Shown: piece after piece, positions 1 through 64,000 of the stretch | How the letters are laid out: each line of letters starts with the position of its first letter | How positions within the stretch are numbered: the first letter of the stretch is position 1 | Assembly: GCA_963775895.1 (NCBI GenBank) | Contig: CAVZKL010000011.1 | Span: forward strand, 1-64,000 | Direction of reading: 5' to 3' | Source: Candidatus Bathyarchaeota archaeon | Lineage (GTDB): Archaea; Thermoproteota; Bathyarchaeia; Bathyarchaeales; Bathycorpusculaceae | DNA length: 64,000 nucleotides | Made by a program: the position numbers and the translations under genes | Notes under the pieces: model-generated | The model's input: the letters and a program-made list of their open reading frames with translations, nothing else | What the model was told of the DNA's origin: nothing | Databases searched by the model: none

Positions 1-59
1 GACGCGCGCGCAATTCTTTTATTTGCTCAACATAAGAGAAGGAAAGGGAGAGCCTAGCA

Positions 60-1023
60 GTGCCACCTCGTCTGCCAGAGTCGAAGCATTTTCAGATTGA
101 AAGATTGGCGGATGGTGTCTATGCCGCAGTTGCTTCTGAGCAGGGATATGCAAGCTGTAATGCTGGTATCATCGACATTGGTGATAGAACCATTATCTTC
201 GACACGTTCCTCACTCCCGAAGCAGCCAGAGACCTTTTGAAGACCGCTGAACAACTAACCTCAAATAAGATCACACATGTTGTCAACAGTCACGAGCACA
301 ATGACCATATTCGCGGCAACCAAATCTTTGACTCGAATGTTGACATAATCAGTACTGCATTGACTCGTGAAGCAATTGCCCGAAACGAGCCTGAAAATAT
401 CAAATCAGAGAAAGAGACGATTCTCAAGGAAATCATCGATGCGCAATCAAGACTTGATGCTGAGAAGGATGCTAAACGACGGCGGGAACTTGCTTTATTG
501 ATTTCTTACATGCAGGGTGTCAGCAAATCACATTCCGAATTGAAAACAAGACTTCCAAACATCACTTTTGAACATAAGCTCACAATACACGGAACAAAGA
601 GAACAATAGAGCTTCTACCACTTGCTGGCCACACGTTCAGTGACGTTGTTCTTTACCTACCGAAAGAGAGAATTGCGTTTATGGGCGATTTGCTTTTTGT
701 CAACATACATCCTTACCTCGCAAGTGGTTCTCCTGAGAAATGGAAACAATCACTCGCCGAGGTCGAAAGGATTAGGAGCCAAGATTGCCGTTCCTGGTCA
801 TGGTCCTGTGGGTCGATCGGCAGACCTTTCGGTATTGTCTCAATATATTGAGTCACTTGAAAGCATCGTAGTGAACATGATAAAGTCTGGCAAACCTGTG
901 GAGCAAGCATCTTCTGAACCAATCCCCTCGCCATTCGACACTTGGCTGTGTTTGGAAAACTTTTTCGTCACAAATCTCAAGTTCCTTTACAAACTCGCTA
1001 CGCAAGGAAAAGAGACAATATAG
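60..1023 (+). CDS. MBL-fold metallo-hydrolase (one frameshift near 770)
   Basis: NSHEHNDH metal motif and GHT/GD motifs in ORF 60-851; C-terminal VPGHG motif continues in ORF 622-1023. Confidence 0.85.
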
Positions 1024-1164
1024 GTCACAGGGGGTTCTAGAAATAGCGTGCGTTCTCAGCGCTAATCGTATCGCGGTTTGGGTTTGGGGGTAAAGTATTA
1101 TACTGCGCCGTGACGAAGGGCGACAACGCTTTAGCCTTTGTGACTTAGAGAAAGGTAAAGGATA

Positions 1165-1359
1165 ATGTTCTCTCCTAAAATGAAGCTTCTCTTATCGATT
1201 ATTTTCATCATGGTAGTTGTGACCCTTGTTTTCGACTTGGCAGGTCTGTCATTTCCTCTTGGAGGCTACTCATTGTATATTGTTGTCTTCGTCATTGCAG
1301 TCTTGTTTTACGCTTTGCTTTCGAAATTGATGGACAAACTGAAAAAGAATCGCCTTTGA
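1165..1359 (+). CDS. Small two-TM membrane protein
   Basis: 64 aa, two hydrophobic helices, purine-rich leader. Confidence 0.6.
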   Translation: MFSPKMKLLLSIIFIMVVVTLVFDLAGLSFPLGGYSLYIVVFVIAVLFYALLSKLMDKLKKNRL

Positions 1360-1374
1360 TGTGCGCGTATTGGC

Positions 1375-1415
1375 TTTGCGTTATCGTCTGGAACGGGCGA
1401 GTGAGCCGAACGGCT
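1375..1415 (+). repeat. ~50-bp dispersed hairpin repeat, copy 1 (3' truncated)
   Basis: tttgcgttatcgtctggaacgggcgagtgagccgaacggct matches copies at 2286, 3270 and 6220. Confidence 0.9.
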
Positions 1416-1928
1416 TTTGTGGCTTTAACGTTTCTGGCCCTTGGCAGGAAGTTGCTGTCTCAACTGTTTCTTTTTCGCTTCTTTATCCCGTTCTTTCTTT
1501 TTCTGTTGTGCGATTTGAGTATTCTTTTGTTTACGTTTCATTACACTCGGCATAAATCTCAGCTACAAATTAACGATAGATAAGCAAGCTAAAACATATT
1601 TCTTTCGCATTAATGAAGGAAGCCAATAATATCCAAAACTGACGCGTCTTTCTTTCATTTCATTAAAGAAGCCAACTTTAAAAAGAGAAAAAAGAGTTTT
1701 GCAAAGCTCTTTCTTGGGGCTTAAGAAGTCTGTGTTTTGCTTTGCTTTTCCTTATGTTTTTTCCTTTTCTCGTCTCGCTCTTTCTTGGTTAACGGTTTGT
1801 CTTTTTTCGGCATTTATGTTCCCAGAAGGTATGATATGCGTAATAGTGCTTTAATAATTTTCCAATTTTAGAAGAGGCTCGACTTACAGGTTTTGGATCT
1901 TGGGTCTTCAAAACTTCGGCTTGATCAT

Positions 1929-1992
1929 GCGCGCGCTAGATCCATTTGATCGTGGGTTTTTTTTCTTCGGCCGGTCGAATAATGCGCGCTAG
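1929..1992. repeat. Two directly repeated GCGCGCTAG boxes (1929-1939, 1984-1992)
   Basis: Read directly from the sequence. Confidence 0.8.
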
Positions 1993-2114
1993 ACCTCAAT
2001 GACTGAATGACATCTAGGACAATTCCTAGGATTTCCTTCTGTCTTAAACTCCAGCCCACAGTTCTTACATCTGCAGTTCTTTGCTCTACCGTATTTTCTG
2101 TATCTTTCACTCAT
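1989..2114 (-). CDS. 41-aa zinc-ribbon microprotein (not in ORF track)
   Basis: MSERYRKYGRAKNCRCKNCGLEFKTEGNPRNCPRCHSVIEV*, CxxC...CxxC pattern, purine-rich leader; TAG stop lies inside a GCGCGC box. Confidence 0.7.
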   Translation of the reverse strand: MSERYRKYGRAKNCRCKNCGLEFKTEGNPRNCPRCHSVIEV

Positions 2115-2127
2115 TCTTTTTCCTTCT

Positions 2128-2138
2128 TAGCGCGCGCG
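2128..2138. repeat. TAGCGCGCGCG junction box
   Basis: Just upstream of the zinc-ribbon microgene. Confidence 0.75.
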
Positions 2139-2285
2139 TTGAATTAGGTGGTCAATAACGAATGCAAGTTCCTTGTTTTCTTCGGTTGCCATACCGAAAT
2201 ATCAAATTAGTTAATGCGATCTCTTTAACCTTTTTGAGAATTGTCTGGAGTTAGCGCTGACGTTATTTTGACGGTGTCGGCTCTT

Positions 2286-2333
2286 TTTGGCGTATCGTCT
2301 GGAACGTGCGAGCGAGCCGAACGGCTCACGAGT
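2286..2333 (+). repeat. ~50-bp dispersed hairpin repeat, copy 2
   Basis: tttggcgtatcgtctggaacgtgcgagcgagccgaacggctcacgagt. Confidence 0.9.
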
Positions 2334-2436
2334 TGATTAGCGCTTGGTAGTAAATGGAGATTGGTCTTTTAGTTGTAGGGAAAAATCTAATATAGAGATA
2401 ATTCTGATACGTATAAATAGACAAAGTGGAATCGCC

Positions 2437-3225
2437 TTGGCTTTTCCAACTTTGGATTCAGTTGCACGTAGTGTTATTTACCTCATAGTTGGCGTCGTTA
2501 TAGTTTATTTGTTGTCAAGAGCCTTGAAGCTTCGCCCGAAACCTATAACAATTGCGAAGCCGAGAAAAGAGGCTGCCGCCGCTTTGATTGTGAGCGTAGC
2601 CCTGCTTATTTTGGTGTTTGCGTGGCGAACGTTGACGAAAACATTCCAACTTCAGCCCCCAGAAAACACCGTTAGTATCACATTTGGTTTGTGGACCGCA
2701 TTCCTTTACGGTACGGGTTTTGCGGTCATAATCGTGGCTATGAAGATCACTCGACAAACTCTGGGAAGCATAGGCATAAGCAGAAAGGATACCGGAAAAA
2801 TGCTTTTTCTGGGGTTCGCATTAAGCGCAATATTGCTTGCCATTTATGGCTTGCTTACTACCTCTTTAGGAGGAGGTTTCGTAGGCTTTTCTCTTTTTTT
2901 GGCGTACGACCTAATTCTTGATATAATAGTGGGTTTCAGCGAGGAAACATTTTGGAGAGGCTACATTCAAACGAGGTTAATCGCTTATTGTGGCACAAAC
3001 AAAGGACTTGTAGTTACGTCGTTGCTTTTCGCTGTTCTTTGGCATTTTCCAATAGCCTATTACGTTGAAACATCGGGAGTTATGCTGGAGGCATTGGCAT
3101 GGACTCTATTGAGATTCCCAATTGGCTTGTTCCTCGGATACATTATGGTGAAAAGCCAAAACATAGTCCCATCCTCAATCGTCCATATCTTCATCAACTG
3201 GAACCTTGTTCTATGGCACCTTTAG
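2437..3225 (+). CDS. CPBP (CAAX/Abi) family intramembrane metalloprotease
   Basis: EETFWRG, FAVLWH and H..N motifs, multiple TM helices; likely TTG start at 2437; stop TAG is the start of the box TAGCGCGCGCG (3223-3233). Confidence 0.9.
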   Translation: MAFPTLDSVARSVIYLIVGVVIVYLLSRALKLRPKPITIAKPRKEAAAALIVSVALLILVFAWRTLTKTFQLQPPENTVSITFGLWTAFLYGTGFAVIIVAMKITRQTLGSIGISRKDTGKMLFLGFALSAILLAIYGLLTTSLGGGFVGFSLFLAYDLILDIIVGFSEETFWRGYIQTRLIAYCGTNKGLVVTSLLFAVLWHFPIAYYVETSGVMLEALAWTLLRFPIGLFLGYIMVKSQNIVPSSIVHIFINWNLVLWHL

Positions 3226-3269
3226 CGCGCGCGTTGGGAACATAATGAATATCTAGAGAGTATCGGTTT

Positions 3270-3319
3270 TTTGGCGTGTCGCCAGGAACGTGCGAGTGAG
3301 CCGAACGGCTCGCGAGCTA
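3270..3319 (+). repeat. ~50-bp dispersed hairpin repeat, copy 3
   Basis: tttggcgtgtcgccaggaacgtgcgagtgagccgaacggctcgcgagcta. Confidence 0.9.
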
Positions 3320-3327
3320 TCTGTTCT

Positions 3328-3534
3328 TCACATTCCAGTTCTGTACTTTATGGAATAGTACAGTTCAGCACCCCTTGGAATTGACTTTGGTATTTCTTCT
3401 TCAACAACATACATCGGCACTGGGTGTTCGGTTGGATTTTTTGGACATTCGTTGTGAATGTTGGTGACATTTTCATATCCGCACAAGGGGCACCTATGTT
3501 TGACGGTTTCAGACCACTTTGGATGTGCAGACAA
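3328..3534 (-). CDS. Small Cys/His-containing protein, possibly a 5' truncated remnant
   Basis: CPLCG...ECP..H motif; frame stays open upstream to ~3624 without a canonical start. Confidence 0.4.
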   Translation of the reverse strand: MSAHPKWSETVKHRCPLCGYENVTNIHNECPKNPTEHPVPMYVVEEEIPKSIPRGAELYYSIKYRTGM

Positions 3535-3797
3535 AGCCCCGATAATGTTAGCAGCTTTCTTCTGTTCTCTCGATGTACCTGTGTCCGTGTGCTGTAACGC
3601 CCATATTATTTCTTTTTTATTCAGTCACAGCACATCCTTGATTCAAATTTCCTTGTAAGTTTAATTTTCCAATCCTAAGTTAAGTTGAGAAGGTAGTTCC
3701 ATATAAATGATGATGCGTGGGCTTGGGGCAAAGTTCTGTCTCATGCATGAAGTCGGCGAGAAAGTGGTTTCTGAAGTGAGAAACAAAAAAAGAGGGG

Positions 3798-3863
3798 TTA
3801 TTTGCGTTTTTTGAAAAGTTGTACTCCTTCGATTGTTGTTTTGTATGTGAATCCGTGTTCTAG
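3798..3863 (-). pseudogene. Tyrosine recombinase C-terminal remnant
   Basis: Translates to LEHGFTYKTTIEGVQLFKKRK*, aligning with LIDNGWTYICTTPQNIMMFRKRK* of the integrase ending at 6769; same pyrimidine-rich trailer; cut at box TAGCACGCGCGCTA (3861-3874). Confidence 0.8.
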
Positions 3864-3916
3864 CACGCGCGCTATCTATTTCGAGGGCATACTAGGCACA
3901 AGACCGAGCTGTTGCA

Positions 3917-4318
3917 TCATGTTAGCATGTTATAATAATCAGTCTCTCGCCTGATCTTACCATTGTGAATTTCAATTATCGATGCGCCTTTAACCGAAAA
4001 GCGTTTTCCGGTCGCCGGTATCGCTGTCGCCGGTATCGCTGGATTGCTGCTATGGGCCTGAGTGCCCGTCATGATCCATTCCCAAGCTACCCAATTGCCA
4101 ATGTTAAACAGGGACTTCGATTCGAATCGCACATCAGGAACGTCAATAAGAGATGATTTGCAGAAGGCGACTAATTCCTTCTTGCCGTGGCAGACTACGC
4201 CCAGACCATTGTCCTCTAAAACACAATCATCTGTATAGAAGGAGATTATCTTATCCAAGTCGTGTGAATTCCATGCGGCAGCCCAATCTTTTATCACCTT
4301 TTCAATATCATTTGTCAT
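3917..4318 (-). CDS. SnoaL-like / NTF2-fold ester cyclase family protein
   Basis: AWNSHDLDKI..YTDD, WIMTGT and GKIRRETDYY pattern. Confidence 0.85.
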   Translation of the reverse strand: MTNDIEKVIKDWAAAWNSHDLDKIISFYTDDCVLEDNGLGVVCHGKKELVAFCKSSLIDVPDVRFESKSLFNIGNWVAWEWIMTGTQAHSSNPAIPATAIPATGKRFSVKGASIIEIHNGKIRRETDYYNMLT

Positions 4319-4396
4319 CTTTAGACCTCTGATCTATGCTTCTTTGAAGCGATTGTACTATATATATAACTTTCCTTCCAAATTCGTTCGCACGGA

Positions 4397-4497
4397 AGCG
4401 CGCGCTAGTTGTTGTTTTGAGTTTTGGTGGGTTGGAGCGCGAGCATGATGCGAGCGCGACAGGACGGTGAAGCATGATGCTGAAGAGCGCGCGCTAG
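4397..4497. repeat. Two identical AGCGCGCGCTAG boxes (4397-4408, 4486-4497) enclosing a short spacer with two AGCATGATGC copies
   Basis: Read directly from the sequence. Confidence 0.85.
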
Positions 4498-4584
4498 GTG
4501 ACAGAGAGCTGGGATTTTCAGCAAATCTTAAGCCAAGACTTGGGGAAGTAGACTATGTCTATTCAGAACGGAGAAGGACAATTA

Positions 4585-4758
4585 ATGATGATATTTTGGC
4601 TCATAGTTTTGGCCGTGGCACTCGTAGTCGTCGTGTCAATTATCGTGATAATAATATGGCTTGTGAGAAGGCGACGTCGCTCCGAAAAGAAGCGGGTACC
4701 GCCTCCACCTGCTCCAGAATCTGAGAAAGAGGGCATCTCTCGGGTGTCTGAGGCTTGA
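4585..4758 (+). CDS. Small single-TM protein with basic, Pro-rich tail
   Basis: Hydrophobic helix followed by RRRRR and PPPP. Confidence 0.55.
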   Translation: MMIFWLIVLAVALVVVVSIIVIIIWLVRRRRRSEKKRVPPPPAPESEKEGISRVSEA

Positions 4759-4949
4759 ATATGCTTGGCTTGATAATAGCGTTTGCAGGAATCGTAGTGG
4801 TGATAATTGCTGTGTACAGCCAGCTTCCAGAAATTAGAGTCGGTGTTCCGAACACATTTACTTGGGAGATGCGGAAAAGCGTCATGGTCGCTGGTGCAGG
4901 AGTGCTCATATTCCTCTTGGGAATCCTTATCGAAAGAGCAGGCATTTGA
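4755..4949 (+). CDS. Small two-TM membrane protein
   Basis: Overlaps the previous stop; two hydrophobic helices. Confidence 0.55.
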   Translation: MNMLGLIIAFAGIVVVIIAVYSQLPEIRVGVPNTFTWEMRKSVMVAGAGVLIFLLGILIERAGI

Positions 4950-5086
4950 GTCAGTATTAAAACTTGTTTCTTTGATGCTGTGCAGATTAAAGATTTCTCA
5001 TATTCTTTTTTCAGCTAGACTAGAGCCCTTTTTGTGTGGATTCCAAAGTTTTTAAAGGATGGTTATCAGATAGAAAGTTGACTAAT

Positions 5087-5368
5087 ATGCCGATAATTAT
5101 CAAGATTGGACCAGCTGTAATAAAACTTTTTTGGGCAATAGTTGCCTTATTAGGTGTCTTTTTAGCACAAACTGGATTTTCAGCGACCATTAGCGGCTTA
5201 ACAGATTTTGGTGAAATAACTTTAGCAAACGCTGCTGCTCTTTCGCACATAAGCGGTGGCATTCTTGTGTTTATTCTTGGGTTGGTTGTGGTGGCGGCAG
5301 GCTATCTCGGAATTCGCGGAAGAATAATAATCACTACAAACGAAGAAACAAAACAGAACCCTTCTTAG
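5087..5368 (+). CDS. Small two-TM membrane protein
   Basis: Hydrophobic ORF, followed by an AGCGCGCGCG box at 5413-5422. Confidence 0.55.
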   Translation: MPIIIKIGPAVIKLFWAIVALLGVFLAQTGFSATISGLTDFGEITLANAAALSHISGGILVFILGLVVVAAGYLGIRGRIIITTNEETKQNPS

Positions 5369-5501
5369 ATTACCGTAATGACTTTTTGAACCAGTTTTTG
5401 ATTTTGCGGAAAAGCGCGCGCGTGCGGATTTAAAATTTCTGTCTGGTTGTTAGTGCGTGCTGAAGCAATTGAGATGAGGACTTGAAAAGAAAAAAGGGGA
5501 G

Positions 5502-5534
5502 TTATTTGCATTTTCGGAATTGTTTTCCGCTGTC
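5502..5534 (-). pseudogene. Short, degenerate tyrosine recombinase C-terminal remnant
   Basis: DSGKQFRKCK*; DNA aaggggagttatttgcattttcggaa closely resembles agagggggttatttgcgttttcggaa at the integrase end. Confidence 0.55.
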
Positions 5535-5543
5535 TCAGCATCT

Positions 5544-6113
5544 CTATACTTTGATTATTTTCGAGGAAAATTTGACTGCTCTTAATGAATCTCTGGTCGG
5601 GGATAGATCTTCTGAGATCTTTGCGAGCTTCTCAAGTTGCTCCATGGTTGCGTCGCTCTTGATGTAATAGGTGGCTCGTAACTCTTGGTAGCCAGGTCTG
5701 ACCTTTCCAGGTTCTGGCAAGCCCATTGTGCCCTGCAGGTCTATGTCTCCTTCTATCTGTGTCACTAGCGAGTCTATCTTGATGCCCATCCCCGCGCCGT
5801 AGGATGCGAAGTTGTTGGTTATACAGTGGCTTAGCGCATCCAACAGTATCTCTGGTGGTAATGCGCCTTTATTCGTGCCCATCAGCTCTGGTGGATGATC
5901 GCTAGTAATTCCAAAAGGTTTGACTCTGCTATTCTTGTTGCCTCCCAACCAGAACTCGTCAATTGTTGACTCATTGTAAAAGGCGGTTTTCCACGTGGCT
6001 CTTGCCTGAAACTTGGCCCAAGCCGACTTCGGCTGCTTCATGACCGCTTCTCTCATTGCCTGAGCCTTTGACAAATCGACTCCGTTAATGGTTTTCGCTT
6101 TTTCGGTTTCCAT
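5544..6113 (-). CDS. OsmC family protein
   Basis: INGVD N-terminus, DHPPELMGTNKG..P.E.LL.ALSHC, EGDIDLQG..G, VRPGY; second Cys replaced (SPTRD). Confidence 0.85.
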   Translation of the reverse strand: METEKAKTINGVDLSKAQAMREAVMKQPKSAWAKFQARATWKTAFYNESTIDEFWLGGNKNSRVKPFGITSDHPPELMGTNKGALPPEILLDALSHCITNNFASYGAGMGIKIDSLVTQIEGDIDLQGTMGLPEPGKVRPGYQELRATYYIKSDATMEQLEKLAKISEDLSPTRDSLRAVKFSSKIIKV

Positions 6114-6219
6114 TGATGTGACCTCTTTGATTCTTCAGCTTGCGTTGGAGCTTATAGCATTTGTGACTTCGCCACTATCGTGCACTTTGAAAAGCTCAAG
6201 TCTATTTTGAGGATGTCAG

Positions 6220-6271
6220 TTTGGCGTAGTCGTCTGGAACGTGCGAGTGAGCCGAACGGCTCACGAGCTAT
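6220..6271 (+). repeat. ~50-bp dispersed hairpin repeat, copy 4
   Basis: tttggcgtagtcgtctggaacgtgcgagtgagccgaacggctcacgagctat; perfect GTGAGCCG-AA-CGGCTCAC hairpin. Confidence 0.9.
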
Positions 6272-6276
6272 AATGC

Positions 6277-6754
6277 GTGCTGAGCAACCGCGAAAGTCCA
6301 AACATTGAAATACGAAGTGAACGCTCAAGACAGAACGTGAAAGAAAAGTCTGAAGTTGTTCCGTGGATATTGATTATTGCATCTGTGATTGTCGCTCTTG
6401 TATTGGGTATTTCGCTTCTTTCCGAATCAGCTGAACCGAATTTAGCGATTGTATTCGGGTTCTTGGTGTCTGTCATAATTTGTTTTTCTGTAATTTCTTC
6501 GCTAGCCTTCAGAGGCGAAACAATACATAAGGTTCTTCTTCTAGTTTCATTGCTTCTTGAATCGGGTCGTTTTCTTATTGTGTCTTTTTTGGGGATTCGC
6601 GCTGGCAAGTTTAAGTCCAGCTTGGAGGGATAACCATCCTTCGGCTGTTTACAATATGTCTATAACCGTTGCTTGCCTGTTTGTTTTGGCTTCTATTCTG
6701 GCGGTTGCAGCGATTGGAGTTCTCGTCTCGATTCTAAGAGCTAGAGGAAAATAG
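6277..6754 (+). CDS. Multi-TM membrane protein (probably one gene frameshifted near 6590)
   Basis: Two overlapping hydrophobic ORFs, 6277-6633 and 6557-6754. Confidence 0.5.
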
Positions 6755-6768
6755 AAGAAAAGAGGGGG

Positions 6769-7683
6769 TTATTTGCGTTTTCGGAACATCATTATGTTCT
6801 GTGGGGTTGTGCAGATGTATGTCCATCCGTTGTCTATTAGTTCGCCTGCTTCTTTTTCGTCTTTGGCTATTGCGTGGTGGTAGTTTTGGCTTTCTTCGTC
6901 AAATTGAACGATATGAGTATAGACCATTGTTGAGTTAATGTTTCGGTGTCCAAGTCTTGCTTGAACTTCGATCAAGCTCTTGGTTTCGTTGTAAAGGCGT
7001 GTAGCATGATAGTGTCGTAAGGTGTGGAAGTGTATTTGTCTTCAGTCGTGGGTTGTTCAGTTTCTCCGCGAGGCGTTTCTTTTGATAGTTGAACATGGTT
7101 GCGAGTGAAGCCTAGGCGTGTGTTGCTAAATATGTAGTGGTTTCGTTTTGGTAACGTGTTGAGTCGTGCAAGTAATTTAGCTGAGATTCTCACTTCTCTT
7201 GGTTTACATCCTTTTTCAGGGTTGTTGCATTTCAGCGTGCTTTTTTCTTCGTCTATATCTGTCCATTTGCATTGCCATAGTTCGCCTATTCTGAATCCTG
7301 TTTCTTTGAGTGCTTGCAGTGCAATGGAGAACTTTTTTGCTTGTTCCGCTTATGAGTGCGTCTATTTCTTTTTCTGTTGGCACGAATGGAAGCGTTTCAT
7401 TCTTGGGATAGAGTGGTGGATGTCCATTGGATATCCTTCATTTTGGCGTATTCGTTGTAGGTGAAAACGGCTAGGTTTTGTGTCCATTTGACCATTTGTT
7501 GTTTCTTTTTATGTAGAGTTTTACAGTTTCAGGGTCTGCTAGGTTTACGTTTTCTCTAATCATGTGTCGTAGAATCTTGTATTTTGTTTGGATGGTTGCG
7601 TCTGCGAAGGCTTGTTTTTCGCAATGTATCATGAACTCTGCGAGGTCTGTGTTTGTGATAACGTCAGAGCAGGCGGGTTCCAT
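6769..7683 (-). pseudogene. Tyrosine recombinase/integrase (XerC/D-like), multiply frameshifted
   Basis: Across frames: ETGFRIGEL (catalytic R), PEKG (K), HTLRH (HxxR), LGHRNINSTMVYTH (H and catalytic Y); ATG at 7683. Confidence 0.9.
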
Positions 7684-7689
7684 TGAAAA

Positions 7690-8004
7690 GCTGGCGTGTT
7701 GGTCGTAACCCGCCTTTTGTTTTTTGTGGCATTCGGCTAATCGGGCTACCCGCGCTTCCGGTAGATTCTTCATCAGCGTCTGTTTGCCCTTTCCACTTGC
7801 AGGACGGCCGTTTCACCGTTTCGCACCAGGCATCCTCAACAACTTAACATGCATCATCGTCCTCTGCCAGGTGGACGTTTCGTTTCTGCTCCGTTGCCAG
7901 GGTTCTCACCCTGCGCCCTTACGAACGCTGCAATTCTACGCGTGGGCGGAGTTTCCTCAAACCCTCAAATTCAGGGCTCGGAAGCCACACACCAACTCGC
8001 CAGC
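7690..8004 (-). ncRNA. rnpB: RNase P RNA (archaeal)
   Basis: Minus strand shows P1 GCUGGCGAGUUGGU/ACCAACACGCCAGC, CR-I GAGGAAACUCCGCCC, CR-II GCAGAAACG, CR-III GUGAAACGG, CR-IV UAGCCGAAUG, CR-V AACAAAAGGCGGGUUA; ~315 nt. Confidence 0.95.
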
Positions 8005-8135
8005 CAAACATCAATGCACAGGCGTCCGCAATAAGAATTTTGGAAACTTCACTTGACGAAGCAGTTTTGATGAGGAAAATCTGTCGATCCAGCATGGCGC
8101 ACGCTTGGTGGTGAAGTCTTATCCAACCGACCTGA

Positions 8136-8309
8136 CTATGGCTTTTTGGCGAACTTGAGAGCTGTGCCGACGATCATTACAACGATTCCCACGAACAGAA
8201 GTACCATTCCAGGATTATTGCCTTCGTGCAGCTGCAAGGGTGCGGCCAAGATAGCACCGCACAATGTTAAAATAGCCCCAAAAAAGAACAGGACATCATA
8301 CTTGTCCAT
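8136..8309 (-). CDS. 57-aa two-TM membrane protein (not in ORF track)
   Basis: MDKYDVLFFFGAILTLCGAILAAP...VGIVVMIVGTALKFAKKP*; GAAGGTG SD-like leader. Confidence 0.6.
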   Translation of the reverse strand: MDKYDVLFFFGAILTLCGAILAAPLQLHEGNNPGMVLLFVGIVVMIVGTALKFAKKP

Positions 8310-8504
8310 GAACGCACCTTCACTCTATGTGACCAAAGGCAGTTAAAAATGTACTGTGGCTGGTTGGGGGAAAATTTTTGTCCCAAACACACAAGAATAC
8401 GCCTACGACTGCATTCCCTTCCCCTAACTTCCCCCTTTCTTTCTCTTTCTTTCCCATTACTGGAAAAACAAGGCAGGCACGCAGACAGACAAACAGACAC
8501 CCAA

Positions 8505-8514
8505 CGCGCGCGCG
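8505..8514. repeat. (CG)5 junction box
   Basis: CGCGCGCGCG between a low-complexity remnant (8420-8500) and the next gene. Confidence 0.7.
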
Positions 8515-8554
8515 AAATCTTTGAACACGGCCAACAGGGGGTTTTCAGCCTTCC

Positions 8555-9565
8555 TTATTCTTTCAGTTGTGAAGCCCCACAGTAAGGGCACTCTTCAGAG
8601 GCAATGGGAATTTCTCTGCGGCATTTGATGCACTCTTTGAGAAAACCTTTCGTTTCCGGGGCGAGGGATCTGCTTATGCGACCAAGTATCGGACCTAATC
8701 GAGCTTCAATTTTCGGCTTCACGGATCTTGCAGGTATGTAAGAGAGAGCTGCGGCAAAGACCCCGCAAAAGAGAATTGCCGTGCCATCTTCAAGTTGGGA
8801 AGAAACTTCCACGTCGTCAATATGAACTCCAGGGTAGAATGGAATTGTGACGTTTAAATCTCCATAATCTCCACTTTCAAGCTCCACTTCGAGAACCAGA
8901 TCAACGGCATATCCTCTGTCAAGGCGGTCACGCAATTCTGGATCGTCAGCGCCCCAAAAAATTGTGAAAGTGGAGTGTCTAAAGCTGATGTAAGACTCTG
9001 TTCCATTTTGTACGGTTGTTCCTCCGTCTTGATCGTAGATGGAACGGTAGTATTTGCCATTAGGCCAAAACTCAAGAGAGAACCAGACGGTTAGGTTTGC
9101 GTATATGCTTTTGTCAGTTTCAACATGAACTCCGTAGAGTTCATAATCCACCCAGGATGCGCCAATCGGGTAATTTACGTCCAAAAGATGCTGTTCCCAG
9201 CGTCCTCTATACCCAGTCTTCCCAGAAGTTATCCCATCATAATTTAAATTGATTGTGGCATCTGCAGGCGTAAAATAGGAGTAGTGATGAGCTCCTCCTG
9301 CTGGAACACTCGCAATTGAAAAGGCAACTCCAACGATTATGACTATGGTTATTGCTATGAGACCATAGAATATGCGCCTAGACCTCTTTAATGCTCCCTC
9401 AACGTTTGAATAGAGCATGAGTAGCGTCGCGAGACCAATGAAAAAGAGGGAAGAATACATTGCTAACAGAAAGAGTGGGCTATCTTTAGAAGCCACGTGT
9501 ACCCAGATGAAGAGTAAAACCAACAGAGGCGAAAGAATAAGGGTCCAGCCTACGCTTATCCCCAT
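8555..9565 (-). CDS. Membrane protein with extracellular domain and C-terminal zinc ribbon
   Basis: N-terminal TM helices, C-terminal CIKC...CPYCG. Confidence 0.75.
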   Translation of the reverse strand: MGISVGWTLILSPLLVLLFIWVHVASKDSPLFLLAMYSSLFFIGLATLLMLYSNVEGALKRSRRIFYGLIAITIVIIVGVAFSIASVPAGGAHHYSYFTPADATINLNYDGITSGKTGYRGRWEQHLLDVNYPIGASWVDYELYGVHVETDKSIYANLTVWFSLEFWPNGKYYRSIYDQDGGTTVQNGTESYISFRHSTFTIFWGADDPELRDRLDRGYAVDLVLEVELESGDYGDLNVTIPFYPGVHIDDVEVSSQLEDGTAILFCGVFAAALSYIPARSVKPKIEARLGPILGRISRSLAPETKGFLKECIKCRREIPIASEECPYCGASQLKE

Positions 9566-9734
9566 GAGGGCAACCCGCTATTAAAGTAGACAGCAAGTAG
9601 GATAATACCTTTTCTTCACCTATGGGAGAGTCTTGAAAGTCGACAGCAGAGAAAGGATGTTTCGTGGGAGATATCTTGATCTGACGCTGAGTTTAAATCA
9701 GAAAGCACCAAATAACGTACGGACTGAAACCTCG

Positions 9735-10322
9735 ATGTCGAAACGGGTAATACTGATAACCGGAACTCCGTGCATCGGAAAAACATCAGTCGCCCGCTTC
9801 TTGACCTCAAAACTCGACGCTTCATACCTGAACCTGACGGACCTTGCAACGAGCGAAAACCTGATCCTTGGCAAGGACAAAAAACGCAACTCACTCATCG
9901 TTGACGAGGTCAAAATGAAACGAAGAATCGCCAAAATAATCACCAACTCAAAAAAACAAAACCTGATAATCGACGGACACTACGCCGCCGTAGTAGTTCC
10001 GCCTAAACGCGTGACACGCGTGTTCGTCCTGAGACGAGACCCCGTCGAACTGCGAAAATTCATGATACGCTCCGGCTACTCGGATCGCAAGTTGTACGAA
10101 AACCTGGGGTCTGAAATCCTGGACATCTGTCTCGTCGACGCCCTGACCACGGTCGGCCCAGCAAAAGTTTGCGAGATAAACGCCACGGGCAAAACCGTGG
10201 AAGAGACGGGTGAAGAAATCCTGTTTCTCCTCAACCATCCTGATGATTGCGCCGTCGGCATCGTCGACTGGCTCGGCAAACTCGAAAGTGAAGGCTTGCT
10301 CGACGAGTACTTGAAAACCTGA
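9735..10322 (+). CDS. Adenylate kinase AK6/Fap7 family
   Basis: ITGTPCIGKT P-loop, IIDGH, VFVLR, K.YEN...EI. Confidence 0.9.
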   Translation: MSKRVILITGTPCIGKTSVARFLTSKLDASYLNLTDLATSENLILGKDKKRNSLIVDEVKMKRRIAKIITNSKKQNLIIDGHYAAVVVPPKRVTRVFVLRRDPVELRKFMIRSGYSDRKLYENLGSEILDICLVDALTTVGPAKVCEINATGKTVEETGEEILFLLNHPDDCAVGIVDWLGKLESEGLLDEYLKT

Positions 10323-10326
10323 CCGG

Positions 10327-10699
10327 TTACCTCATCCGCAACGTGATCTGTTGCGTCGTGAGCAGCGTGATTTTTCTTCGGTTTGCATAAGATTTTGCAT
10401 GGTCACTGAACTTGTCCCCAACAATTATCGGACTCGCCAACCCCGACGTCGGAGGAGGCCTTGTCAATGTTGATAATGATGTTCACACCTATGGTTCTGT
10501 TCCAATCTCTGATCCAGACTCCCTGCGTCACGTGCCCCTTCTGCACTGTGAGGTCGAACTTCTGCGTGATCCCGCTAAAACCCTCGAAAGTCGTAGCATC
10601 CTGTTCAACACTAAACCCTTCCTTCTTGAAGTAACGGATCACCTGCGGAAGCATCCGCGACGGCTGCGGTCCAGCGGCACCTTCAATGCTCAACGTCAC
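10327..10699 (-). CDS. Mrr-like restriction endonuclease domain protein (frameshift near 10443)
   Basis: GFSG...FDL, IRDW.RTIGVN; corrected C-terminus PIIVGDKFSDHAKSYANRRKITLL. Confidence 0.65.
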
Positions 10700-10762
10700 C
10701 CTTCTCCTGCGCTAAACGTTATCTAGTGCGACGTGGAAAAGGTTTTCGATAGGCGAAGAAAA

Positions 10763-10972
10763 TTGGCGCTCACACTCGTGGTCGTATGCTACCGATGCGG
10801 AGGTCTTCTCCTAGCCCAAGCCGAACAGAAGACCAGAACGTGCCCCTACTGCGGCCACACGGTCATCGTGCAAAAAGCGAAGAAGCTGGCTTCAGCGAAA
10901 AGCGCGGCAGAAGCTTCACAAATTCTGCGCAGACTCAAAAGTGCCGAGGCCACAAACCGACAAAGCGTATAG
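10763..10972 (+). CDS. DUF1922-like zinc-ribbon protein
   Basis: CYRCG...QKTRTCPYCG...SAAEAS. Confidence 0.75.
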   Translation: MALTLVVVCYRCGGLLLAQAEQKTRTCPYCGHTVIVQKAKKLASAKSAAEASQILRRLKSAEATNRQSV

Positions 10973-10980
10973 CTCACGCT

Positions 10981-11922
10981 TTATTTTATGATCTTCAGCA
11001 TCTCACACGTCCTGCACAATTTGCCAGTCGTGGGCTCCCCGCACTCGCTGCACTCCCGCAACCCCTCTTCATCAGCCAATTGCTCCAAAGCCGGACGAAT
11101 CCTCTCGATCGAATTGAAAATCGTAAACATCATCCCAGGATGCTTCTCCTCCAACGTGTCAAGCATCAATCGAGCATCGTTCCGCAAAGCTTCGGACGCG
11201 TAAGGACAAGGAGTATTCTGAAACTCTATCCCCTTCACGTACGCGTACAATGCGGTTTCTCTTTCAGGAACCTCACACAGAGGCTTTATTCTCCGAACCA
11301 GCTTGGGATGCACATCATCCGTGACCGGTTTCTCCTTCGCTATTCGCAAAACATCACCATGGAAAATGTTAAGCAGAACAGTCTGGGTCTCATCGTTAAG
11401 CGTGTGAGCCGTTGCAAGCTTGTCCGCCCCGATCTCCCTGGCCGCCGTATTGAGCGCTCTTCTCCGCAACACGCCGCAGAAGGCGCACGGAGTCTGCGTC
11501 ACCTTTCTCTTATCCTTCAAGCGATCAATCATCCGGTCAAAAGTGTAGCCGAACAGCTTCTTGAAAGAAACAGTGACGTGCTCCACCCCCAGCTTCCGAC
11601 AGTTTTCAGCCGCAATCTTCAAGGCCTCATCCCTGTACCCCTTGATCCCCTCATCAACCGTTATCGCCACAAGTTCAGCCTTAGGATAGTCACGCTCAAT
11701 CTTCCCCAGTATGTGCAGAAGACTGACGCTGTCCTTGCCTCCTGAAACACCCACCGCGATCTTGTCGTCAAACTCGAACATGCGATACCTCGCAATAGTC
11801 GCTCTGGTCTTCTCCTCTATGGACTTCACGAAACACTGTTTACAGAGTCTAACGCCAGAGTACGACCTGAAGAAGAACACTTCTCGACGACGGCACACAT
11901 CGCAGACACTCTTTCCCGCCAT
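10981..11922 (-). CDS. TIGR00269 / TtuA-Ncs6 family tRNA 2-thiolation protein
   Basis: SGGKDS PP-loop, CAFCGVLRR, CPY, N- and C-terminal Zn fingers. Confidence 0.92.
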   Translation of the reverse strand: MAGKSVCDVCRRREVFFFRSYSGVRLCKQCFVKSIEEKTRATIARYRMFEFDDKIAVGVSGGKDSVSLLHILGKIERDYPKAELVAITVDEGIKGYRDEALKIAAENCRKLGVEHVTVSFKKLFGYTFDRMIDRLKDKRKVTQTPCAFCGVLRRRALNTAAREIGADKLATAHTLNDETQTVLLNIFHGDVLRIAKEKPVTDDVHPKLVRRIKPLCEVPERETALYAYVKGIEFQNTPCPYASEALRNDARLMLDTLEEKHPGMMFTIFNSIERIRPALEQLADEEGLRECSECGEPTTGKLCRTCEMLKIIK

Positions 11923-12123
11923 CTAGACTACCATCAAACTCATTATTTCGTTTGCCGAAGATAAAGAAAAGACTCGCGTATAAGTCGGTTACGCGCACCG
12001 TTCTCCCCGAAACCGAACCAATAAGAAACTGAAGCACAAAAGATCAGACGTATGGTTTGCCTCGCTGACAGTCACAACTCTTTAATAACATGCTGAAAGA
12101 ACTAAAGGCAAAAGGAGGAATCA

Positions 12124-13447
12124 ATGAAAATGTTCAAAGCAAAACTAGTGGCAAACGCAATCATACTTGCATTATTGTTCAGCCTCGCTCTCCAAGTAAC
12201 AATGTTCGGCATTTCAATTTCAAACAAGAAATTCTCAGGAACCGTCTACGCAGCCACAGGAGTACCAGTCTCCGGAGCAATCGTATCTGCCCATGGCGAC
12301 AACGGTTCAGGAGGAGCAACAACAGACGCCTCAGGAAACTATACCATCAACAGCGGTTTGCCGAACGGTACCTACAAGGTCTCGGTCTACAAACAAGGAT
12401 ACTTAGTTGGCGAAAATCGACAACGTTAACGTGACAGTAGGAGTCGTGACCACGGGAACAAACCTGTACCTGAACCTTTCTGGTGCGATATTGGGAAAAG
12501 TCTCTGACAACACCACAGGCAACGGCTTATCCGGCATCTTCGTGGCCGCAACTCTGTCAGACGGCAGCGGAACGTACGGTTCTGAGGCCACGACCGATGC
12601 CCAAGGAAATTACGAGATGAACACAGATTTGGGCACAGGAACGTACAACGTGACCGTTTACCTGCCCACAGGCTACTTCGGAATGACAGTTAGCCCCGTG
12701 TCCGTCATGGCAGGATCGAAAATGACAGGAGTGAACCTTTCCCTTCACCGATCAGGCATAATCTCAGGACACATAACGACGCCTTTGGGCGTACCCATAG
12801 CAAACGTAACCGTCGCTGCTACCAATGCTGGCTTCACCTACTTCGGCACCAACACGACAGACGCAACAGGAGCATACCGAATAGAAAGCGGACTTGGAAC
12901 TGACAACTACACCGTGACGGCATTATCTGGCTTGTCCCTAAACATGACCAGCGCGTTGGTGACCGCTGGACAAGAGACCCCCAACGTTGACATGCAACTC
13001 TCGATAATCGCACCGCCACCGTCATTCTCAGGAACGATCAAGGGTAAAGTGACAGACACAAGCAACACCCCAATAGAAGGCGCAAACGTGCAAGCAATTG
13101 GTAACACTCATTTTGCCTTCGGCAGCGCAACAACCGCCAGCGATGGCACCTACACGATATCCAAAGGATTATCATCCACCGATACGTACAACGTAACCGC
13201 ATCCGCCAGCGGCTACACTAGTCAAAGCCAACCAAGCGTAAACGTCGTCGTAAACCAAACCACATCAAACGTGAACTTCCAACTAACACAGATACCCCCA
13301 AGTCAATCCGGAAGCATATCAGGAACCGTGATGGGAGACGCAAACCCGATCCCCGAATTCCAGTACCCAATAGTCGTGATGCTTTTCATAACACTAGTTG
13401 CAGTCGCAATCGCAAGATCTCGCAAACCCAAAACCAAATACCCATAA
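12124..13447 (+). CDS. Cell-surface protein with carboxypeptidase-regulatory-like repeats and PEF-CTERM sorting signal (frameshift near 12408)
   Basis: Signal peptide, repeated TTD..G.Y....L..GTY.V units, C-terminal PIPEF-TM-basic tail. Confidence 0.85.
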
Positions 13448-13521
13448 ACTGCCCACAAACGCCAACCTCTTTCTCCCTCTTTTTATCAATAAACTATTCA
13501 TCCAACCCAGACCAGACAATT

Positions 13522-14265
13522 ATGACCAAGCGTCTTCGCAAGAGGACCCAAAAAATGGCCAAAAAACCCACAAGACTATCCGAGTTCAAGACCGTAGTCT
13601 ACTCCAGCCAACGATGGACCCTTCTCCAAGAGTTGAGAAGAAAAGCAAGGCAGATAATGGAGCCTCTAGACGCCTCCCACCTCGAAGCAGTCGTGCATGG
13701 CAGCATAGCCAGAGGAGACGTCTCATCGAAAAGCGACATCGACATCTTCATTCCCTCTCCATCATCCTCTTTTGCCGTGGAGATCTGCCTAGAAAAGCAT
13801 AACATACCTGCCAACAGACGACTGGTCGTTCAAGCAACCCCAAACTACACGATGAAAGCTCACATAGAAATCGACGAAAACACAACCGTGACCTTCCCAC
13901 TCATGAAGATGCGAAAGACCGAAAGAGAATTCTACCGTTTCGGCGGCGAAGCCAACTTGGAGCGATTGAAGAAAAACCTGCGCGTACCAGGAGTGGACAA
14001 ACGCTTGATGCTCATCGAACCAACGGACAAGGGACACGTGGAAAGCGCGATCACAGGCCGCGAGGAACAAGTCGCTCACACTCTGGGCATCTCTGTCGAA
14101 ACCGTGTCGGACCGCGTTCACGCATTGTTAAGAAGAGACGAGATCGGCAGAACCGGAGTCTTCATCAAAGAAGAACTGTCTGAGGGCGAAACGTTCGAGA
14201 TGCTGCTGGAAAAACTGGCCAGGAAGAACCCTGCGGTTCGCAGACGATTAACGAGTCAAAAATAA
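13522..14265 (+). CDS. Pol beta superfamily nucleotidyltransferase (COG2413-like)
   Basis: HGSIARGDV...SDIDIF, EREFYRFGG, VPGVDKRL, RRDEIGRTGVF. Confidence 0.85.
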   Translation: MTKRLRKRTQKMAKKPTRLSEFKTVVYSSQRWTLLQELRRKARQIMEPLDASHLEAVVHGSIARGDVSSKSDIDIFIPSPSSSFAVEICLEKHNIPANRRLVVQATPNYTMKAHIEIDENTTVTFPLMKMRKTEREFYRFGGEANLERLKKNLRVPGVDKRLMLIEPTDKGHVESAITGREEQVAHTLGISVETVSDRVHALLRRDEIGRTGVFIKEELSEGETFEMLLEKLARKNPAVRRRLTSQK

Positions 14266-14268
14266 CTC

Positions 14269-14835
14269 TCACTTTTCAGTGTAGAAAATGAGGTCCTGCT
14301 CTTCCAAAATGCCCTGAAGCTTATCGACAGCCTTGTAAACGTCCTGCTCTTTCTTGGCACCCACGCAGACAAGTTTGCCAGCCGAGAATATCAGGAACAC
14401 CACCTTAGGATCCTCCATCCTGAAGACAGCTCCAGGAAACTGCTCGGGCTCGTACATGACCTTCTTAAGCTTGTAAACAACGTTCTCCAAGTCTATCTCG
14501 CCGTTCAATTCAGCGCTCGCAACGATGTTCTGGATGGTAATCACAGGCTTGTTGGCAAGAGGAATCCCGTGACTTCTCAGTTCCCTCACCACCTTATTCA
14601 CCGCCTGAATAGCCTCCTTCTCCGATTTCGCACCCGTGCAAACCATCTTGCCAGTCTCGAAAATCAGCGTCGCCGTCTTCGGCTTCTTAATCCGAAAAAC
14701 CAACCCCGGAAACACTCTTGGACTGTACTCTGCAAACGGAAACTTCTCCACTATCTTGGTCAGACTGATCCTCTGGTTGAGCGCAGCCGATGCAACGATG
14801 TTTTGAATGTGAATCGTGGGTTTTCTCTTCGCCAT
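14269..14835 (-). CDS. tbp: TATA-box-binding protein
   Basis: Two repeats of NIVAS...FPG.VFR...LIF..GK.VC.GAK. Confidence 0.97.
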   Translation of the reverse strand: MAKRKPTIHIQNIVASAALNQRISLTKIVEKFPFAEYSPRVFPGLVFRIKKPKTATLIFETGKMVCTGAKSEKEAIQAVNKVVRELRSHGIPLANKPVITIQNIVASAELNGEIDLENVVYKLKKVMYEPEQFPGAVFRMEDPKVVFLIFSAGKLVCVGAKKEQDVYKAVDKLQGILEEQDLIFYTEK

Positions 14836-15079
14836 CCATTTTCATCTCAAACTAGCTTGAGGATATAGAAGCCCTTTATATAATACATTTTGCATCGACA
14901 AAACCGTTAAAGCACGCACACAAAAAAATGAACCTTTCACGGCAAAACAAGTGAAGTTACTCAACCGTTGAAATGATAATGCACCCCGCAAGTCAACGTG
15001 ACTCAGGCTCCTATCATCGTCCAGTCTCTAACATTTCGAGCACCGCCAGTTCGCCGCGTGCGTGACTTTCGCGTCGCTG

Positions 15080-16165
15080 TCAACTTATCGGGAAACGAAG
15101 AAGCGCGGCGATGCCGCCCAGACTGAAAAGTTTTGAACCCGCCTCGTGCTCGGTGCTAACTATAAGCGTCATTCCTCTGCCCTTTTGCTCAACAGTGTTC
15201 ATCACATCTTCGATTCGCAACCGCTTCTCATCATCAGAATTGCGAAGCACGTTGTCAGCAACCATCAGCGTCTGTACGGCGCCAAGCTTCGCTGCCGCTT
15301 CAACTTCATCAAGTCCGTAAGCAACGTTTGTCTCGCTCTTCCCAAGTCTTTTCAACACTTCTTCAACCGCTGCCGCTTCCTCCGAAACTCGCAACTGGTT
15401 CACGGTCTTGAGCAATATGCCCGAGCGCAACGCTTCGGATATCCCCGAGGATCCACCGCTGTTGACGCTCTTGACGTCAACGACCGATTTTGCCAATTCA
15501 GAATCCTCGTTTCTAACGAACGCTGCAAAGTCATCCTTCACGAATCCGACCCCGATTATTGCGATCGGACTCCGCGTCTGCTGCCAGACCTGACGCAGAC
15601 TGCTGAGTGCCCCTCTGAAGTACACGTTCGTCGCAGCGTTCCTCTTGTCTTCCTCCAGTTTTCCAGGAAGCTTAACTCTCTCCTCGACCTTTTGGTCAAT
15701 CCCATACTGCGCCGTGGTGGCTATCGCGTATCCCTCATCGTCAATCGAAATGATCAATACGGGTTTCTCAGAGGTCCTGCTTGCTCTCTTCAACCTTTCC
15801 AGATCGTGCTCTGCCCATCTCTTCTTCACGACAGTCATCGGCGTGTTGAGGGTGATGTTCAACGTGTGATGTGCGCCTCCGGGAACGTCCTCCGGCCCCT
15901 CCCTTATGACCCCGTGGACTCTGAGCCTGCCCAGAAATTTGTCCCAATCAACTTCTTCAACCTCGATACCCAAAAAAACAGGGATCCTCTCTCCACGCTT
16001 GGGTCTGCCATACTTCTCGTCAGACTTTATCTCACGAGTCGTTCGCGCATAAACCAGATCGCCCTTGCGTACGACATTGTACAAGTGCCAAAAATCATCC
16101 AGCGTTTCCGGAACAATCTTCACGAATTCTTTCTTGCGGTCTACCGCCAGAATCCTCAAGACCAT
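15080..16165 (-). CDS. pelA: mRNA surveillance protein Pelota (Dom34)
   Basis: PETLDDFWHL, RLRVHG, HHTL, LPGK, YG..EV, LGGIAALLRF. Confidence 0.95.
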   Translation of the reverse strand: MVLRILAVDRKKEFVKIVPETLDDFWHLYNVVRKGDLVYARTTREIKSDEKYGRPKRGERIPVFLGIEVEEVDWDKFLGRLRVHGVIREGPEDVPGGAHHTLNITLNTPMTVVKKRWAEHDLERLKRASRTSEKPVLIISIDDEGYAIATTAQYGIDQKVEERVKLPGKLEEDKRNAATNVYFRGALSSLRQVWQQTRSPIAIIGVGFVKDDFAAFVRNEDSELAKSVVDVKSVNSGGSSGISEALRSGILLKTVNQLRVSEEAAAVEEVLKRLGKSETNVAYGLDEVEAAAKLGAVQTLMVADNVLRNSDDEKRLRIEDVMNTVEQKGRGMTLIVSTEHEAGSKLFSLGGIAALLRFPIS

Positions 16166-16257
16166 CAGCTTCCCAAAGTGAACGTTCAGCATTCAATACC
16201 CTCGTTCGCATATTAAAGTGTAGACAAATCCTGCAAAAGTCAAAAATCGGGAACAAC

Positions 16258-16268
16258 GGCGCGCGCTA
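16258..16268. repeat. GGCGCGCGCTA junction box
   Basis: Between the core gene pelA and the accessory FAH pair. Confidence 0.7.
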
Positions 16269-16403
16269 CCTTGAGGCTCTGGAAGGCTCTTCAATGAGCT
16301 GTAATGGGCCGATGAAATCACGCGCTAAGAATTAATGAAAAGCGATAAATAATCCTGAAAGGAAGATTATGATATTCGCACACCGGGAAAAGTGAGAGGA
16401 AAT

Positions 16404-17434
16404 ATGAGACTTGTTCAATTTTTTCTGCCTAGAAATGGAAGACGGATTGGACAAATTGAAGGCAAGAACATCCTTGATCTGACAAGCATTAATGCTAAAT
16501 GGACCCACCTATATCATCTCTTCTTTGAGGGCCAATAGAAACAAGAAGACTATCGCAACATATCTTGATGGATTCCCACTACACAATAGCGTAACTTTGC
16601 CCTATGAGCAATTGCTCGAGACGACGGCCGGGGGACGAAAATGGGTGGATTCTGCCTCCGCTTGACCACCCCGATCCTGCTCACTGCATGATTTCGGGAA
16701 CTGGATTGACACATTTGGGCAGTATGGAGCAAAGAGTCAAGATGCATACACTTGCTAAAGAAAGTTCTAAGACCGACTCACAGAAAATGTTTGAAATGGG
16801 TCTTGCGAGAGGCAAGCCTGAGTTCGGATTGCGTGGCATTCAGCCGGAATGGTTCTACAAAGGAACTAGCGCTGTTTTACGGGGCCACAGAGACTTTCTA
16901 GATATTCCTGAATTCACGGAAGATGGGGGCGAAGAGCCGGAAATTGTCGGTTGTTATTTGATCGATGATGAAGGCAATCCTTGTCGTGTCGGCTTTGCCA
17001 TTGGCAACGAGTGGTCAGATCACCGTGTAGAGAAAATGAATTATCTTTGGCTGGCTTCGTCCAAACTACGGACTTGCTCAGTCGGACCAGAACTGATAAC
17101 TGATCAAAGTTTCAAAGACATACGGGGGAGATGCCGCATTCTCAGGAAGGAACAAGAGATGTATGACTCGGGTGAACTCCTGACAGGCGAGGACCATATG
17201 AGCCATAGTCTCGCTAACCTTGAGGATCACCATTTCAAATATCCTCAATTTCGCATCCCTGGTGACGTCCATTTGCACTTTTTCGGGACGATGCGATTGT
17301 CTTACCCAAACCGGCCTCGTTTTGAAACGGGCGACAGAATTGAAATCAGTTTTTTCAATATGGGTTGTTCGCTTGTTAACTATGTCCGTAGATTCGCTTT
17401 TTCCGAGATCGCTACCACCGTAAAACAGGGATGA
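16404..17434 (+). CDS. AraD1/GguC-type FAH family protein (frameshift near 16530)
   Basis: MRLVQF start, DHPDPAHC..SGTGLTHLGS, QPEWFYKG, DGGEEPEI, GNEWSDH, SKLR, PGDVHLHFFG. Confidence 0.85.
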
Positions 17435-17503
17435 TGTTTACCGAGCTATGACCTTACCAACCTGCCATGCTAGGTGCACGTGCCCAAGTCGCTGCGCGTC
17501 CGT

Positions 17504-18433
17504 TCAATAGGTCTCTAGTCTCCTCACTCGGTTTCTAAGAGTGCCTATCTTCTCAATTTCTATCTCAACGGTATCGTTTTCTTGAAGTGAAAAATCATCA
17601 GGCGGAACTATGCCTGTTCCTGTTAGACAAGTTGTTCCGACAGGCATCGGATTGTATCTACACAAGAAAGATCTTAGTTCTTCTATGCTTCTCTTCATTC
17701 GTGAAGTGTTGAAAGATTTGAGGAATATGCTTTCTCCTGCCCTAAAAACCTGACATTTGACTTCGAGTCTTGGTTCCAGACCCACTTCATCAATCGTAAC
17801 TATTGATGGGGCGAGCGCACAGCAGCCTTTGTAGATTTTGGCCTGTGGCAAGTAAAGAGGATTTTCCCCTTCTATGTCTCTCGCTGTAACGTCGTTCCCA
17901 GCCGTGAATCCTACTATGGCGTTGTCTGGTCCGAGAATGAACGCGAGTTCAGCTTCTGGGACACTCCACTTCGAATCGCCTCTCACGCATATTTCTTCAT
18001 CAGGGCCGACATAGCGGCTGGATGTCGCTTTGAAGAACACTTCTGGCCTCTTTGCGGCGTATGCTAAGTCATACACTCCTTTGACTCCCGTTTCAGTCTC
18101 TCTTGCCACACGGCTTTTCTCGTATGTTATGCCACAGCCCCAGACTTCAGGCGGATCCAGTGGCACGACAAATCTTACGCCGTTCGCATCCAATTTGTCA
18201 GAGCGTCCAATCTGGGTTCGAGGCAGTTTGGCGAGGTTGCCATGCAAGCATTCTGTTATGACATCTTTTAAACTGGTCTTCTTTCCAGAAGCAACAATCG
18301 CTAAATCGACAAAGGATCTGAAAGACACTCCGTCCAGACGAGTCAGATCAATTACTTTGTCCTCAATCCACAGCCCCATACGTAGGCCTTCACGTGACTC
18401 ATACCGGACTATCTTCATCTGAGGTCCCACCAA
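17504..18433 (-). CDS. FAH family protein, 2-keto-3-deoxy-pentonate dehydratase-like (XylX/KdaD)
   Basis: EVWGCGITY..SR.AR, RPEVFFK, PEAEL, GNDVTARDIEGENPLYLPQAK, TGTGIVPP. Confidence 0.88.
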   Translation of the reverse strand: MVGPQMKIVRYESREGLRMGLWIEDKVIDLTRLDGVSFRSFVDLAIVASGKKTSLKDVITECLHGNLAKLPRTQIGRSDKLDANGVRFVVPLDPPEVWGCGITYEKSRVARETETGVKGVYDLAYAAKRPEVFFKATSSRYVGPDEEICVRGDSKWSVPEAELAFILGPDNAIVGFTAGNDVTARDIEGENPLYLPQAKIYKGCCALAPSIVTIDEVGLEPRLEVKCQVFRAGESIFLKSFNTSRMKRSIEELRSFLCRYNPMPVGTTCLTGTGIVPPDDFSLQENDTVEIEIEKIGTLRNRVRRLETY

Positions 18434-18864
18434 CTCGGTAGCCTAGAGATATGTTGCTTCAAAGAATTTAGATTTTCGCAAGCTTTCTCATAAGACTCGG
18501 CAGCTCCAACCCAGTCATACTCCTTTTCCAATCGTTCAGCGCGCGGCGCCAATACTTCTTCCCATGTTTTCTGAAACCCTTCACTACCGAAACGTGAATA
18601 CAACCTCATAATAAGGTCTGTTTGTCTCGTTTTGACTTCACGTTGGCTTGGATATGACTTTGCGACCAAGAAGAGAAAAACCCTTTAGTTAGAAAGGAAC
18701 AATTGGCTGTTATGCCAAAAATTGATGCTTTTGATGGAGCCATCATGGATAGCCCGCCTATGGTAGTCTACAAGGCTAGTTTGAAGGAGGCAGCAGGGGT
18801 CACACATTGGTGGATGCCTCATTTTGAATCGAAGCTAAGAGGGGATATACCAATCGACCGCGAG

Positions 18865-18874
18865 GGCGCGCGCC
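18865..18874. repeat. GGCGCGCGCC junction box
   Basis: Just upstream of the probable AOR start. Confidence 0.65.
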
Positions 18875-18939
18875 AGTCGAAAAACCTATTTGCACGTCCC
18901 ATCAAGCTTGTCTCTCCAAACTTACGGAAGTGCCAGCCC

Positions 18940-21063
18940 TTGACAATCTCAGAGTTCAAATATGACTTAGGAAAGGTTGAAAGAGGATACAACAACAGAA
19001 CCCTCTACATCAACGTTTCAAACAACCAGATAATGAGCAGACCAGTCAGCCAAAAAATGAAAGACACATTCATAGGCGGACGTGGCTTCAACCTTTGGCT
19101 TCTCTGGAACGCGCTGCCCAAAGACCGAATCGCACGATGGGATGACCCTGAAAACGAGGTCTGCATCGCCTGCGGTCCATTAGGAGGAACACCTGTCTAC
19201 CCAGGAAGCGGAAAGAGTATAGCCGTGTCAATTTCTCCGTTGACCGACACCGTTGTCGACTCGAACGTCGGCGGATACTTCGGGCCCTATCTGAAATTTT
19301 CAGGCTGGGACGCGCTTGAAATCCAAGGAAAAGCAAAATCAGATGTTGTGATACTCATAGACGGTGACGAAGGCAAAGTTCGAATCGAAGACGGCTCAGA
19401 ACTGCCTTCAGAAACATACCTCATCACAGATTACCTGGCCAAAAAGTACGGCGGAGAAACCGGCCAGAGCATATCAGTGGTTTCTTCAGGCCCAGGAGCC
19501 GAACACACAAGATTCGGATGCCTCAACCTTTCCTGGTACGACCCTGGTCGCAAGATCCACAGGTTCAAGCAGGCAGGCAGAGGCGGAATCGGCACGGTGT
19601 TACGAAACAAGAGAATAAAGGCCATAGCCATCAAGTATTCAGGAAGAATAACCGTCGAAACAAACGGTCCCGCTGATCCAGAAACCGTCAAACAAGTTGG
19701 CCAAGCCCACAGTCAAGAACTCAGGAATCTCGATTCAAAACAGAATGAGATGTCCTCTGTCGGAACGACACATCTCGTGACGATCATGAACGACTTCGAC
19801 CTGCTGCCCGTGCACAATTTCAGGTACGGCAGCAACCCTGAAGCAGAAAAACTCGGGCGCGAAGTCTACAGGAAAAAATTCCACAAGGGCTTCGACGGCT
19901 GCTGGATGGGCTGCGCACTGTCGTGCGCACACGGCGTCAAGGACTTTGAACTAAAAACAGGACCACACAAAGGGCAAAAAGTCTTCGTCACCGGACCAGA
20001 ATACGAGACGATCGCTGGAGTGGGAAGCAGCTGCGGCATATTCGATGCTGACTACGTCATTGAGATGAACTTTTACTGCGACACCTACGGTCTAGACACG
20101 ATTTCCGTCGGTACGGCCTTGGCTTTTGCAATGGAATGTTATGAGATGGGTCTCATCGACAAGAAGGCGACCGGCGGGTTAGACCTGCGCTTCGGTAACA
20201 AGGATGCAGCCCTTGAACTGGTTCATCAAATGTCCAGGGGTGAAGGCTTCGGCGTCATCGTTGGCCAAGGTATCAGACGAATGAAGAAGGTTTTTGCCGA
20301 AGAATACGGCGCTGACTCAAGGGTGTTGCAGGACATAGGCATGGAATCAAAAGGCTTGGAGTTCTCAGAGTACGTTACAAAGGAGTCTCTAGCCCAGCAA
20401 GGCGGTTACGGACTTTCGTTGAAAGGTCCTCAGCACGATGAAGCCTGGCTCATATTCGTGGACATGGTAGACAACCTGATGCCCACGTTCGAACAGAAAG
20501 CCGAAAACTTGCACTGGTTCCCGATGTTCCGCACCTGGTTCAGTCTCAATGGATTGTGTAAGCTGCCGTGGAACGACGTTGTTCCAGAAAACAACAAACA
20601 AACAAAAGAACCAGCAAAGGTCATGGCGCACGTTGAAAACTACGCGAAGTTCTTCTCAGCAGTCACAGGCAAGAAGACAACGCCGGAAGACATCATTCCT
20701 ATGAGCGAAAAGGTGTACAACTTCCAAAGAATATTCAACCTGAGGATGGGTTTCGGCACGAGAAGATACGATGAATTGCCCTACCGTGCCGTTGGGCCCG
20801 TGACGAAGGACGAGTATGAAAGCAGAGCCGAACGCTACGATAAGCAGCTCAAAGAAAAACTCGGATACGACCCTTCGGGCAAATCGACAGAAGAAAAAAT
20901 GTTCGTCTTGAGGAAATACCGAGAAAGCGAGTACGAACGACTGAAAGACGCAGTCTATGAGAGACGAGGCTGGACCTCGAATGGAGTGCCAACCCTTCAA
21001 AAAGTGAAAGCCCTGGGAATAGACTTTCCCGACGTGATAGAATTACTGAAGAAGAACACTTGA
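18940..21063 (+). CDS. aor: Tungsten-containing aldehyde:ferredoxin oxidoreductase family protein
   Basis: FIGGRG, SNVGG.FG..LK..GWD, AGRGG.G, C.MGC...C, GPEYET, CD.YG.DTIS, RGWT.NGVPT; likely TTG start at 18940. Confidence 0.92.
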   Translation: MTISEFKYDLGKVERGYNNRTLYINVSNNQIMSRPVSQKMKDTFIGGRGFNLWLLWNALPKDRIARWDDPENEVCIACGPLGGTPVYPGSGKSIAVSISPLTDTVVDSNVGGYFGPYLKFSGWDALEIQGKAKSDVVILIDGDEGKVRIEDGSELPSETYLITDYLAKKYGGETGQSISVVSSGPGAEHTRFGCLNLSWYDPGRKIHRFKQAGRGGIGTVLRNKRIKAIAIKYSGRITVETNGPADPETVKQVGQAHSQELRNLDSKQNEMSSVGTTHLVTIMNDFDLLPVHNFRYGSNPEAEKLGREVYRKKFHKGFDGCWMGCALSCAHGVKDFELKTGPHKGQKVFVTGPEYETIAGVGSSCGIFDADYVIEMNFYCDTYGLDTISVGTALAFAMECYEMGLIDKKATGGLDLRFGNKDAALELVHQMSRGEGFGVIVGQGIRRMKKVFAEEYGADSRVLQDIGMESKGLEFSEYVTKESLAQQGGYGLSLKGPQHDEAWLIFVDMVDNLMPTFEQKAENLHWFPMFRTWFSLNGLCKLPWNDVVPENNKQTKEPAKVMAHVENYAKFFSAVTGKKTTPEDIIPMSEKVYNFQRIFNLRMGFGTRRYDELPYRAVGPVTKDEYESRAERYDKQLKEKLGYDPSGKSTEEKMFVLRKYRESEYERLKDAVYERRGWTSNGVPTLQKVKALGIDFPDVIELLKKNT

Positions 21064-21074
21064 AACACACGGGC

Positions 21075-21084
21075 TAGCGCGCGC
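21075..21084. repeat. TAGCGCGCGC junction box
   Basis: Between aor and polB. Confidence 0.75.
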
Positions 21085-21172
21085 ACGTCGCGTCTGTTTT
21101 CATTTTGCAGAGTCTGAAGCATTTATTAGCAGACGCAAATTCACTATTGTCTGTCTAGGATGCGGATACTTC

Positions 21173-23557
21173 ATGAAACTCGCTTTCTGGCTTCTGGACC
21201 TGAACTACGAATCCAACGACGAAGTTCCAGAAATCTGGATCTGGGGCGTAACCGAACAAGCAGAACGCGTGCTCATCATAGACCGTCACCCTCTTGCCTA
21301 TTTCTATGCAATCCTTGAAGACAACGGGGATCCTGCAAGAGTCATCGAAGAAATCAGCAATTGCCATCTGAAGTGTGTTTCGAAGCTTGAACTTGTCGAT
21401 CGCAAACTGTTTGGAAAACCCGTGAAAGCCGTGAAGGTTCATGTTAAGATGCCCGACGTCATGTCCGAGTACGCCAAGACACTTCGAAAGCTCGAAGGAG
21501 TAAAAGACTGTCTCGAAGAAGACATTCGATTCGCCATGCGCTACCTGGTAGACAACAACGTTATTCCGTCCGCGTGGCACGAAGTCGAAGTTACTGAAGA
21601 ATCGGACAAGAGAGGCGCACAGGTTGACAGAGTCTTTACCGCAGAGCGACCGCCCAGAGCCCTTGAAAAGGTCGAAGCCTCACCGTTGAGGATTCTGGGT
21701 TTTTCAACAATATACTACAGCCGTGAAGGTTCTCCCAAACCGGAAAGAAACCCCGTCGTCATCATTTCGACGGGAACCAATAGCGGCGAAGAGAAACAGT
21801 TCTTGGCGGGCGACGATCGAAACGACAAACCTGTTCTGGAAGCGTTCATAGAGTACGTTCGAAATTTCGACCCTGACATCATCGTGGGCTACGGCAACAA
21901 CGGACAAGATTGGCCCTACCTGCGCGAAAGATGCAAAAGACACGGAATACGACTTCACGTCGACAGAACAGAAACCGAGCCTCACACAAGCGTGTACGGA
22001 CACGTTTCACTTGCGGGCAGAGCAAACCTAGATTTATCAGACTACGGCGGAGAGTTTCCAGAGGTCAAGGTCAAGACCCTGGCCAACCTTGCAGAATACT
22101 TGGGTGTGATGAAACTCGAGAACCGCAAGATCATAGAGGACATCGATCTACCGGATCATTGGGACAACAAAGAAAAACGCGAGGCTCTAAAACAATTTTC
22201 AAAAGATAACACCCAGTGCGTAATGGGAGTGACAGAAGCAATCCTGGACTTCGCAATACAGCTCTCAAGCTTGGTAAGCCTACCGCTGGATCATGTTGGA
22301 ACCGCGGCCGCAGGTTTTCGTGTTGAATCTTTTCTAATAAAGAGAACACACCCGCTCGGTGAACTCGTGCCAAGAAGAATTGAACAGCCCTACAGGCCTT
22401 ACGCCGGCGGGCTCGTGCTGCAGCCAACACCAGGGCTTCATGAAAACATCGCGGTCTTGGACTTCAAGTCGATGTACCCCAACATCATGATAACCTACAA
22501 CCTTTCGCCAGACACCTACGTATCCCCGCAAGACCCAGTGCCTCCTGGAGGAGTGTACGAGGCTCCCGAAGTCAAACACAGGTTCAGGAAAGAACCTCCA
22601 GGCTTCTACAAAGAAGTCTTATCCTACTTGATCCAAGTGCGAGACCAGATTCGCCCGAAAATGAGCAAACTGAAACCAGGCACAGCTGAGTACCGAGTGT
22701 TGGACGCCCGTCAAAAAGCCGTCAAGATCATAACCAACGCTTCGTACGGGTATGCCGGTTGGATAGGAGCCAGGTGGTACGTCAAACCCGTTGCCGAGGC
22801 AGCCGCTGCTTGGGGAAGACACACAATTCTCACGGCAATAGACATGGCGAAAGAGGAGAAGTTGAAAGTGGTCTACGGCGACACGGACAGCATATTCATC
22901 GAAAATCAACCTCAGAAGATAAATCACCTTTCGAAAGAAATCAGGGAAAAGATGGGGCTAGAAGTTAAGCCAGACGAGATCTACACACGCATCTTCTTCA
23001 CTGAAGCCAAAAAACGTTACGCCGGCCTCATGTCCAACGGAGAACTGGACATCGTCGGCATGGAAGTCGTTCGCGGAGACTGGGCCACAATAGCCAAAAA
23101 AGTGCAAGAAAAGGTCTTGGAGATAATACTGAAGGAAAAGTCGCCGAAAAAAGCCGTGGATTTCGTCCACCAGTTCATCTACGAGGTCAGGCAGAAACAG
23201 GTTCCGTATCGAGACCTAATCATATGGAAAACTCTGACCAAACCCGCCGAGGAATATGAAGTCAAAGCCTCCCACGTTGAAGCTGCGAAGATGTTGCGGG
23301 CAAAGGGTTGGCAACTTGCTGTCGGCGACAAAATAGGCTTCGTCGTCGTTATCGGCGAAGGGCGCCTCTATGAAAGAGTCAAACCGTACATGCTTGCCTC
23401 GTACGATGAAGTGGACCTGGAGTACTACGTGGAAAAACAAGTTGTGCCAGCTGCAGCAAGGATCCTCGAAAGCTTCGGCGTGACAGAAGACCAATTGTTA
23501 CAGTCCAAGAACGGACAGAAAGAAACGAGGAAACTCACAGACTTCTTCGGCGCCTAA
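21173..23557 (+). CDS. polB: Family B DNA polymerase (PolB3-like)
   Basis: DFKSMYPNI, KIITNASYG, YGDTDS, KKRY, C-terminal PIP-like KLTDFF. Confidence 0.96.
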   Translation: MKLAFWLLDLNYESNDEVPEIWIWGVTEQAERVLIIDRHPLAYFYAILEDNGDPARVIEEISNCHLKCVSKLELVDRKLFGKPVKAVKVHVKMPDVMSEYAKTLRKLEGVKDCLEEDIRFAMRYLVDNNVIPSAWHEVEVTEESDKRGAQVDRVFTAERPPRALEKVEASPLRILGFSTIYYSREGSPKPERNPVVIISTGTNSGEEKQFLAGDDRNDKPVLEAFIEYVRNFDPDIIVGYGNNGQDWPYLRERCKRHGIRLHVDRTETEPHTSVYGHVSLAGRANLDLSDYGGEFPEVKVKTLANLAEYLGVMKLENRKIIEDIDLPDHWDNKEKREALKQFSKDNTQCVMGVTEAILDFAIQLSSLVSLPLDHVGTAAAGFRVESFLIKRTHPLGELVPRRIEQPYRPYAGGLVLQPTPGLHENIAVLDFKSMYPNIMITYNLSPDTYVSPQDPVPPGGVYEAPEVKHRFRKEPPGFYKEVLSYLIQVRDQIRPKMSKLKPGTAEYRVLDARQKAVKIITNASYGYAGWIGARWYVKPVAEAAAAWGRHTILTAIDMAKEEKLKVVYGDTDSIFIENQPQKINHLSKEIREKMGLEVKPDEIYTRIFFTEAKKRYAGLMSNGELDIVGMEVVRGDWATIAKKVQEKVLEIILKEKSPKKAVDFVHQFIYEVRQKQVPYRDLIIWKTLTKPAEEYEVKASHVEAAKMLRAKGWQLAVGDKIGFVVVIGEGRLYERVKPYMLASYDEVDLEYYVEKQVVPAAARILESFGVTEDQLLQSKNGQKETRKLTDFFGA

Positions 23558-24715
23558 CCTTCTGTGATTTCTTGAGAAAGTCGTCAGCTGAACAGTCAAC
23601 GAAGGTTTCACCGCGTCTGACAGTCGGGAGGCGATGATTCTCTTTATGCCTCTCTCGCTAGCTATGTCAACAATCCTCTGAGTTATGATTCCGTCGAATA
23701 TGACCGTGCTCACACCCTCGACTTTCTGAAGCTTCTCTGCGAGTTGACTTACCGGTAAACGTTCGATCTGTTCATCCTTCTCATTCAATAGAACGGATTC
23801 CAAGGTTCCGTCAAGCCCTTTGATCGTTTCAACGACTTCTTTAGGCATTTCCACTTTCTGCTTCTCTCTCTTCGGTGCTTTCGACGGTTCTCTGTACTGC
23901 TCTTGAATGGGAACCTTCGCTTCTAAAGCGTCAAAGATTTCTTTGCAGTTGCACTCTTCAATCTCTTTGCCTCTGGGGGCTCTGGAAATGAACTTAACGT
24001 CGGTGACCTGCTGCAGTTCTTTCAATATTAGGTCCCCGCCCCTGTCTCCGTCGAGTAGAGCGGTAGCTTCTTTTTCTTTGCAGAGTTTCTTTATTGAATC
24101 AGGAACTTTAGCGCCTTCAAGGGCCACAGTGTTCAGAAGTCCGCAGCGCATCAGGTTTATTATGTCTGCTCTTCCCTCTACAACGATGATCTCTTTCGAG
24201 CTTTCAAGTGCGGGTCCAGCGGGCAGTTCTTCAGGCCCATACTTCTCAACCTTGCCGATTTTCAACGTGTCCGAGACTTCTTTGAAGACTTCGTCAACGG
24301 ACGGCATCGTCTCGATGGTCCATTTGTGCAGAATTTCCTTCGCCCTGTCGATTATAATTTTTCGCCTGGCTTCCCGGACGTCTTCGATTTTTTCGAGCGT
24401 CACCTTTGAAGCGCAAGGACCGACTCTGTTTATGCTCTCTATGCTTGATGCAATAAGCGCCGTGGACACTCTGTCCAAACTCGTTGGAATCGTTATCGTG
24501 CCAGTCGTCTTGTCCTGTTTTGAGTGTAAATCGATTTCTATTCTCCCTATTCTTCCAGACTTCTGAAGCTCCCTGAGATCGAGCTCAGGTCCAAAAAGGC
24601 CTTCCGTCTGCCCGAAAACTGCCCCTATAACGTCTGGTTTTTCTACTACTCCTTCTATTTCAAACTTCGCGTTTATAACATACTTTATAGTAAACGTCTG
24701 AGATGAACCCGTAAT
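23554..24715 (-). CDS. dnaG: Archaeal DnaG (primase-like, exosome-associated)
   Basis: KYVINAKFEIEGVVEKPDVIGAVFGQTEG, LRELQKSGRIGRI, VVEGRAD, DGDRGG; probable ATT start; 1-nt insertion near 23572. Confidence 0.93.
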
Positions 24716-24892
24716 TATGCACCTCCTAGTGATGAGTTAAGGGTTAGATTTGATCACGTGAATTGAGAGTTTTCCTTCTCGTATCACGAGATTCCGTCTT
24801 AACATCTACTATATATTACGTTTATGAATTGCAAATCAAACTCTATAAGCTTTTCCCATTAAGCACGTTGTTTCACTATCCGTCTCGCACTT

Positions 24893-25309
24893 CTAAGCTT
24901 CGCCCAGCTTTTTCTTGAGCGTCTGCATGTACGTGGCCAAGCCTTCAACGTCCTTGACCTCTTTGCCAGTGAACCTAATCAATTCTCTCCAAAACGTCAA
25001 GTCAGGCTTTATCCTTGCAGTTTCCAATTGCTGCCTCACGGTTTCTGTCCACTCCTTACCTCTTCTGTCAAAATCAAAAAGCAAGATTACCTCTCTCGCA
25101 CCGCTTTCTTCAACATTGCAGATCAGGTCAAGCCGAGACTTTCCCCCGGTCTTCGCGCAAATGATTTCTCCTTCCACACCCAGTTGTCGCAGACTTTCTA
25201 CGTCCTTCTTGCCCTCAACGATTATGGGTGTCCCCTTGACCGACTCTTGCATCAAACATTCAAGTACGTGCTGAATTCGTTCCTCTCTTGCCTTCAGATG
25301 GGCAGACAA
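24893..25309 (-). CDS. Small TOPRIM domain protein
   Basis: IIVEGKKD, LFDFDRRG, KDVEGL. Confidence 0.88.
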   Translation of the reverse strand: MSAHLKAREERIQHVLECLMQESVKGTPIIVEGKKDVESLRQLGVEGEIICAKTGGKSRLDLICNVEESGAREVILLFDFDRRGKEWTETVRQQLETARIKPDLTFWRELIRFTGKEVKDVEGLATYMQTLKKKLGEA

Positions 25310-25314
25310 GGCTT

Positions 25315-26403
25315 CTACCTAGTTATCTTGGCATTTTTCACGGCGTTCAGGCATTCCTTGGCCTCTTTATTGCTCTCGAAGTATCTTCTCACCGGCGAAA
25401 GAATGCTCGTCAACTGTTCAGCCACCGCGTTTTTGAGGTCCTGAGGATGCAGGCCACCACATGAATAAGCGTTGGCTAAATCTCGGAAACTGTGAAATTC
25501 AACCCTGCCACCGTATTTCGAAGGTCGATCAATCGGGAAAATCTGCGTTTCCCTGAAGATCACGTACCTGCAGATTTCCAAGATAGGGTTAAAATCGACC
25601 GCTTTTTCAGGACAGAAGGCTTTGGCAATCTTCTGTTTGATCTCTGCGGGCGAGTCATAGATGAAAACGCACGTTTCAGGCTTACTCTTAGACATCTTCA
25701 CAGAGGAAATTGCTTCCTTCTCTTCACCTTCGGGAATAGGCCACACTGGAGGTTTTTCTAAACCCTGCAGCAAATGATGATGCACACACGCCGGCTTGAA
25801 GAAGCCCAGCTTTAGTCCTAGCTCACGGGCCACAACGTTCGCTTTCCGCTGGTCCATTCCCAGCTGACAGATCTTGGCACCAAGGTGGAAGATGTCTGCG
25901 ACTTGCATAGGCGTGTACAAGAAGTCTGAAACATATCGGGCCTCAGTCTCTTTCCGTCCAGCAACTTCGAGCGTGCGTCTCGTGCGGGCAATAGTAAGGT
26001 TCTTCGACACTAGCACGGTCTTAGCCCAGTAATCGAGGTCTCGGTAGAGCTCATCTGAATAGACGAACTCAACCTTCTCAGGCGGAACCCCCAGCGCTAT
26101 CCACGAGTGTCGGAACAGGTCAGCAGCCTTCCTGATTAATTTCAGGTCGCCGCCCATTTTGTTGTTTAACCACGCGTGCCACGTGGAGAGATAAGCTTTG
26201 AAGTGTATCCCCGCTTCTATCAAATCCTTCATCTTGTAAGCACAGATTGACCCAGTTCCAAGATGCACCAACCCAGACGGTTCCCAGCCGTTGTAGGCAA
26301 CGGGATGTTCCTCCGTTTCTAGAAGATGTCTCAAATCTTCGGGTGTTATAACCTCCTCCGTTGGAGGTCTGCAGATTAGATCAATCTTCGTCTCGATGTC
26401 CAA
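25315..26403 (-). CDS. tyrS: Tyrosyl-tRNA synthetase
   Basis: AYNGWEPSG.VHLG, Y.PMQVADIF, GMDQRK, KMSKS, LHPQDLK. Confidence 0.95.
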   Translation of the reverse strand: MDIETKIDLICRPPTEEVITPEDLRHLLETEEHPVAYNGWEPSGLVHLGTGSICAYKMKDLIEAGIHFKAYLSTWHAWLNNKMGGDLKLIRKAADLFRHSWIALGVPPEKVEFVYSDELYRDLDYWAKTVLVSKNLTIARTRRTLEVAGRKETEARYVSDFLYTPMQVADIFHLGAKICQLGMDQRKANVVARELGLKLGFFKPACVHHHLLQGLEKPPVWPIPEGEEKEAISSVKMSKSKPETCVFIYDSPAEIKQKIAKAFCPEKAVDFNPILEICRYVIFRETQIFPIDRPSKYGGRVEFHSFRDLANAYSCGGLHPQDLKNAVAEQLTSILSPVRRYFESNKEAKECLNAVKNAKITR

Positions 26404-26497
26404 GTTGAACCTTACCTGTTCAGTTTTATCCTAGCTTCTATACGAGAAGGAGACTTAAAAGTTGCTTAAACTTGACGTCACGTCGAGCGCACTGCAA

Positions 26498-27856
26498 TCA
26501 TCTCAACTTTCTGAACAACGCATCGGTAATGCGTCTGTAAGGCTTACCAACTACTTCAAAGACGTTGTTTCCGAGATATTTCCGCAGGTAGAATTGGCTC
26601 ATACCCTTGAACAAGGCAAACCTGAGCTTGGTTTCTGAAAAAGATGAATGAAACAGCAACTTGTGCTTGATCAGACTGAAGTTTTTCGGTTCTTTCCACT
26701 CCTCTGAGACCATTCTGTCCTTCACTCTGTCGAACAATGGGGTCCCAGGAATCGGGTACGGGAAAGTGAACGAAAGATAATCCAACGGAAGTGACGAGGC
26801 AAAATTAACGGTGTCCAAGATTGTTTCGTCGTTCTCGCCAGGATATCCAAGTATGAAGAAGGCACCGACTTGAATCCCAGTTTTCTTGAAGATGTCAACA
26901 GCTTCTCTGGCCTCTTTCACTGTGGTCTGTTTCTTCATGATTTCCAGGATCGTGTCGTTGCCAGATTCGATTCCAAAGAACACGCGCACGCATCCTGCCT
27001 GTTTCATTTTCTCAGCAACGTTCGAATCCACGGTGTCGACTCGTGACAAGCACTCCCATCCGATCTTGACGTTTCGTCGGATCAATTCCTCGCAGATGTC
27101 AACCAGTCTTTCGCGGCTGAGGGTGAAACAATCATCAGCAAACCAGACCCTTTCGTAGCCTAGCTCTCGAACCTCCACGACTTCCTGCGCAATGTTTTCA
27201 GGAGTTCTTGATCTGAAGGTGTTCCCAAATATCGGTCGACTGCAAAAATCGCATTGAAACGGACAACCCCTGGACGTGATAATTGCCGTTGTAGTGTAAC
27301 CGAAATTTCTCGAGTAATACTTCTCGTAAGCCTCATTGTCGAAGAGTTCTCTCGACGGAAAAGGGATCTGATCTAGATTCTTGACAAATTCGCGAGGAGG
27401 AGTCGTGACCACCTTTCCGTCTTCCTTGAAAACTATTCCTTTGACATCACTGAAACTGGAGTGATCTTCTACTGCTTGAACGAGTTCTAGCATGGTTTGT
27501 TCACCTTCGCCGATGGCCACGACATCAAAAAAGGGAATGAATTCTTCGGGGTTTGAAGTTGCAAGCGGTCCACCTATGACCAGAAGTTCGCAGTCTTTTC
27601 TGAGAAGTTGGGCAAGTTCGAGAACTTTTTCTTTCATAGAGAACATTGCCTGTATTCCTATTATCCTTGGGTTTGTCCTTCTGACTTTCTCCAGTGCCTC
27701 ATCTTGCTTCATGAACGTACAGTCGACCAGTTCGGCTGAAATTCCGTGGCTTTTCACATACGCTGCTATGTAGCCTAACCCTAACGGTGGAAACCTGAAA
27801 ATCGAGTTGTCGCTCGAAGGCTGAAAATACGGATAAATCAGCGTTACCGTTGCCAC
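26498..27856 (-). CDS. B12-binding radical SAM protein
   Basis: PPLGLGYIA, GEGE, SRGCPFQCDFC, GIESG, FILGYPGE; GTG start at 27856. Confidence 0.92.
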   Translation of the reverse strand: MATVTLIYPYFQPSSDNSIFRFPPLGLGYIAAYVKSHGISAELVDCTFMKQDEALEKVRRTNPRIIGIQAMFSMKEKVLELAQLLRKDCELLVIGGPLATSNPEEFIPFFDVVAIGEGEQTMLELVQAVEDHSSFSDVKGIVFKEDGKVVTTPPREFVKNLDQIPFPSRELFDNEAYEKYYSRNFGYTTTAIITSRGCPFQCDFCSRPIFGNTFRSRTPENIAQEVVEVRELGYERVWFADDCFTLSRERLVDICEELIRRNVKIGWECLSRVDTVDSNVAEKMKQAGCVRVFFGIESGNDTILEIMKKQTTVKEAREAVDIFKKTGIQVGAFFILGYPGENDETILDTVNFASSLPLDYLSFTFPYPIPGTPLFDRVKDRMVSEEWKEPKNFSLIKHKLLFHSSFSETKLRFALFKGMSQFYLRKYLGNNVFEVVGKPYRRITDALFRKLR

Positions 27857-27863
27857 GTCGTTA

Positions 27864-28730
27864 TCAGGCTCCCAGAATCTCAATTCCATAATCAAATCTT
27901 GTTTTGCTGGCGTTTACCTCATAGTCGAGTCCCGCCCAGTCCAACGAGCCCTTGATATATTCTCTTCCTCGCCGCAAAATACCGTCTTCTTTTTTCCAAA
28001 GTCGAAAGCCGAACCCGTTTTCAGAAGCGCTCAAAGAACCCCATTCACCGATAACTTTGTCCCATGCTCCTATCCTTTTGTCAGTTAGCTTGGTGCCTTG
28101 CGAGTCAAAGTACCGATGGAAAAACGTCGCCCCCTGCTCGTTCAGCATGAAGATCTTGCGAAGTTTTTCCTTTTCCACGTCGCGGAAGTCCGCTTTCACT
28201 TGGATTATTGGCTTGCGAATTTCATACGTCACCGACACTTTCCCCACAGGCCTTGCCATTGCGAAGCTCGTTCCTATCTGCATCTTTTTCGTTATTTCCT
28301 TCAAAGTCAAGAAGCGAAATCGCGGTCGTTCTTGATACAGACGCGAAAAGTGTCCAATCAGGGTGCGAGCTTTACGATTCTCCAGCTTGATATTTCTGAA
28401 CCTGTTTCTCGGAATTCTGTCCATCGTAAACTCTTTCACAATAAGCCAACAGTCATCTTGGCGTGAAACTCTGACTTTGGAAGTTCCAGAAAAATACGTC
28501 TCATCCGAGTAAACAAGGACTGGAAAACCGAAGCCCGTGCCCTCTCCCGCCATCTCTGCTCCACTGCATACTAGGACAAGCCCTTTCTGTAACTCAGAAA
28601 TCTTCCCGAAGTGCGGTTTTGTGTCCGAATAGACACGAACCGCCACAGAGTCTGAGAATGGAATCGTGTGAACGTCGGCGTCGCTTAAAGAATTGGGAGA
28701 ATTCGTTTGGGGGGGTGAGGATGAGACCAT
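27864..28730 (-). CDS. Hypothetical protein, apparently co-transcribed with the radical SAM gene
   Basis: 288-aa ORF ending 7 nt before the radical SAM start. Confidence 0.75.
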   Translation of the reverse strand: MVSSSPPQTNSPNSLSDADVHTIPFSDSVAVRVYSDTKPHFGKISELQKGLVLVCSGAEMAGEGTGFGFPVLVYSDETYFSGTSKVRVSRQDDCWLIVKEFTMDRIPRNRFRNIKLENRKARTLIGHFSRLYQERPRFRFLTLKEITKKMQIGTSFAMARPVGKVSVTYEIRKPIIQVKADFRDVEKEKLRKIFMLNEQGATFFHRYFDSQGTKLTDKRIGAWDKVIGEWGSLSASENGFGFRLWKKEDGILRRGREYIKGSLDWAGLDYEVNASKTRFDYGIEILGA

Positions 28731-28887
28731 TCAAAGCTCCTGCTTCTACGCTTCGTGTCGTGTTTAGATTCCATCTCAGAATTTATAAATCTAGATACCG
28801 CCTCCACACGCATTTTGCGTCAGTATGGCTCTTGACGAGAATCTTGCTCAAATGCTGATAACTGTCTGAAAACGCGGGTTTTATCGC

Positions 28888-29102
28888 GGGCGAGTGTTTC
28901 CCCACTAACCTAACACTTAACTTCATTGTGGGGCGAAACGCCCCTCTAAGTTAAGCTCTCTCCGTTGGGGAGCTAAGCCCGCGCCCACCGTGTCCCACGT
29001 TTGGGTAAACCCTCCCTCATAAGCGTGAGCAAGCGGTCAAGCTTGCTGCTTCGGTCGAGTCCGTCTGCGTGGATGTGTCGGCGGGATTAGGAAAGGCTCG
29101 TG
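28888..29102 (+). ncRNA. Putative structured non-coding RNA of unknown family
   Basis: Several hairpins and an apparent closing stem in a 430-nt gap with no convincing gene; see findings. Confidence 0.4.
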
Positions 29103-29160
29103 CTAGTCATCGCCAACGAGAAATGTGAAGTGAAGGAAGTTAAACGTTCCTGTCCTCTGA

Positions 29161-30855
29161 TCAGTGCTCGAGCCAGGTTTTGTGCATCTTGTCGATGTTT
29201 AACTCGAACGCCGCTACAGGATTTTGAAGACCCCAATTCTGCAGCACCTGCGGGTGTACTTCACCGATTAATCCCACTTCTTTCTTTTCGACGATCACAT
29301 TTCCAACTCTTCCATCTATGAAACTCGGATGCTTCAATCCTCTTATCTGCCATCTTAGTCCAAGGTTCATGAACAGAGTGTCCAAAGCAGATTTTATCTC
29401 AGTGAAACTGGCATCAGGGTGCGAAACAGCTGCTGCGAGTGTGTAGTCGTCTCTTGTTCTTGTCTCAGCTTTCTTATCCAAGACCGTGACGGGACCAAGC
29501 TCGAAGATTCTCTGCGGATACTCAACGTGTAGGTTGCAGCTGAAGAACTCCATGAGACTTGGGAGAAGCCAGTTCCTTAGACATGTGAGAGTCTGAACTT
29601 TAGGGTTAGCAATCTCGATTATCCTCTGTTTCTTCATGTTCATCCTTGTGAACAAGTTTTCCGGGTTCGTCATGTTGTAGGTGAGCACTTCTTGAAAACC
29701 GAGTCCAACCATCAACTCTCTCGCAGCGTCCAAGAAGACTTGTTCGGGTCGTGCGCAGCCCTTTGTCGGCAATTCTCTCCAGAACGGTTTGATCCTATTG
29801 TACCCGTAGGCTATTGCAACGTCTTCAACCAGGTCGATTGGATGCATTATGTCGGTCCTGTAGCAGGGTATTTGCACGGTCATTCTATTCTTCTCAAGGT
29901 TCTCGATGCCGTAACCTGCTTTGGCAAGCATTTCAGCGATTTGCTTTGCACTGAGACTTAGGTCGAGAATTCTGTTGGCGTATCCAACCTCAAGTTCCAT
30001 TCTTGAAATGTCAAACCGCGGTGTGGTTTCGGCAAGATTATTCTCTTCATAATGTACGACTGAAGAATACGCTTTTCCGCCTCTGTCAATAAGCGACAGA
30101 GTTACTATTTTGAGGGTGTTGAGCACCGTCTCGTGATCAGTGCCTGTGACTTCGACAAGAATGTTCCTCGTTTCTTCGGTGACTTTTCCGAGGTCATTTG
30201 AGTTGATTATAGGTGGGAACGACAAGACTCTCGTTTCGCTGTCGATAAGTATCGGGTAGACAGAATGTCGGCTTACGATTGACCCGTATTCTATCCCTTT
30301 TGGATGTTCCGAGAGTATCTCCTTTAGGTTCATTTTCTTCTCGAATCCCAGTGGCACAAAGCTGATCTCGTTTGGCTTGGTGACCGTATAGCTTAACGGC
30401 GGTTTCATCAAGTCAAAGTTGTACAAGCCTATGGACGTTTTCCGTCTGTTTCTGCCGTAAGTGTGGTCCAATTTGTCCTGCAACTGCATAACGCCACGTA
30501 TCATTGGGTCGGTCAGTTTCACATTCTTGATTATTGAGCAGCCGATATAGGGCCTGATGTTCCCAAGTCTCTTGTCAACGAAGACTTCCGCTAGTGGTTT
30601 ACCTGCTGAATAAGGTTTCAACCCCTTGTCTATTCCAAGAAAACCTCGCAAGCATCTAACGAGCCCTTCGATGTTCCACAAATCAGGACGGTTTGTGTCC
30701 TTAAGCTCTATGCTCATGATGCTCGTTTTTTCGTCGAAAAGTTTCAATTCACCCTTGGCGAAAGCAAGGACTTCATCGATCTTTTCCGAGTCTCTCTTGA
30801 GGTCCATTCCTAGCATTTTTCGAAACTCGTCGTAATCCACATCTATCGTCGGCAT
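29161..30855 (-). CDS. pheT: Phenylalanyl-tRNA synthetase beta subunit
   Basis: NRPDL, QDKL, SFPPIINS, R.DIMHPIDLVEDVAIAYGY, GEVHP. Confidence 0.96.
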   Translation of the reverse strand: MPTIDVDYDEFRKMLGMDLKRDSEKIDEVLAFAKGELKLFDEKTSIMSIELKDTNRPDLWNIEGLVRCLRGFLGIDKGLKPYSAGKPLAEVFVDKRLGNIRPYIGCSIIKNVKLTDPMIRGVMQLQDKLDHTYGRNRRKTSIGLYNFDLMKPPLSYTVTKPNEISFVPLGFEKKMNLKEILSEHPKGIEYGSIVSRHSVYPILIDSETRVLSFPPIINSNDLGKVTEETRNILVEVTGTDHETVLNTLKIVTLSLIDRGGKAYSSVVHYEENNLAETTPRFDISRMELEVGYANRILDLSLSAKQIAEMLAKAGYGIENLEKNRMTVQIPCYRTDIMHPIDLVEDVAIAYGYNRIKPFWRELPTKGCARPEQVFLDAARELMVGLGFQEVLTYNMTNPENLFTRMNMKKQRIIEIANPKVQTLTCLRNWLLPSLMEFFSCNLHVEYPQRIFELGPVTVLDKKAETRTRDDYTLAAAVSHPDASFTEIKSALDTLFMNLGLRWQIRGLKHPSFIDGRVGNVIVEKKEVGLIGEVHPQVLQNWGLQNPVAAFELNIDKMHKTWLEH

Positions 30856-30856
30856 G

Positions 30857-32368
30857 CTAGACGATCTCCTTTGTTCTTAACCACTGCAGGTCATTCGAGA
30901 AGAGACTTCGAATGTCGCTGATCTTGGCTTTCACCATGAACAGCCGATCTATGCCCAACCCCCATGCAATCACCGGGACTTTTATTCCCAAAGGCAACGT
31001 CACTTCCGGTCTGAACATTCCTGAACCTCCAAACTCCACCCAACCCAAGCCTTCTTTGTAAGCGCTCAACTCGACGCTCGGTTCAGTGAAAGGATAGTAA
31101 TCAGGTTTCAGCCTGACCTTTTCTGCTTCAGCTATCTCCGTCGCGAAGGTAACAAGAATTCCCAGCAGATCTCGAAGATTCAGGTTCTCATCAACAACGA
31201 TTCCTTCAACCTGATTGAACTCGGTCAGATGGACCGGATCCAAAACGTCAGGTCTATAACATCGCGCGATTGAGAAGTACCTGCCTGGAACCTGTAAATC
31301 CTTGCTCAGAAGGGTCCTTGCGCTGAGACAGGTTCCGTGGCTACGCAAAATAAGTCGTTTTGCTTCTTGAACTGAATATTTGTAGCGCCATCCGGTTGAA
31401 CCTGTTTTCCATCCGTTCTCATGAGTTTGCTTGACATCGCGAAAAACTTTTCGTTCTGCACCTATGGTCCCGTACTTCGGAGATTTCACAAGGTATATGT
31501 CCATGATTTCTCGTGCAGGGTGATCCTGCGGCGTGTTGAGAGCATCGAAGTTGAAGAATGATGTTTCGACGTTGGTACCAGTCATCTCCCTGAAACCCAG
31601 GTTGATGAGCTTCGCTTTCACTTCTTCAAGGAAACGGAGGTATGGATGTTTCTTGCCAGCCCAAGTTCTTGCAACGGGCGCTTCTATGTTGTATTTTTGA
31701 AGGGTCACCTTTCGCCATTTACCAGTTATGATTAGTTCAGGCGTGAGCTGCGTCACTTCCACAGTCGTCTTGAGACCTCTTTTGACGACCGCGGTTCCAG
31801 CTTCTGTCAATTCGATTTCTCTTTGCGTTCTCTCTTCGACCTCGAGCAGTTTTCTGCCTTTTAGCAGTCGAAAAGCATCTTGAAGTTCCCTGTTCAGATT
31901 CTCAACGACGTTTTCTTTCTCTTCGTCAAGTCGCTTGATCAGTTTCTCGTCGTTACCCAGCTCAGGGCTTCCATGCATCTTTAAAATACCTGTCTTGGAT
32001 TCGAGGGTCGCCCATTTTTTTCGCTGAATCCAACCAAGTGCTATGGGGACAGACTGCTTTTCCAGTCTGGCTTTTTCGATTATCTTGGCAAGCGGGGCCT
32101 GACCGCCTAATTCTTCTATTGCGTTTGACATTTGTCTCTCTGGGAGCGCTTTCTCGGCATACGATTTGCCTTCAGCGTTGAGTCTTATCGCGGTCTGTTT
32201 TTTTTCATGGATTTGAACAAGGTTTTTTTCTTTCAATGTTAATGCTGCGCGCATCACTGCAGCGTCTGGAAGTCCACTCTGTTTTATCAATTCGTCAGCT
32301 GATGCTTTGCCGCCCAAGCTCGCGAGAGTTGAAAGTGTTTTTGTTTCGTGTTCTCTTAGCTCAACCAT
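30857..32368 (-). CDS. pheS: Phenylalanyl-tRNA synthetase alpha subunit
   Basis: NFDAL..PQDHPAR, EFNQVEG, YYPFTEPS, GSGMFRPE, WGLGIDRL. Confidence 0.96.
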   Translation of the reverse strand: MVELREHETKTLSTLASLGGKASADELIKQSGLPDAAVMRAALTLKEKNLVQIHEKKQTAIRLNAEGKSYAEKALPERQMSNAIEELGGQAPLAKIIEKARLEKQSVPIALGWIQRKKWATLESKTGILKMHGSPELGNDEKLIKRLDEEKENVVENLNRELQDAFRLLKGRKLLEVEERTQREIELTEAGTAVVKRGLKTTVEVTQLTPELIITGKWRKVTLQKYNIEAPVARTWAGKKHPYLRFLEEVKAKLINLGFREMTGTNVETSFFNFDALNTPQDHPAREIMDIYLVKSPKYGTIGAERKVFRDVKQTHENGWKTGSTGWRYKYSVQEAKRLILRSHGTCLSARTLLSKDLQVPGRYFSIARCYRPDVLDPVHLTEFNQVEGIVVDENLNLRDLLGILVTFATEIAEAEKVRLKPDYYPFTEPSVELSAYKEGLGWVEFGGSGMFRPEVTLPLGIKVPVIAWGLGIDRLFMVKAKISDIRSLFSNDLQWLRTKEIV

Positions 32369-32650
32369 CGTTTTGCCCTTCACCAGTGTGATGAACTGGA
32401 ATCGGTAATCTAGTTACGCGAGTCACAATAAAAGTGTGTATCTTCTCCGATGCTCTTTGGCTAGAAGTAGCGCGTCTGTTCAACGAAATTGGCAGGGCAT
32501 CACGGATCCACTGCAATGAAACAGCTGGCACCATATTTATGCCTTGTTCCATGGATTTGCATGTGGAAGATCATGTCACGCGTCTCACGCAAGATTTAAT
32601 ACGTTTTCATCTTATTGTAATAGAGCTAAGCTAATTGGACGGCTTCAAGT

Positions 32651-33782
32651 TTGGCTGATGAAGAAAAGAATGAAATGGTCGTTACACCTTGGGAAGTCAG
32701 GGGAAAGGTTGACTACGAACGTCTGATCCGCGAGTTCGGAACGCAGCCTTTGACAGAGGAACTTCGACAGCGACTCGCCAAGTACATGGGCAGCGTCCAC
32801 ATCCAACTGCGAAGAGAACTATTCTTTTCTCACAGAGATTTGGATGCGGTGCTTGACCTGTACGAGAAGGGCGTCAAGTTCGTGTTGTACACCGGGCGGG
32901 GTCCTTCAGGTCCAGTTCACATAGGACACTTGGTTCCTTGGATATTCACTAAGCACCTCCAAGAAGCGTTTGGTACGAGACTTTATTTTCAAATGACCGA
33001 TGATGAAAAATTCGTAATTGATGATGAGCGAGTCTTGTCCGAGACAACGAAGTTGGCTTATGACAACGCTTTGGATCTGATTGCCCTCGGCTTTGAACCG
33101 AAGAACACCTTCATTATTTATGATGTTCAAGACATCGATTTGCTCTACGACATCGCGTTAGAAGTGGCTAAACGCATAACCTATTCTACGGCGCGGTCAA
33201 CGTTCGGCTTTCAAGACAGCACTAACCTTGGCTGGATATTCTACCCTGCAGTGCAAGCTGTTCCCTGCTTCATCCACAAGAAGCTGACGGGCGAAAACGT
33301 TCCTGCCCTTATACCTGCGGCCATAGATCAAGATCCCTTTTGGAGGATCACGCGTGATATCGCTGCCAAGATAGGTTGCTATAAGCCAGCGCAAATTCAC
33401 AACCGATTTCTCGCCAGGTCTCGGCGTGGGTGGGAAAATGAACGCTTCAGAACCCGAAACCGCCATCTTCACAACCGACGCTCCCGAACTCGTGAAACAG
33501 AAGATTTGGAGAGCGTTCACAGGGGGAAAAGGAACAGTGGCCGAGCAGAAAAAGTTGGGCGCCGACCCAGACGTGTGCACGGTGTTCCAGTATTTTCTCT
33601 ATCTGTTTGAGGAAGATGACAAGAAACTTGCAGAAAGAAACAGACGTTGCAAGGCCGGCGAGGTTCTGTGCGGAGACTGCAAGAAAGATCTGACTGAAAG
33701 GGTGAACAAGTTTCTGGGTGAACACCAGAAAAGACGTGAAAAAGCAAAGAGCACGATAGACAAGTTCCACATCAAAAGATAG
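32651..33782 (+). CDS. trpS: Tryptophanyl-tRNA synthetase (frameshift near 33412)
   Basis: VTPWEV, YTGRGPSG.VHIGH, DQDP; KMNAS and AFTGG in the second frame. Confidence 0.94.
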
Positions 33783-33873
33783 GTCGAAAACCATGCGTCA
33801 GAGGACGGAAAAGCTGAAATTCAAATCGTATTTGCTTATGCATTTCTATGAGTGCAAGAGTGAAGTGTGACTT

Positions 33874-34779
33874 ATGAGTGAGCTGGACAAGGAAGCTCTG
33901 AGTAAACTTCAGCTTTCAGGCAAGATTCTGCGCGAAACTCGCGAAGAAATGAAAAATTACGTGCGGGAAGGAATGCCGATCATAGAAATCTGCGAAAAAG
34001 CAGAGAATCTGATCAGGCAGAAAGGTGCAAAGCCCGCGTTTCCATGCAACGTTTCTGTGAACGAGGTCGCTGCGCATTACACTTCCCCGCCTAATGACAC
34101 TAAGAGAATTCCCGAGGGCTCGGTGGTGAAAGTTGACATTGGCGCACATGTTGACGGTTACTTGACGGATACAGCGGTTACGGTGTGTTTTAACCCCGAG
34201 TATGTGAGCATGGTGGAAACGGCTGAGCGGGCTTTGAAAGTGGCGGTAGAGAATATTCGCCCAGGAGTATCAACCTCAAAGCTAGGGTCAATAATCGAGG
34301 CTACAATAAAATCAAGAGGCTTCAAACCGATTTCTAACCTCACGGGGCATCAGGTTGGCCGTTACATCGTACACACGGGCACGTCCCTGCCGAACGTATC
34401 ACAGCTGTTCTCTTCAAAGCTCAAGCTCGGAGGAACTTATGCCGTTGAACCTTTCGTAACGCTTCCGAATGCTGTTGGAAGAGTAGAAGATGGTGATGAA
34501 GCCGCGATCTTTCGTTTTATCAAGTCCAGATCACTGAAGAACGCCTATGCAAGGCAGCTTTTGAAGTACGTTGAAAGCAACTTCCGAACACTTCCTTTCG
34601 CTGAACGTTGGTTGCAAAACGTCGTGCCTGGAGAGAGTTATGGAAATGCTTTCCGTGAACTGTTGGCTTCAAAGTGTCTTATGCAGTATCCTGTTTTTGT
34701 TGAAGCCAGTGGAAAAACGGTTGCTCAGGCTGAACACACAGTCATTGTCGTAGAGGACGGGTGTGCCGTTCTAACCTAA
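33874..34779 (+). CDS. map: Methionine aminopeptidase type II
   Basis: AFPCN, AAHYT, KVDIGAHVDG..TDTA, NLTGH, AVEPF, AQAEHT. Confidence 0.96.
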   Translation: MSELDKEALSKLQLSGKILRETREEMKNYVREGMPIIEICEKAENLIRQKGAKPAFPCNVSVNEVAAHYTSPPNDTKRIPEGSVVKVDIGAHVDGYLTDTAVTVCFNPEYVSMVETAERALKVAVENIRPGVSTSKLGSIIEATIKSRGFKPISNLTGHQVGRYIVHTGTSLPNVSQLFSSKLKLGGTYAVEPFVTLPNAVGRVEDGDEAAIFRFIKSRSLKNAYARQLLKYVESNFRTLPFAERWLQNVVPGESYGNAFRELLASKCLMQYPVFVEASGKTVAQAEHTVIVVEDGCAVLT

Positions 34780-35198
34780 ACTCGTACGTGTTCTTTTTCT
34801 TTGTCTTTTACTTCTCTGTAAATCGCGGTGATGAGCATTTTGTCGTTGCATTTTTGGCAGGGTTCGCCTTCTTTGAATATGTAGTCTCCTCTCTGAAACT
34901 CTCTGACGTTCTTGAAGCCACATTTCTTGCATTCAATTGTCGTCACTACTGGAGGAACCACAATCCTCATTTTTGCCAGTCTCCTGCGTGTCTGGAAAAG
35001 CACGTAGGTGGACAATGCGACTCCGAGGAATCCAAGGAGCAGAAGAACCGACGCGGCTTCCGAGCTTTGATCAATCGTGCTTATCCCGAATATCAGCGCA
35101 ACGAACGATAACGCAAGTGTTACGAAAACCACAATTAACAGAAATGAGGATATTCTTGTCGTTGGGGCTGTTCCTTCAGTCTTGCTCATCTCATTCAT
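34776..35198 (-). CDS. Membrane protein with C-terminal zinc ribbon
   Basis: Two TM helices, C.KCGFKNVREF.RGDYIFK...C.KC. Confidence 0.8.
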   Translation of the reverse strand: MNEMSKTEGTAPTTRISSFLLIVVFVTLALSFVALIFGISTIDQSSEAASVLLLLGFLGVALSTYVLFQTRRRLAKMRIVVPPVVTTIECKKCGFKNVREFQRGDYIFKEGEPCQKCNDKMLITAIYREVKDKEKEHVRV

Positions 35199-35201
35199 CT
35201 C

Positions 35202-36347
35202 CTACTGTCCAATTCCGATCGTGTTACCAATGCCGGCGATGATGATCTTGTCGCCCTCTTTTGTCCTTTCCATGACAACCTCTTTTATCCTGTCGAGCAC
35301 CGTGTTGATCGAGTCGAATATCTCTTTGCGCATGGGTGAAACGGCGTCCCCCGTGTCTTCTTTAACTATCACCGCGTTTATCGGGATGTGATACTTAACG
35401 AGTTTCTCTTCAATCTTGTACTGGTCAACGCCTGGACCACCGATCGCTGCACCTACGCCTTCGGCAACTTCTCCAAGTTCCTCGCCTTCAAGCTTCAGCG
35501 CGGCGTCGATCATCACCACCATCGCGACTTTCCCTTCGTTTTCTTCGATAACTTTCTCTATGGCGTCGCCTGGTTTGCCAACGTTTCCTCCTGGTCCCTC
35601 GGCTTTTATGACGAAGGCTGTACGTCCTTCAAAGGGGATGGTTGAAACCACGCAGTCCTTCTCGAGTTTGCGCGTCTCGTGACCATGCATTAGCCCTGCT
35701 GCTACGAGTGCGCCTGCGCCGTCGCCTATCGGCTGACCATACGCAAAGGCTTTCAGTGCGCTTGCATAGGCTTCTGCTTCTTTCATTATCATTGGTAAAA
35801 TCATTTGTATCTGCATGATGATGTAGAGGCTGAGAGTTTTCTTGCCCAACAAATAGAAATGTCTTATCACTTTGTAGATGAAGTTCAGGGCCATCGCAGC
35901 CTCTAGGGTGTTCTCCAAGTTATTTGCCTGAGTCTCGTCTGCAGCCGGAGCCATCAGCTTCACCTCGTCTTTGAGGCGCGCGTCTCTGACGTCCAGTATG
36001 TGCTCTAGTTTCCAGACTACTCCAGCGGGATCCAAGGTTTGTGGGGTGATTGTGAAGTACTCTAGAAACCTGTCAACTTTTGCTGCAGGGTCGGTCTGAG
36101 GTTTCCCGATCTCTTTTATCGTTTCTATAGCGATCTTGCGTCCTTCTTCTTTGATGTACTTCAGTTTGTAGAGTGAACCTTCAACTTCTCTGATCATGAC
36201 GTAAGTTTGAATTCTGTTTCCGTAGAAGATGAAAACTACGAATATGACGTAGAAGAGCACGTTAAGAATCCAGCTTATGCTACTGTCACCTAGGAGTCCT
36301 TGGCCAATTTGGCTCTGTATCGCCAACATTATCGCTGCGATGGTCAC
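35202..36347 (-). CDS. DUF1512 family protein
   Basis: PIGDGAG.LVA, KAEGPGG.VG.PG, IDAALKLEGE, GIGNTIGIGQ. Confidence 0.85.
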   Translation of the reverse strand: MTIAAIMLAIQSQIGQGLLGDSSISWILNVLFYVIFVVFIFYGNRIQTYVMIREVEGSLYKLKYIKEEGRKIAIETIKEIGKPQTDPAAKVDRFLEYFTITPQTLDPAGVVWKLEHILDVRDARLKDEVKLMAPAADETQANNLENTLEAAMALNFIYKVIRHFYLLGKKTLSLYIIMQIQMILPMIMKEAEAYASALKAFAYGQPIGDGAGALVAAGLMHGHETRKLEKDCVVSTIPFEGRTAFVIKAEGPGGNVGKPGDAIEKVIEENEGKVAMVVMIDAALKLEGEELGEVAEGVGAAIGGPGVDQYKIEEKLVKYHIPINAVIVKEDTGDAVSPMRKEIFDSINTVLDRIKEVVMERTKEGDKIIIAGIGNTIGIGQ

Positions 36348-36431
36348 AAACTCACCTTCGGAACACACTACTATCGGTCAGTTATAAGTTTTGGGTAATT
36401 CTCTGCCAAATTGACAGGTCAATTTGCAGTG

Positions 36432-36556
36432 GGGGTACCAGCTTTCCCGGGTTGACATGGCCGAAGACCATACTACAGCCGGAAACGGAGCGTGGTTTAA
36501 CTTCTGAGTTCGGTATGGGATCAGGTGGGACCCGCGCCCTATGGCCGGCGAACCCC
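36432..36556 (-). rRNA. rrf: 5S rRNA (unlinked from 16S/23S)
   Basis: GGCCAUAG...CACCUGAUCCCAUACCGAACUCAGAAGUUAA conserved core; GGGG/CCCC terminal helix. Confidence 0.95.
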
Positions 36557-36701
36557 AGAGTACACGGCAACCTTCTCCTCATAAGCTTATCGCTCCAACA
36601 CGGTGCATCTCTTCGAATTCTCTGCCGTGAGGAAACAACTCTGTCAACCACGCAATAACGCATATATTTAAAATCAGGAATGTCTTTCTCAATACAGCCG
36701 T

Positions 36702-36863
36702 GGGGTCGTAGTCTAGGCAGGTATGACGACGGGCTCCAGAAATCCAGAATGTGTAGAAAAGTGGAGTCGATGCGTAAGCGACAATGACGAAATTCTGGCG
36801 CGGTCATACTTACCACAGGGAGAAACCCGTAGGTCCCCCGTTCAAATCGGGGCGGCCCCACCA
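36702..36863 (+). tRNA. tRNA-Trp(CCA) with ~85-nt intron at 37/38 (~36740-36824); CCA end encoded
   Basis: Acceptor GGGGTCG/CGGCCCC-A-CCA, anticodon stem ACGGG/CCCGT with CT-CCA, T-arm CCCCG-TTCAAAT-CGGGG. Confidence 0.92.
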
Positions 36864-37075
36864 ATAGCCTTTTTCCGCGAAAATGGAAAAATTGATGCTA
36901 CGCTTAAGAAAGCGCGTCAGAACAACTATTCTTGGCAGGTTTCTCGCGCTCTCAGAACGGCGACGAAGAAACAACATAGCTTCATCAGGCTTGGAATACT
37001 TAAATAACGACGCGCAATCCAAGTCTGTCTGAATGTGTCAGTTGACTCTGGTCCGTGGTGCAGAGAGTGAACAAA

Positions 37076-38041
37076 ATGAGAGTTCTGATTTCTTTTGATT
37101 TGCCAGAAATCGACGTTCAGAAGATCAAAAGTGTTTCCCGGAGCCTTGAAGTTTTGCAGAGCAAAGACAGGGAAGAGGCTTTGCGTCTCATCGAGGATGC
37201 AGACGTACTGTTTGCTGGTTTCTTCTCGAGAGACCTGTTCCTCGCAGCGCGAAGGCTGAAATGGATCCAAGCGTGGGGGGCCGGCGTTGACAGGTTGCTT
37301 CTTCCAGAAGTAGTGAAGAGCCGGGTAGTAGTGACTAACGCCGGAGGCGTCCATCCCACACCGATCTCCGAACACGTCATCGGATTGATGCTCTGTTTCA
37401 GCCGAAAACTGCATTCGTTCATCAGGAACCAGATCCAGAGGAAATGGGAACGATACGAATCGTCGGAATCAATAGAACAGATTGAGGAGTTGTCAGGCAA
37501 AACCGTTGGGATAGTGGGACTCGGTAGAATAGGAACGGAAATAGCGAAAAAAGCGAAATGTCTTGGGATGACAGTGGTCGCAACAAAAAGAGACTCATCT
37601 CGCTCCACGTCAACTCACGTCGATCGACTTCTTCGTTCCACTGATCTGAATAAGCTACTCGCTGAATCAGATTTTGTCGTTCTTTCGTTGCCCCTTACTG
37701 AAGAGACGCAAGGGATGATTGGAGAATCACAACTGAAAAACATGAAGCCTACCGCTTACCTCATCAATGTAAGCAGAGGAAAAATAGTTCAAGAAAACAA
37801 GCTCATCAAAGCACTGAAACAAGAATGGATTGCAGGAGCTGGTCTAGACACTTTTGAGAACGAACCCCTGCCTGAGAACAGCGAACTCTGGGGCTGCAAA
37901 AACGTGATAATAACCCCCCACGTCGCAGGGCAAACACCCTATTACATGGAACGTTTGACAAACATTTTCTGTGAAAACCTAAAAAAGTTCATTCACAAAG
38001 AACCTTTAATCAACGTAGTGGACAAGACTCTCGGATACTGA
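37076..38041 (+). CDS. D-2-hydroxyacid dehydrogenase
   Basis: AGVD, GIVGLGRIG, LPLTEET, INVSRG, GLDTF..EPL, ITPHVAG. Confidence 0.93.
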   Translation: MRVLISFDLPEIDVQKIKSVSRSLEVLQSKDREEALRLIEDADVLFAGFFSRDLFLAARRLKWIQAWGAGVDRLLLPEVVKSRVVVTNAGGVHPTPISEHVIGLMLCFSRKLHSFIRNQIQRKWERYESSESIEQIEELSGKTVGIVGLGRIGTEIAKKAKCLGMTVVATKRDSSRSTSTHVDRLLRSTDLNKLLAESDFVVLSLPLTEETQGMIGESQLKNMKPTAYLINVSRGKIVQENKLIKALKQEWIAGAGLDTFENEPLPENSELWGCKNVIITPHVAGQTPYYMERLTNIFCENLKKFIHKEPLINVVDKTLGY

Positions 38042-38405
38042 ACCTGAAAAGCGTACCTTCAGTTCTCGCTGCGTATCGCGAATCCTTATTCTAAATTCAT
38101 AAACAGCTTAACCACCAACGCCCAAATCCACCATGCGTATTCATGCAAAATCTTGGACGTATGGCAATGTGTCACGACATGAGACGTTTTGAAAGGATGG
38201 CCGAAGAGAAGAAGCGCGGCAAGAAAGAGCAGAAAGTTGATTTCGTCGTTAACGAAATGGAAGAAGTTCCACAGGCTTCCAAGACAAAAGTCAAAGAACG
38301 TGCCAGAACGTAGCGAGTCAACTTTCAACGATGATTAAGGCAGATTCTGAAGAAACAAGTATGCCCGATATGGTTGCATTGGAGTAAGCGTTGCCAGGGT
38401 ATTAG

Positions 38406-40769
38406 CTAGAAGCTTGCGTGCTCTGTTCTCTTGATTATTTCGTTTTGCAGATCTATACCCAGGTCGACGAAGTAGTCACTGTAACCTGCAACCCTCACTA
38501 TTAGATCCCTATATCTTTCAGGATGCTTCTGCGCATCACGCAACATTTCAGAGCTTACTACGTTGAACTGAATATGGTGACCGTCGAGTTTGAAGTAGGT
38601 GCGGACGAGCTGTCCGAGTTTGTCAATCCCAACATCATCTGCTAACAGTTGCGGCGTGAACTTCTGGTTGAGAAGTGTTCCCCCCGTTCTGACGTGATCG
38701 ATTTTCGCCACTGATTTTACCACAGCAGTCGGGCCTTTGCGGTCGGCACCTTGAACGGGTGACACTCCTTCAGAAAGAGGCTCTCCGGCTTTTCGCCCGT
38801 CAGGAGTAGCCCCAACAGCCTTTCCAAAAAATATGTGAACAGTCGTGGGCAAGAGATTGATCCTGTAGTGTCCGCCTTTAGTGTTAGGTCTTCCGTCCAC
38901 GGCTGCAAAATAAGCTTCAAAAATGTCTTTCATCACTTCGTCCGCGTAGTCATCATCGTTTCCGTATTTCGGTGTCTTATTCACAAGTCTCAGGCGCAGG
39001 TTTTCTTGTCCCTTGTAGTTAGAGTTCAGAGCCTCAATCATTTCTTTCATTGCAACGTGTTTCTTCTCGAAAACAAGGTATTTCAAAGCTGTCAACGAAT
39101 CGGTCAAGGTTCCAAGTCCGACTCCTTGAATGTAGTCCGTATTGTACCGTGCTCCGCCATCATTGTAGTCCTTGCCTTTCGCTATGCAGTCATCGATGAG
39201 AATGGACAGGAAGGGCACCGGAAGTTGTTCAGCGTACAGCCGCTCTATCACGTTGTTACCCTTAACTTTGATGTCAACAAAGTGATTGAGCTGTTTCCTG
39301 AACGCTTCAAACAGCTCTTCAAAAGACTTGAACCTCTCTGGATCTCCGGTTTCTAACCCGATTTTCTTTTCTGTTCTCGGATCTACCCCGTTATTCAGTG
39401 TGATTTCTAAAACCTTGGGCAGATTGAAGTAGCCAGTCAGAATGTAACTTTCCTTGCCGAAAGCTCCGGTTTCTACGCATCCGCTTGATCCTCCGTTTCT
39501 CGCGTCTTCGATGCGTTTCCCCTGTCTTAGAAGCTCTTGGATTATTTCGTCAGTGTTGAATATTGAAGGTTGGCCGAAACCGGTTTTTATTATTTCTATG
39601 GCTCTTCTCAAGAATCTGTCGGGCGTTTTCTTGCTGATCTGAACCATAGAACTCGGTTGGGTAAGCCTCATTTCTTCCACGACGTCAAGTATCAGGTACG
39701 AGAGTTCGTTCACTCCGTCTGATCCGTCCGCCTTGACTCCGCCTGTATTGATCAGCGCAAAGTCCGTGTAAGTACAGCTTTCTTCTGCCGTCACGCCAAC
39801 TTTGGGCGGCGCTAATTGGTTGTTGAATTTTATCCAAAAAGCCTGAAGAAGTTCCTTTGCGTCCTCCTTTGTCAGAGTGCCCCGTTTGAGATCTCCATCA
39901 TAGAACGGAAGCAGGTGCTGATCCAGCCTTCCAGGATTGAAAGCATCCCACGGATTGAGTTCAGTTATGACTCCCAGATGAATGAACCAATAATGCTGCA
40001 GTGCCTCCCAGAAGTCTCTGGGCGCATAAGCCGGGACATGCGAACAGACTGACACGATTTTTTCCAGCTCTCTTCGTCTGTCAGGATTCTTTTCCTTCTT
40101 TGCTATTTCCCTCGCACGGTCGGCATGGCGTTCGGCGTAGAGTATCAACGCGTCTGTCGCAATATTCATGGCCTTGAGTTCTTCCTGTTTTTTGTATGCA
40201 TCCGCATCTTCAAGAAAGTTCAGGTTCTGCATGCTTCTGGTTATGTCTTTTTTAAAGTCAACCAGGCCCTTTTTGTAGATTTTGTCGTCTAGGGTCGTGT
40301 GTCCTGGGGCTCTTTGTTCTAGGAATTCTGTGAACACTCCTGCTTCATAAGCGGCCTTCCATTCTTCTGACATTTTGCCGAATATGACGTCCCTCATCGA
40401 CCTGCCCTTCCAGAAGGGAATGACTTTCTCTTTGTACACTTTCTTGGTTTCCTCGTTCACGGCGTAAGGGATTTTCTTCCGTGAGTTCAGAATCTTCAGA
40501 TCTTCAAGGGTGTGACAACATATTTCAGGATACGTCGAAGTCTCCTTCGGAGCTGGACCCCTCTCGCCAACGATCAATTCTCCATCATTAATACAGATTT
40601 TCTCGTTTGCAAGCAAATGATTGAACGCAAGTGCCCTTTTCACAGGAATGGACACTTCATTGGCTATCTCACTTTCATAGAACTCTGTTATGAGAATCGC
40701 CCTCTCAGGAGAAATGTGAGGCTTAGCGCTTACACTTTGTTTCCTTAGCCTTCTGATTCTTTCGCGCAT
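38406..40769 (-). CDS. hypD: Glycyl radical enzyme, trans-4-hydroxy-L-proline dehydratase-like
   Basis: EQRAPGHT, PPKVGVT.EES.TYTDF, SSGCVE Cys loop, LLPTT, VRVAGYS Gly loop. Confidence 0.85.
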   Translation of the reverse strand: MRERIRRLRKQSVSAKPHISPERAILITEFYESEIANEVSIPVKRALAFNHLLANEKICINDGELIVGERGPAPKETSTYPEICCHTLEDLKILNSRKKIPYAVNEETKKVYKEKVIPFWKGRSMRDVIFGKMSEEWKAAYEAGVFTEFLEQRAPGHTTLDDKIYKKGLVDFKKDITRSMQNLNFLEDADAYKKQEELKAMNIATDALILYAERHADRAREIAKKEKNPDRRRELEKIVSVCSHVPAYAPRDFWEALQHYWFIHLGVITELNPWDAFNPGRLDQHLLPFYDGDLKRGTLTKEDAKELLQAFWIKFNNQLAPPKVGVTAEESCTYTDFALINTGGVKADGSDGVNELSYLILDVVEEMRLTQPSSMVQISKKTPDRFLRRAIEIIKTGFGQPSIFNTDEIIQELLRQGKRIEDARNGGSSGCVETGAFGKESYILTGYFNLPKVLEITLNNGVDPRTEKKIGLETGDPERFKSFEELFEAFRKQLNHFVDIKVKGNNVIERLYAEQLPVPFLSILIDDCIAKGKDYNDGGARYNTDYIQGVGLGTLTDSLTALKYLVFEKKHVAMKEMIEALNSNYKGQENLRLRLVNKTPKYGNDDDYADEVMKDIFEAYFAAVDGRPNTKGGHYRINLLPTTVHIFFGKAVGATPDGRKAGEPLSEGVSPVQGADRKGPTAVVKSVAKIDHVRTGGTLLNQKFTPQLLADDVGIDKLGQLVRTYFKLDGHHIQFNVVSSEMLRDAQKHPERYRDLIVRVAGYSDYFVDLGIDLQNEIIKRTEHASF

Positions 40770-40770
40770 G

Positions 40771-41680
40771 TCACCCTCCTCCGATTCCCACTCTTATTCC
40801 AAAGGACTCCATTTTTTCCTTCACTGACTTGATGCACTGGTCAGAAGGAGTTTGGATCTTCTTCCAGCTTGTAAGGTTTGCCAAGGTTCTTGTATTTCTC
40901 GATTCCAGCCCTATGATAAGGAAGAAGATTGACTTGTAGTATGTTGGGCAAACAACTCACGAACTCGGCTGTTCTTGTAACATTCTCTTCATCATCATTT
41001 ATGCTTGGTATCACTGGAATACTGATCACTATGCTGCTGCCATTTTCTGCCAGTTTCCTAAGGTTGCTGAGAATTCGTTCATTTGAAGCACCAGTGTATT
41101 TTCTATGTGTTTCTTCATCCATGGTTTTTATGTCGTACAGGAAAAGGTCTACCTTGTCACGTATCTTGTCGATGATTTCATAACGGGTAAACCCGCACGT
41201 ATCTACAACAGTGTGAATCGCTCTCTCTTTACACTCTTTGAGGAGTGCATGTAAGAAGTCAGGTTGCAAGAGTGGTTCTCCTCCTGAAAAAGTCACTCCC
41301 CCACCGGATTCCTCATAAAAACTCTCATCCTTCTCTATTTCTTCAAGAATTTCCTCCACTTTCATCCGCTTTCCAGCAATCGAAAGAGCATCAGATGGAC
41401 ACACGCGAGAGCACACGTCGCAGAGAACACAGTTTTTTCTGTCAATGGAAATGGATTGACCCAATGGCAATATCGTCTTTCTCTGACATTTTTCCGCGCA
41501 TTTGCCACAGCCGACGCATCTGCTCTTCCTAAAAACCAACTCAGGCTCCGAATTCTGTCCTTCTGGGTTGTGGCACCACCAGCAACGCATCGGACAACCT
41601 TTGAAAAACACCGTCGTGCGAATGCCTGGTCCATCATGAATAGCATATCTCCTGATGTCAAAGATAAGGCCTTTTTTCAT
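40771..41680 (-). CDS. Glycyl-radical enzyme activating protein (frameshift near 40862)
   Basis: IHDGPGIRTTVFFKGCPMRCWWCHNPE, ferredoxin insert, SGGEP, LLPYH. Confidence 0.92.
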
Positions 41681-41863
41681 GGATGCTGCCAACATCTGAA
41701 AATATAATGCCGATCGCTATAGCTCTTTCTTTGGTAACACAAGAAAGGACGGTTCGTGTGATACTTGGTGTTTTACGCGTGAGTCTCTGGCTGATTTGAA
41801 AATCTCGCATTGTTTGAAAATGTTTATATCGATTCAGGGTCTATCGACTACGCTAAGATCAAA

Positions 41864-43708
41864 ATGAGTATAGCTAAGCCTCTGCTCGATTATGCTAGGT
41901 CGCTCAAACCGAAAAAGGGTTTCACACAGTCCTTTTCAGCTTTCAAGAGGCTACTGAATTATCACAAGAGATACTACTGGTTTATCGCTGCAATCGTTAT
42001 TCTCGCGGTGATACGATCTATCCTGTTCTCACTGGAACCTTTGTACACGAGCAAAATCATTATCGACGTTATTGGACCTCCATCTAACACGAGCCTTCTG
42101 TGGGGATACTTGTTGGTCATAGTATCGGCTGGAATAGGCTATGCCATTTCGAATTTTGTTTTGACTTTCGTGCACGGCGTGATGTCTCAGTACATTGTCA
42201 GAGACATAAGGACCGATTATTACCGGGCACTCCAGGGCAAATCGTTCAGTTTTTACGATTTTATAGGGGGTTGGTGATCTCACGTCAAGAGCCACAGTGG
42301 ACCTTCAAATGGTTGACTCTTTTCTGAGAACTTGGCTTGGCACTGTTCTTAACGCAGTTTTGACAACGATCATCATCATTGTCATAATCTGCCCATAAGT
42401 CCAACCATGACATTGATCTCCTTGGCCACGATGCCGTTGATTTTCTATTTCACAACGCGTCTTTGGTTAGAAACGATGCCCCTGTTCAGGAACATGCAGC
42501 TTATTCTGGGAAGATTGAGCTCGTACATACAGCAGAATATCGTTGGAATGAAAACAGTTAGGATATTCCGCCGAGAAAAGGACATTGTTGACGGGTTTAA
42601 AGACGTAGAGAGCGTTTATGTGAATACGGCTATCACTGCGGGCAAGCTACAGTCAATCTACATGCCTCTCGGTCCAGCGATACTTACGCTTGGAATTGCC
42701 TTGGTCTACGTGTACGCGGGGGAAACCTTGGGTATTCCAGGGTCAGCCTTGGCAGTTGCTCAGGTTGGTGACATCATTCTCTTTGCAAGGTACATGATGA
42801 GATTAACCTTTCCTATAAGAGATCTGAGTCAGACTTTGGGAAGTTGGATTACAGCTTACGCCGGCCTGGAAAGGGTTCTTGAGATGACAGACGCGCCGAG
42901 AAACGTTGAAGATCTTGCCGGCGCAAGAGACGTAAAAATAGAAAAAGGAAAGCTTGAACTGGAAAACGTGACTTTCGGTTACGTGAAAGAGAGACCTGTG
43001 CTGAATCACGTTACGTTCACGGTGCAGCCCGGCGAAAAAATAGCGATATTGGGCGCAACGGGATCCGGAAAAAGCTCTCTGATTTATTTGGTTCCAAGAT
43101 TTTACGACATCCAAGAGGGCAGTATAAAGATAGATGGCACGGACATACGCCAGTTCAGGCTTGATTCTCTTAGACGCCAAATAGGCGTGGTGTTGCAGGA
43201 TGTTTTCTTGTTCACTGGAACAATCAAAGAGAACATTGCATTCGGCAAGCCTGACGCTTCGATGGATCAAATAGTGGAAGCTGCTAAGGCAGCTAGAATA
43301 CATGACTTCATCGAATCTCTTCCAACTGGCTATGATACGCTCGTCGGAGAAAGAGGGGTCACCCTGTCTGGTGGCCAAAAGCAGAGAATGACAATAGCCA
43401 GAGCGCTCATAACTAATCCAAAAATACTGATAATGGACGACTCTTTGTCATTCGTTGACGCGAAGACGGAGCAAGAAATTCAATCTGCAATTGAAGAAGC
43501 CACGAAGATGAGGACGACTCTGATAATTGCTCAGAGATTCTCGACCATAAAAACTGCCGAGAAGATTTTGGTCCTTGAAAACGGGTCAGTGGCCGAATTC
43601 GGAACGCACGAGGAGCTCATGGCAAGCAACGGCGTCTACAAGAAGGTCTATAAAACACAATTCATCCAAAAAGCATCACCTATTCTCGAAGAAACAGGTG
43701 GTTCCTAG
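41864..43708 (+). CDS. ABC exporter, fused TMD-NBD (frameshifts near 42265 and 42395)
   Basis: GATGSGKS, LSGGQKQR, ILIMDD; TM domain split over frames. Confidence 0.88.
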
Positions 43709-45554
43709 TGTCAGGTTCATACGGAACTTTTTCCACAAGGCAGGAAGAAAGAAGAAAAAGAACCATTCCTGACAGAGTGCTGATTCGGAGAGTCTATGAC
43801 TACGCTCAAGCTCACAAGAGAAACCTCGCAATAGGTGTCTCAGCCACTATACTCGGTGCGTTAACTGGGTTGGCTGCGCCGTACATGCACGCGATAGCCA
43901 TCGACCAGATAATAACGCCCAAGAACCTTTCGGGCTTCTTGTGGTGGGTACCGTTGTTCGTAGCTGTCATCCTGGGCAACTACGTTTTTCAGTACATCCA
44001 GACCTACCAGATGCGTGTAGTCGGGGAAAACGTAGTTGCAAAGATGAGGGATGACATGATGGAAAAACTGCAAGTCATCTCGCTAAAGTATTTTTCAGAA
44101 GGTGAAATCGGAAGAATTATCTCCCGACCGACGAACGACGCCAACACCGTCAGAATATTCCTAAGATTGGGGCTCACGAGTATTCTCATAGACATCAGCT
44201 CAATACTCGGCTCCTTCGCCATAATGTTCTTTCTTGACCTTCGACTGGCCCTTCTTGCCATGGCGGTTCTGCCTGTGGCTATAGTGCTAGTCTGGTATCT
44301 TGGGAAATATTCAAGAGCCGCTTACAGGAAAACGTTGATCACAACTTCAGGGTTAACGGCAAGGATGCAGGAAGACCTAGCAGGCATAAAGGTTACCCAA
44401 GCTTACGCGCAGGAGCAGGAAACAGAAAAGAAGTTCTTGAAGAGCCAAAACGAAAACGTGAAGGCGACAATCAGAGCCATTCTTATAGGTTCGTCATACA
44501 CGCCGTTCGTAATAGGATTGAGACTAATCGGAACAATGATAATTCTCTATTATGGAGTAATGGCGGTGTTAAGCGTGCCACCAGTAATCACGCTGGGAGT
44601 TCTGGTAGCTTTCACCGAGTACCAGTTTTCGTATTTCATGCCGTTGGTCGACTTGGTAACGATGTATGACCAGTATCAATCAGCCATGTCAGCAATTGAG
44701 AGAATGTTCGACGTGATAGACACTAAAGTTGAGGTCGTAGACGCGCCGCCTGAACGGAGAGTGGCATTGGAGTGATAGAAGAAGTCAGATTTGAGAACGT
44801 CAGTTTTGCCTACGACATGGATGTGCCAGTTCTGAGGAACATCAACTTCACTCTAAAACGCAACATGAAACTTGCGATCGTCGGGCAGACAGGGGCGGGA
44901 AAAAGTACGATAATTAACCTTCTCGCTAGATTCTACGATCCAGGCGAAGGCAGAATACTTATCAATGGACATGACATCAAAGATATTCCGCTCGCATCTT
45001 TGAGAGCTCGCATGAGTACCGTGCTACAGGACTCGTTTCTCTTCTCCGTTTCCATAAAGGAAAACATAAGGTTCGGAAAACTTGAAGCAACAGACCAAGA
45101 GATCGTAGACGCAGCAAAATCCATCGGTGCCCACGATTTCATAATGAAGCTTCCCGACGACTACGACTACGTGATACAGGAAGGTTCGTCAAACATATCC
45201 ATTGGCCAAAGACAACTCATAAGCTTTGCCAGAACCCTACTTGCAAACCCAGAAATATTGGTTTTGGACGAAGCAACGTCGTCTGTTGACGCCTACACGG
45301 AACTGGTAATACAGAGAGCTCTGAAAACGCTGATGCGCAACAGGATGACCATAATAATCGCTCACCGACTTTCAACCATAAGGCTTTGTGACGAGATCTT
45401 GACAATCGATCACGGGTCGATAGTGGAGAGAGGTACGCATGAACAGCTCATGCGTAAGAAAGGATTGTACAGTTCATTCTACAGACTGCAATTCAGAGAA
45501 GAAACGGGGGCAGACACGGCACAGGTCCAGCCAAGTGGACACCGAGAATATTAA
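43708..45554 (+). CDS. ABC exporter, fused TMD-NBD partner (frameshift near 44772)
   Basis: TM domain in ORF 43708-44775; GQTGAGKS, SIGQRQ, LVLDEATS, AHRL in ORF 44772-45554. Confidence 0.88.
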
Positions 45555-45709
45555 TGAGAATTAGCCGCTGAGATGAATCGGGCAAGACGAACCCAATGGC
45601 TTCATGGATCAACCGCTTGCGTGCTTGTTGTATTAGCGTCGATGATAAGCGTTTCAGTGCTCTCGTCGTCCGATATCAGCACGCGCCCACGCTTTTTCAG
45701 ACGTTCGCG

Positions 45710-46159
45710 TTAACCTTCTTCGGGAAGATACCGGGGGCTTACCAAATATCCCAGAATGTCTCGCATCTCTCTATCAACGTAGTTTTCAAGGCTATTGGCA
45801 ATATCCGCGGCCGTCAAGACGCCTTGAAGCGTGTCCTCTTTAATCACCGCCAGTCTCCAAATTTTGTGCTTCTTCATTATTTTGGCTGCTTCTGAGAGAT
45901 CTGCGTCCGCATCAATCGTTATCAAGGGCGTCGACATTATTTCGGCGACTTTCACATTCTTCGGATCAAGTCCCTTTCCAGCAACCTTCCATGTGACATC
46001 GCGGTCAGTCACTATGCCGAAGGGCTTACCTTGCCTCAGAACGATTGCGCATCCTTCTCTTTTATTATACATATTCAAGGATGCTTCCGCAACAGATGCG
46101 CCTTCTTCGACAGTGACCATGCTCTTGCTCATAGCTTCGGCAACTCTCAAGAACTCCAC
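45710..46159 (-). CDS. CBS domain pair protein
   Basis: GIVTDRD, V.EIMS.PLITI, GVLT..DI. Confidence 0.9.
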   Translation of the reverse strand: MEFLRVAEAMSKSMVTVEEGASVAEASLNMYNKREGCAIVLRQGKPFGIVTDRDVTWKVAGKGLDPKNVKVAEIMSTPLITIDADADLSEAAKIMKKHKIWRLAVIKEDTLQGVLTAADIANSLENYVDREMRDILGYLVSPRYLPEEG

Positions 46160-46262
46160 GCTCTTGTTATTCAGAACGATTCGAACATAAATTTAGGGGA
46201 TTTCGAATAATTAAACTATGCTGTGAGACGTTATCATTCCAGTTGGTTGCGCACACGTGCTT

Positions 46263-47555
46263 TCAGCTTTGTTTGCATTCTCGTGCGTATGTTTCTGTTT
46301 CTCTGAGCAGTTTGTGGAGGTCCAATTTCGAATGGGCGGTGCACAAAGCGCAGCTATGGGTTGGAAAGAAGAAGATTCCGTTAGCGATCATTGCCAGATT
46401 ATAGTTGAACACTCTCTTGATATCCGCACGGGAAGCTGTTTGAGGGTCTTTTACGAGTTCTTTAGTGAAATGAATGTTGAAGAGTGAGCCTGCTCCAGTG
46501 ATCTGAACGTCAATTGCATTTTCATCGAAAATTCGTTTCATTTCTGCCCTTAAACTGTCGCCAAGCCCGTTAAGACGGCTTGTGACCTCACCGTCTTCCA
46601 GCAGTCGGAGAGTTGCCAGTCCAGCGGTCATAGTTATCGGGTTTCCCACGAACGTGCCACCTTGGAATGAGTAGTTGGGACGTTTGTAGACTGTGCTGTC
46701 CATTTTTTCCATGATTTTCTTAGAAGCGCACAGGGCTCCTATCGGAAATCCTCCTCCCAAGATTTTTCCAAGCACCGTTATGTCCGGCTTCACGCCGAAA
46801 TATTCCTGTCCTCCGCCTGGAGCGAGTCGAAACCCCGTTATCACCTCGTCAAATATCAGTAGAATATCCTTCCTGTCACAGAATTCTCTCAAGCCCTTCA
46901 GAAACTCTTTCTCCACCGATATTCCACCGCCTGCGCCCAACACTGGCTCGATTATAATAGAAGCCGGCTGCTCACTCTTCAACCTGTGCTCAACGCCGTC
47001 GAGATCATTGAAAGGCAGGAGAATCGTGTCTTGCAGGGCTCCCCGAGTCAGGCCTGCCGACTCCGGAACGTCAAACGGAGGTTTAACGCCCACGTGAAGT
47101 GCATCATAACCACCATGCCACCCTCCCAGAAACTTGGCTATCTTGTCTCGCGCCGTGAATGCGCGCGCGAGTCTCGTTGCGTACATGTTTGCTTCAGTCC
47201 CAGAGTTGGTGAATCTGACCATTTGGGCGCTTGGGACCATTTTCACGACTTGCTCAGCCAAAGCGACCTCTAGTTCATGTGAAGTTCCGTAAATAGTTCC
47301 GTTTTCAAGTTGTTTCTTCACGGCCGTTACAACCGGTCTGGGACTGTGTCCAAGAATGAGCGCGGTGTGTCCGAGCCAAAAATCGACGTATTCGTTTCCA
47401 TCCACGTCGTATAGTTTGCTTCCCTTGGCTCTGGCGGTAAAAAATGGGTATGGACCAAAATAGCGTACGCCATAGGAAACACCTGCAGGCAGAACATTCT
47501 TTGCCCGTTGATACAGAGTCCTGGAGGTTGGGGTCTTTGAAGTGTAGTCTTTCAT
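46263..47555 (-). CDS. Glutamate-1-semialdehyde aminomutase-like class III aminotransferase
   Basis: DVDGNEYVD, NSGTEA, DEVITGFR, GKILGGGFPIG, GTFVGNP. Confidence 0.88.
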   Translation of the reverse strand: MKDYTSKTPTSRTLYQRAKNVLPAGVSYGVRYFGPYPFFTARAKGSKLYDVDGNEYVDFWLGHTALILGHSPRPVVTAVKKQLENGTIYGTSHELEVALAEQVVKMVPSAQMVRFTNSGTEANMYATRLARAFTARDKIAKFLGGWHGGYDALHVGVKPPFDVPESAGLTRGALQDTILLPFNDLDGVEHRLKSEQPASIIIEPVLGAGGGISVEKEFLKGLREFCDRKDILLIFDEVITGFRLAPGGGQEYFGVKPDITVLGKILGGGFPIGALCASKKIMEKMDSTVYKRPNYSFQGGTFVGNPITMTAGLATLRLLEDGEVTSRLNGLGDSLRAEMKRIFDENAIDVQITGAGSLFNIHFTKELVKDPQTASRADIKRVFNYNLAMIANGIFFFPTHSCALCTAHSKLDLHKLLRETETYARECKQS

Positions 47556-47718
47556 GGAAGAGCCCTTTCCAACTGTGGTCACCAGTCAAACTGTGGTGGT
47601 GCGTTTAAATTGTTTGCGAAAAACTGTGGAGGAAGAGCCTGCTGAGTTTCACAAGGCCTTTTTCAAATTCTTTTTATCTTTGGATTGCATATGCCAACTC
47701 TAAGAGAGGTTGTAAAAC

Positions 47719-48291
47719 ATGGAGTTTAAAGGAAGCCAAACTGAAAAGAATCTGCTTGCCGCGTTCGCAGGCGAATCGCAGGCTAGGAACAGATACACTT
47801 ACTTTGCTAGCGCAGCTAGGAAGGAAGGATATGAGCAGATTTCAGGCATCTTCCAGGAGACATCTGACAATGAGAAAGAACATGCCAAACTGTTCTTTGA
47901 GCTTCTCAAGGGCGGAACCGTTGAGATAATGGCCGCCTACCCAGCTGGTGTCATTGGGTCAACGGCGCAGAACCTGAAAGCAGCGGCAGACGGAGAGAAG
48001 TTCGAGTGGGGAACGTTATACCCTGGTTTTGCAGAAGTAGCCGAAAAGGAGGGTTTCACTGAAGCCGGTAGGACTTTCCGTCAGGTCGCTAAGGTAGAAG
48101 CCTACCACGAACGGCGATATTTGAAGCTGCTGGCAAACGTCGAGCAAAGCAAAGTGTTCAAGAAAGATGCGCCAGTGAAATGGAAGTGCAGAAACTGCGG
48201 GTACGTCTTCGAAGGCACTGAGGTTCCAGACAAATGTCCAGTGTGCAAACATCCACGAAGTTTCTACGAGGTCTACGCAGAGAACTACTGA
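47719..48291 (+). CDS. rbr: Rubrerythrin
   Basis: AFAGESQARNRY, EKEH, E..H, WKCRNCG...CPVC. Confidence 0.95.
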   Translation: MEFKGSQTEKNLLAAFAGESQARNRYTYFASAARKEGYEQISGIFQETSDNEKEHAKLFFELLKGGTVEIMAAYPAGVIGSTAQNLKAAADGEKFEWGTLYPGFAEVAEKEGFTEAGRTFRQVAKVEAYHERRYLKLLANVEQSKVFKKDAPVKWKCRNCGYVFEGTEVPDKCPVCKHPRSFYEVYAENY

Positions 48292-48340
48292 CCTGTAATA
48301 CACGTGACCGAAGCTCATAGACACTCTTGAGCGGAGGCTT

Positions 48341-49462
48341 TCACAGCCTCAATCTGTGGCTTTTGGTCTTGACATCTTGTTCAAACTCTTTGGCCAACTG
48401 TTCAAGCAGAGCTCTCTGTTGTGCCGTGAGTTTTTCAGGAACTGCAACGTTTACTCGGACCAATATATCGCCTCTGCCGTATCCTCTAAACCTCGGCATG
48501 CCCTTTCCCCTGAGCCTCACGGTTTGGCCTGGCTGCGTTCCAGGCTCAATTCTTATCGTAGTGTTCCCTTCAAGCGTCGGTATTGAAACGTCCGCGCCCA
48601 ACGCCGCCTGAGGAAAACCTACTGAAAGACTGTACAGAAGATCGTCTTCGTCTCTTTTGAAGTACCTGTGGGGTGCTATGTGAATTAGAACGTAAAGATC
48701 TCCAGGAGCATTCGCCCCAGAGGACATTTCGCCCTCACCAGGAAGTCGGAGTTGATACCCTTCATCTATGCCAGGAGGTACTTTTACGGTGATCTTTCTT
48801 TCTCTTTCCACCAATCCGCTCCCTCTGCACTTGGGACATGACTTTTCTATTATTCTGCCTCTTCCATTGCATGTCGGGCAAGGTATAACACGAACAAACA
48901 TACCGAAACTGTTTCTGGTCGTGGTCTGCACTCTTCCTGCCCCATTGCATCTTGGACATGTTCTAGGAGAAGTGCCAGGTGCCGCGCCGCTTCCTCCACA
49001 GACATCGCATCTCTCTGTTCTTTCTATGTATGTCTCTTTCTCCGCACCGCTTGCCGCTTCCTCAAGTGTGATTACGAGGTCATACGCAAGGTCTCGCCCT
49101 CTTTGGGGGCTCTCTTCGAAGTCTCTGCCGCCGAAAAAGAAGCTAAATACATCTCTCAGACCGAAACCTGCGCCCAAGTCTCTGAATATCGAGTCGAAGT
49201 CTGCGCCTCTAAAAATGTCCTCCTGCGTGTAACGTTGATCAAAGCCCGCATGTCCAAGTTGATCGTATTGAGATCTTTTTTCATCGTCCGACAAGACCGC
49301 ATAGGCTTCTGATATCTCTTTGAACTTTTCCTCTGCTTCAGGCGACTTGTTCCTGTCAGGGTGATATTGCATCGCTAGCTTTCGGTAGGAGTCTTTGATT
49401 TCGTCTTTTGAGGCAGTTTTGGGCACTCCGAGAACTTCGTAGTAGTCTCTTTTTTCACTCAT
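48341..49462 (-). CDS. dnaJ: Chaperone DnaJ
   Basis: HPD motif, four CxxCxGxG repeats. Confidence 0.97.
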
Positions 49463-49513
49463 TTCTTTACCATCAGATTAACGGCACAGGTCAGGAAGAC
49501 CTGCCTAGAATTT

Positions 49514-51385
49514 CTATTTGACTTTGTAGTCCTCTGAGTCGACGACTTTGTCGCTGCTCGGCCCCGGTTCTTGTGGTGCTTCGCCGGTTGGTTGTCCTTT
49601 CTGCTTCGCCTGTTCTGCGGCTGCTTGCTGGTAGATCACTGTTCCGATTTCTTGGAGCACTTTCGTCAGTTCATCGGATTTGGTCTTGATTTTATCGATG
49701 TCCGTTCCCGCAAGAGCGTCCTTAAGGGATGAGACTGAAGCGTCTATCCTGTTCTTCTGGTCTTGTGTCAGTTTTTCACCCAAGTCTTTCTTGGTTTTGT
49801 CTGCTGTGTACACGAGATTGTCAGCGTTGTTTCTCACGTCGGCCTCTTCACGTTTCTTCTTGTCCTGTTCCGTGAACTCTTCAGCCTCTCTGATCAGTCG
49901 TTCTTTCTCTTCTTTGGACAGTTTTGTGGAGGCAGTTATCGTTATCTTCGCTTCTTTGCCAGTGCCCAAGTCTTTCGCGGTTACGTTTAGTATGCCGCTT
50001 GCGTCCATGTCAAATGTCACTTCAATCTGTGGTACGCCTCTCGGAGCAGGTGCAATTCCTTCTAGGTTGAATATGCCGAGTGACACGTTGTCGCTGGCCA
50101 TTGGCCGTTCGCCTTGCAGAACGTGAATTGTCACCGCGGTCTGGAAGTCGGCGGCCGTCGTGAATATCTGGCTTCTTCTTGTGGGTATCGTTGTGTTCTT
50201 CTCTATTATTCTTGTGAACACTCGGCCAAGAGTTTCAACGCCAAGGGAGAGTGGTGTGACATCCAACAGTAACAGATCTTTCACTTCTCCCGTCAGAACC
50301 GCTCCTTGTATGGCCGCGCCGACTGCGACGCATTCCATCGGGTCGACGCCTCTTTCTGCTGGTTTTCCCATGATCTGTTCGACAAATCTCTGGACGTAGG
50401 GCATTCGAGTCATTCCGCCGAAGAGAATTATCTTGTCTATGTCCTTCGGGGTCAGCTTTGCATCTTCAAGCGATTTGACGATTGTGCGTTCTGTTTTTTG
50501 GACTATCGGCTGAGCGAGTGATTCAAGCTTGGCTCTGGACAGGGTGAAGTGCAGGTGTTTTGGTCCAGATGCGTCCGTGGAAAGGAAAGGTAGGTCGATG
50601 TCTGTGGTCATCAGCGTTGAAAGTTCAATCTTGGCTTTCTCAGAAGCTTCCTTCAGCCTCGCGATTGCCATTTTATCGTTGCGTAGGTCGACGCCCGTCT
50701 GCCTCTGGAACTCTTCTACGAGATAGTCCATGACTGCTTTGTCCAGATCTGCGCCACCTGTCTGCGTGTCCCCGCTCGTTGACAGTACTTGGAAGACTCC
50801 TTTGCCAAAATCCATAACCGTGACATCGTGTGTTCCACCGCCGAAGCTGAAAACGAGTATCTTCATCTCTTTTTCTAGCTTATCAATTCCATAAGCCAAA
50901 CAGGCCGCAGTGGGTTCGTTAATGATTCTTGCAACCTCAAAGCCAGCTATTTCACCTGCGTCTTTTGTGGCTTGGCGCTGGTTGTCGTTGAAGTGCGCTG
51001 GAACCGTTATCACGGCCTTCCTCATGGTTGTGCCCAAATAGGTTTCAGCGTCTTTCTTTATCTTCTGCAGTATGAACGCAGATATCTGCTGGGGACTGTA
51101 CTCCTTTCCGGCGATTTTGACTTTATAGTCGGTTCCCATCTTCCTCTTGATTTCGAAAATGGTTCCTTCAGGGTTTGCCGTTGCCTGCCTTTTTGCAGAT
51201 TCACCCACCAAAAGCGTTCCGTCTTTTGTGAAGGCTACGACCGAAGGAAACATCTTGCCGGCCATCGTCGGTCCTTCAGCGCTTGGAATGACGGTTGCTC
51301 GACCGCCCTCGTATATTGCGGCTGCCGAGTTTGTTGTCCCCAAGTCTATGCCTAGGATTTTTTCTCCTGATTTGACGTTACTCAT
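49514..51385 (-). CDS. dnaK: Chaperone DnaK
   Basis: [49 protein letters not shown]. Confidence 0.97.
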
Positions 51386-51387
51386 AT

Positions 51388-51919
51388 TCATTCATCTCCT
51401 TCTTTTGAATTTGAAGGTTGTACCACAATCTTAACTATGCTCGGTCTAATCACCTTTTCTCTCATGGTATAACCTTTTCTGACCTCTTCGATTATTCTGC
51501 ATCCATCAACGCCTTCATCTTCCGTTTTTGCTACGGCAGTTGTGTTTTGAAGGGTCAAATGGTTCTCCAACGCACTTTATGGGAGAGACGCCCTCATTCT
51601 CCAGTATTTTCTTGAGTTTTTTGAGTGTCATTTTCACTCCTTGAACAAGTGCTTCCGACGAGTCCGACGACTCGGTGCTTTGTACGGCCAGTTCTAGTTC
51701 ATCAACTACATCCAACAGTTCAGTCACGATGCGTTCGTTGCTGTATTCTCTTACTTCATCCAACTGTCGCTCATATCTTTTCTTCAAGTTCTCAAGATCA
51801 GCCCTTGCATACTTTAGCTGTGTCAGATATTCTTCTGAGCGTTTCTTCTCTTTTTCAAGTGTACTCTCAAGTGACTCGAAATCTTCGGTCTTTGGTTTTT
51901 CTTCTGGCATTTCGTCCAT
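51388..51919 (-). CDS. grpE: Nucleotide exchange factor GrpE (frameshift near 51545)
   Basis: ADLEN.KKR, LL.VVD.LE.A, GEPFDP..H; RKGY....KVIRP..V in the second frame. Confidence 0.92.
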
Positions 51920-52393
51920 TCAATAATCCTCGCACAAAGTGCTGGTTTTCTAGCGTACTCAAACAGGCATATATACATTAGTGCCGATGCTGCGAGGGAT
52001 CGATCGAAGTCCGGTTTGGATTCTGCTCCAGATGACGGTCGTTGTCGTTGCGGAAGAGCAATGCAACGTGGAAAAAGGTGGAAGAGCGCCTATCTATCCT
52101 GATCGTTCACCACCCTGATTATACTCTGAGGTGTGTCAAACCTGGTCAATGCTTGACGCGCGCTGCATGCAGGTTTGCCCCGTTTGGAGTTGCATCGAGA
52201 TGCGCTCAAAACAACACTAGGCGATCCCCAAAACTCAATTCTATTGTTATTAGCTGTCGTTCCCTTCCTAAACGGGCAACTACATGGACGAGAGAGAATT
52301 CGTAGAAACCAACGGAAGATTTCTTTTGATCTGTTTCTGAAGGCGAAAAAGTCATTAGGGCTGCAAGAGCACTTACACTTGGGGTGACGCTGG

Positions 52394-53380
52394 TTGGTTT
52401 CGTTAAGATCTTTGGCGCCTTCTCTGACTCGGATCACCGTGGCTGCCGCCGTTGGAGCTGCTCTTCACATTGGGCAAGGTGACTCAGACCTGGTAGATGC
52501 GAAGGCCGTGGAGTTTTCTCGAGCGGTTCTGGCTCAGACAGATGTCGAAGGTGAAGTCATTGCTTGTGAAGGACCGAAGGACAACGCCCCGGCTTTCCTT
52601 CGAAGAGAGAAGGTCGGTACGGGAAAAGGACCCAAAGTGGAGTTCGTTATTGACCCGGTTGACGGTACGACCGCTACTTCAAAGGGGAGGAAGGACGCTA
52701 TTTCTGCGCTTGCGTGTGCGCCAGCTGGTTGTTTTCAGGTTCTGCCTGATGATGGCTACTATTACAAAGTTGTTACTGATCGTAGTTCGCGCGGGAAATT
52801 GTCTTTGGAAATGTCAGCGGAGGAGATCGTGCGCACCGTTGCCCGTGAAAAAGGTTTGCGTTTGGAGAACTTCACCGTCATCATGCTTGAACGGGAAAGG
52901 CACGCGGAGATCTTGCGGTGTCTCAGGAAGATGGGTGTGCGGATCATTCTTATTCCTGACGGTGACATTGCGGGTGCGGTTGTCACTTGTAGGCAGGGTT
53001 CGGGCGTGGACCTTCTGATCGGTGCAGGTGCTGGGCCGGAAGCGACGATAGCTGCGACGGCGATCAAGTGTCTGGGCGGCACGATGCTTGTGAAGGTTTG
53101 GCGTGACGCGAAGGATGATCCCAAAAGGCCCGAGAGATTGGCGCTTGAGGGGGTCGATATGGAGAAGACTTACTGTGAGAGCGAGTTGGCTAAGGGGGAT
53201 GAGCTTGTGTTTGCGGCTTCAGGAGTGACTAAGGGTGAACTGTTGGACGGCGTGCGTTTCGTTCCTGAAGGAGCCGTCGTCAATTCGTTGTGTATGCGCT
53301 TGCCAAGCGGAACGGTTGAAAGGTCTGAGGCGACTCTTCGATTCAAGGGACATCCTATCTACAAGCATTTCGTGATGTAA
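52394..53380 (+). CDS. glpX: Fructose-1,6-bisphosphatase class II (GlpX-like)
   Basis: EGPKDNAP, IDPVDGT, LERERH, DGD, FAASGVTKGELLDGV. Confidence 0.85.
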   Translation: MVSLRSLAPSLTRITVAAAVGAALHIGQGDSDLVDAKAVEFSRAVLAQTDVEGEVIACEGPKDNAPAFLRREKVGTGKGPKVEFVIDPVDGTTATSKGRKDAISALACAPAGCFQVLPDDGYYYKVVTDRSSRGKLSLEMSAEEIVRTVAREKGLRLENFTVIMLERERHAEILRCLRKMGVRIILIPDGDIAGAVVTCRQGSGVDLLIGAGAGPEATIAATAIKCLGGTMLVKVWRDAKDDPKRPERLALEGVDMEKTYCESELAKGDELVFAASGVTKGELLDGVRFVPEGAVVNSLCMRLPSGTVERSEATLRFKGHPIYKHFVM

Positions 53381-53562
53381 ACGACTTTGGACGGTGGTTT
53401 GCTTGACTGAAAAGACGACGACTTTACCGTGCGGGTGCAAGTATCAAGATATGGGTTTCATGGTCGTGCGTGTCTTCGAGTGTGAGAATCACAGGCAGAA
53501 ACGCACGCGTAAGCGACCGTATAGGCCTAAGGCTGAGTGTGTGAGACCCTAGCGCGTCCCAG

Positions 53563-53934
53563 TCAGGTCTTGGCTAACTCTTCCTTCATTTTTTCTTCCA
53601 ACGATTTTAGCTGCCCGTGGCTGGCGTAGGTGATCTTCGTGTTGAGCCTGACGTCTAAACCCAATTTCTTGAGGAAAAAGAAGAGTTCTTCTCCTGTTAC
53701 TTCCGTCAGTCTGCCGGATGAGCCGAGTTTCACGAGGACGTCCTTGATCTTGTTCATGGCATCGGGGAACTGTTGACTTGCAATGTTGAACACTTCCCAG
53801 GCTCTGTCTTTGAAGATTCTGTTTAGCACTTGTTCGGCGTTGATGACTTCTGGCTTGTTTTCTTTTGCAATTAGTTTTCTTTGGTATTCGCGCAGTTTTT
53901 TCTGTCTGATTGCGGCTAGTTCCCGGTCGCTCAT
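53563..53934 (-). CDS. PDCD5/TFAR19-like double-stranded DNA-binding domain protein
   Basis: D.ELAAIRQKKLRE N-terminus, RAWEV, GL.VRLNTKI. Confidence 0.65.
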   Translation of the reverse strand: MSDRELAAIRQKKLREYQRKLIAKENKPEVINAEQVLNRIFKDRAWEVFNIASQQFPDAMNKIKDVLVKLGSSGRLTEVTGEELFFFLKKLGLDVRLNTKITYASHGQLKSLEEKMKEELAKT

Positions 53935-54194
53935 AGCGGGGTAGTAATGATCAACGAATTGATAAACATTCTTTTGATCAGCGTGCTTTCGATCTGGGCT
54001 GGGAGCGGAGCAACTTTTAGGGTTTATTCGCTGAAAAAAAGCTTATTGTGTACCTCCCCTCCTCGGTTTCAATGTATCATGAATATTAGGATCCAAATAT
54101 GCACGCGTGCGGGGTCTTCGATTTGACATACTCATGTGGTTTGACGCGCGGAAGAGGGGCGTTAGGTGGTGCGAAAGCACGCAGTTGTTTATTT

Positions 54195-56108
54195 TTATGA
54201 ATTGTGGGCGTCTTTGGGCGTTCTACCCCGATCGACTAGTTCCTTGCTGACCAGTGGGAATCTGTTCATGTCCTTGTGTGGGATGAACAGTGCTTCAGCG
54301 AATTCTCTGCTGAAGTCGGGGGTAGCTGCCAGCTCGAGGTATCGAATCTCTTTTGACAACTGCTCGGCGGTTTTTCTAGTTTCTTTCGAGACCAATGCCA
54401 TCTTCGCGCCTTCCACCGCTGTGTTGCCCACGAATTCTATTCTTTTTGTGGGCACGTCAGGTACCAATCCTAGCAATTTTGCGTTTTGGGGATTGATGTA
54501 GTTGCCGAAGTTTCCAGCGATGAGAATCTTGGCGAGATTTTGTCTCTCAAGGTTTTTGGTTTTCATGAGCAGGGAACAGCCAGTGAATATTGCGGCCTTC
54601 GCGAGCTGTATCTCTCCGATATCCCTCTGCGTGATCACGATCTCTTTTCCGGTTGCGGTCTCACCTGCCCAAGCGACGATAAATTCTGTTTGATTGCCCA
54701 CTTTCTTCAGTCGGCGTGTCTTCACGCGTGGATTGATTCTTCCTTTCGAATCTATTATTTCCAGCTTGAACATTTCAGCGACGAGGTCGATCATTGCTGA
54801 TCCGCAGAGACCCTTCGGTTTGGCATTTCCAATCGTTTTGAACCCAACTTCGAAGTCAGGCTCTAGGTGGACGCTTTCTATGGCTCCGGTTTCCGCTTTC
54901 ATCCCATGCTTGATTCTGGCTCCCTCAAAGGCAGGGCCAGACGCACATGAGCATGTTGCTATGTCTTTGAAGTTGCCAACGAAAACCTCGGTGTTCGTTC
55001 CTATATCTATTAGCATTGATGTCTTTTTCAATCCGTAAAAAGCGGTTGCTATGACATCTGCAACTGCGTCTGCTCCTACGAAGCCAGCGATAATCGGCAG
55101 AAAACTGCAGATACCGTTTGGGTTTATTTCAACCTGAAGCTCTTTTGCACGCACGTCCAAAGAGCTTTTTATCGCGGGCACGTATGGCGACAAGGCTGTG
55201 TATTTCGGCTGAATTCCCAGACATAGATGGTGCATCGCCGTGTTGCCAACCAGAACGGCTTCATAGACTTGATGCACGTCAACCTTGGCCTTTGCGCACG
55301 CTTGTTTTAGGACTTTGTTTATTCCTTCCACGACGGCTTTTCTTAGTGTCTGACGGTTGGTTTCGCTTTCCATCGCGAAGGCGATCCGCGTTACTATGTC
55401 GGCCCCGTATGGCAGTTGAGGATTTTCGATGTAACCCGTGCTGAGAGTCTTTCCTGTTGTCAAGTCCACGAGGTGCCCAACCACTTTTGAGGTGCCAATG
55501 TCAACAGCAAATCCGAACAGCTTGCGTCCAGTGTCACCTGTTTCAACTGCGACGATTCTGTCACTGTCCCAAACTGCGACCGTGACGTCCCAGCCTGCGT
55601 CGCGCAGAATGTCTGGCAACTTCCTCAAAATGTCACATTCTATGGTCAAGTTACTGAGCTTATGCGAGTCTGACAAAGCTTCAAGGAGTCTCTCAAAGTC
55701 AGGCCTTACGTCGGACAGAGAAGGTTCATCCAGTTTAACGTGGAACTTTCTGACCAAGGGGTTCAGAGTTGTTTGTTTTTCCGTGCCGTGCGTCAAGATC
55801 CTTCGCTCGCCGATTCTGGTTTCTTTTGGAATCAGAACGGTGATGTCTTGCTTTGGAAACGTCTGACATGCCAGTCTGTACCCCGACCTCAATTCGCGGG
55901 GTGAAAAATGTTTGCTCTCAGCTTCTTCTGGTTCACCTATCGCATCCTTATTTTGCACGATGACCCTGCACTTTCCGCAAATTCCGTTTCCTCCGCATTC
56001 CGCCCTTAATGCGACACCACCTTCGATAGCTGCGTTTAGAACGTTCGTACCCTGCCTAACGTTTACTTTGCCTCCGACAGGACTAAAAGCAATAGTGATC
56101 GAAGCCAT
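54195..56108 (-). CDS. ASKHA/DUF4445 corrinoid reductive activase (RACo/RamA-like) with N-terminal 2Fe-2S domain
   Basis: CGGNGICGKC, RLACQ, DIGTS, GNTAMHH, DIGTNTE, GPAFEG, GLCGS, AGNFG. Confidence 0.9.
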   Translation of the reverse strand: MASITIAFSPVGGKVNVRQGTNVLNAAIEGGVALRAECGGNGICGKCRVIVQNKDAIGEPEEAESKHFSPRELRSGYRLACQTFPKQDITVLIPKETRIGERRILTHGTEKQTTLNPLVRKFHVKLDEPSLSDVRPDFERLLEALSDSHKLSNLTIECDILRKLPDILRDAGWDVTVAVWDSDRIVAVETGDTGRKLFGFAVDIGTSKVVGHLVDLTTGKTLSTGYIENPQLPYGADIVTRIAFAMESETNRQTLRKAVVEGINKVLKQACAKAKVDVHQVYEAVLVGNTAMHHLCLGIQPKYTALSPYVPAIKSSLDVRAKELQVEINPNGICSFLPIIAGFVGADAVADVIATAFYGLKKTSMLIDIGTNTEVFVGNFKDIATCSCASGPAFEGARIKHGMKAETGAIESVHLEPDFEVGFKTIGNAKPKGLCGSAMIDLVAEMFKLEIIDSKGRINPRVKTRRLKKVGNQTEFIVAWAGETATGKEIVITQRDIGEIQLAKAAIFTGCSLLMKTKNLERQNLAKILIAGNFGNYINPQNAKLLGLVPDVPTKRIEFVGNTAVEGAKMALVSKETRKTAEQLSKEIRYLELAATPDFSREFAEALFIPHKDMNRFPLVSKELVDRGRTPKDAHNS

Positions 56109-56213
56109 AGTTCATTGGGCCCTCAAATTCGACTCGATTCGCCAAGGCATGCGCGCCTGCCTCTTTTGTCTTAGGTTCAGGTTTAATTAGTTTTCTCAGC
56201 AGTTTCTCCTTGT

Positions 56214-56223
56214 TAGCGCGCGC
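56214..56223. repeat. TAGCGCGCGC junction box
   Basis: Left boundary of the NTase/permease module. Confidence 0.75.
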
Positions 56224-56438
56224 TCGACCTTACCTATGTTTGAAGTAAATAACTATATTAGAATACATGTCCATCGCAACAGGCACGTTGGATCATAAAC
56301 ACAACTACGGTATTGCGTGTATCTGCGCGCACTGGATACGAGGACTCTTGATGAGCGTTAAACGATATATAGGTGAAGCCCTGAAATCGAAGAGCAGCGA
56401 CATTGACTCGCAAGAGCGTCGAGCTTGGCTGTGAAGGT

Positions 56439-57509
56439 ATGAGTAAGGCTGTTCTTTACCAGGAACCAGGCGGACCGTCATATGAAGTCGATCTACCTCT
56501 GACATCTTTCGTAGATGTGGATGGCATAATGAAGGAACTTGGCTTGCCATCATACGTCGACTTAGACTATTTTCCGATGCGAAGCGCTATCGTGACAATC
56601 TGGGCTTGCCAGAAAGCACCCGAACTCCACAGACTGTATCCTACGGTGTATGAAAAAGAAGTTGACAAAAAAACCATTCCAGCATTGCTTTTCGGCGGGG
56701 CCGCAATGAAGGTTTGCTGCGAACATTCTAATGGGAAAGGAGCCCTTTCGAGGTCAATAAAAGATGTCGACTTCATAGTTCCTAAGAATCAAGGTTCCAA
56801 TTTCTCCAGACTGCTCTTGGGCATGAAGAATGCCTTCGGAACGGAGTTCACATATTTCAAGACCAAGGGAGATGCACTCTTCATCGCCATGCGACAAGGT
56901 GAAAGATACAGAGTTAGAACAATAAACGGCCTCACCCCCAATGGACTTCCAACCGTCACGGTTCTCGACATTTTTTGCGATTCCATAGATTTGCGTCATA
57001 AAATAGAAGTGAAGGACAGCTTCGAGCACAGCCGGGAGAATTTATACACCATAGGCTTAGAATATCTCATACTCTCGAAATCACAGTTCATTATGGACGC
57101 CTCCAAGAGCGATGTTGCCGCTTTGCTTGAAGAACGTGGACAAGGGTTTAGAATTCTGCCATGTCCGTGGTATGCTTCGGACAGGATCGTCTTAGGTATG
57201 GAAGAGAAAGATATCAAAGATGTCTGCTCAATTTTCGTTGATCATGCTGTAGGGGAAGGAAAGGGAGAAATCAGCCAGAGTAAGATACGCAAAGTTCTGG
57301 ACAAGAACAAGAAGCTTCTCTTGACGATTACTCTTAACCTTCAAAATATGGCGGCAAGAACTGAGCTGCTTGGGAAGTGGTTGGCAGCTGCGGATACTAC
57401 GAAGGTTGTGGATAGGATTAATTCCCTCTTGGCAGGATTGCCTAAGGTTGATAAGAAATGGGACAAGCCTTGGTGGAACACCGCTGTAGAAACTCCACTA
57501 ATCGGGTAG
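56439..57509 (+). CDS. Uncharacterised nucleotidyltransferase-fold protein
   Basis: LFGGAA, KDVDF, LDIF, LILSK.Q, KDIKD. Confidence 0.7.
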   Translation: MSKAVLYQEPGGPSYEVDLPLTSFVDVDGIMKELGLPSYVDLDYFPMRSAIVTIWACQKAPELHRLYPTVYEKEVDKKTIPALLFGGAAMKVCCEHSNGKGALSRSIKDVDFIVPKNQGSNFSRLLLGMKNAFGTEFTYFKTKGDALFIAMRQGERYRVRTINGLTPNGLPTVTVLDIFCDSIDLRHKIEVKDSFEHSRENLYTIGLEYLILSKSQFIMDASKSDVAALLEERGQGFRILPCPWYASDRIVLGMEEKDIKDVCSIFVDHAVGEGKGEISQSKIRKVLDKNKKLLLTITLNLQNMAARTELLGKWLAAADTTKVVDRINSLLAGLPKVDKKWDKPWWNTAVETPLIG

Positions 57510-57513
57510 CTGC

Positions 57514-58400
57514 CTATTTCTTCACGAATTGTTTGACTGCCTCGTATGCTTCTCTTCTTGACACGCCTGCTCTTGATAGGGGCAGATCAAATGTCTCGTC
57601 TTTTGAGTGTAGTCTTAGGCAAGTTTCATGCTTCGGCGTAATGTAGATCGTTACGTCCGAGTAATTTGACCATTTGCGTTCCTTCACTTTCGTTCCTTCC
57701 TTAACCTGGAAGCCTTTGCTGGTCAACGTCAAGGTGGTATGGAAGCGTGACTTGTAGATCTGGTAGGCGATTATGAGGCAAAAGCTGGCCATGAACAAGA
57801 CCGTAATGGGGTTGAGAGCTTGGGGCAATCCGGACAACCCGATCACCAATAACGCTATGAACCCGAAGAAGAGTACAATCGTGAAGCTCTTCAGATAACT
57901 GATGAGATCGAAGACCTCAAACTGCGCCTCGTTCAGCTTCAGGTGCTTAGCGAGACCTTTTCCCAGCACATTGTCGGAGAAAATCTTGTCTTTTGAAGCA
58001 AGACTGAAAGCTGCAATGCCTATGTTCTTTTCGGTGAGGCCCGTAACTGTCTCCTTCATTTTGCCCTCGAAAGGTTGGCTCTGAACCAGACCCAAAAACA
58101 CCCAGTCGTCTTGCCGAATTTGCTCTTGAGCATAAGAATGATTTTCCTCAAAAACTTTGGATCTATATCTGGGTTCGTGTAAAGCAGAAAATGGATGTTA
58201 TATTTGGGTGTTACGAAGACTGAGTATATTCTTGATAGAAAAAACCCTTTCTCTCGCAGGCTTCCTGTGGCATATAAGGGAAAAACCGTGTCACCCATTG
58301 CATAGTCTCTGTGGATCTCGTCGAAGTTAGCCAGCCATCTTAGGCTACCCTTAGCTAACTGCTCCTCAACCATGTCTTCAATGAAGTCTAGTTCAAGCAT
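57514..58400 (-). CDS. Hypothetical membrane protein (frameshift near 58105)
   Basis: ORFs 58056-58400 and 57514-58101 join; soluble N-domain, two TMs, PH-like C-terminus. Confidence 0.65.
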
Positions 58401-58469
58401 TCTGGATACACCGAGTTTTCAATGTCAATAGGCAATGTTAACAAATAAAAAGGGGGAGGATATTTAAGG

Positions 58470-60185
58470 CTATTCTGGTGGAATGTTTAGGTAGAGCGTA
58501 TGCATGTCGACGCCTTTTGTCGTGTTGCGGTACATGTGGTAGATATACAACAGTAGCCCAGCAAAGATGAAGATGAAGAAGCCTGCCGCGCTTGCCACAT
58601 CGCCAGAGCTAGCGCCAGATGTAAACAGTGTCCACACCCATGGATTTGCCTTCGCGATGGTGTACAGAGTGAAGCCTGATCCCAGTGTTGCCAAGAATCC
58701 AATGCCGACGACAGTGCCCACCGAATGTTTGACAGCGGCTCTATCATAGATTTCACGTCTCTCCAATGGCAGCAGCATGCAGGACACGCAGAACATTGTC
58801 AAGAACATCGCGTCGAACAGGTCCGTTCCGCCCACTCCAGCAAATCCCATATAGTAGTCTAGTCTAAGATAGCCTGCTTCGACTCCGCACGCAGGGACTG
58901 CGAAGAGCGCAGTTATTATTATTGCCCAAACTGGTGAGTGCCATCTTTCGCTGACGTAGGAAAACCTTTCAGGCATCATTCGGTCAAATGACATGGCAAA
59001 GAAGGTTCTTGAAGCGACAAGAAGGAACGGTGGAATGTCGTTTGCGACCCAGAGCACGCCGCCTATTGCGACGACGTATGAAAGAATTCCAACGTTCATG
59101 CCCCTTGCGATCATCGAGGCTATTCCTGTGCTCCATGCGCTCTGGAAGTTAGGAATAGCTGCCCTTGCTGCGGCTATGGTCATAGTCGCTCCTGCCGGCA
59201 ATGTTGAAGGTGGATAACTGAGCCAAGCGTAGGCTTGGAAAAAGCTCCATTGATGTCCCGAAGCATCTATGTATTGACCTACGTTCATAGCAGATATCGC
59301 GGAGAGTGATGAAGCAGCAAGATAGGTTACCATCACTATTAGTCCTGAAGTCACCAGTATCATTGGAAGTCTCTTGTTTGCTTCTTTGACTTCGCCTGCA
59401 ATAAACGTCGTGGCATACCATCCCATGTATGCCCAGAAGGCTCCTAAAACAGCGACCGTGAAAGCGTCGAAGAATCCAGACGGGTTCAGTGTCATTCCGG
59501 TTCGCACTGCCAGAGCAGTGATTTGGTCTGGCGTCGCTCCCATCACTTGCTGAACTCCAGTCACAACAGCACTCGGGTTCAATGCGCCTCCAATCCACAT
59601 TGCAAAGAATACGAATGTCAACGCTGCCGGAATGTAGAACAACGCTTCGAGCAGTCTACCGTACAGTTTTGTGCCTAAGAGACCGAGAATTGCGAATATC
59701 CACACTATTGCAATACCGCCCCAGAAGAGTTCAGTTGAGCCGAAGCTTATCCCGTTTGGTGCCATTGCTATTCCAAAGAAGATCGAGATTCCTTCGAAGA
59801 CTGCGACGCCGATGAGTCCATAGGAGAACGCTTCTGCGAGGAACATCATCCATCCTGACATGTAGCCAACGACAGGGTGAATGACCCTTGAAATGGTGAC
59901 GTAGCCACCGCCAGATCTTGGCATAGCAGCCGTGACATAGCCAGCAGCGTAGCCTGTGATGAGCACTACGAGGCCACAAACTAGGAACGCCCAGAATATC
60001 GCGGGTAGACCGAGCGGCATCATATCTGTAGGCATTGGACTTGGTCCGGTGAACTGGAAAGCTCTTTTTTGCCAGCCTAAGCCGATGACGTGGGTCAGGA
60101 TTATGATTACGCCCAAACTAAAGCCGATTTCTCTTACGAGACCAGTTGCTTCTCTTGTAAAAAGTCCGGGTTTTGTCGATGCCAT
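58470..60185 (-). CDS. APC family permease
   Basis: LFTREATGLVRE, AMPRSGGGY, AGEVK, SR..FAMSFDR..P, IPPE C-terminus. Confidence 0.92.
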   Translation of the reverse strand: MASTKPGLFTREATGLVREIGFSLGVIIILTHVIGLGWQKRAFQFTGPSPMPTDMMPLGLPAIFWAFLVCGLVVLITGYAAGYVTAAMPRSGGGYVTISRVIHPVVGYMSGWMMFLAEAFSYGLIGVAVFEGISIFFGIAMAPNGISFGSTELFWGGIAIVWIFAILGLLGTKLYGRLLEALFYIPAALTFVFFAMWIGGALNPSAVVTGVQQVMGATPDQITALAVRTGMTLNPSGFFDAFTVAVLGAFWAYMGWYATTFIAGEVKEANKRLPMILVTSGLIVMVTYLAASSLSAISAMNVGQYIDASGHQWSFFQAYAWLSYPPSTLPAGATMTIAAARAAIPNFQSAWSTGIASMIARGMNVGILSYVVAIGGVLWVANDIPPFLLVASRTFFAMSFDRMMPERFSYVSERWHSPVWAIIITALFAVPACGVEAGYLRLDYYMGFAGVGGTDLFDAMFLTMFCVSCMLLPLERREIYDRAAVKHSVGTVVGIGFLATLGSGFTLYTIAKANPWVWTLFTSGASSGDVASAAGFFIFIFAGLLLYIYHMYRNTTKGVDMHTLYLNIPPE

Positions 60186-60305
60186 CTAGCATTACACCCA
60201 GTCTCAAATGTCTTAGCGCTAACAAGATTTAAAACTTTGCATGACGGCACATCTCTTAAATAGCTGCAACGACAAAAAAGCACAGGAATTAATGGTGAAC
60301 ATGCT

Positions 60306-61280
60306 TTGAGTTTTCTGTTTGGAAAGAAAAAGGAAGGCACGACCAAAATTCTCTTCGCGACGGACATGCATGGATCCGAAGGAACTTGGCGGAAGTTTCT
60401 GAACGCTTCAACCATACTTAAGGTCGATTATGCCATTTGCGGCGGAGACCTGACAGGAAAGATGATAGTTCCAATTGTCGAGGGAAAGGATGGGAAATAT
60501 GTTTATTATCTGATGGGCAAGACGCATACCGTTGACTCAGGCGGTCTAGAGAAAGCTTACAAGGATGTCAGAGGGATAGGATACTACCCCTACAAGACTG
60601 ATGAAAAAGAATACGTAGAGATGACTGACAATCCCAAGAGAGTGGATGAGGTTTTCCACGAAGTCATGCTTTCGACCATAAATCGGTGGCTTGACCTTAT
60701 TCCCGAGAAAGTCCCACGCGAAACAAAAGTCGTTGTTTGTCCCGGAAATGATGATAGATTTGATATTGACCAACTGATTGATAGTCACGAGAGCGTGATC
60801 AACGGTGAGAGCAAAGTAATACAGATAGATGATACACATGAGATGGTAAGCTGTGGATGGGTGAACCCCAGTCCATGGAAGACAGCTCGCGAAGAAGAAG
60901 AGGACAAGCTTGAGCAACGTCTGGAGAAATACGTTTCCCAGTTGAAAAACGTGAAAACAGCGATATTCAACTTTCATGCTCCACCCTTCGAATCGAAACT
61001 AGATCAAGCACCTCTTCTCGACAACGAATTGAACCCGATTGTCCAAGGTGGAGCCGTGGTCATGGTTCCGGTCGGCTCCAAAGCTGTGAGGAAAATGATT
61101 GAAAAGTACCAACCTTTCCTGGGTTTGCATGGGCATATACATGAATCTTCAGGGTCAATGAAAATTGGCAAAACGCATTGCGTCAACCCTGGTAGCGAGT
61201 ATGCTGAAGGGATCATAAGGGCCTTCTTGATCGAGTTTCAAGGTGAGAAAATAATCAAACTTCAGAGGATGGAAGGCTGA
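60306..61280 (+). CDS. Icc-related metallophosphoesterase
   Basis: TDMHGS, GGDLTGK, PGNDD, HAPP, LHGHIHES, NPGSEY. Confidence 0.92.
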   Translation: MSFLFGKKKEGTTKILFATDMHGSEGTWRKFLNASTILKVDYAICGGDLTGKMIVPIVEGKDGKYVYYLMGKTHTVDSGGLEKAYKDVRGIGYYPYKTDEKEYVEMTDNPKRVDEVFHEVMLSTINRWLDLIPEKVPRETKVVVCPGNDDRFDIDQLIDSHESVINGESKVIQIDDTHEMVSCGWVNPSPWKTAREEEEDKLEQRLEKYVSQLKNVKTAIFNFHAPPFESKLDQAPLLDNELNPIVQGGAVVMVPVGSKAVRKMIEKYQPFLGLHGHIHESSGSMKIGKTHCVNPGSEYAEGIIRAFLIEFQGEKIIKLQRMEG

Positions 61281-61293
61281 GAGATAGTTATCC

Positions 61294-62199
61294 ATGGCTT
61301 GGATGTGTGACAAAGAAATCAAAAGAGAACTGCCTGAAGAATGGAACGATATAGTTCCGACCAATGTTTTCATCCAGGAATCCGAAAGACTAGTTGAACA
61401 TGCCAAGGAGAAAGGTATAACTTTAAGGGTCGTGGGCGGTCTAGGCATAGCGATAAAATGCAAAGACTTCAGGGATTTTGGGGCAAGGCTTGGAAGAGTG
61501 GGAACAGGCACCACGCAACAGGAATACAGTGACATAGACTTGGTTTCGTATAGGAAGCACAGAGATCAGGTCAAGTCCTTGTTTAATGAGATGGGATATG
61601 GAAAGCGAAGAGCGACACTCTCATCTGCAGCATCTGAAAGGCAAATCTACTACCATCCGAAAGGCTGGTTCTGCGTGGACGTTTTCTTTGATAAGCTGAT
61701 AGTTGCAAACCACCCAATAGACTTCGTTGGGCGCCTCGAGCTAGACTATCCGACGATTACAGCAACCGATGCTCTTCTTGAAAAAATTCAGATGTGGGAG
61801 GCCTTCAGCGCCAAGGACCTTAAGGATTGTCTGCTTCTGCTCAAGTCATGCCAAGTCAAAGAAGAAAAAGGCATCGACGTGAATTACGTTGCGAAACTGC
61901 TTTCTTCAGATTGGGGGTTCTGGTTCACCGCGACGAGTAACCTCAAGAAAATTCAGAGATTTGTCTCTGAACTGGAAAACTTTGGCGCTGAAGCGGGGAT
62001 AGATCCTGGAAAGATTTCGAGTGACGATAGAAAAGAGATCGGGGGTAAGGTTGAAGAGCTTTTGAAAGCAATTGAAGAAGAGCCGAAGTCTTTCGGGTGG
62101 AAAATGAGGGCTAAGGTAGGTACAAACAGGAGATGGTACAACCCTGTTGAAAGACCTGATACTGTTGGTGGCTTCGGAATTTGGGAAGCTATCAAATGA
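61294..62199 (+). CDS. Uncharacterised nucleotidyltransferase-fold protein
   Basis: RVVGGLGI, YSDIDL, VDVFFD, LLEKIQ, KDLKD, DWGFW.T...NL, PKS..WK.RAKVG. Confidence 0.75.
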   Translation: MAWMCDKEIKRELPEEWNDIVPTNVFIQESERLVEHAKEKGITLRVVGGLGIAIKCKDFRDFGARLGRVGTGTTQQEYSDIDLVSYRKHRDQVKSLFNEMGYGKRRATLSSAASERQIYYHPKGWFCVDVFFDKLIVANHPIDFVGRLELDYPTITATDALLEKIQMWEAFSAKDLKDCLLLLKSCQVKEEKGIDVNYVAKLLSSDWGFWFTATSNLKKIQRFVSELENFGAEAGIDPGKISSDDRKEIGGKVEELLKAIEEEPKSFGWKMRAKVGTNRRWYNPVERPDTVGGFGIWEAIK

Positions 62200-62203
62200 A
62201 ATC

Positions 62204-62213
62204 TGGCGCGCGC
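62204..62213. repeat. TGGCGCGCGC junction box
   Basis: 4 nt after the stop of the second NTase-fold gene. Confidence 0.7.
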
Positions 62214-62272
62214 AGTGTGGGAAAAGCACTTTAGCCAAATCAGACGAGAATAGTCGCTGGGAGTAGACTCCC

Positions 62273-63250
62273 TTGTTTGAAGATCCGCTAATCAACGTAC
62301 TAATCCTCATCGTTTCTTTGGTGGTTTTGGATCGGGCGAGCGACCTGACGATTACCAACGCCGTGAAGATTTCGGATGCAACAGGATATGGAAAGACAAA
62401 AATAGGGTTTGTCCTTGTTGCTTTTTGCTCATCCCTGCCTGCACTTTCCGTGTCGATCATTGCCTCTCTGACAGGAAGGCTCGACGTAGCCGTCGGGAAC
62501 GCTGTTGGGTCAGACCTAGCGAACATATCACTGATACTCGGTTTCTGCCTTATCCTGACGGCTCTCAGAAAGTTAGAAAAGACGCGACCTCTCAGTTTCA
62601 TGTCTCGGGAAGAGCTCCTGAGTTTGTATTTTGGTCTATTCGTGGGATCGGTTGTCCCTCTGACCCTCATCTACATGGGATTTGCAAACAGGCTCGTGGG
62701 TGTATTCTTGCTTGCAGTTTTCCTTGCCTACACTTACCAACTTCTCGCGCGGAAAAATGTTCGTGAAAAACAGCTTTCGGAAGCTGAACCTAAATCGGAC
62801 ACGCGCAAATCCACGTTTTTGGCGATCTTGAGCGGAATTTTCATAGTTGTGGCTGCTTATTTCATGGTTGACTCTGCCTCGGCCATAGCGGAATACGTGC
62901 ACATAAACCGAGTCATAATAGGCGGCACTATCGTGGCCTTTGGCACAAGCGTGTCAGTGTTGTTGGCAAGCGTCCGAGCTGTCCTGAGAGGACATCCTGA
63001 TGTATCGTTGGGAAACATTGTCGGAACGCTTTTCATGAACACGGCTCTCATTCTGGGCGTCTCGTTTGCAGTTTGGGAGTCAAACGCCGACATGACTGCC
63101 TACTCTAACCTTTTCATGTTCTCCGTCATAGCCAACATGTTCGTATGGTTCTTCTTGTCCCGTGAAAAGCTGGGCTGGAAGGAAGGAGTGGTTCTAGTCC
63201 TAATGTACGCTGTTTTCTTAGTAATGAGCTTTGGCGGCTACAGGCCCTGA
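62273..63250 (+). CDS. Sodium:calcium antiporter (YrbG/CaCA family)
   Basis: Two alpha repeats: SSLP...GNAVGS..AN and GTS...GNIVG...N. Confidence 0.88.
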   Translation: MFEDPLINVLILIVSLVVLDRASDLTITNAVKISDATGYGKTKIGFVLVAFCSSLPALSVSIIASLTGRLDVAVGNAVGSDLANISLILGFCLILTALRKLEKTRPLSFMSREELLSLYFGLFVGSVVPLTLIYMGFANRLVGVFLLAVFLAYTYQLLARKNVREKQLSEAEPKSDTRKSTFLAILSGIFIVVAAYFMVDSASAIAEYVHINRVIIGGTIVAFGTSVSVLLASVRAVLRGHPDVSLGNIVGTLFMNTALILGVSFAVWESNADMTAYSNLFMFSVIANMFVWFFLSREKLGWKEGVVLVLMYAVFLVMSFGGYRP

Positions 63251-63258
63251 AATGCGCT

Positions 63259-63269
63259 TAGCGCGCGCG
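63259..63269. repeat. TAGCGCGCGCG junction box
   Basis: 8 nt after the antiporter stop. Confidence 0.75.
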
Positions 63270-63393
63270 AGAGAGCACAGATTTGTACTTTCTGCAAGCA
63301 TTATCATAGGTCCTCAGATGGTAGCATGCGCAGTCCCTTGAATTATTCGAGTGCTGTCCAAGGGCTTTTCTTCTGACGAGTCTGCCCAATGCG

Positions 63394-63612
63394 CTACTTT
63401 CCTCTTAGAAGGAATAATACTACCAAGATAACTGCGGTCACTGCAATGGGGAGCAGCGCCGCAATGCGCATGTTTCTTTGTCTCTTCTGCATTCTTGCAT
63501 AATCATCTTTGCACTTGTCGCTGCAGAGCAGCTGAGTTTCAGGTATTGCCGCACCGCACATCATGCAGTGTGAGTGTTTCGGAATGTCGCTCGCTCGCTT
63601 TCGGACTGCCAA
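63394..63612 (-). CDS. DUF2116-like Zn-ribbon membrane protein
   Basis: PKHSHCMMCG.AIP....LCSDKC followed by a TM helix. Confidence 0.8.
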   Translation of the reverse strand: MAVRKRASDIPKHSHCMMCGAAIPETQLLCSDKCKDDYARMQKRQRNMRIAALLPIAVTAVILVVLFLLRGK

Positions 63613-63719
63613 TTTGACATTCTCCCAGTCATGCAACTTTTATCGTTCGTGGGGGCTTAAACGTTTGCTTTGTTATCCCAGGCGGGAAGTATTAAAAGCT
63701 GATTGGAACAAGTACGAGT

Positions 63720-64000
63720 ATGCTAGAATACGAATCTTTCTGCGTTTACGGGTTCAACACTGCGTATCCATCTACTTGGAAAGTTGAGTTTGATCCAAAG
63801 TCCGACCGGACGATGGGTAACGTTGCATTCAAGTCTCCCGAGAGGAACAATATTGTCTTAAGTTGGGGTCCTCTTGAAAGAGCCAAGAAAAAATACTCTT
63901 CCGTTGAGGAGCACGCCGAAGACTCCATTAAAGGAGTTAGGAAAAACCCGAGTGTAGCAAGAGTGGAGATCATTCAAAAGAAAGAATTAGATATACCGCC
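63720..64000 (+). CDS. Hypothetical protein, runs off the window end
   Basis: Open frame MLEYESFCVYGFNTAYPSTWKVEFDPK... to the end of the window. Confidence 0.6.
   Translation, partial: MLEYESFCVYGFNTAYPSTWKVEFDPKSDRTMGNVAFKSPERNNIVLSWGPLERAKKKYSSVEEHAEDSIKGVRKNPSVARVEIIQKKELDIP

Follow-up and report, generated by a model that had tools for sequence, protein, structure and literature searches.

Among the described systems that come closest to the case considered here, cyanobacterial HIP1 (GCGATCGC) and the alternate HIPs are reported to be G+C-rich palindromic octamers, many-fold over-represented, lineage-specific and of unsettled function (PMC4390886, PMC5861425), with one or more cognate orphan methyltransferases where a HIP is abundant (PMC4390886). 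In integrons the repeated signal between single genes of variable arrays is attC, an imperfect inverted repeat of 55–140 bp that goes with the integrase IntI, while REP/BIME elements and MITEs are likewise intergenic, lie chiefly 3′ of genes, are clustered and lineage-specific, and possess a hairpin arm or terminal repeat. HIP1 copies, for their part, are spread through genes, in coding and non-coding DNA alike. Short untemplated sequence and variable loss of flanking DNA are found together at joints bearing filler or N-nucleotides, as left by TdT (which favours G and C) at V(D)J joints, by the LigD POL domain and in archaeal PriSL MMEJ. Terminal-transferase activity in archaeal and bacterial end joining has been described both for this POL domain (PMC8656161) and for PriSL, the archaeal replicative primase (PMC12019639).

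The window analysed here is a 64-kb stretch from the genome of a soil archaeon of the Bathyarchaeia, in which short runs of alternating G and C, here called boxes, recur between genes (Table 1). Like HIP1, the box is a palindromic octamer far over Markov expectation and patchy by lineage; unlike HIP1, boxes occur at indel junctions, at unconserved positions, and the non-coding 16% of the genome contains 80% of the copies. As in integrons, a repeated signal lies between single genes of variable arrays and cassette-like units appear in different contexts, but neither an inverted repeat of the attC type nor, in a scan of the window, an IntI was found, island genes lie in both orientations, and boxes arise at deletions where previously there was none. 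The placement and distribution of REP/BIME elements and MITEs are matched as well, although here just 8–10 bp are common to the copies, each of which has flanks of its own and lacks a hairpin arm or terminal repeat. The short untemplated sequence and flank loss of end-joining filler are also shared, whereas known fillers are short and variable in sequence and here a near-fixed alternating (GC)3.5–5 is present in hundreds of copies and as the top octamer.

Census and sequence of the boxes

A maximal-run scan of the window returned exactly the 15 alternating G/C runs of at least 8 nt, with identical starts, that had been picked out by eye in an earlier sequence-only reading. All 15 contain GCGCGCGC, and a first-order Markov model predicts ~1.4 runs in the window (0.72 for GCGCGCGC plus 0.72 for CGCGCGCG), in line with that reading's estimate of about one. 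Of the shorter variants it had listed, GCGCGC at 1984 and CGCGCG near 3866 and 18541 are present, whereas the one near 16322 is a weak run of merely 5–6 nt. It had also placed 14 boxes at gene or module boundaries and described the core genes as box-free; on the present reading 14 of the 15 are indeed non-coding, box 47161 being the in-gene exception, and no run occurs from 21084 to 47161. Box 18866 is counted as non-coding, in spite of lying within the long ORF 18703–21063, because the homology and AFOR_N domain of this ORF begin downstream of the box, and box 1929 overlaps a spurious ORF only. The proposed bracketing is positionally sound for the Zn-ribbon microgene (1984/2130), SnoaL (3866/4398), the FAH pair (16259/18866), aor (18866/21077) and the Na/Ca exchanger (62206/63261), but the label 'accessory' does not suit aor, which is syntenic between an eRF1-family gene and PolB, without boxes, in G001, G003, G005, G008 and G009.

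Table 1. Boxes and box-associated features of the 64-kb window (positions in nt from its first base)
Feature	Position	Strand	Remarks
Box CGCGCGCGC	3–11		2 nt from contig start
Non-coding element, ~500 nt	1414–1911		95% identity to G001, G002, G005, G009; box 1929 at border
Box	1929–1936		homology breakpoint in metagenome contigs
Box-to-box module	1984–2138	-	short box GCGCGC, 41-aa Zn-ribbon microgene, box 2130–2138
Box	3225–3233		first G is final base of TAG stop of CAAX-protease gene 2344–3225
Box pair 4398–4405 and 4487–4494	4398–4494		flank 81-bp segment repeated in relatives
Box	5414–5422		between two convergent small genes; X3 loose end at 5414
Box	8505–8514		41 nt 3′ of stop of gene 8555–9565 (-)
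Box, FAH module left border	16259–16266		takes place of ~8-nt G001 patch in otherwise alignable spacer
FAH module, 2.6 kb, lineage-specific	16267–18865		276-aa ORF without known identity and FAA-hydrolase gene (Pfam)
Box, FAH module right border	18866–18873		relatives' homology starts again 2–3 nt past box
Box	21077–21084		13 nt past aor stop, in conserved aor/PolB spacer
Box, in-gene	47161–47169		codes Ala-Arg-Ala in class-III aminotransferase
Box	56216–56223		left border of 7-kb stretch without DNA match in five relatives
Box	62206–62213		6 nt past stop of gene 61294–62199; precedes Na/Ca exchanger gene
Box	63261–63269		10 nt past Na/Ca exchanger stop; right border of lineage-specific stretch

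A genome-wide Markov count, which the same reading had put forward as a check, bears out the excess: GCGCGCGC is the top octamer of the 1.77-Mb genome, with 254 sites against ~21 expected, and in non-coding DNA alone 202 sites are found where 2.9 are expected. Of 263 runs in the genome, 84% of which is called coding, 201 are intergenic, 9 lie at gene edges and 53 are coding, so that 210 are inside or touch non-coding DNA. The commonest run length is 8 (155 runs, against 118 of length 7), and GCGCGCGC is well ahead of CGCGCGCG, with 126 against 29.

The boxes are bare palindromes, mostly of 7–10 bp, with unique flanks. Complementarity between the two sides is at background level from the second flanking base outward (178 even-length boxes), and among 521 half-site flanks the biggest similarity cluster has three members, every cluster consisting of duplicated loci. 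The suggestion that GCGCGC is a methylase or restriction target found no support in searches for a cognate enzyme: the cytosine methylase family PF00145 was not found in G000, which is 88.8% complete, nor in the single-contig G001 (464 sites) or in 8 of 10 genus genomes, in contrast to the methyltransferases tied to HIPs, and PF01555 gave a single weak match in G000, of a type found in other genera too. GCGCGCGC richness is patchy over 201 genomes of the order, and within the genus box density varies ~8-fold.

Placement and turnover

Boxes turn over rapidly and show no positional conservation. At the orthologous aor/PolB place none of 80 related loci has a counterpart of box 21077, and boxes 16259, 18866 and 21077 are all unmatched in G001, G008 and G009. 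Gaps between genes of non-conserved adjacency have a box in 9 of 32 cases in the window and 35 of 125 in relatives, versus 1 of 18 and 1 of 29 for conserved adjacency, and genus-conserved genes are also box-flanked, as aor/PolB are by box 21077. Over the genome, density falls from convergent (1.32 boxes per kb) to tandem (0.71) and divergent gaps (0.44); within tandem gaps the first fifth past the stop codon has 41 boxes and the last fifth 8. In 78 of 1918 genes (~4%) a box lies in the interval from -3 to +30 relative to the stop codon, and nine boxes genome-wide overlap a TAG stop the way box 3225 does. The boxes are clustered (variance/mean 3.5 in 20-kb bins), and there are islands of gene-box-gene pattern.

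Some box-bordered units recur elsewhere. Copies of the non-coding element in G001, G008 and G009 are also adjoined by boxes; an Rfam search with this element gave no match. The Zn-ribbon module has three genome copies, in which homology begins at the short box, and is 98% identical to G005 over 1983–2137 and 99% to G002 over 1989–2128. In its frame, as read by eye, the TAG stop adjoins the short box and the ATG lies 15 nt downstream of box 2130–2138.

Junctions at boxes

At strain level, homology breaks base-exactly at boxes in contigs of public runs, as the sequence-only reading had anticipated. At box 1929, joints 1936->2284 and 1936->4401 start in X2, and X3 has a loose end at the same base, 1936. 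Around the 4398/4487 pair, loose ends fall at 4396, 4397 and 4402, and the end-points of joints are 4397, 4401 and 4484. The FAH module is passed over (16262->18876) by contigs in four of four public runs from four studies, which have 18 other letters between these positions and keep half a box at the empty site; the module is missing from the orthologous site in G001, G003, G005, G008 and G009, and its genes have no DNA match in five relatives. Of the joints and loose ends listed, 4 of 15 and 5 of 24, respectively, are no more than 5 nt from a box, such zones covering ~1% of the 20 kb scanned for joints. Genome-wide, a box is found no more than 6 nt from 27 of 422 intergenic repeat end-points (6.3 expected) and within 40 nt of 6 of 56 assembly contig ends, where ~0.3 would be expected over the whole genome, or ~1.7 were every end intergenic.

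The direction of change can be read at three deletions, and in all of them the box is at the junction. Compared with its strain twin C2, C16 is missing 433 bp, which reduces a 151-aa gene (C2:5694–6149), with full-length homologues in G003, G004 and G007, to its final 17 codons, and a 7-nt box is the sole non-homologous sequence at the junction. Conversely, C2 is missing ~1.3 kb present in C16, with a 9-nt box at the junction, and retains only residues 123–160 of the product of C16:4311–4793, for which G002, G003, G004, G005 and G008 have full-length homologues. In L136, 1.33 kb is missing relative to L135 (97% identity), a 350-aa NHL-repeat gene is reduced to its final 12 codons, and again a 7-nt box marks the junction. 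Since the undeleted allele has a box at neither end in any of the three, the event created a box rather than using one, and boxes record breaks in general, deletions included, rather than gene capture; a mechanism specific to gene capture, as first proposed, does not fit. The accompanying expectation that empty sites keep one box does hold in places, namely at the C2/C16 and L135/L136 sites.

Smaller and larger changes are box-associated as well. In two small C2/C16 patches (13 and 10 nt) the shorter allele carries CGCGCGC or an imperfect box, a G001 box lies inside an 11-nt insertion relative to G008, and a 1.4-kb L136 insert with an 11-bp target duplication has a box at one end, while the FAH module is an insert with box borders on both sides. 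Strain-level indels may also be box-free (330 bp in C5/C10; 9.3 kb in L120/L137, the latter with 9-nt microhomology), and in a 15-kb G001 island the closest box lies ~75–90 nt inside the edge, not on it. Truncated paralogue fragments abutting boxes were not enriched (2 of 213 intergenic boxes versus 15 of 639 controls matched for position and 9 of 600 placed at random), in a test of poor sensitivity that depends on the genome having a paralogue and failed to detect either of the known C2/C16 cases.

Origin of the boxes

The explanation we favour, if tentatively, is that end joining, in repairing double-strand breaks, leaves boxes behind as filler, and we infer that this filler was synthesised at the broken ends. 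A break would be rejoined without a template, the inserted box remaining as a repair scar: the ends would be resected to a variable extent, self-complementary (GC)n filler would bridge them, and ligation would follow. Slight resection would swap a small patch for a box, long resection would leave a deletion with a single box at its junction, and captured foreign DNA would become an insert bordered by a box on one side or on both. Selection would purge scars from genes and promoters, so that boxes would accumulate in dispensable spacers, immediately downstream of stop codons and within variable islands, in which nearly every gene might end up separated from the next by a box. The order of densities among gap types and the proximity to stop codons fit selection on such scars, and the three polarised deletions and the patches display untemplated sequence as the only new material together with flank loss, as in end-joining filler generally. 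On this view a box would flag a deletion, an insertion or a small patch, rather than a site of cassette capture.

An unlikely alternative is that boxes are a by-product of mutation or repair bias on unconstrained DNA, unlinked to breaks, for instance through a HIP1-like bias of mismatch repair, through near-matches being converted with a bias, or through slippage of dinucleotides. Enrichment of the exact motif is 69-fold in non-coding DNA and remains 3-fold in coding DNA, in which neighbouring words are at ~1-fold, and the order of densities from convergent to divergent gaps is that expected of constraint. Some boxes differ from the relative by clustered substitutions (L121 vs L123; G001 830708 vs G008) or by one CG unit, a 2-nt length change (L118 vs L116), and box 47161 differs from aminotransferase orthologues by point substitutions alone, which gave rise to it; substitution and slippage therefore also make and unmake boxes. 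Bias leaves unexplained, however, the box as sole new sequence at the three deletion junctions and the base-exact breakpoints. Moreover, there is no m5C methylase to power a Vsr-type mechanism, transition neighbours of the motif are 7–8-fold enriched and not depleted, and neither the length peak at 8 nor the excess of GCGCGCGC over CGCGCGCG resembles simple slippage decay.

Quite improbable, too, is the original proposal that a dedicated recombinase or nuclease recognises the boxes, or uses them for crossover, and thereby excises and inserts the gene cassettes they bound, a process likened to that at integron attC or to cutting and ligation at a rare restriction site. Mobile box-to-box units do speak for it: the 155-bp Zn-ribbon module is 98–99% identical across species whose genes are ~75% identical, and C7:32365–32625 and C10:42206–42466, both box-ended, share 98.9% identity. 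The gene-box-gene islands and the FAH module, boxed at both ends, agree with it, and a palindrome would permit insertion in either orientation. Yet the boxes are not used but made at the three deletions, symmetry ends after one flanking base with no conserved sequence outside the 8–10 bp, and box length varies from 7 to 10 nt. The window has one integrase signal, from a Phage_integrase fragment of 68 aa (6769–6975; E 0.0027, 17.9 bits against a cut-off of 27.1), and no integron-type integrase, and the methylase searches leave a self-protecting restriction system unsupported. Of the suggested junction scars, then, the location at junctions of variable DNA with base-exact breakpoints stands, and the attC-like recombination site does not.

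Least likely is a functional punctuation of transcription units or chromatin, selected after every independently transcribed gene as a 3′-end, insulator or protein-binding signal, perhaps via Z-DNA, with which the boxes near stop codons, the dense convergent gaps, the bias of tandem-gap boxes to the upstream gene and their absence from conserved operon-like blocks would agree. Against it, only ~4% of genes have a box, no position to +60 shows T enrichment above ~0.4 (103 boxes 3′ of stop codons) or other common context, where archaeal intrinsic terminators have an oligo-T tract at the 3′ end, an 8-nt palindrome is too short to form a hairpin alone, orthologous gene ends do not conserve the box, and its precise position at deletion junctions in former genes is left unexplained.

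For end-joining filler, our preferred reading, one possible if rather doubtful form is an undescribed 'GC-tailing' pathway in some Bathyarchaeia, in which alternating G and C would be added to both 3′ ends, the tails would anneal and the joint would be sealed. The adding enzyme would be a polymerase or primase, stamping each mended break with (GC)4; we know of no enzyme that adds alternating G and C. Were this so, past deletions, insertions and rearrangements could be read off the genome itself, and box-rich islands would be sites of repeated breakage and gene capture. Of the 201 genomes from the order, 45 have Ku, and counts without correction for G+C show no association with box richness: at least 100 sites are present in 4 of these 45, as against 17 of the 156 genomes that lack Ku. 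The genome studied here has a Ku/Prim-Pol/ligase/phosphoesterase operon at G000:C22:27397–30452 (minus strand).

Abundance, anatomy and gene context of the box

The source genome (G000), of which the window covers C11:1-64000, is an archaeal bin of 1.77 Mb in 28 contigs, with 47.5% G+C and a completeness of 88.8%, and archaeal RNase P RNA and 5S rRNA are present in the window. The organism occurs in wetland and peat metagenomes. The alternating G/C runs of at least 8 bases found in the window number 15 and are exactly those picked out by an earlier, sequence-only reading, GCGCGCGC being contained in each; the rarity by chance that this reading had estimated is confirmed by a first-order Markov expectation of 0.72 + 0.72 for the window. 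Across the genome such runs number 263, and GCGCGCGC is the top octamer, with 254 sites vs ~21 expected. Maximal runs read GCGCGCGC in 126 cases vs CGCGCGCG in 29, and runs of length 8 outnumber those of length 7 (155 and 118, respectively). Coding state was assigned with a crude gene caller made for this analysis, by which 84% of the genome is called coding; of the 263 runs, 201 proved intergenic and 53 coding, the other 9 touching the edge of a gene. The predicted concentration outside genes was thereby borne out, the exact word lying 69-fold over expectation in non-coding DNA (202 vs 2.9) and 3-fold above it in coding DNA. Among 201 genomes of the order, box richness is patchy over many genera, so that specificity to this genus is rejected, and within the genus box density ranges 8-fold.

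The box is a bare 7-10-bp palindrome, outside any REP, MITE or attC-like structure. This follows from the lack of wider symmetry, the unique flanks and the missing T-tract: flanking-base bias is confined to the first base outside the run (A before, T after, ~47%), past which no dyad symmetry was found; 521 half-sites yield no cluster larger than 3 members, and every cluster represents duplicated loci; and no T-tract was found 3' of the boxes. Accordingly, attC-like structures, REPs and MITEs, which would show symmetry or common flanks, are rejected, as is a terminator on the missing T-tract. The footprint of a TA-inserting transposon is likewise dismissed, since TA adjoins only 104 of 522 half-sites and no more than 13 of 261 boxes have it on either side at once. 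No Rfam match was found at the boxes or at a ~500-nt non-coding element of the window.

Boxes are biased to the 3' ends of genes, at densities per kb of 1.32 in convergent, 0.71 in tandem and 0.44 in divergent gaps. Of 114 boxes in tandem gaps, 41 fall in the first fifth past the stop codon vs 8 in the last fifth; a box lies at -3 to +30 of the stop in 78 of 1918 genes, and in nine boxes the first G is shared with a TAG stop. They are also clustered (variance/mean = 3.5 in 20-kb bins), forming islands where boxes stand between nearly all genes, with genes in both orientations. Genes beside box-bearing gaps are slightly lower in G+C. At a 15-kb island of G001, a single-contig relative, the nearest box lies ~75-90 nt inside the edge, with none at the edge itself.

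Features located in the window (coordinates without contig), in the source genome G000 and in the relative G001
Feature	Location	Remarks
RNase P RNA gene	7694-8000	minus strand
Box island	G000:C10:42-50 kb	12 boxes
Box island	14-kb stretch of G001	13 boxes; stretch absent from G000 and G008
FAH pair	16267-18865	between boxes 16259 and 18866
Conserved element, ~59 nt	18482-18540	within FAH module
Ku operon	G000:C22:27397-30452	complete
Repeat, ~85 bp	54019-54126	~30 copies at 91-100% identity over most G000 contigs
Stem-loop repeat, ~45 bp	1375-1415, 2284-2332, 3268-3316, 6220-6271; also C23	perfect 7-bp stem, 4-nt loop
Non-coding element, ~500 nt	1414-1911	
Tyrosine integrase C-terminal fragment	from 6769	weak, E 0.0027
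Zinc-ribbon microgene (CxxC...CxxC), 41 aa	1984-2138, G000:C22:60026-60305, G000:C10:42581-42843	three copies
TATA-binding protein gene	14269-14835	

Boxes and variable DNA between species

The proposed tie between boxes and variable gene junctions holds in the window, where 1 of 18 gaps with conserved adjacency carries a box vs 9 of 32 without it. The same comparison in regions of three relatives (G001, G009, G008), a small and non-random sample picked for synteny with the window, gave 1 of 29 conserved vs 35 of 125 non-conserved gaps. The FAH pair is missing at the homologous site in G001, G003, G005, G008 and G009, and no DNA match was found in five relatives either to its genes or to 56.2-63.3 kb of the window. 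Inside this lineage-specific module, the ~59-nt conserved element has matches of 80-93% at several unrelated sites of G001, G002, G008 and G009. The neighbouring gene aor, which had also been taken for a box-bracketed accessory gene, does not conform, as it is syntenic in most relatives and boxes are absent there; the box downstream of it (21077) is missing in 80 of 80 related loci. In G006 (L102, from G006:C28, 2650-3100) an eRF1-family gene is directly followed by the promoter and gene of PolB with no aor between, so that the presence of aor, too, varies among members of the genus. Spacers between species, at ~75% identity, are too diverged for placing boxes.

Base-exact breakpoints and strain-level changes

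Logan contigs from four runs of four studies were aligned to window 1-20000 at a likeness of at least 90%. As had been anticipated, homology breaks at boxes: in 4 of 4 runs the FAH module is skipped by a joint 16262->18876, which starts inside the left box, ends 3 nt past the right box and puts 18 other letters in place of 2613 bases. Other joints run 1936->2284, 1936->4401, 2309->4397, 1939->4416 and 4484->6769, and loose ends occur at 1936, 4396, 4397, 4402 and 5414, as well as at short variants of the box near 1983 and 3863. A box is no more than 5 nt away from 4 of the 15 joints listed and from 5 of the 24 loose ends listed, and boxes with 5 nt added make up ~1% of this 20-kb stretch. In the whole genome, 27 of 422 intergenic repeat end-points are within 6 nt of a box vs 6.3 expected, and 6 of 56 contig ends are within 40 nt of one.

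Comparison at strain level places boxes at the junctions of three deletions and establishes the polarity of these events; turnover of boxes is likewise shown. Contigs C2, C4, C5, C6, C12 and C13 of the bin overlap C16, C10, C22, C23 and C25 at 90-98% identity (for example C6:1-5509 vs C22:62522-68030, 97.5%), indicating that two strains are mixed in it. Between the strain twins C2 and C16 (90-93% identical), C16 is without 433 bp of C2, a 7-nt box being the sole non-homologous sequence at the junction, and C2 is without ~1.3 kb of C16, with a 9-nt box at the junction; neither of the two longer alleles carries a box at the corresponding ends. The former cuts a 151-aa gene (C2:5694-6149), leaving 17 codons in C16, and the latter a 160-aa gene (C16:4311-4793), leaving residues 123-160 in C2. 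Both truncated genes have full-length homologues elsewhere in the genus, each in several species, so that the box-bearing alleles are derived. The pattern recurs independently in the metagenome contigs L135 and L136, which are 97% identical: a 1.33-kb deletion leaves the last 12 codons of a 350-aa NHL-repeat gene and is again marked by a 7-nt junction box, and a 1.4-kb insertion shows an 11-bp target duplication and carries a box at one of its ends.

Smaller changes agree with this: a box or near-box takes over two patches between C2 and C16 (13 and 10 nt), box 16259 occupies the place of ~8 nt in G001, and in G001 an 11-nt insertion relative to G008 contains a box. Counter-examples are a box-free 330-bp indel (C5/C10), a box-free 9.3-kb indel between two further stretches (L120/L137), which shows 9-nt microhomology, and some boxes that differ from a relative merely by substitutions or one CG unit. 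Truncated paralogue fragments are not enriched at boxes genome-wide: they adjoin 2 of 213, vs 15 of 639 controls matched for position and 9 of 600 taken at random. This count, of low sensitivity, needs a paralogue, and its end-point window missed both known C2/C16 cases; it is read as lending a repair origin no support rather than as evidence against one.

Origin of the box and neighbouring elements

Being all that was added where DNA was lost, or bordering DNA that was gained, the box looks like end-joining filler, and junction sequences of this kind suggest a tentative reading of boxes as filler scars of end-joining repair, which is quite possible if short of probable. Filler would presumably be synthesised at the junctions, and variable resection could generate patches, deletions and insert borders from one mechanism. 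Selection would tolerate stop-proximal scars and remove promoter scars, from which the 3' bias would result, and selection on scars may also explain why boxes cluster in dispensable islands, why they are not conserved in position and why their density differs so much within the genus. The closest known systems are HIP1 and junction filler, and boxes differ from each; to our knowledge, fixed-sequence filler is shown by no studied end-joining system. A full-text literature search found no work on this motif in archaea among the papers listed, judged by titles and abstract openings, and nothing relevant on palindromic intergenic repeats in Bathyarchaeota.

Were boxes scars, they would be a sequence-level marker of breakage and rejoining sites in the genome of an uncultured archaeon, would reveal dispensable DNA and the entry points and rate of foreign genes from metagenomes alone, and would imply an end-joining chemistry with fixed filler in a phylum without genetic tools. 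Their occurrence at contig ends and strain-variable junctions makes them relevant to assembly and binning.

The genome encodes a complete operon of Ku, LigD Prim-Pol, ATP-ligase and phosphoesterase, of a type rare in archaea, with the Prim-Pol at G000:C22:29589-30452; the ligase is divided between two overlapping ORFs (L159 6022-6792 and 5397-6245), and G001 and G005 have a split Prim-Pol. Ku occurred in 7 of 10 genus genomes vs 1 of 20 others in a first sample, and in 45 of 201 genomes of the order, where at least 100 box sites (raw counts, whatever the G+C) are present in 4 of 45 Ku-positive vs 17 of 156 Ku-negative genomes. Given no link to box counts in these 201 genomes, Ku is neither necessary nor sufficient, and Ku/LigD is rejected as the cause of boxes. 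Replicative primase, common to all archaea, is a candidate box-making enzyme, as a lead only. In one report, the archaeal enzyme is credited with microhomology break joining and terminal-transferase activity (PMC12019639).

Mutation bias alone would account for substitution-made boxes and for the 3-fold excess within genes, and is nonetheless unlikely, as it leaves the junctions without account and, in the HIP1 model, requires a methylase that is missing. Indeed, no PF00145 methylase was found and transition neighbours of the box word are enriched rather than depleted, so that a HIP1/Vsr-type origin is rejected; the earlier suggestion of a restriction target also falls, no cognate cytosine methylase having been found. 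Less likely again is a dedicated recombination system recognising the boxes, as the sequence-only reading had it: mobile box-to-box units fit this view, but boxes newly made at box-free places do not. If recombination did make use of the boxes, no smaller cassette boundary would be known. Least likely is a transcription or chromatin signal, which accounts for the 3' bias but for neither the junctions nor the missing conservation.

Several further elements were noticed. The ~85-bp repeat has no box association. The ~45-bp stem-loop repeat has four copies in the first 6.3 kb of the window, and several metagenome joints end inside it. The ~500-nt non-coding element is 95% identical between species whose genes are 70-80% identical, and its metagenome contig depth is like that of the RNase P RNA gene (8222 and 6148 vs ~20-120 for neighbouring genes, in metagenome run X2); by eye, two short ORFs rich in lysine can be read on its minus strand. 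The integrase fragment and the RNase P RNA gene are ~500 nt apart, and beyond the fragment comes the first 8 kb of the window, variable and rich in boxes; the 6769-8000 region may be an old integration hotspot. Copies of the zinc-ribbon microgene in G002 and G005 are 98-99% identical to that of G000, far over genome-wide identity. G000 and every relative each contain several paralogues of the TATA-binding protein gene, at ~68% DNA identity.

Follow-up and report, generated by a model that had tools for sequence, protein, structure and literature searches.

The 3′ end of rnpB, the gene for the RNase P RNA, is strongly supported by sequence comparison as the attachment site of a family of small integrative elements in Bathyarchaeia, and the locus analysed here is very probably what is left, in immobile and decayed form, of two or more site-specific integrations at that end. 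The window, a stretch of 64,000 nucleotides, opens contig C11 of a Candidatus Bathyarchaeota archaeon, with 7.7 kb between the rnpB 3′ end and the contig start. The genome to which it belongs was assembled from a metagenome, is 88.8% complete and consists of 28 contigs.

The rnpB gene and its 3′ end

An intact rnpB gene was recognised on the minus strand with a score of 197.3 bits (E 3.2e-57, gathering score 84) over the full Rfam model, positions 1–288, in agreement with the initial annotation of this DNA. The end at 7690 proposed there was correct in part: Rfam places the end of the RNA at 7694 on the minus strand, and the additional CAGC does belong to the sequence that is repeated in relatives. 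The features around this end are the following.

7694–8000, minus strand: RNase P RNA gene (rnpB), intact (Rfam RF00373, RNaseP_arch)
7690–7712, minus strand: 23-nt att sequence CGGGTTACGACCAACACGCCAGC, in which CAGC follows the final 19 nt of rnpB as delimited by Rfam
7672–7679, minus strand: AACCCGCC, which matches, in reverse complement, the GGCGGGTT found at att's left edge (junction listings)
6769–7683, minus strand: tyrosine integrase pseudogene of clade A (three-frame translation, PF00589, alignment to an intact orthologue)

The att sequence is a conserved part of rnpB, with at most four mismatches in 29 of 30 rnpB loci, the window's own included. The Rfam structure line assigns repeat positions 8–19 to the terminal helix of the RNA, where they are the 3′ strand. 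The 23-mer is single-copy in its own assembly and occurs as a direct repeat with 0–4 mismatches 3′ of rnpB in relatives. Neither the window nor the rest of the 28-contig assembly contained a second copy of the rnpB end when searched with a 24-mer at up to 6 mismatches, nor did one appear with a 17-mer at up to 2 mismatches, a 15-mer at up to 1 mismatch or blastn-short. The initial remark that no duplicated rnpB 3′ end is visible in the window thus extends, with mismatch-tolerant searches, to the whole assembly. The arm motif TTACTAAGG, which marks the distal end of related elements, likewise had no copy in the window or the assembly, and ARAGORN detected no tRNA gene in the 64 kb. The sequence at 7690–7712 is best read as the attL of the window; from the relatives described below, and with neither a second att nor an arm at this locus, we infer that an integration took place here too.

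The integrase pseudogene

The integrase ATG lies at 7683, 10 bases past the Rfam end of rnpB and on the same strand, and the stop codon is at 6769–6771. A frame with similarity to integrase N-termini does open at this ATG, as first described, and the open reading frame at 7471–7773 (minus strand) does reach back into rnpB. Downstream, the integrase segments run in frames 0, 2, 0, 1, 2 and 0 in a three-frame translation, that is, with five frame changes, and a whole-genome scan counted six stops inside the integrase match. The catalytic domain was recognised by PF00589 in two pieces, 6975–7349 (32.1 bits) and 6772–7041 (46.5 bits), both above the Pfam cut-off of 27.1, compared with 86.4 bits for the intact orthologue P0001. 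This orthologue, a congeneric protein of 303 aa encoded at L037:14454-15362, is 91.2% identical to the window over 911 aligned nucleotides, and the alignment revealed five single-base indels: the window has lost one base near 7478 and gained one each at about 7420, 7331, 7100 and 7040.

The catalytic motifs FRIGEL, HTLRHYHAT and GHRNINSTMVYTH are still encoded in the window, split over different frames; they are continuous in P0001. No single continuous protein of the window carries all the catalytic residues (Arg, Lys, His-x-x-Arg, His/Trp and Tyr). The roles that we take these residues to have were in part presumed and in part assigned from the alignment to XerA. Judged by its reading frames, the integrase gene of the window is a dead pseudogene. 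The broken recombinase frame went unmentioned in the initial annotation.

Attachment sites and tandem arrays in related genomes

The rnpB gene was detectable in 32 of 40 related genomes, and the loci of 29 of them (30 with the window's own) were examined for integrases beside rnpB by tblastn with the integrase paralogues of the window's genome. An integrase was present directly 3′ of rnpB in six of the 29 relatives' loci, or seven of 30 counting the window. These included all five same-genus genomes with a detectable rnpB (G001, G002, G005, G008 and G009) and G030, a genome of another family. The survey of rnpB flanks called for at the outset gave a positive answer. Since the same arrangement recurs in relatives, the adjacency of rnpB and integrase in the window is not due to chance.

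In five of these six relatives, the 23-nt CGGGTTACGACCAACACGCCAGC was repeated downstream as a direct repeat. The repeats were located at +4.9 kb from rnpB in G030, +6.1 and +15.3 kb in G001, +7.6 kb in G002, +10.0 and +20.3 kb in G005 and +10.3 kb, with 3 mismatches, in G009. The sole copy in G008 was doubtful (+35 kb, 4 mismatches). Further bounded elements were recovered from genome records, at loci L044 (8.7 kb), L045 (9.0 kb), L052 (5.7 kb) and L118 (5.05 kb). The bounded elements in relatives span 4.9–10.4 kb and often form tandem arrays. In G005, the second att is followed by the sequence that also follows rnpB in the window, ATG included; the window's element is therefore orthologous to the second element of that tandem array.

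A metagenome scan for the arm followed by the start of att matched 111 stretches. Among the 80 that were fetched, 11 had the succession rnpB, integrase and arm plus att within a single contig, and in 15 att was immediately followed by another integrase. Terminal repeats indicative of circular forms were present in none of the 80 loci. In the sequencing runs that were screened, the highest share of the window's words was 0.25, and four runs compared in detail contained only relatives' contigs. An RNA run covered rnpB only.

With direct repeats in relatives, integrases in all five same-genus flanks and homologues of the window's integrase at rnpB, the initial proposal that the rnpB 3′ end serves as attB of an element family is strongly supported at the sequence level. 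Comparison of attL with attR to place the strand exchange revealed differences on both sides of the repeat and located no point.

Integrity and cargo of the related elements

Damage was also seen in other rnpB-linked integrases: an in-frame stop in G002, a frameshift in G009, many breaks at loci L052 and L084, and a His in place of the catalytic Tyr in G008. Decay is common in this integrase family. The cargo of intact relatives, classified by Pfam, comprised GNAT, RelA_SpoT, HEPN, nSTAND3 (STAND NTPase), AAA_15/21 ATPase and MFS transporter genes, a DUF5343 and HEPN_Swt1 pair and, in the 4.9-kb element of G030, a TBP paralogue. By these matches the cargo is accessory or defence-like. No replication or virion gene was recognised by Pfam among 19 cargo open reading frames, about half of which had no Pfam match at all.

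Two integrase clades at rnpB

An alignment of six rnpB-linked integrases, run as the query against a single genome for each species, returned 79 loci, nearly all from Bathyarchaeia. The rnpB profile placed rnpB next to the integrase in 13 of the 79 loci; to these can be added L043, a tandem member of G005 with an att copy directly upstream. All 12 loci at least 55% identical to P0001 sit at rnpB. The remaining loci are 33–48% identical; a tRNA gene lies at most 400 nt downstream of the integrase in 41 of them (convergent in 30, on the same strand in 11) and upstream in 3, while 2 are at a contig edge and 20 have no RNA gene by ARAGORN. The closest homologues consequently sit at rnpB and not at tRNA genes; their confinement to tRNA genes, which the initial annotation had named as an outcome that would speak against its proposal, does not hold.

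A quick maximum-likelihood tree was built from 77 rows, consisting of 69 of the 79 loci, four integrases from relatives and four paralogues from the window's genome; 10 loci with a stop-free stretch below 230 aa and the window's pseudogene were left out. Clade A (11 rows, SH-aLRT 100) is entirely rnpB-linked. A separate clade B (SH-aLRT 99) contains four rnpB-linked rows. The two clades are 28–34% identical to each other and are split by starred branches, so that the rnpB label requires at least two changes when only starred branches are trusted. Within a family of tRNA-targeting integrases, rnpB seems to have been taken up as a target on more than one occasion. The window's gene is assigned to clade A because of its 91% identity to L043. 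L053, an early-branching member of clade A, has a tRNA-like convergent layout at rnpB.

Among solved structures the best match was XerA (PDB 4a8e, 5hxy), full-length and over both domains, with an E of 4.9e-22. P0001 scored 100 bits with the XerA equivalog NF040815, below its cut-off of 220, and a clade-B member 74.5 bits; the integron integrase model TIGR02249 gave 69.4 bits against a cut-off of 265. A scan of IMG/VR with the integrase alignment returned no close relative, full catalytic-domain matches being at most 31% identical and a few shorter segments 35–42% identical, and no free viral or plasmid form of the element.

Remnants and decay between rnpB and the contig start

The DNA 3′ of rnpB in the window contains traces of further integrases, repeats and accessory genes.

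6219–6267, plus strand: 49-nt repeat D1, one of four copies (repeat family search)
5491–5519, minus strand: possible remnant of a third integrase 3′ end (repeat family D3; weak evidence)
3801–3884, minus strand: C-terminal stub of a second, clade-B-type integrase (tblastn; repeat family D3)
60–6113, no single strand: accessory cargo and remnants (Pfam)
60–1023, plus strand: metallo-beta-lactamase-fold gene, apparently frameshifted (Pfam)
2344–3225, plus strand: CPBP/Rce1-like protease gene (Pfam)
3917–4318, minus strand: SnoaL-like gene (Pfam)
5544–6113, minus strand: OsmC-like gene (Pfam)

The stub at 3801–3884 has about 28 codons with one in-frame stop and is 61% identical over 28 aa to the first integrase of G001 (tblastn E 4e-7). 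The 29 nt at 5491–5519 are 83% identical to the D3 reference copy at 3787–3815, a weak match with a blastn-short E of 0.12. The other copies of D1 are at 1373–1421, 2284–2332 and 3268–3316. In the window's genome, D1 occurs only in this stretch and near two other integrases on contig C23, and copies are also found within the relatives' arrays. Repeats and (CG)n tracts split the region into short units of unrelated genes. A motif seen here, GCGCGCGC, is genome-wide with 254 copies. Rfam returned nothing at E up to 1 for a conserved 0.5-kb segment within 1300–2000.

Genome-wide, the median share of an 8-kb window covered by stop-free frames of 120 aa or more is 0.89, compared with 0.56 for C11:1-8000, the second lowest coding density of 400 genome windows. 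This low local coverage indicates that the frameshifts reflect local decay and not a general assembly error. Upstream of rnpB, AAA_18 kinase-like and TtuA/NcsA-like core genes are syntenic across the genus, and core genes there align without a break to relatives over 309–315 aa. A variable insert of 1.4–1.6 kb lies upstream of rnpB in the window's genome, G002 and G008. The claim that accessory DNA flanks rnpB on both sides thus stands for the 3′ side; upstream, only about 1.6 kb is variable and is followed by syntenic core genes. The integrase pseudogene together with the clade-B stub and remnants therefore indicates that two or more integrations took place at this locus and that deletion and frameshift decay came after them.

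A model for integration at rnpB

We propose a model built on the target sequence, the order rnpB–att–int, the direct repeats and tandem arrays of the relatives and the link between integrase clade and target. Bathyarchaeia elements of about 5–10 kb carry a XerA-like tyrosine integrase, and their attP would include the 23 nt of the rnpB end (CAGC after 19 nt of rnpB). By recombining with the chromosomal rnpB end, attP would place the element directly downstream of rnpB; its own copy would restore the rnpB 3′ end and the displaced copy would mark the far end. The integrase gene, directly after att and co-directional with rnpB, would stay whole. Repeated insertion would create tandem arrays, and these would later decay. 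In the window, the rnpB-proximal integrase has been inactivated by the five frameshifts, and the distal att would either have been lost or lie beyond the contig start, 7.7 kb away, leaving only accessory genes, repeats and integrase stubs. That attP and attB recombine inside the 23-nt identity, and that the copy on the element regenerates rnpB, is assumed because tyrosine integrases behave in this way at tRNA and tmRNA genes. The position of the strand exchange and the mode of int expression also belong to the presumptive part of the model.

Several sequences on the element side may take part. Clade-A elements have AACCCGCC as a conserved motif some 10 nt past att, in coding and non-coding sequence alike, and it may be a recombinase-binding half-site. 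At the other end, an arm consisting of TTACTAAGG, 5 nt and GA stands directly before the distal att in most elements (TTACTAAGG being 7 nt before att), and the distal arms are nearly identical in elements with integrases of different clades. There is no promoter-sized spacer between att and the ATG in the window, so transcription of an integrated int would have to come from read-through or begin inside rnpB or att. A circle would bring the AT-rich arm to about 30–45 nt upstream of the int start; that integration uncouples int from a promoter is speculation. TTTT follows att in the window and in 5 of 13 other listed rnpB–int junctions; as an rnpB terminator, this T-run is too patchy to argue either way on read-through.

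These arrangements invite a wider and rather doubtful reading, in which two clades converged on rnpB as a lineage-wide accretion hotspot and integration switches int from the arm promoter to rnpB. If it were true, attP would lie between the AT-rich arm TTACTAAGG and the int start, and integration would cut int from the arm promoter and leave it downstream of rnpB, a strongly transcribed gene. The arms of a tandem array would each face the integrase of the next element. A state-dependent switch of integrase expression would thus be built into the site, and rnpB would be a lineage-wide hotspot gathering defence and accessory genes.

Alternative explanations

The initial annotation had considered that the integrase might be split at att. 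In the SSV-type, "suicidal" arrangement, attP would be inside the int reading frame, with the C-terminal part of the gene after rnpB and its N-terminal part at the far end. The frame is indeed open across att into rnpB in the window (7471–7773) and in most relatives; in in-silico circles of the first elements of G001 and G005, it stays open about 190–245 nt upstream of att, and some clade-B genes have conserved residues before the first ATG. This open frame, however, uses two registers among homologues with about 75% DNA identity, and the in-silico circle junctions showed the frame closed at or near att in three of seven cases (in G030 right where att begins, in G002 10 nt ahead of it, and in the second G001 element past it). 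The strand is also poor in T, a composition in which long open frames come cheaply and are expected by chance. Canonical ATG starts lie 6–69 nt after att, and the family profile aligns to XerA (4a8e) from about XerA residue 11 onward, with no N-terminal part missing. An AAG stands at L044 and L045 where the window has its ATG; together with the clade-B residues before the first ATG, this makes the exact integrase starts uncertain. We therefore reject a split integrase as very improbable, on account of the registers, the closed frames, the starts after att and the complete N-terminal domain.

Two other explanations concern what remains in the window. The integrase could be intact and active, its five frame breaks being assembly errors in a metagenome-assembled genome of 88.8% completeness and 28 contigs; the extra base at about 7330 is absent from the relatives' contigs. 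We regard this as highly unlikely: frames elsewhere are intact (median 0.89, with this region the second lowest of 400), the neighbouring core genes are unbroken over 309–315 aa relative to the relatives, the five indels are outside long homopolymers, and rnpB-linked integrases are damaged in G002, G009, L052, L084 and G008 as well. An integron-like platform, in which a resident recombinase by rnpB captures promoterless cassettes at att with D1 or the CG tracts as cassette recombination sites, would account for the short units of unrelated genes partitioned by repeats and (CG)n tracts and for the nearly identical distal arms on elements with integrases of different clades; an integron-integrase model was also among the weak NCBIfam matches. 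This model nevertheless scored 69 bits against a cut-off of 265, and the units of the relatives are bounded by rnpB-derived att sequences, each with its own integrase. The core motif of integron sites is of the GTTRRRY type; on reading its sequence, D1 has no consistent core of this kind, and GCGCGCGC is spread genome-wide in 254 copies. Such a platform is extremely unlikely here. A decayed remnant of site-specific integrations at the rnpB end thus remains the preferred reading.

Discussion

For archaea, tRNA genes, protein-coding genes and intergenic sites have been listed as integration targets (PMC8371274, PMC6563490). The main text of the 2021 review PMC8371274, of PMC6563490 and of the Bathyarchaeia virus paper PMC10541130 contains no mention of RNase P or rnpB. 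Our search of the full-text literature found no paper on rnpB as an archaeal integration target; subscription journals and supplements were outside its scope, and an earlier mention is possible. The present observations extend the rule that islands land in the ends of stable-RNA genes to a new RNA. An entire family of small elements, found in several Bathyarchaeia genera and with two integrase clades about 30% identical to each other, targets a conserved 23-nt end of rnpB. The repeat of the rnpB end could give annotators a simple marker to delimit islands in an uncultured and abundant sediment lineage, and the short, defined att sites with their matching integrases could be tried as genetic tools for Bathyarchaeia. 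The message of the window itself is more modest, this copy being a dead remnant.

Among known systems, XerA (PDB 4a8e, 5hxy; NF040815) resembles the rnpB-linked integrases in that both domains are matched and the catalytic motifs are of the RHR-H-Y type. Unlike XerA, the rnpB-linked integrases reach 100 bits instead of 220 and are multi-copy, element-associated and linked to att repeats; a gene with these properties is not a chromosome-dimer resolvase. The cryptic integrated elements of Thaumarchaeota, as described in PMC6563490, are similar as small integrase islands without recognisable replication or virion genes and with tandem integration at one site; they differ in the targets reported, namely tRNA genes, protein-coding genes and intergenic sites. 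The SSV-type integrases (PMC7253208, PMC8371274) share with the family the nature of an archaeal tyrosine integrase, an att by the 5′ end and, in many rnpB-linked copies, a frame that happens to be open across att. Their defining feature, an attP inside the reading frame and a gene split on integration, was not found in the rnpB family.

The closest parallels are the islands at the 3′ ends of tRNA and tmRNA genes (Islander-type, PMC4383910) and the pNOB8-type archaeal integrases (PMC8371274). With the former, the rnpB elements have in common the 3′ end of a conserved stable-RNA gene as the target, an element copy that regenerates the gene, a displaced fragment as the distal direct repeat, an integrase at the target-proximal end and tandem arrays. 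The displaced 3′ fragment is absent from the window's assembly and present in nine relatives' loci; the integrase next to the target-proximal att is present in the window, with the ATG at 7683 being 6 nt after att (7690–7712). They differ from the Islander-type islands in targeting the RNase P RNA gene and in having most int genes co-directional with it, starting 6–69 nt after att. Where members of this integrase family are linked to tRNA genes, the RNA gene lies just after the int 3′ end (30 convergent, 11 on the same strand). The likeness to the pNOB8 type is that att is outside the int reading frame and the gene is not partitioned on integration; the rnpB elements differ from it in their occurrence in Bathyarchaeia and in their target, and the att identity block is 23 nt compared with 40–50 bp for the Sulfolobales pNOB8-type sites (PMC8371274). 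By analogy, the system appears to work like the tDNA-targeting islands, with a non-partitioning integrase of the archaeal type.

Repeats and a conserved segment of the rnpB arrays

The beginning of the window was rich in the CG tract GCGCGCGC, with seven copies in the first 5.5 kb, and contained four copies of D1, a 49-nt repeat with an inverted core (GAGCCG..CGGCTC). The copies were located as follows.

Window 4, 1929, 2130, 3225, 4398, 4487 and 5414: CG tract GCGCGCGC
Window 1373-1421, 2284-2332, 3268-3316 and 6219-6267: D1 repeat
Contig C23 of the same genome, 17615-17659 and 23260-23302: further D1 copies

Over the whole genome (1.77 Mb), GCGCGCGC occurred 254 times, against approximately 18 copies expected by chance according to our estimate, frequently in intergenic positions and at contig ends. 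D1 was restricted in this genome to the rnpB array, i.e., the element remnants directly downstream of the RNase P RNA gene, and to the neighbourhood of two other integrases, on their downstream side at a distance of 0.8-1.3 kb. The arrays of relatives also contained D1.

A segment of about 0.5 kb (window 1370-1936) showed 91-98% identity among many rnpB arrays from same-genus genomes and metagenome contigs, a higher conservation than that of the array integrases. Its edges corresponded to a D1 repeat and a CG tract, and two small ORFs of 30 and 42 codons, rich in Lys, Arg and Glu, were present inside. An Rfam search of the segment gave no match.

Genes inside or beside the rnpB elements

A metallo-beta-lactamase-fold gene (window 60-1023, +) showed an apparent frameshift near position 780, with overlapping ORFs in different frames at 60-851 and 622-1023. 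In G030, a genome of another family, a 4.9-kb element integrated at rnpB carried, next to an AAA_15/21 ATPase, a complete paralogue of the TATA-binding protein (L033:14855-15409, -; PF00352, 205 bits). A Cas1 fragment spanning only profile positions 141-279 of 283 was located in the same-genus genome G001 (L032:546-1160, +), 76 nt after the third and last copy in the array of att, the 23-nt rnpB-end sequence which bounds integrated elements in relatives.

On the other side of rnpB, a 1.4-1.6-kb insert (window 8001-9633), whose encoded protein of 336 aa has a zinc-ribbon-like motif at its C-terminus, separated rnpB from the syntenic core genes. The insert was present in this genome and in two same-genus genomes (G002 and G008), and absent from three others (G001, G005 and G009).

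Other integrases

The integrase adjoining rnpB in G008 (L035:4740-5627, the same locus as L046) was full-length, with the catalytic Tyr replaced by His, and no clear distal att copy was visible within 35 kb. This integrase has possibly been domesticated or inactivated.

Four integrase paralogues were present on other contigs of the genome under study.

C18:103696-104727 (-): integrase paralogue
C23:15671-16774 (+): integrase paralogue
C7:4291-5142 (+): integrase paralogue
C22:61629-62648 (-): integrase paralogue

In all four, the start of the stop-free frame crossed a tRNA-like sequence in antisense; at the C18 paralogue, ARAGORN predicted a complete tRNA-Arg (104655-104727) on the opposite strand. 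These paralogues may be truly of the att-in-ORF type, as in SSV.
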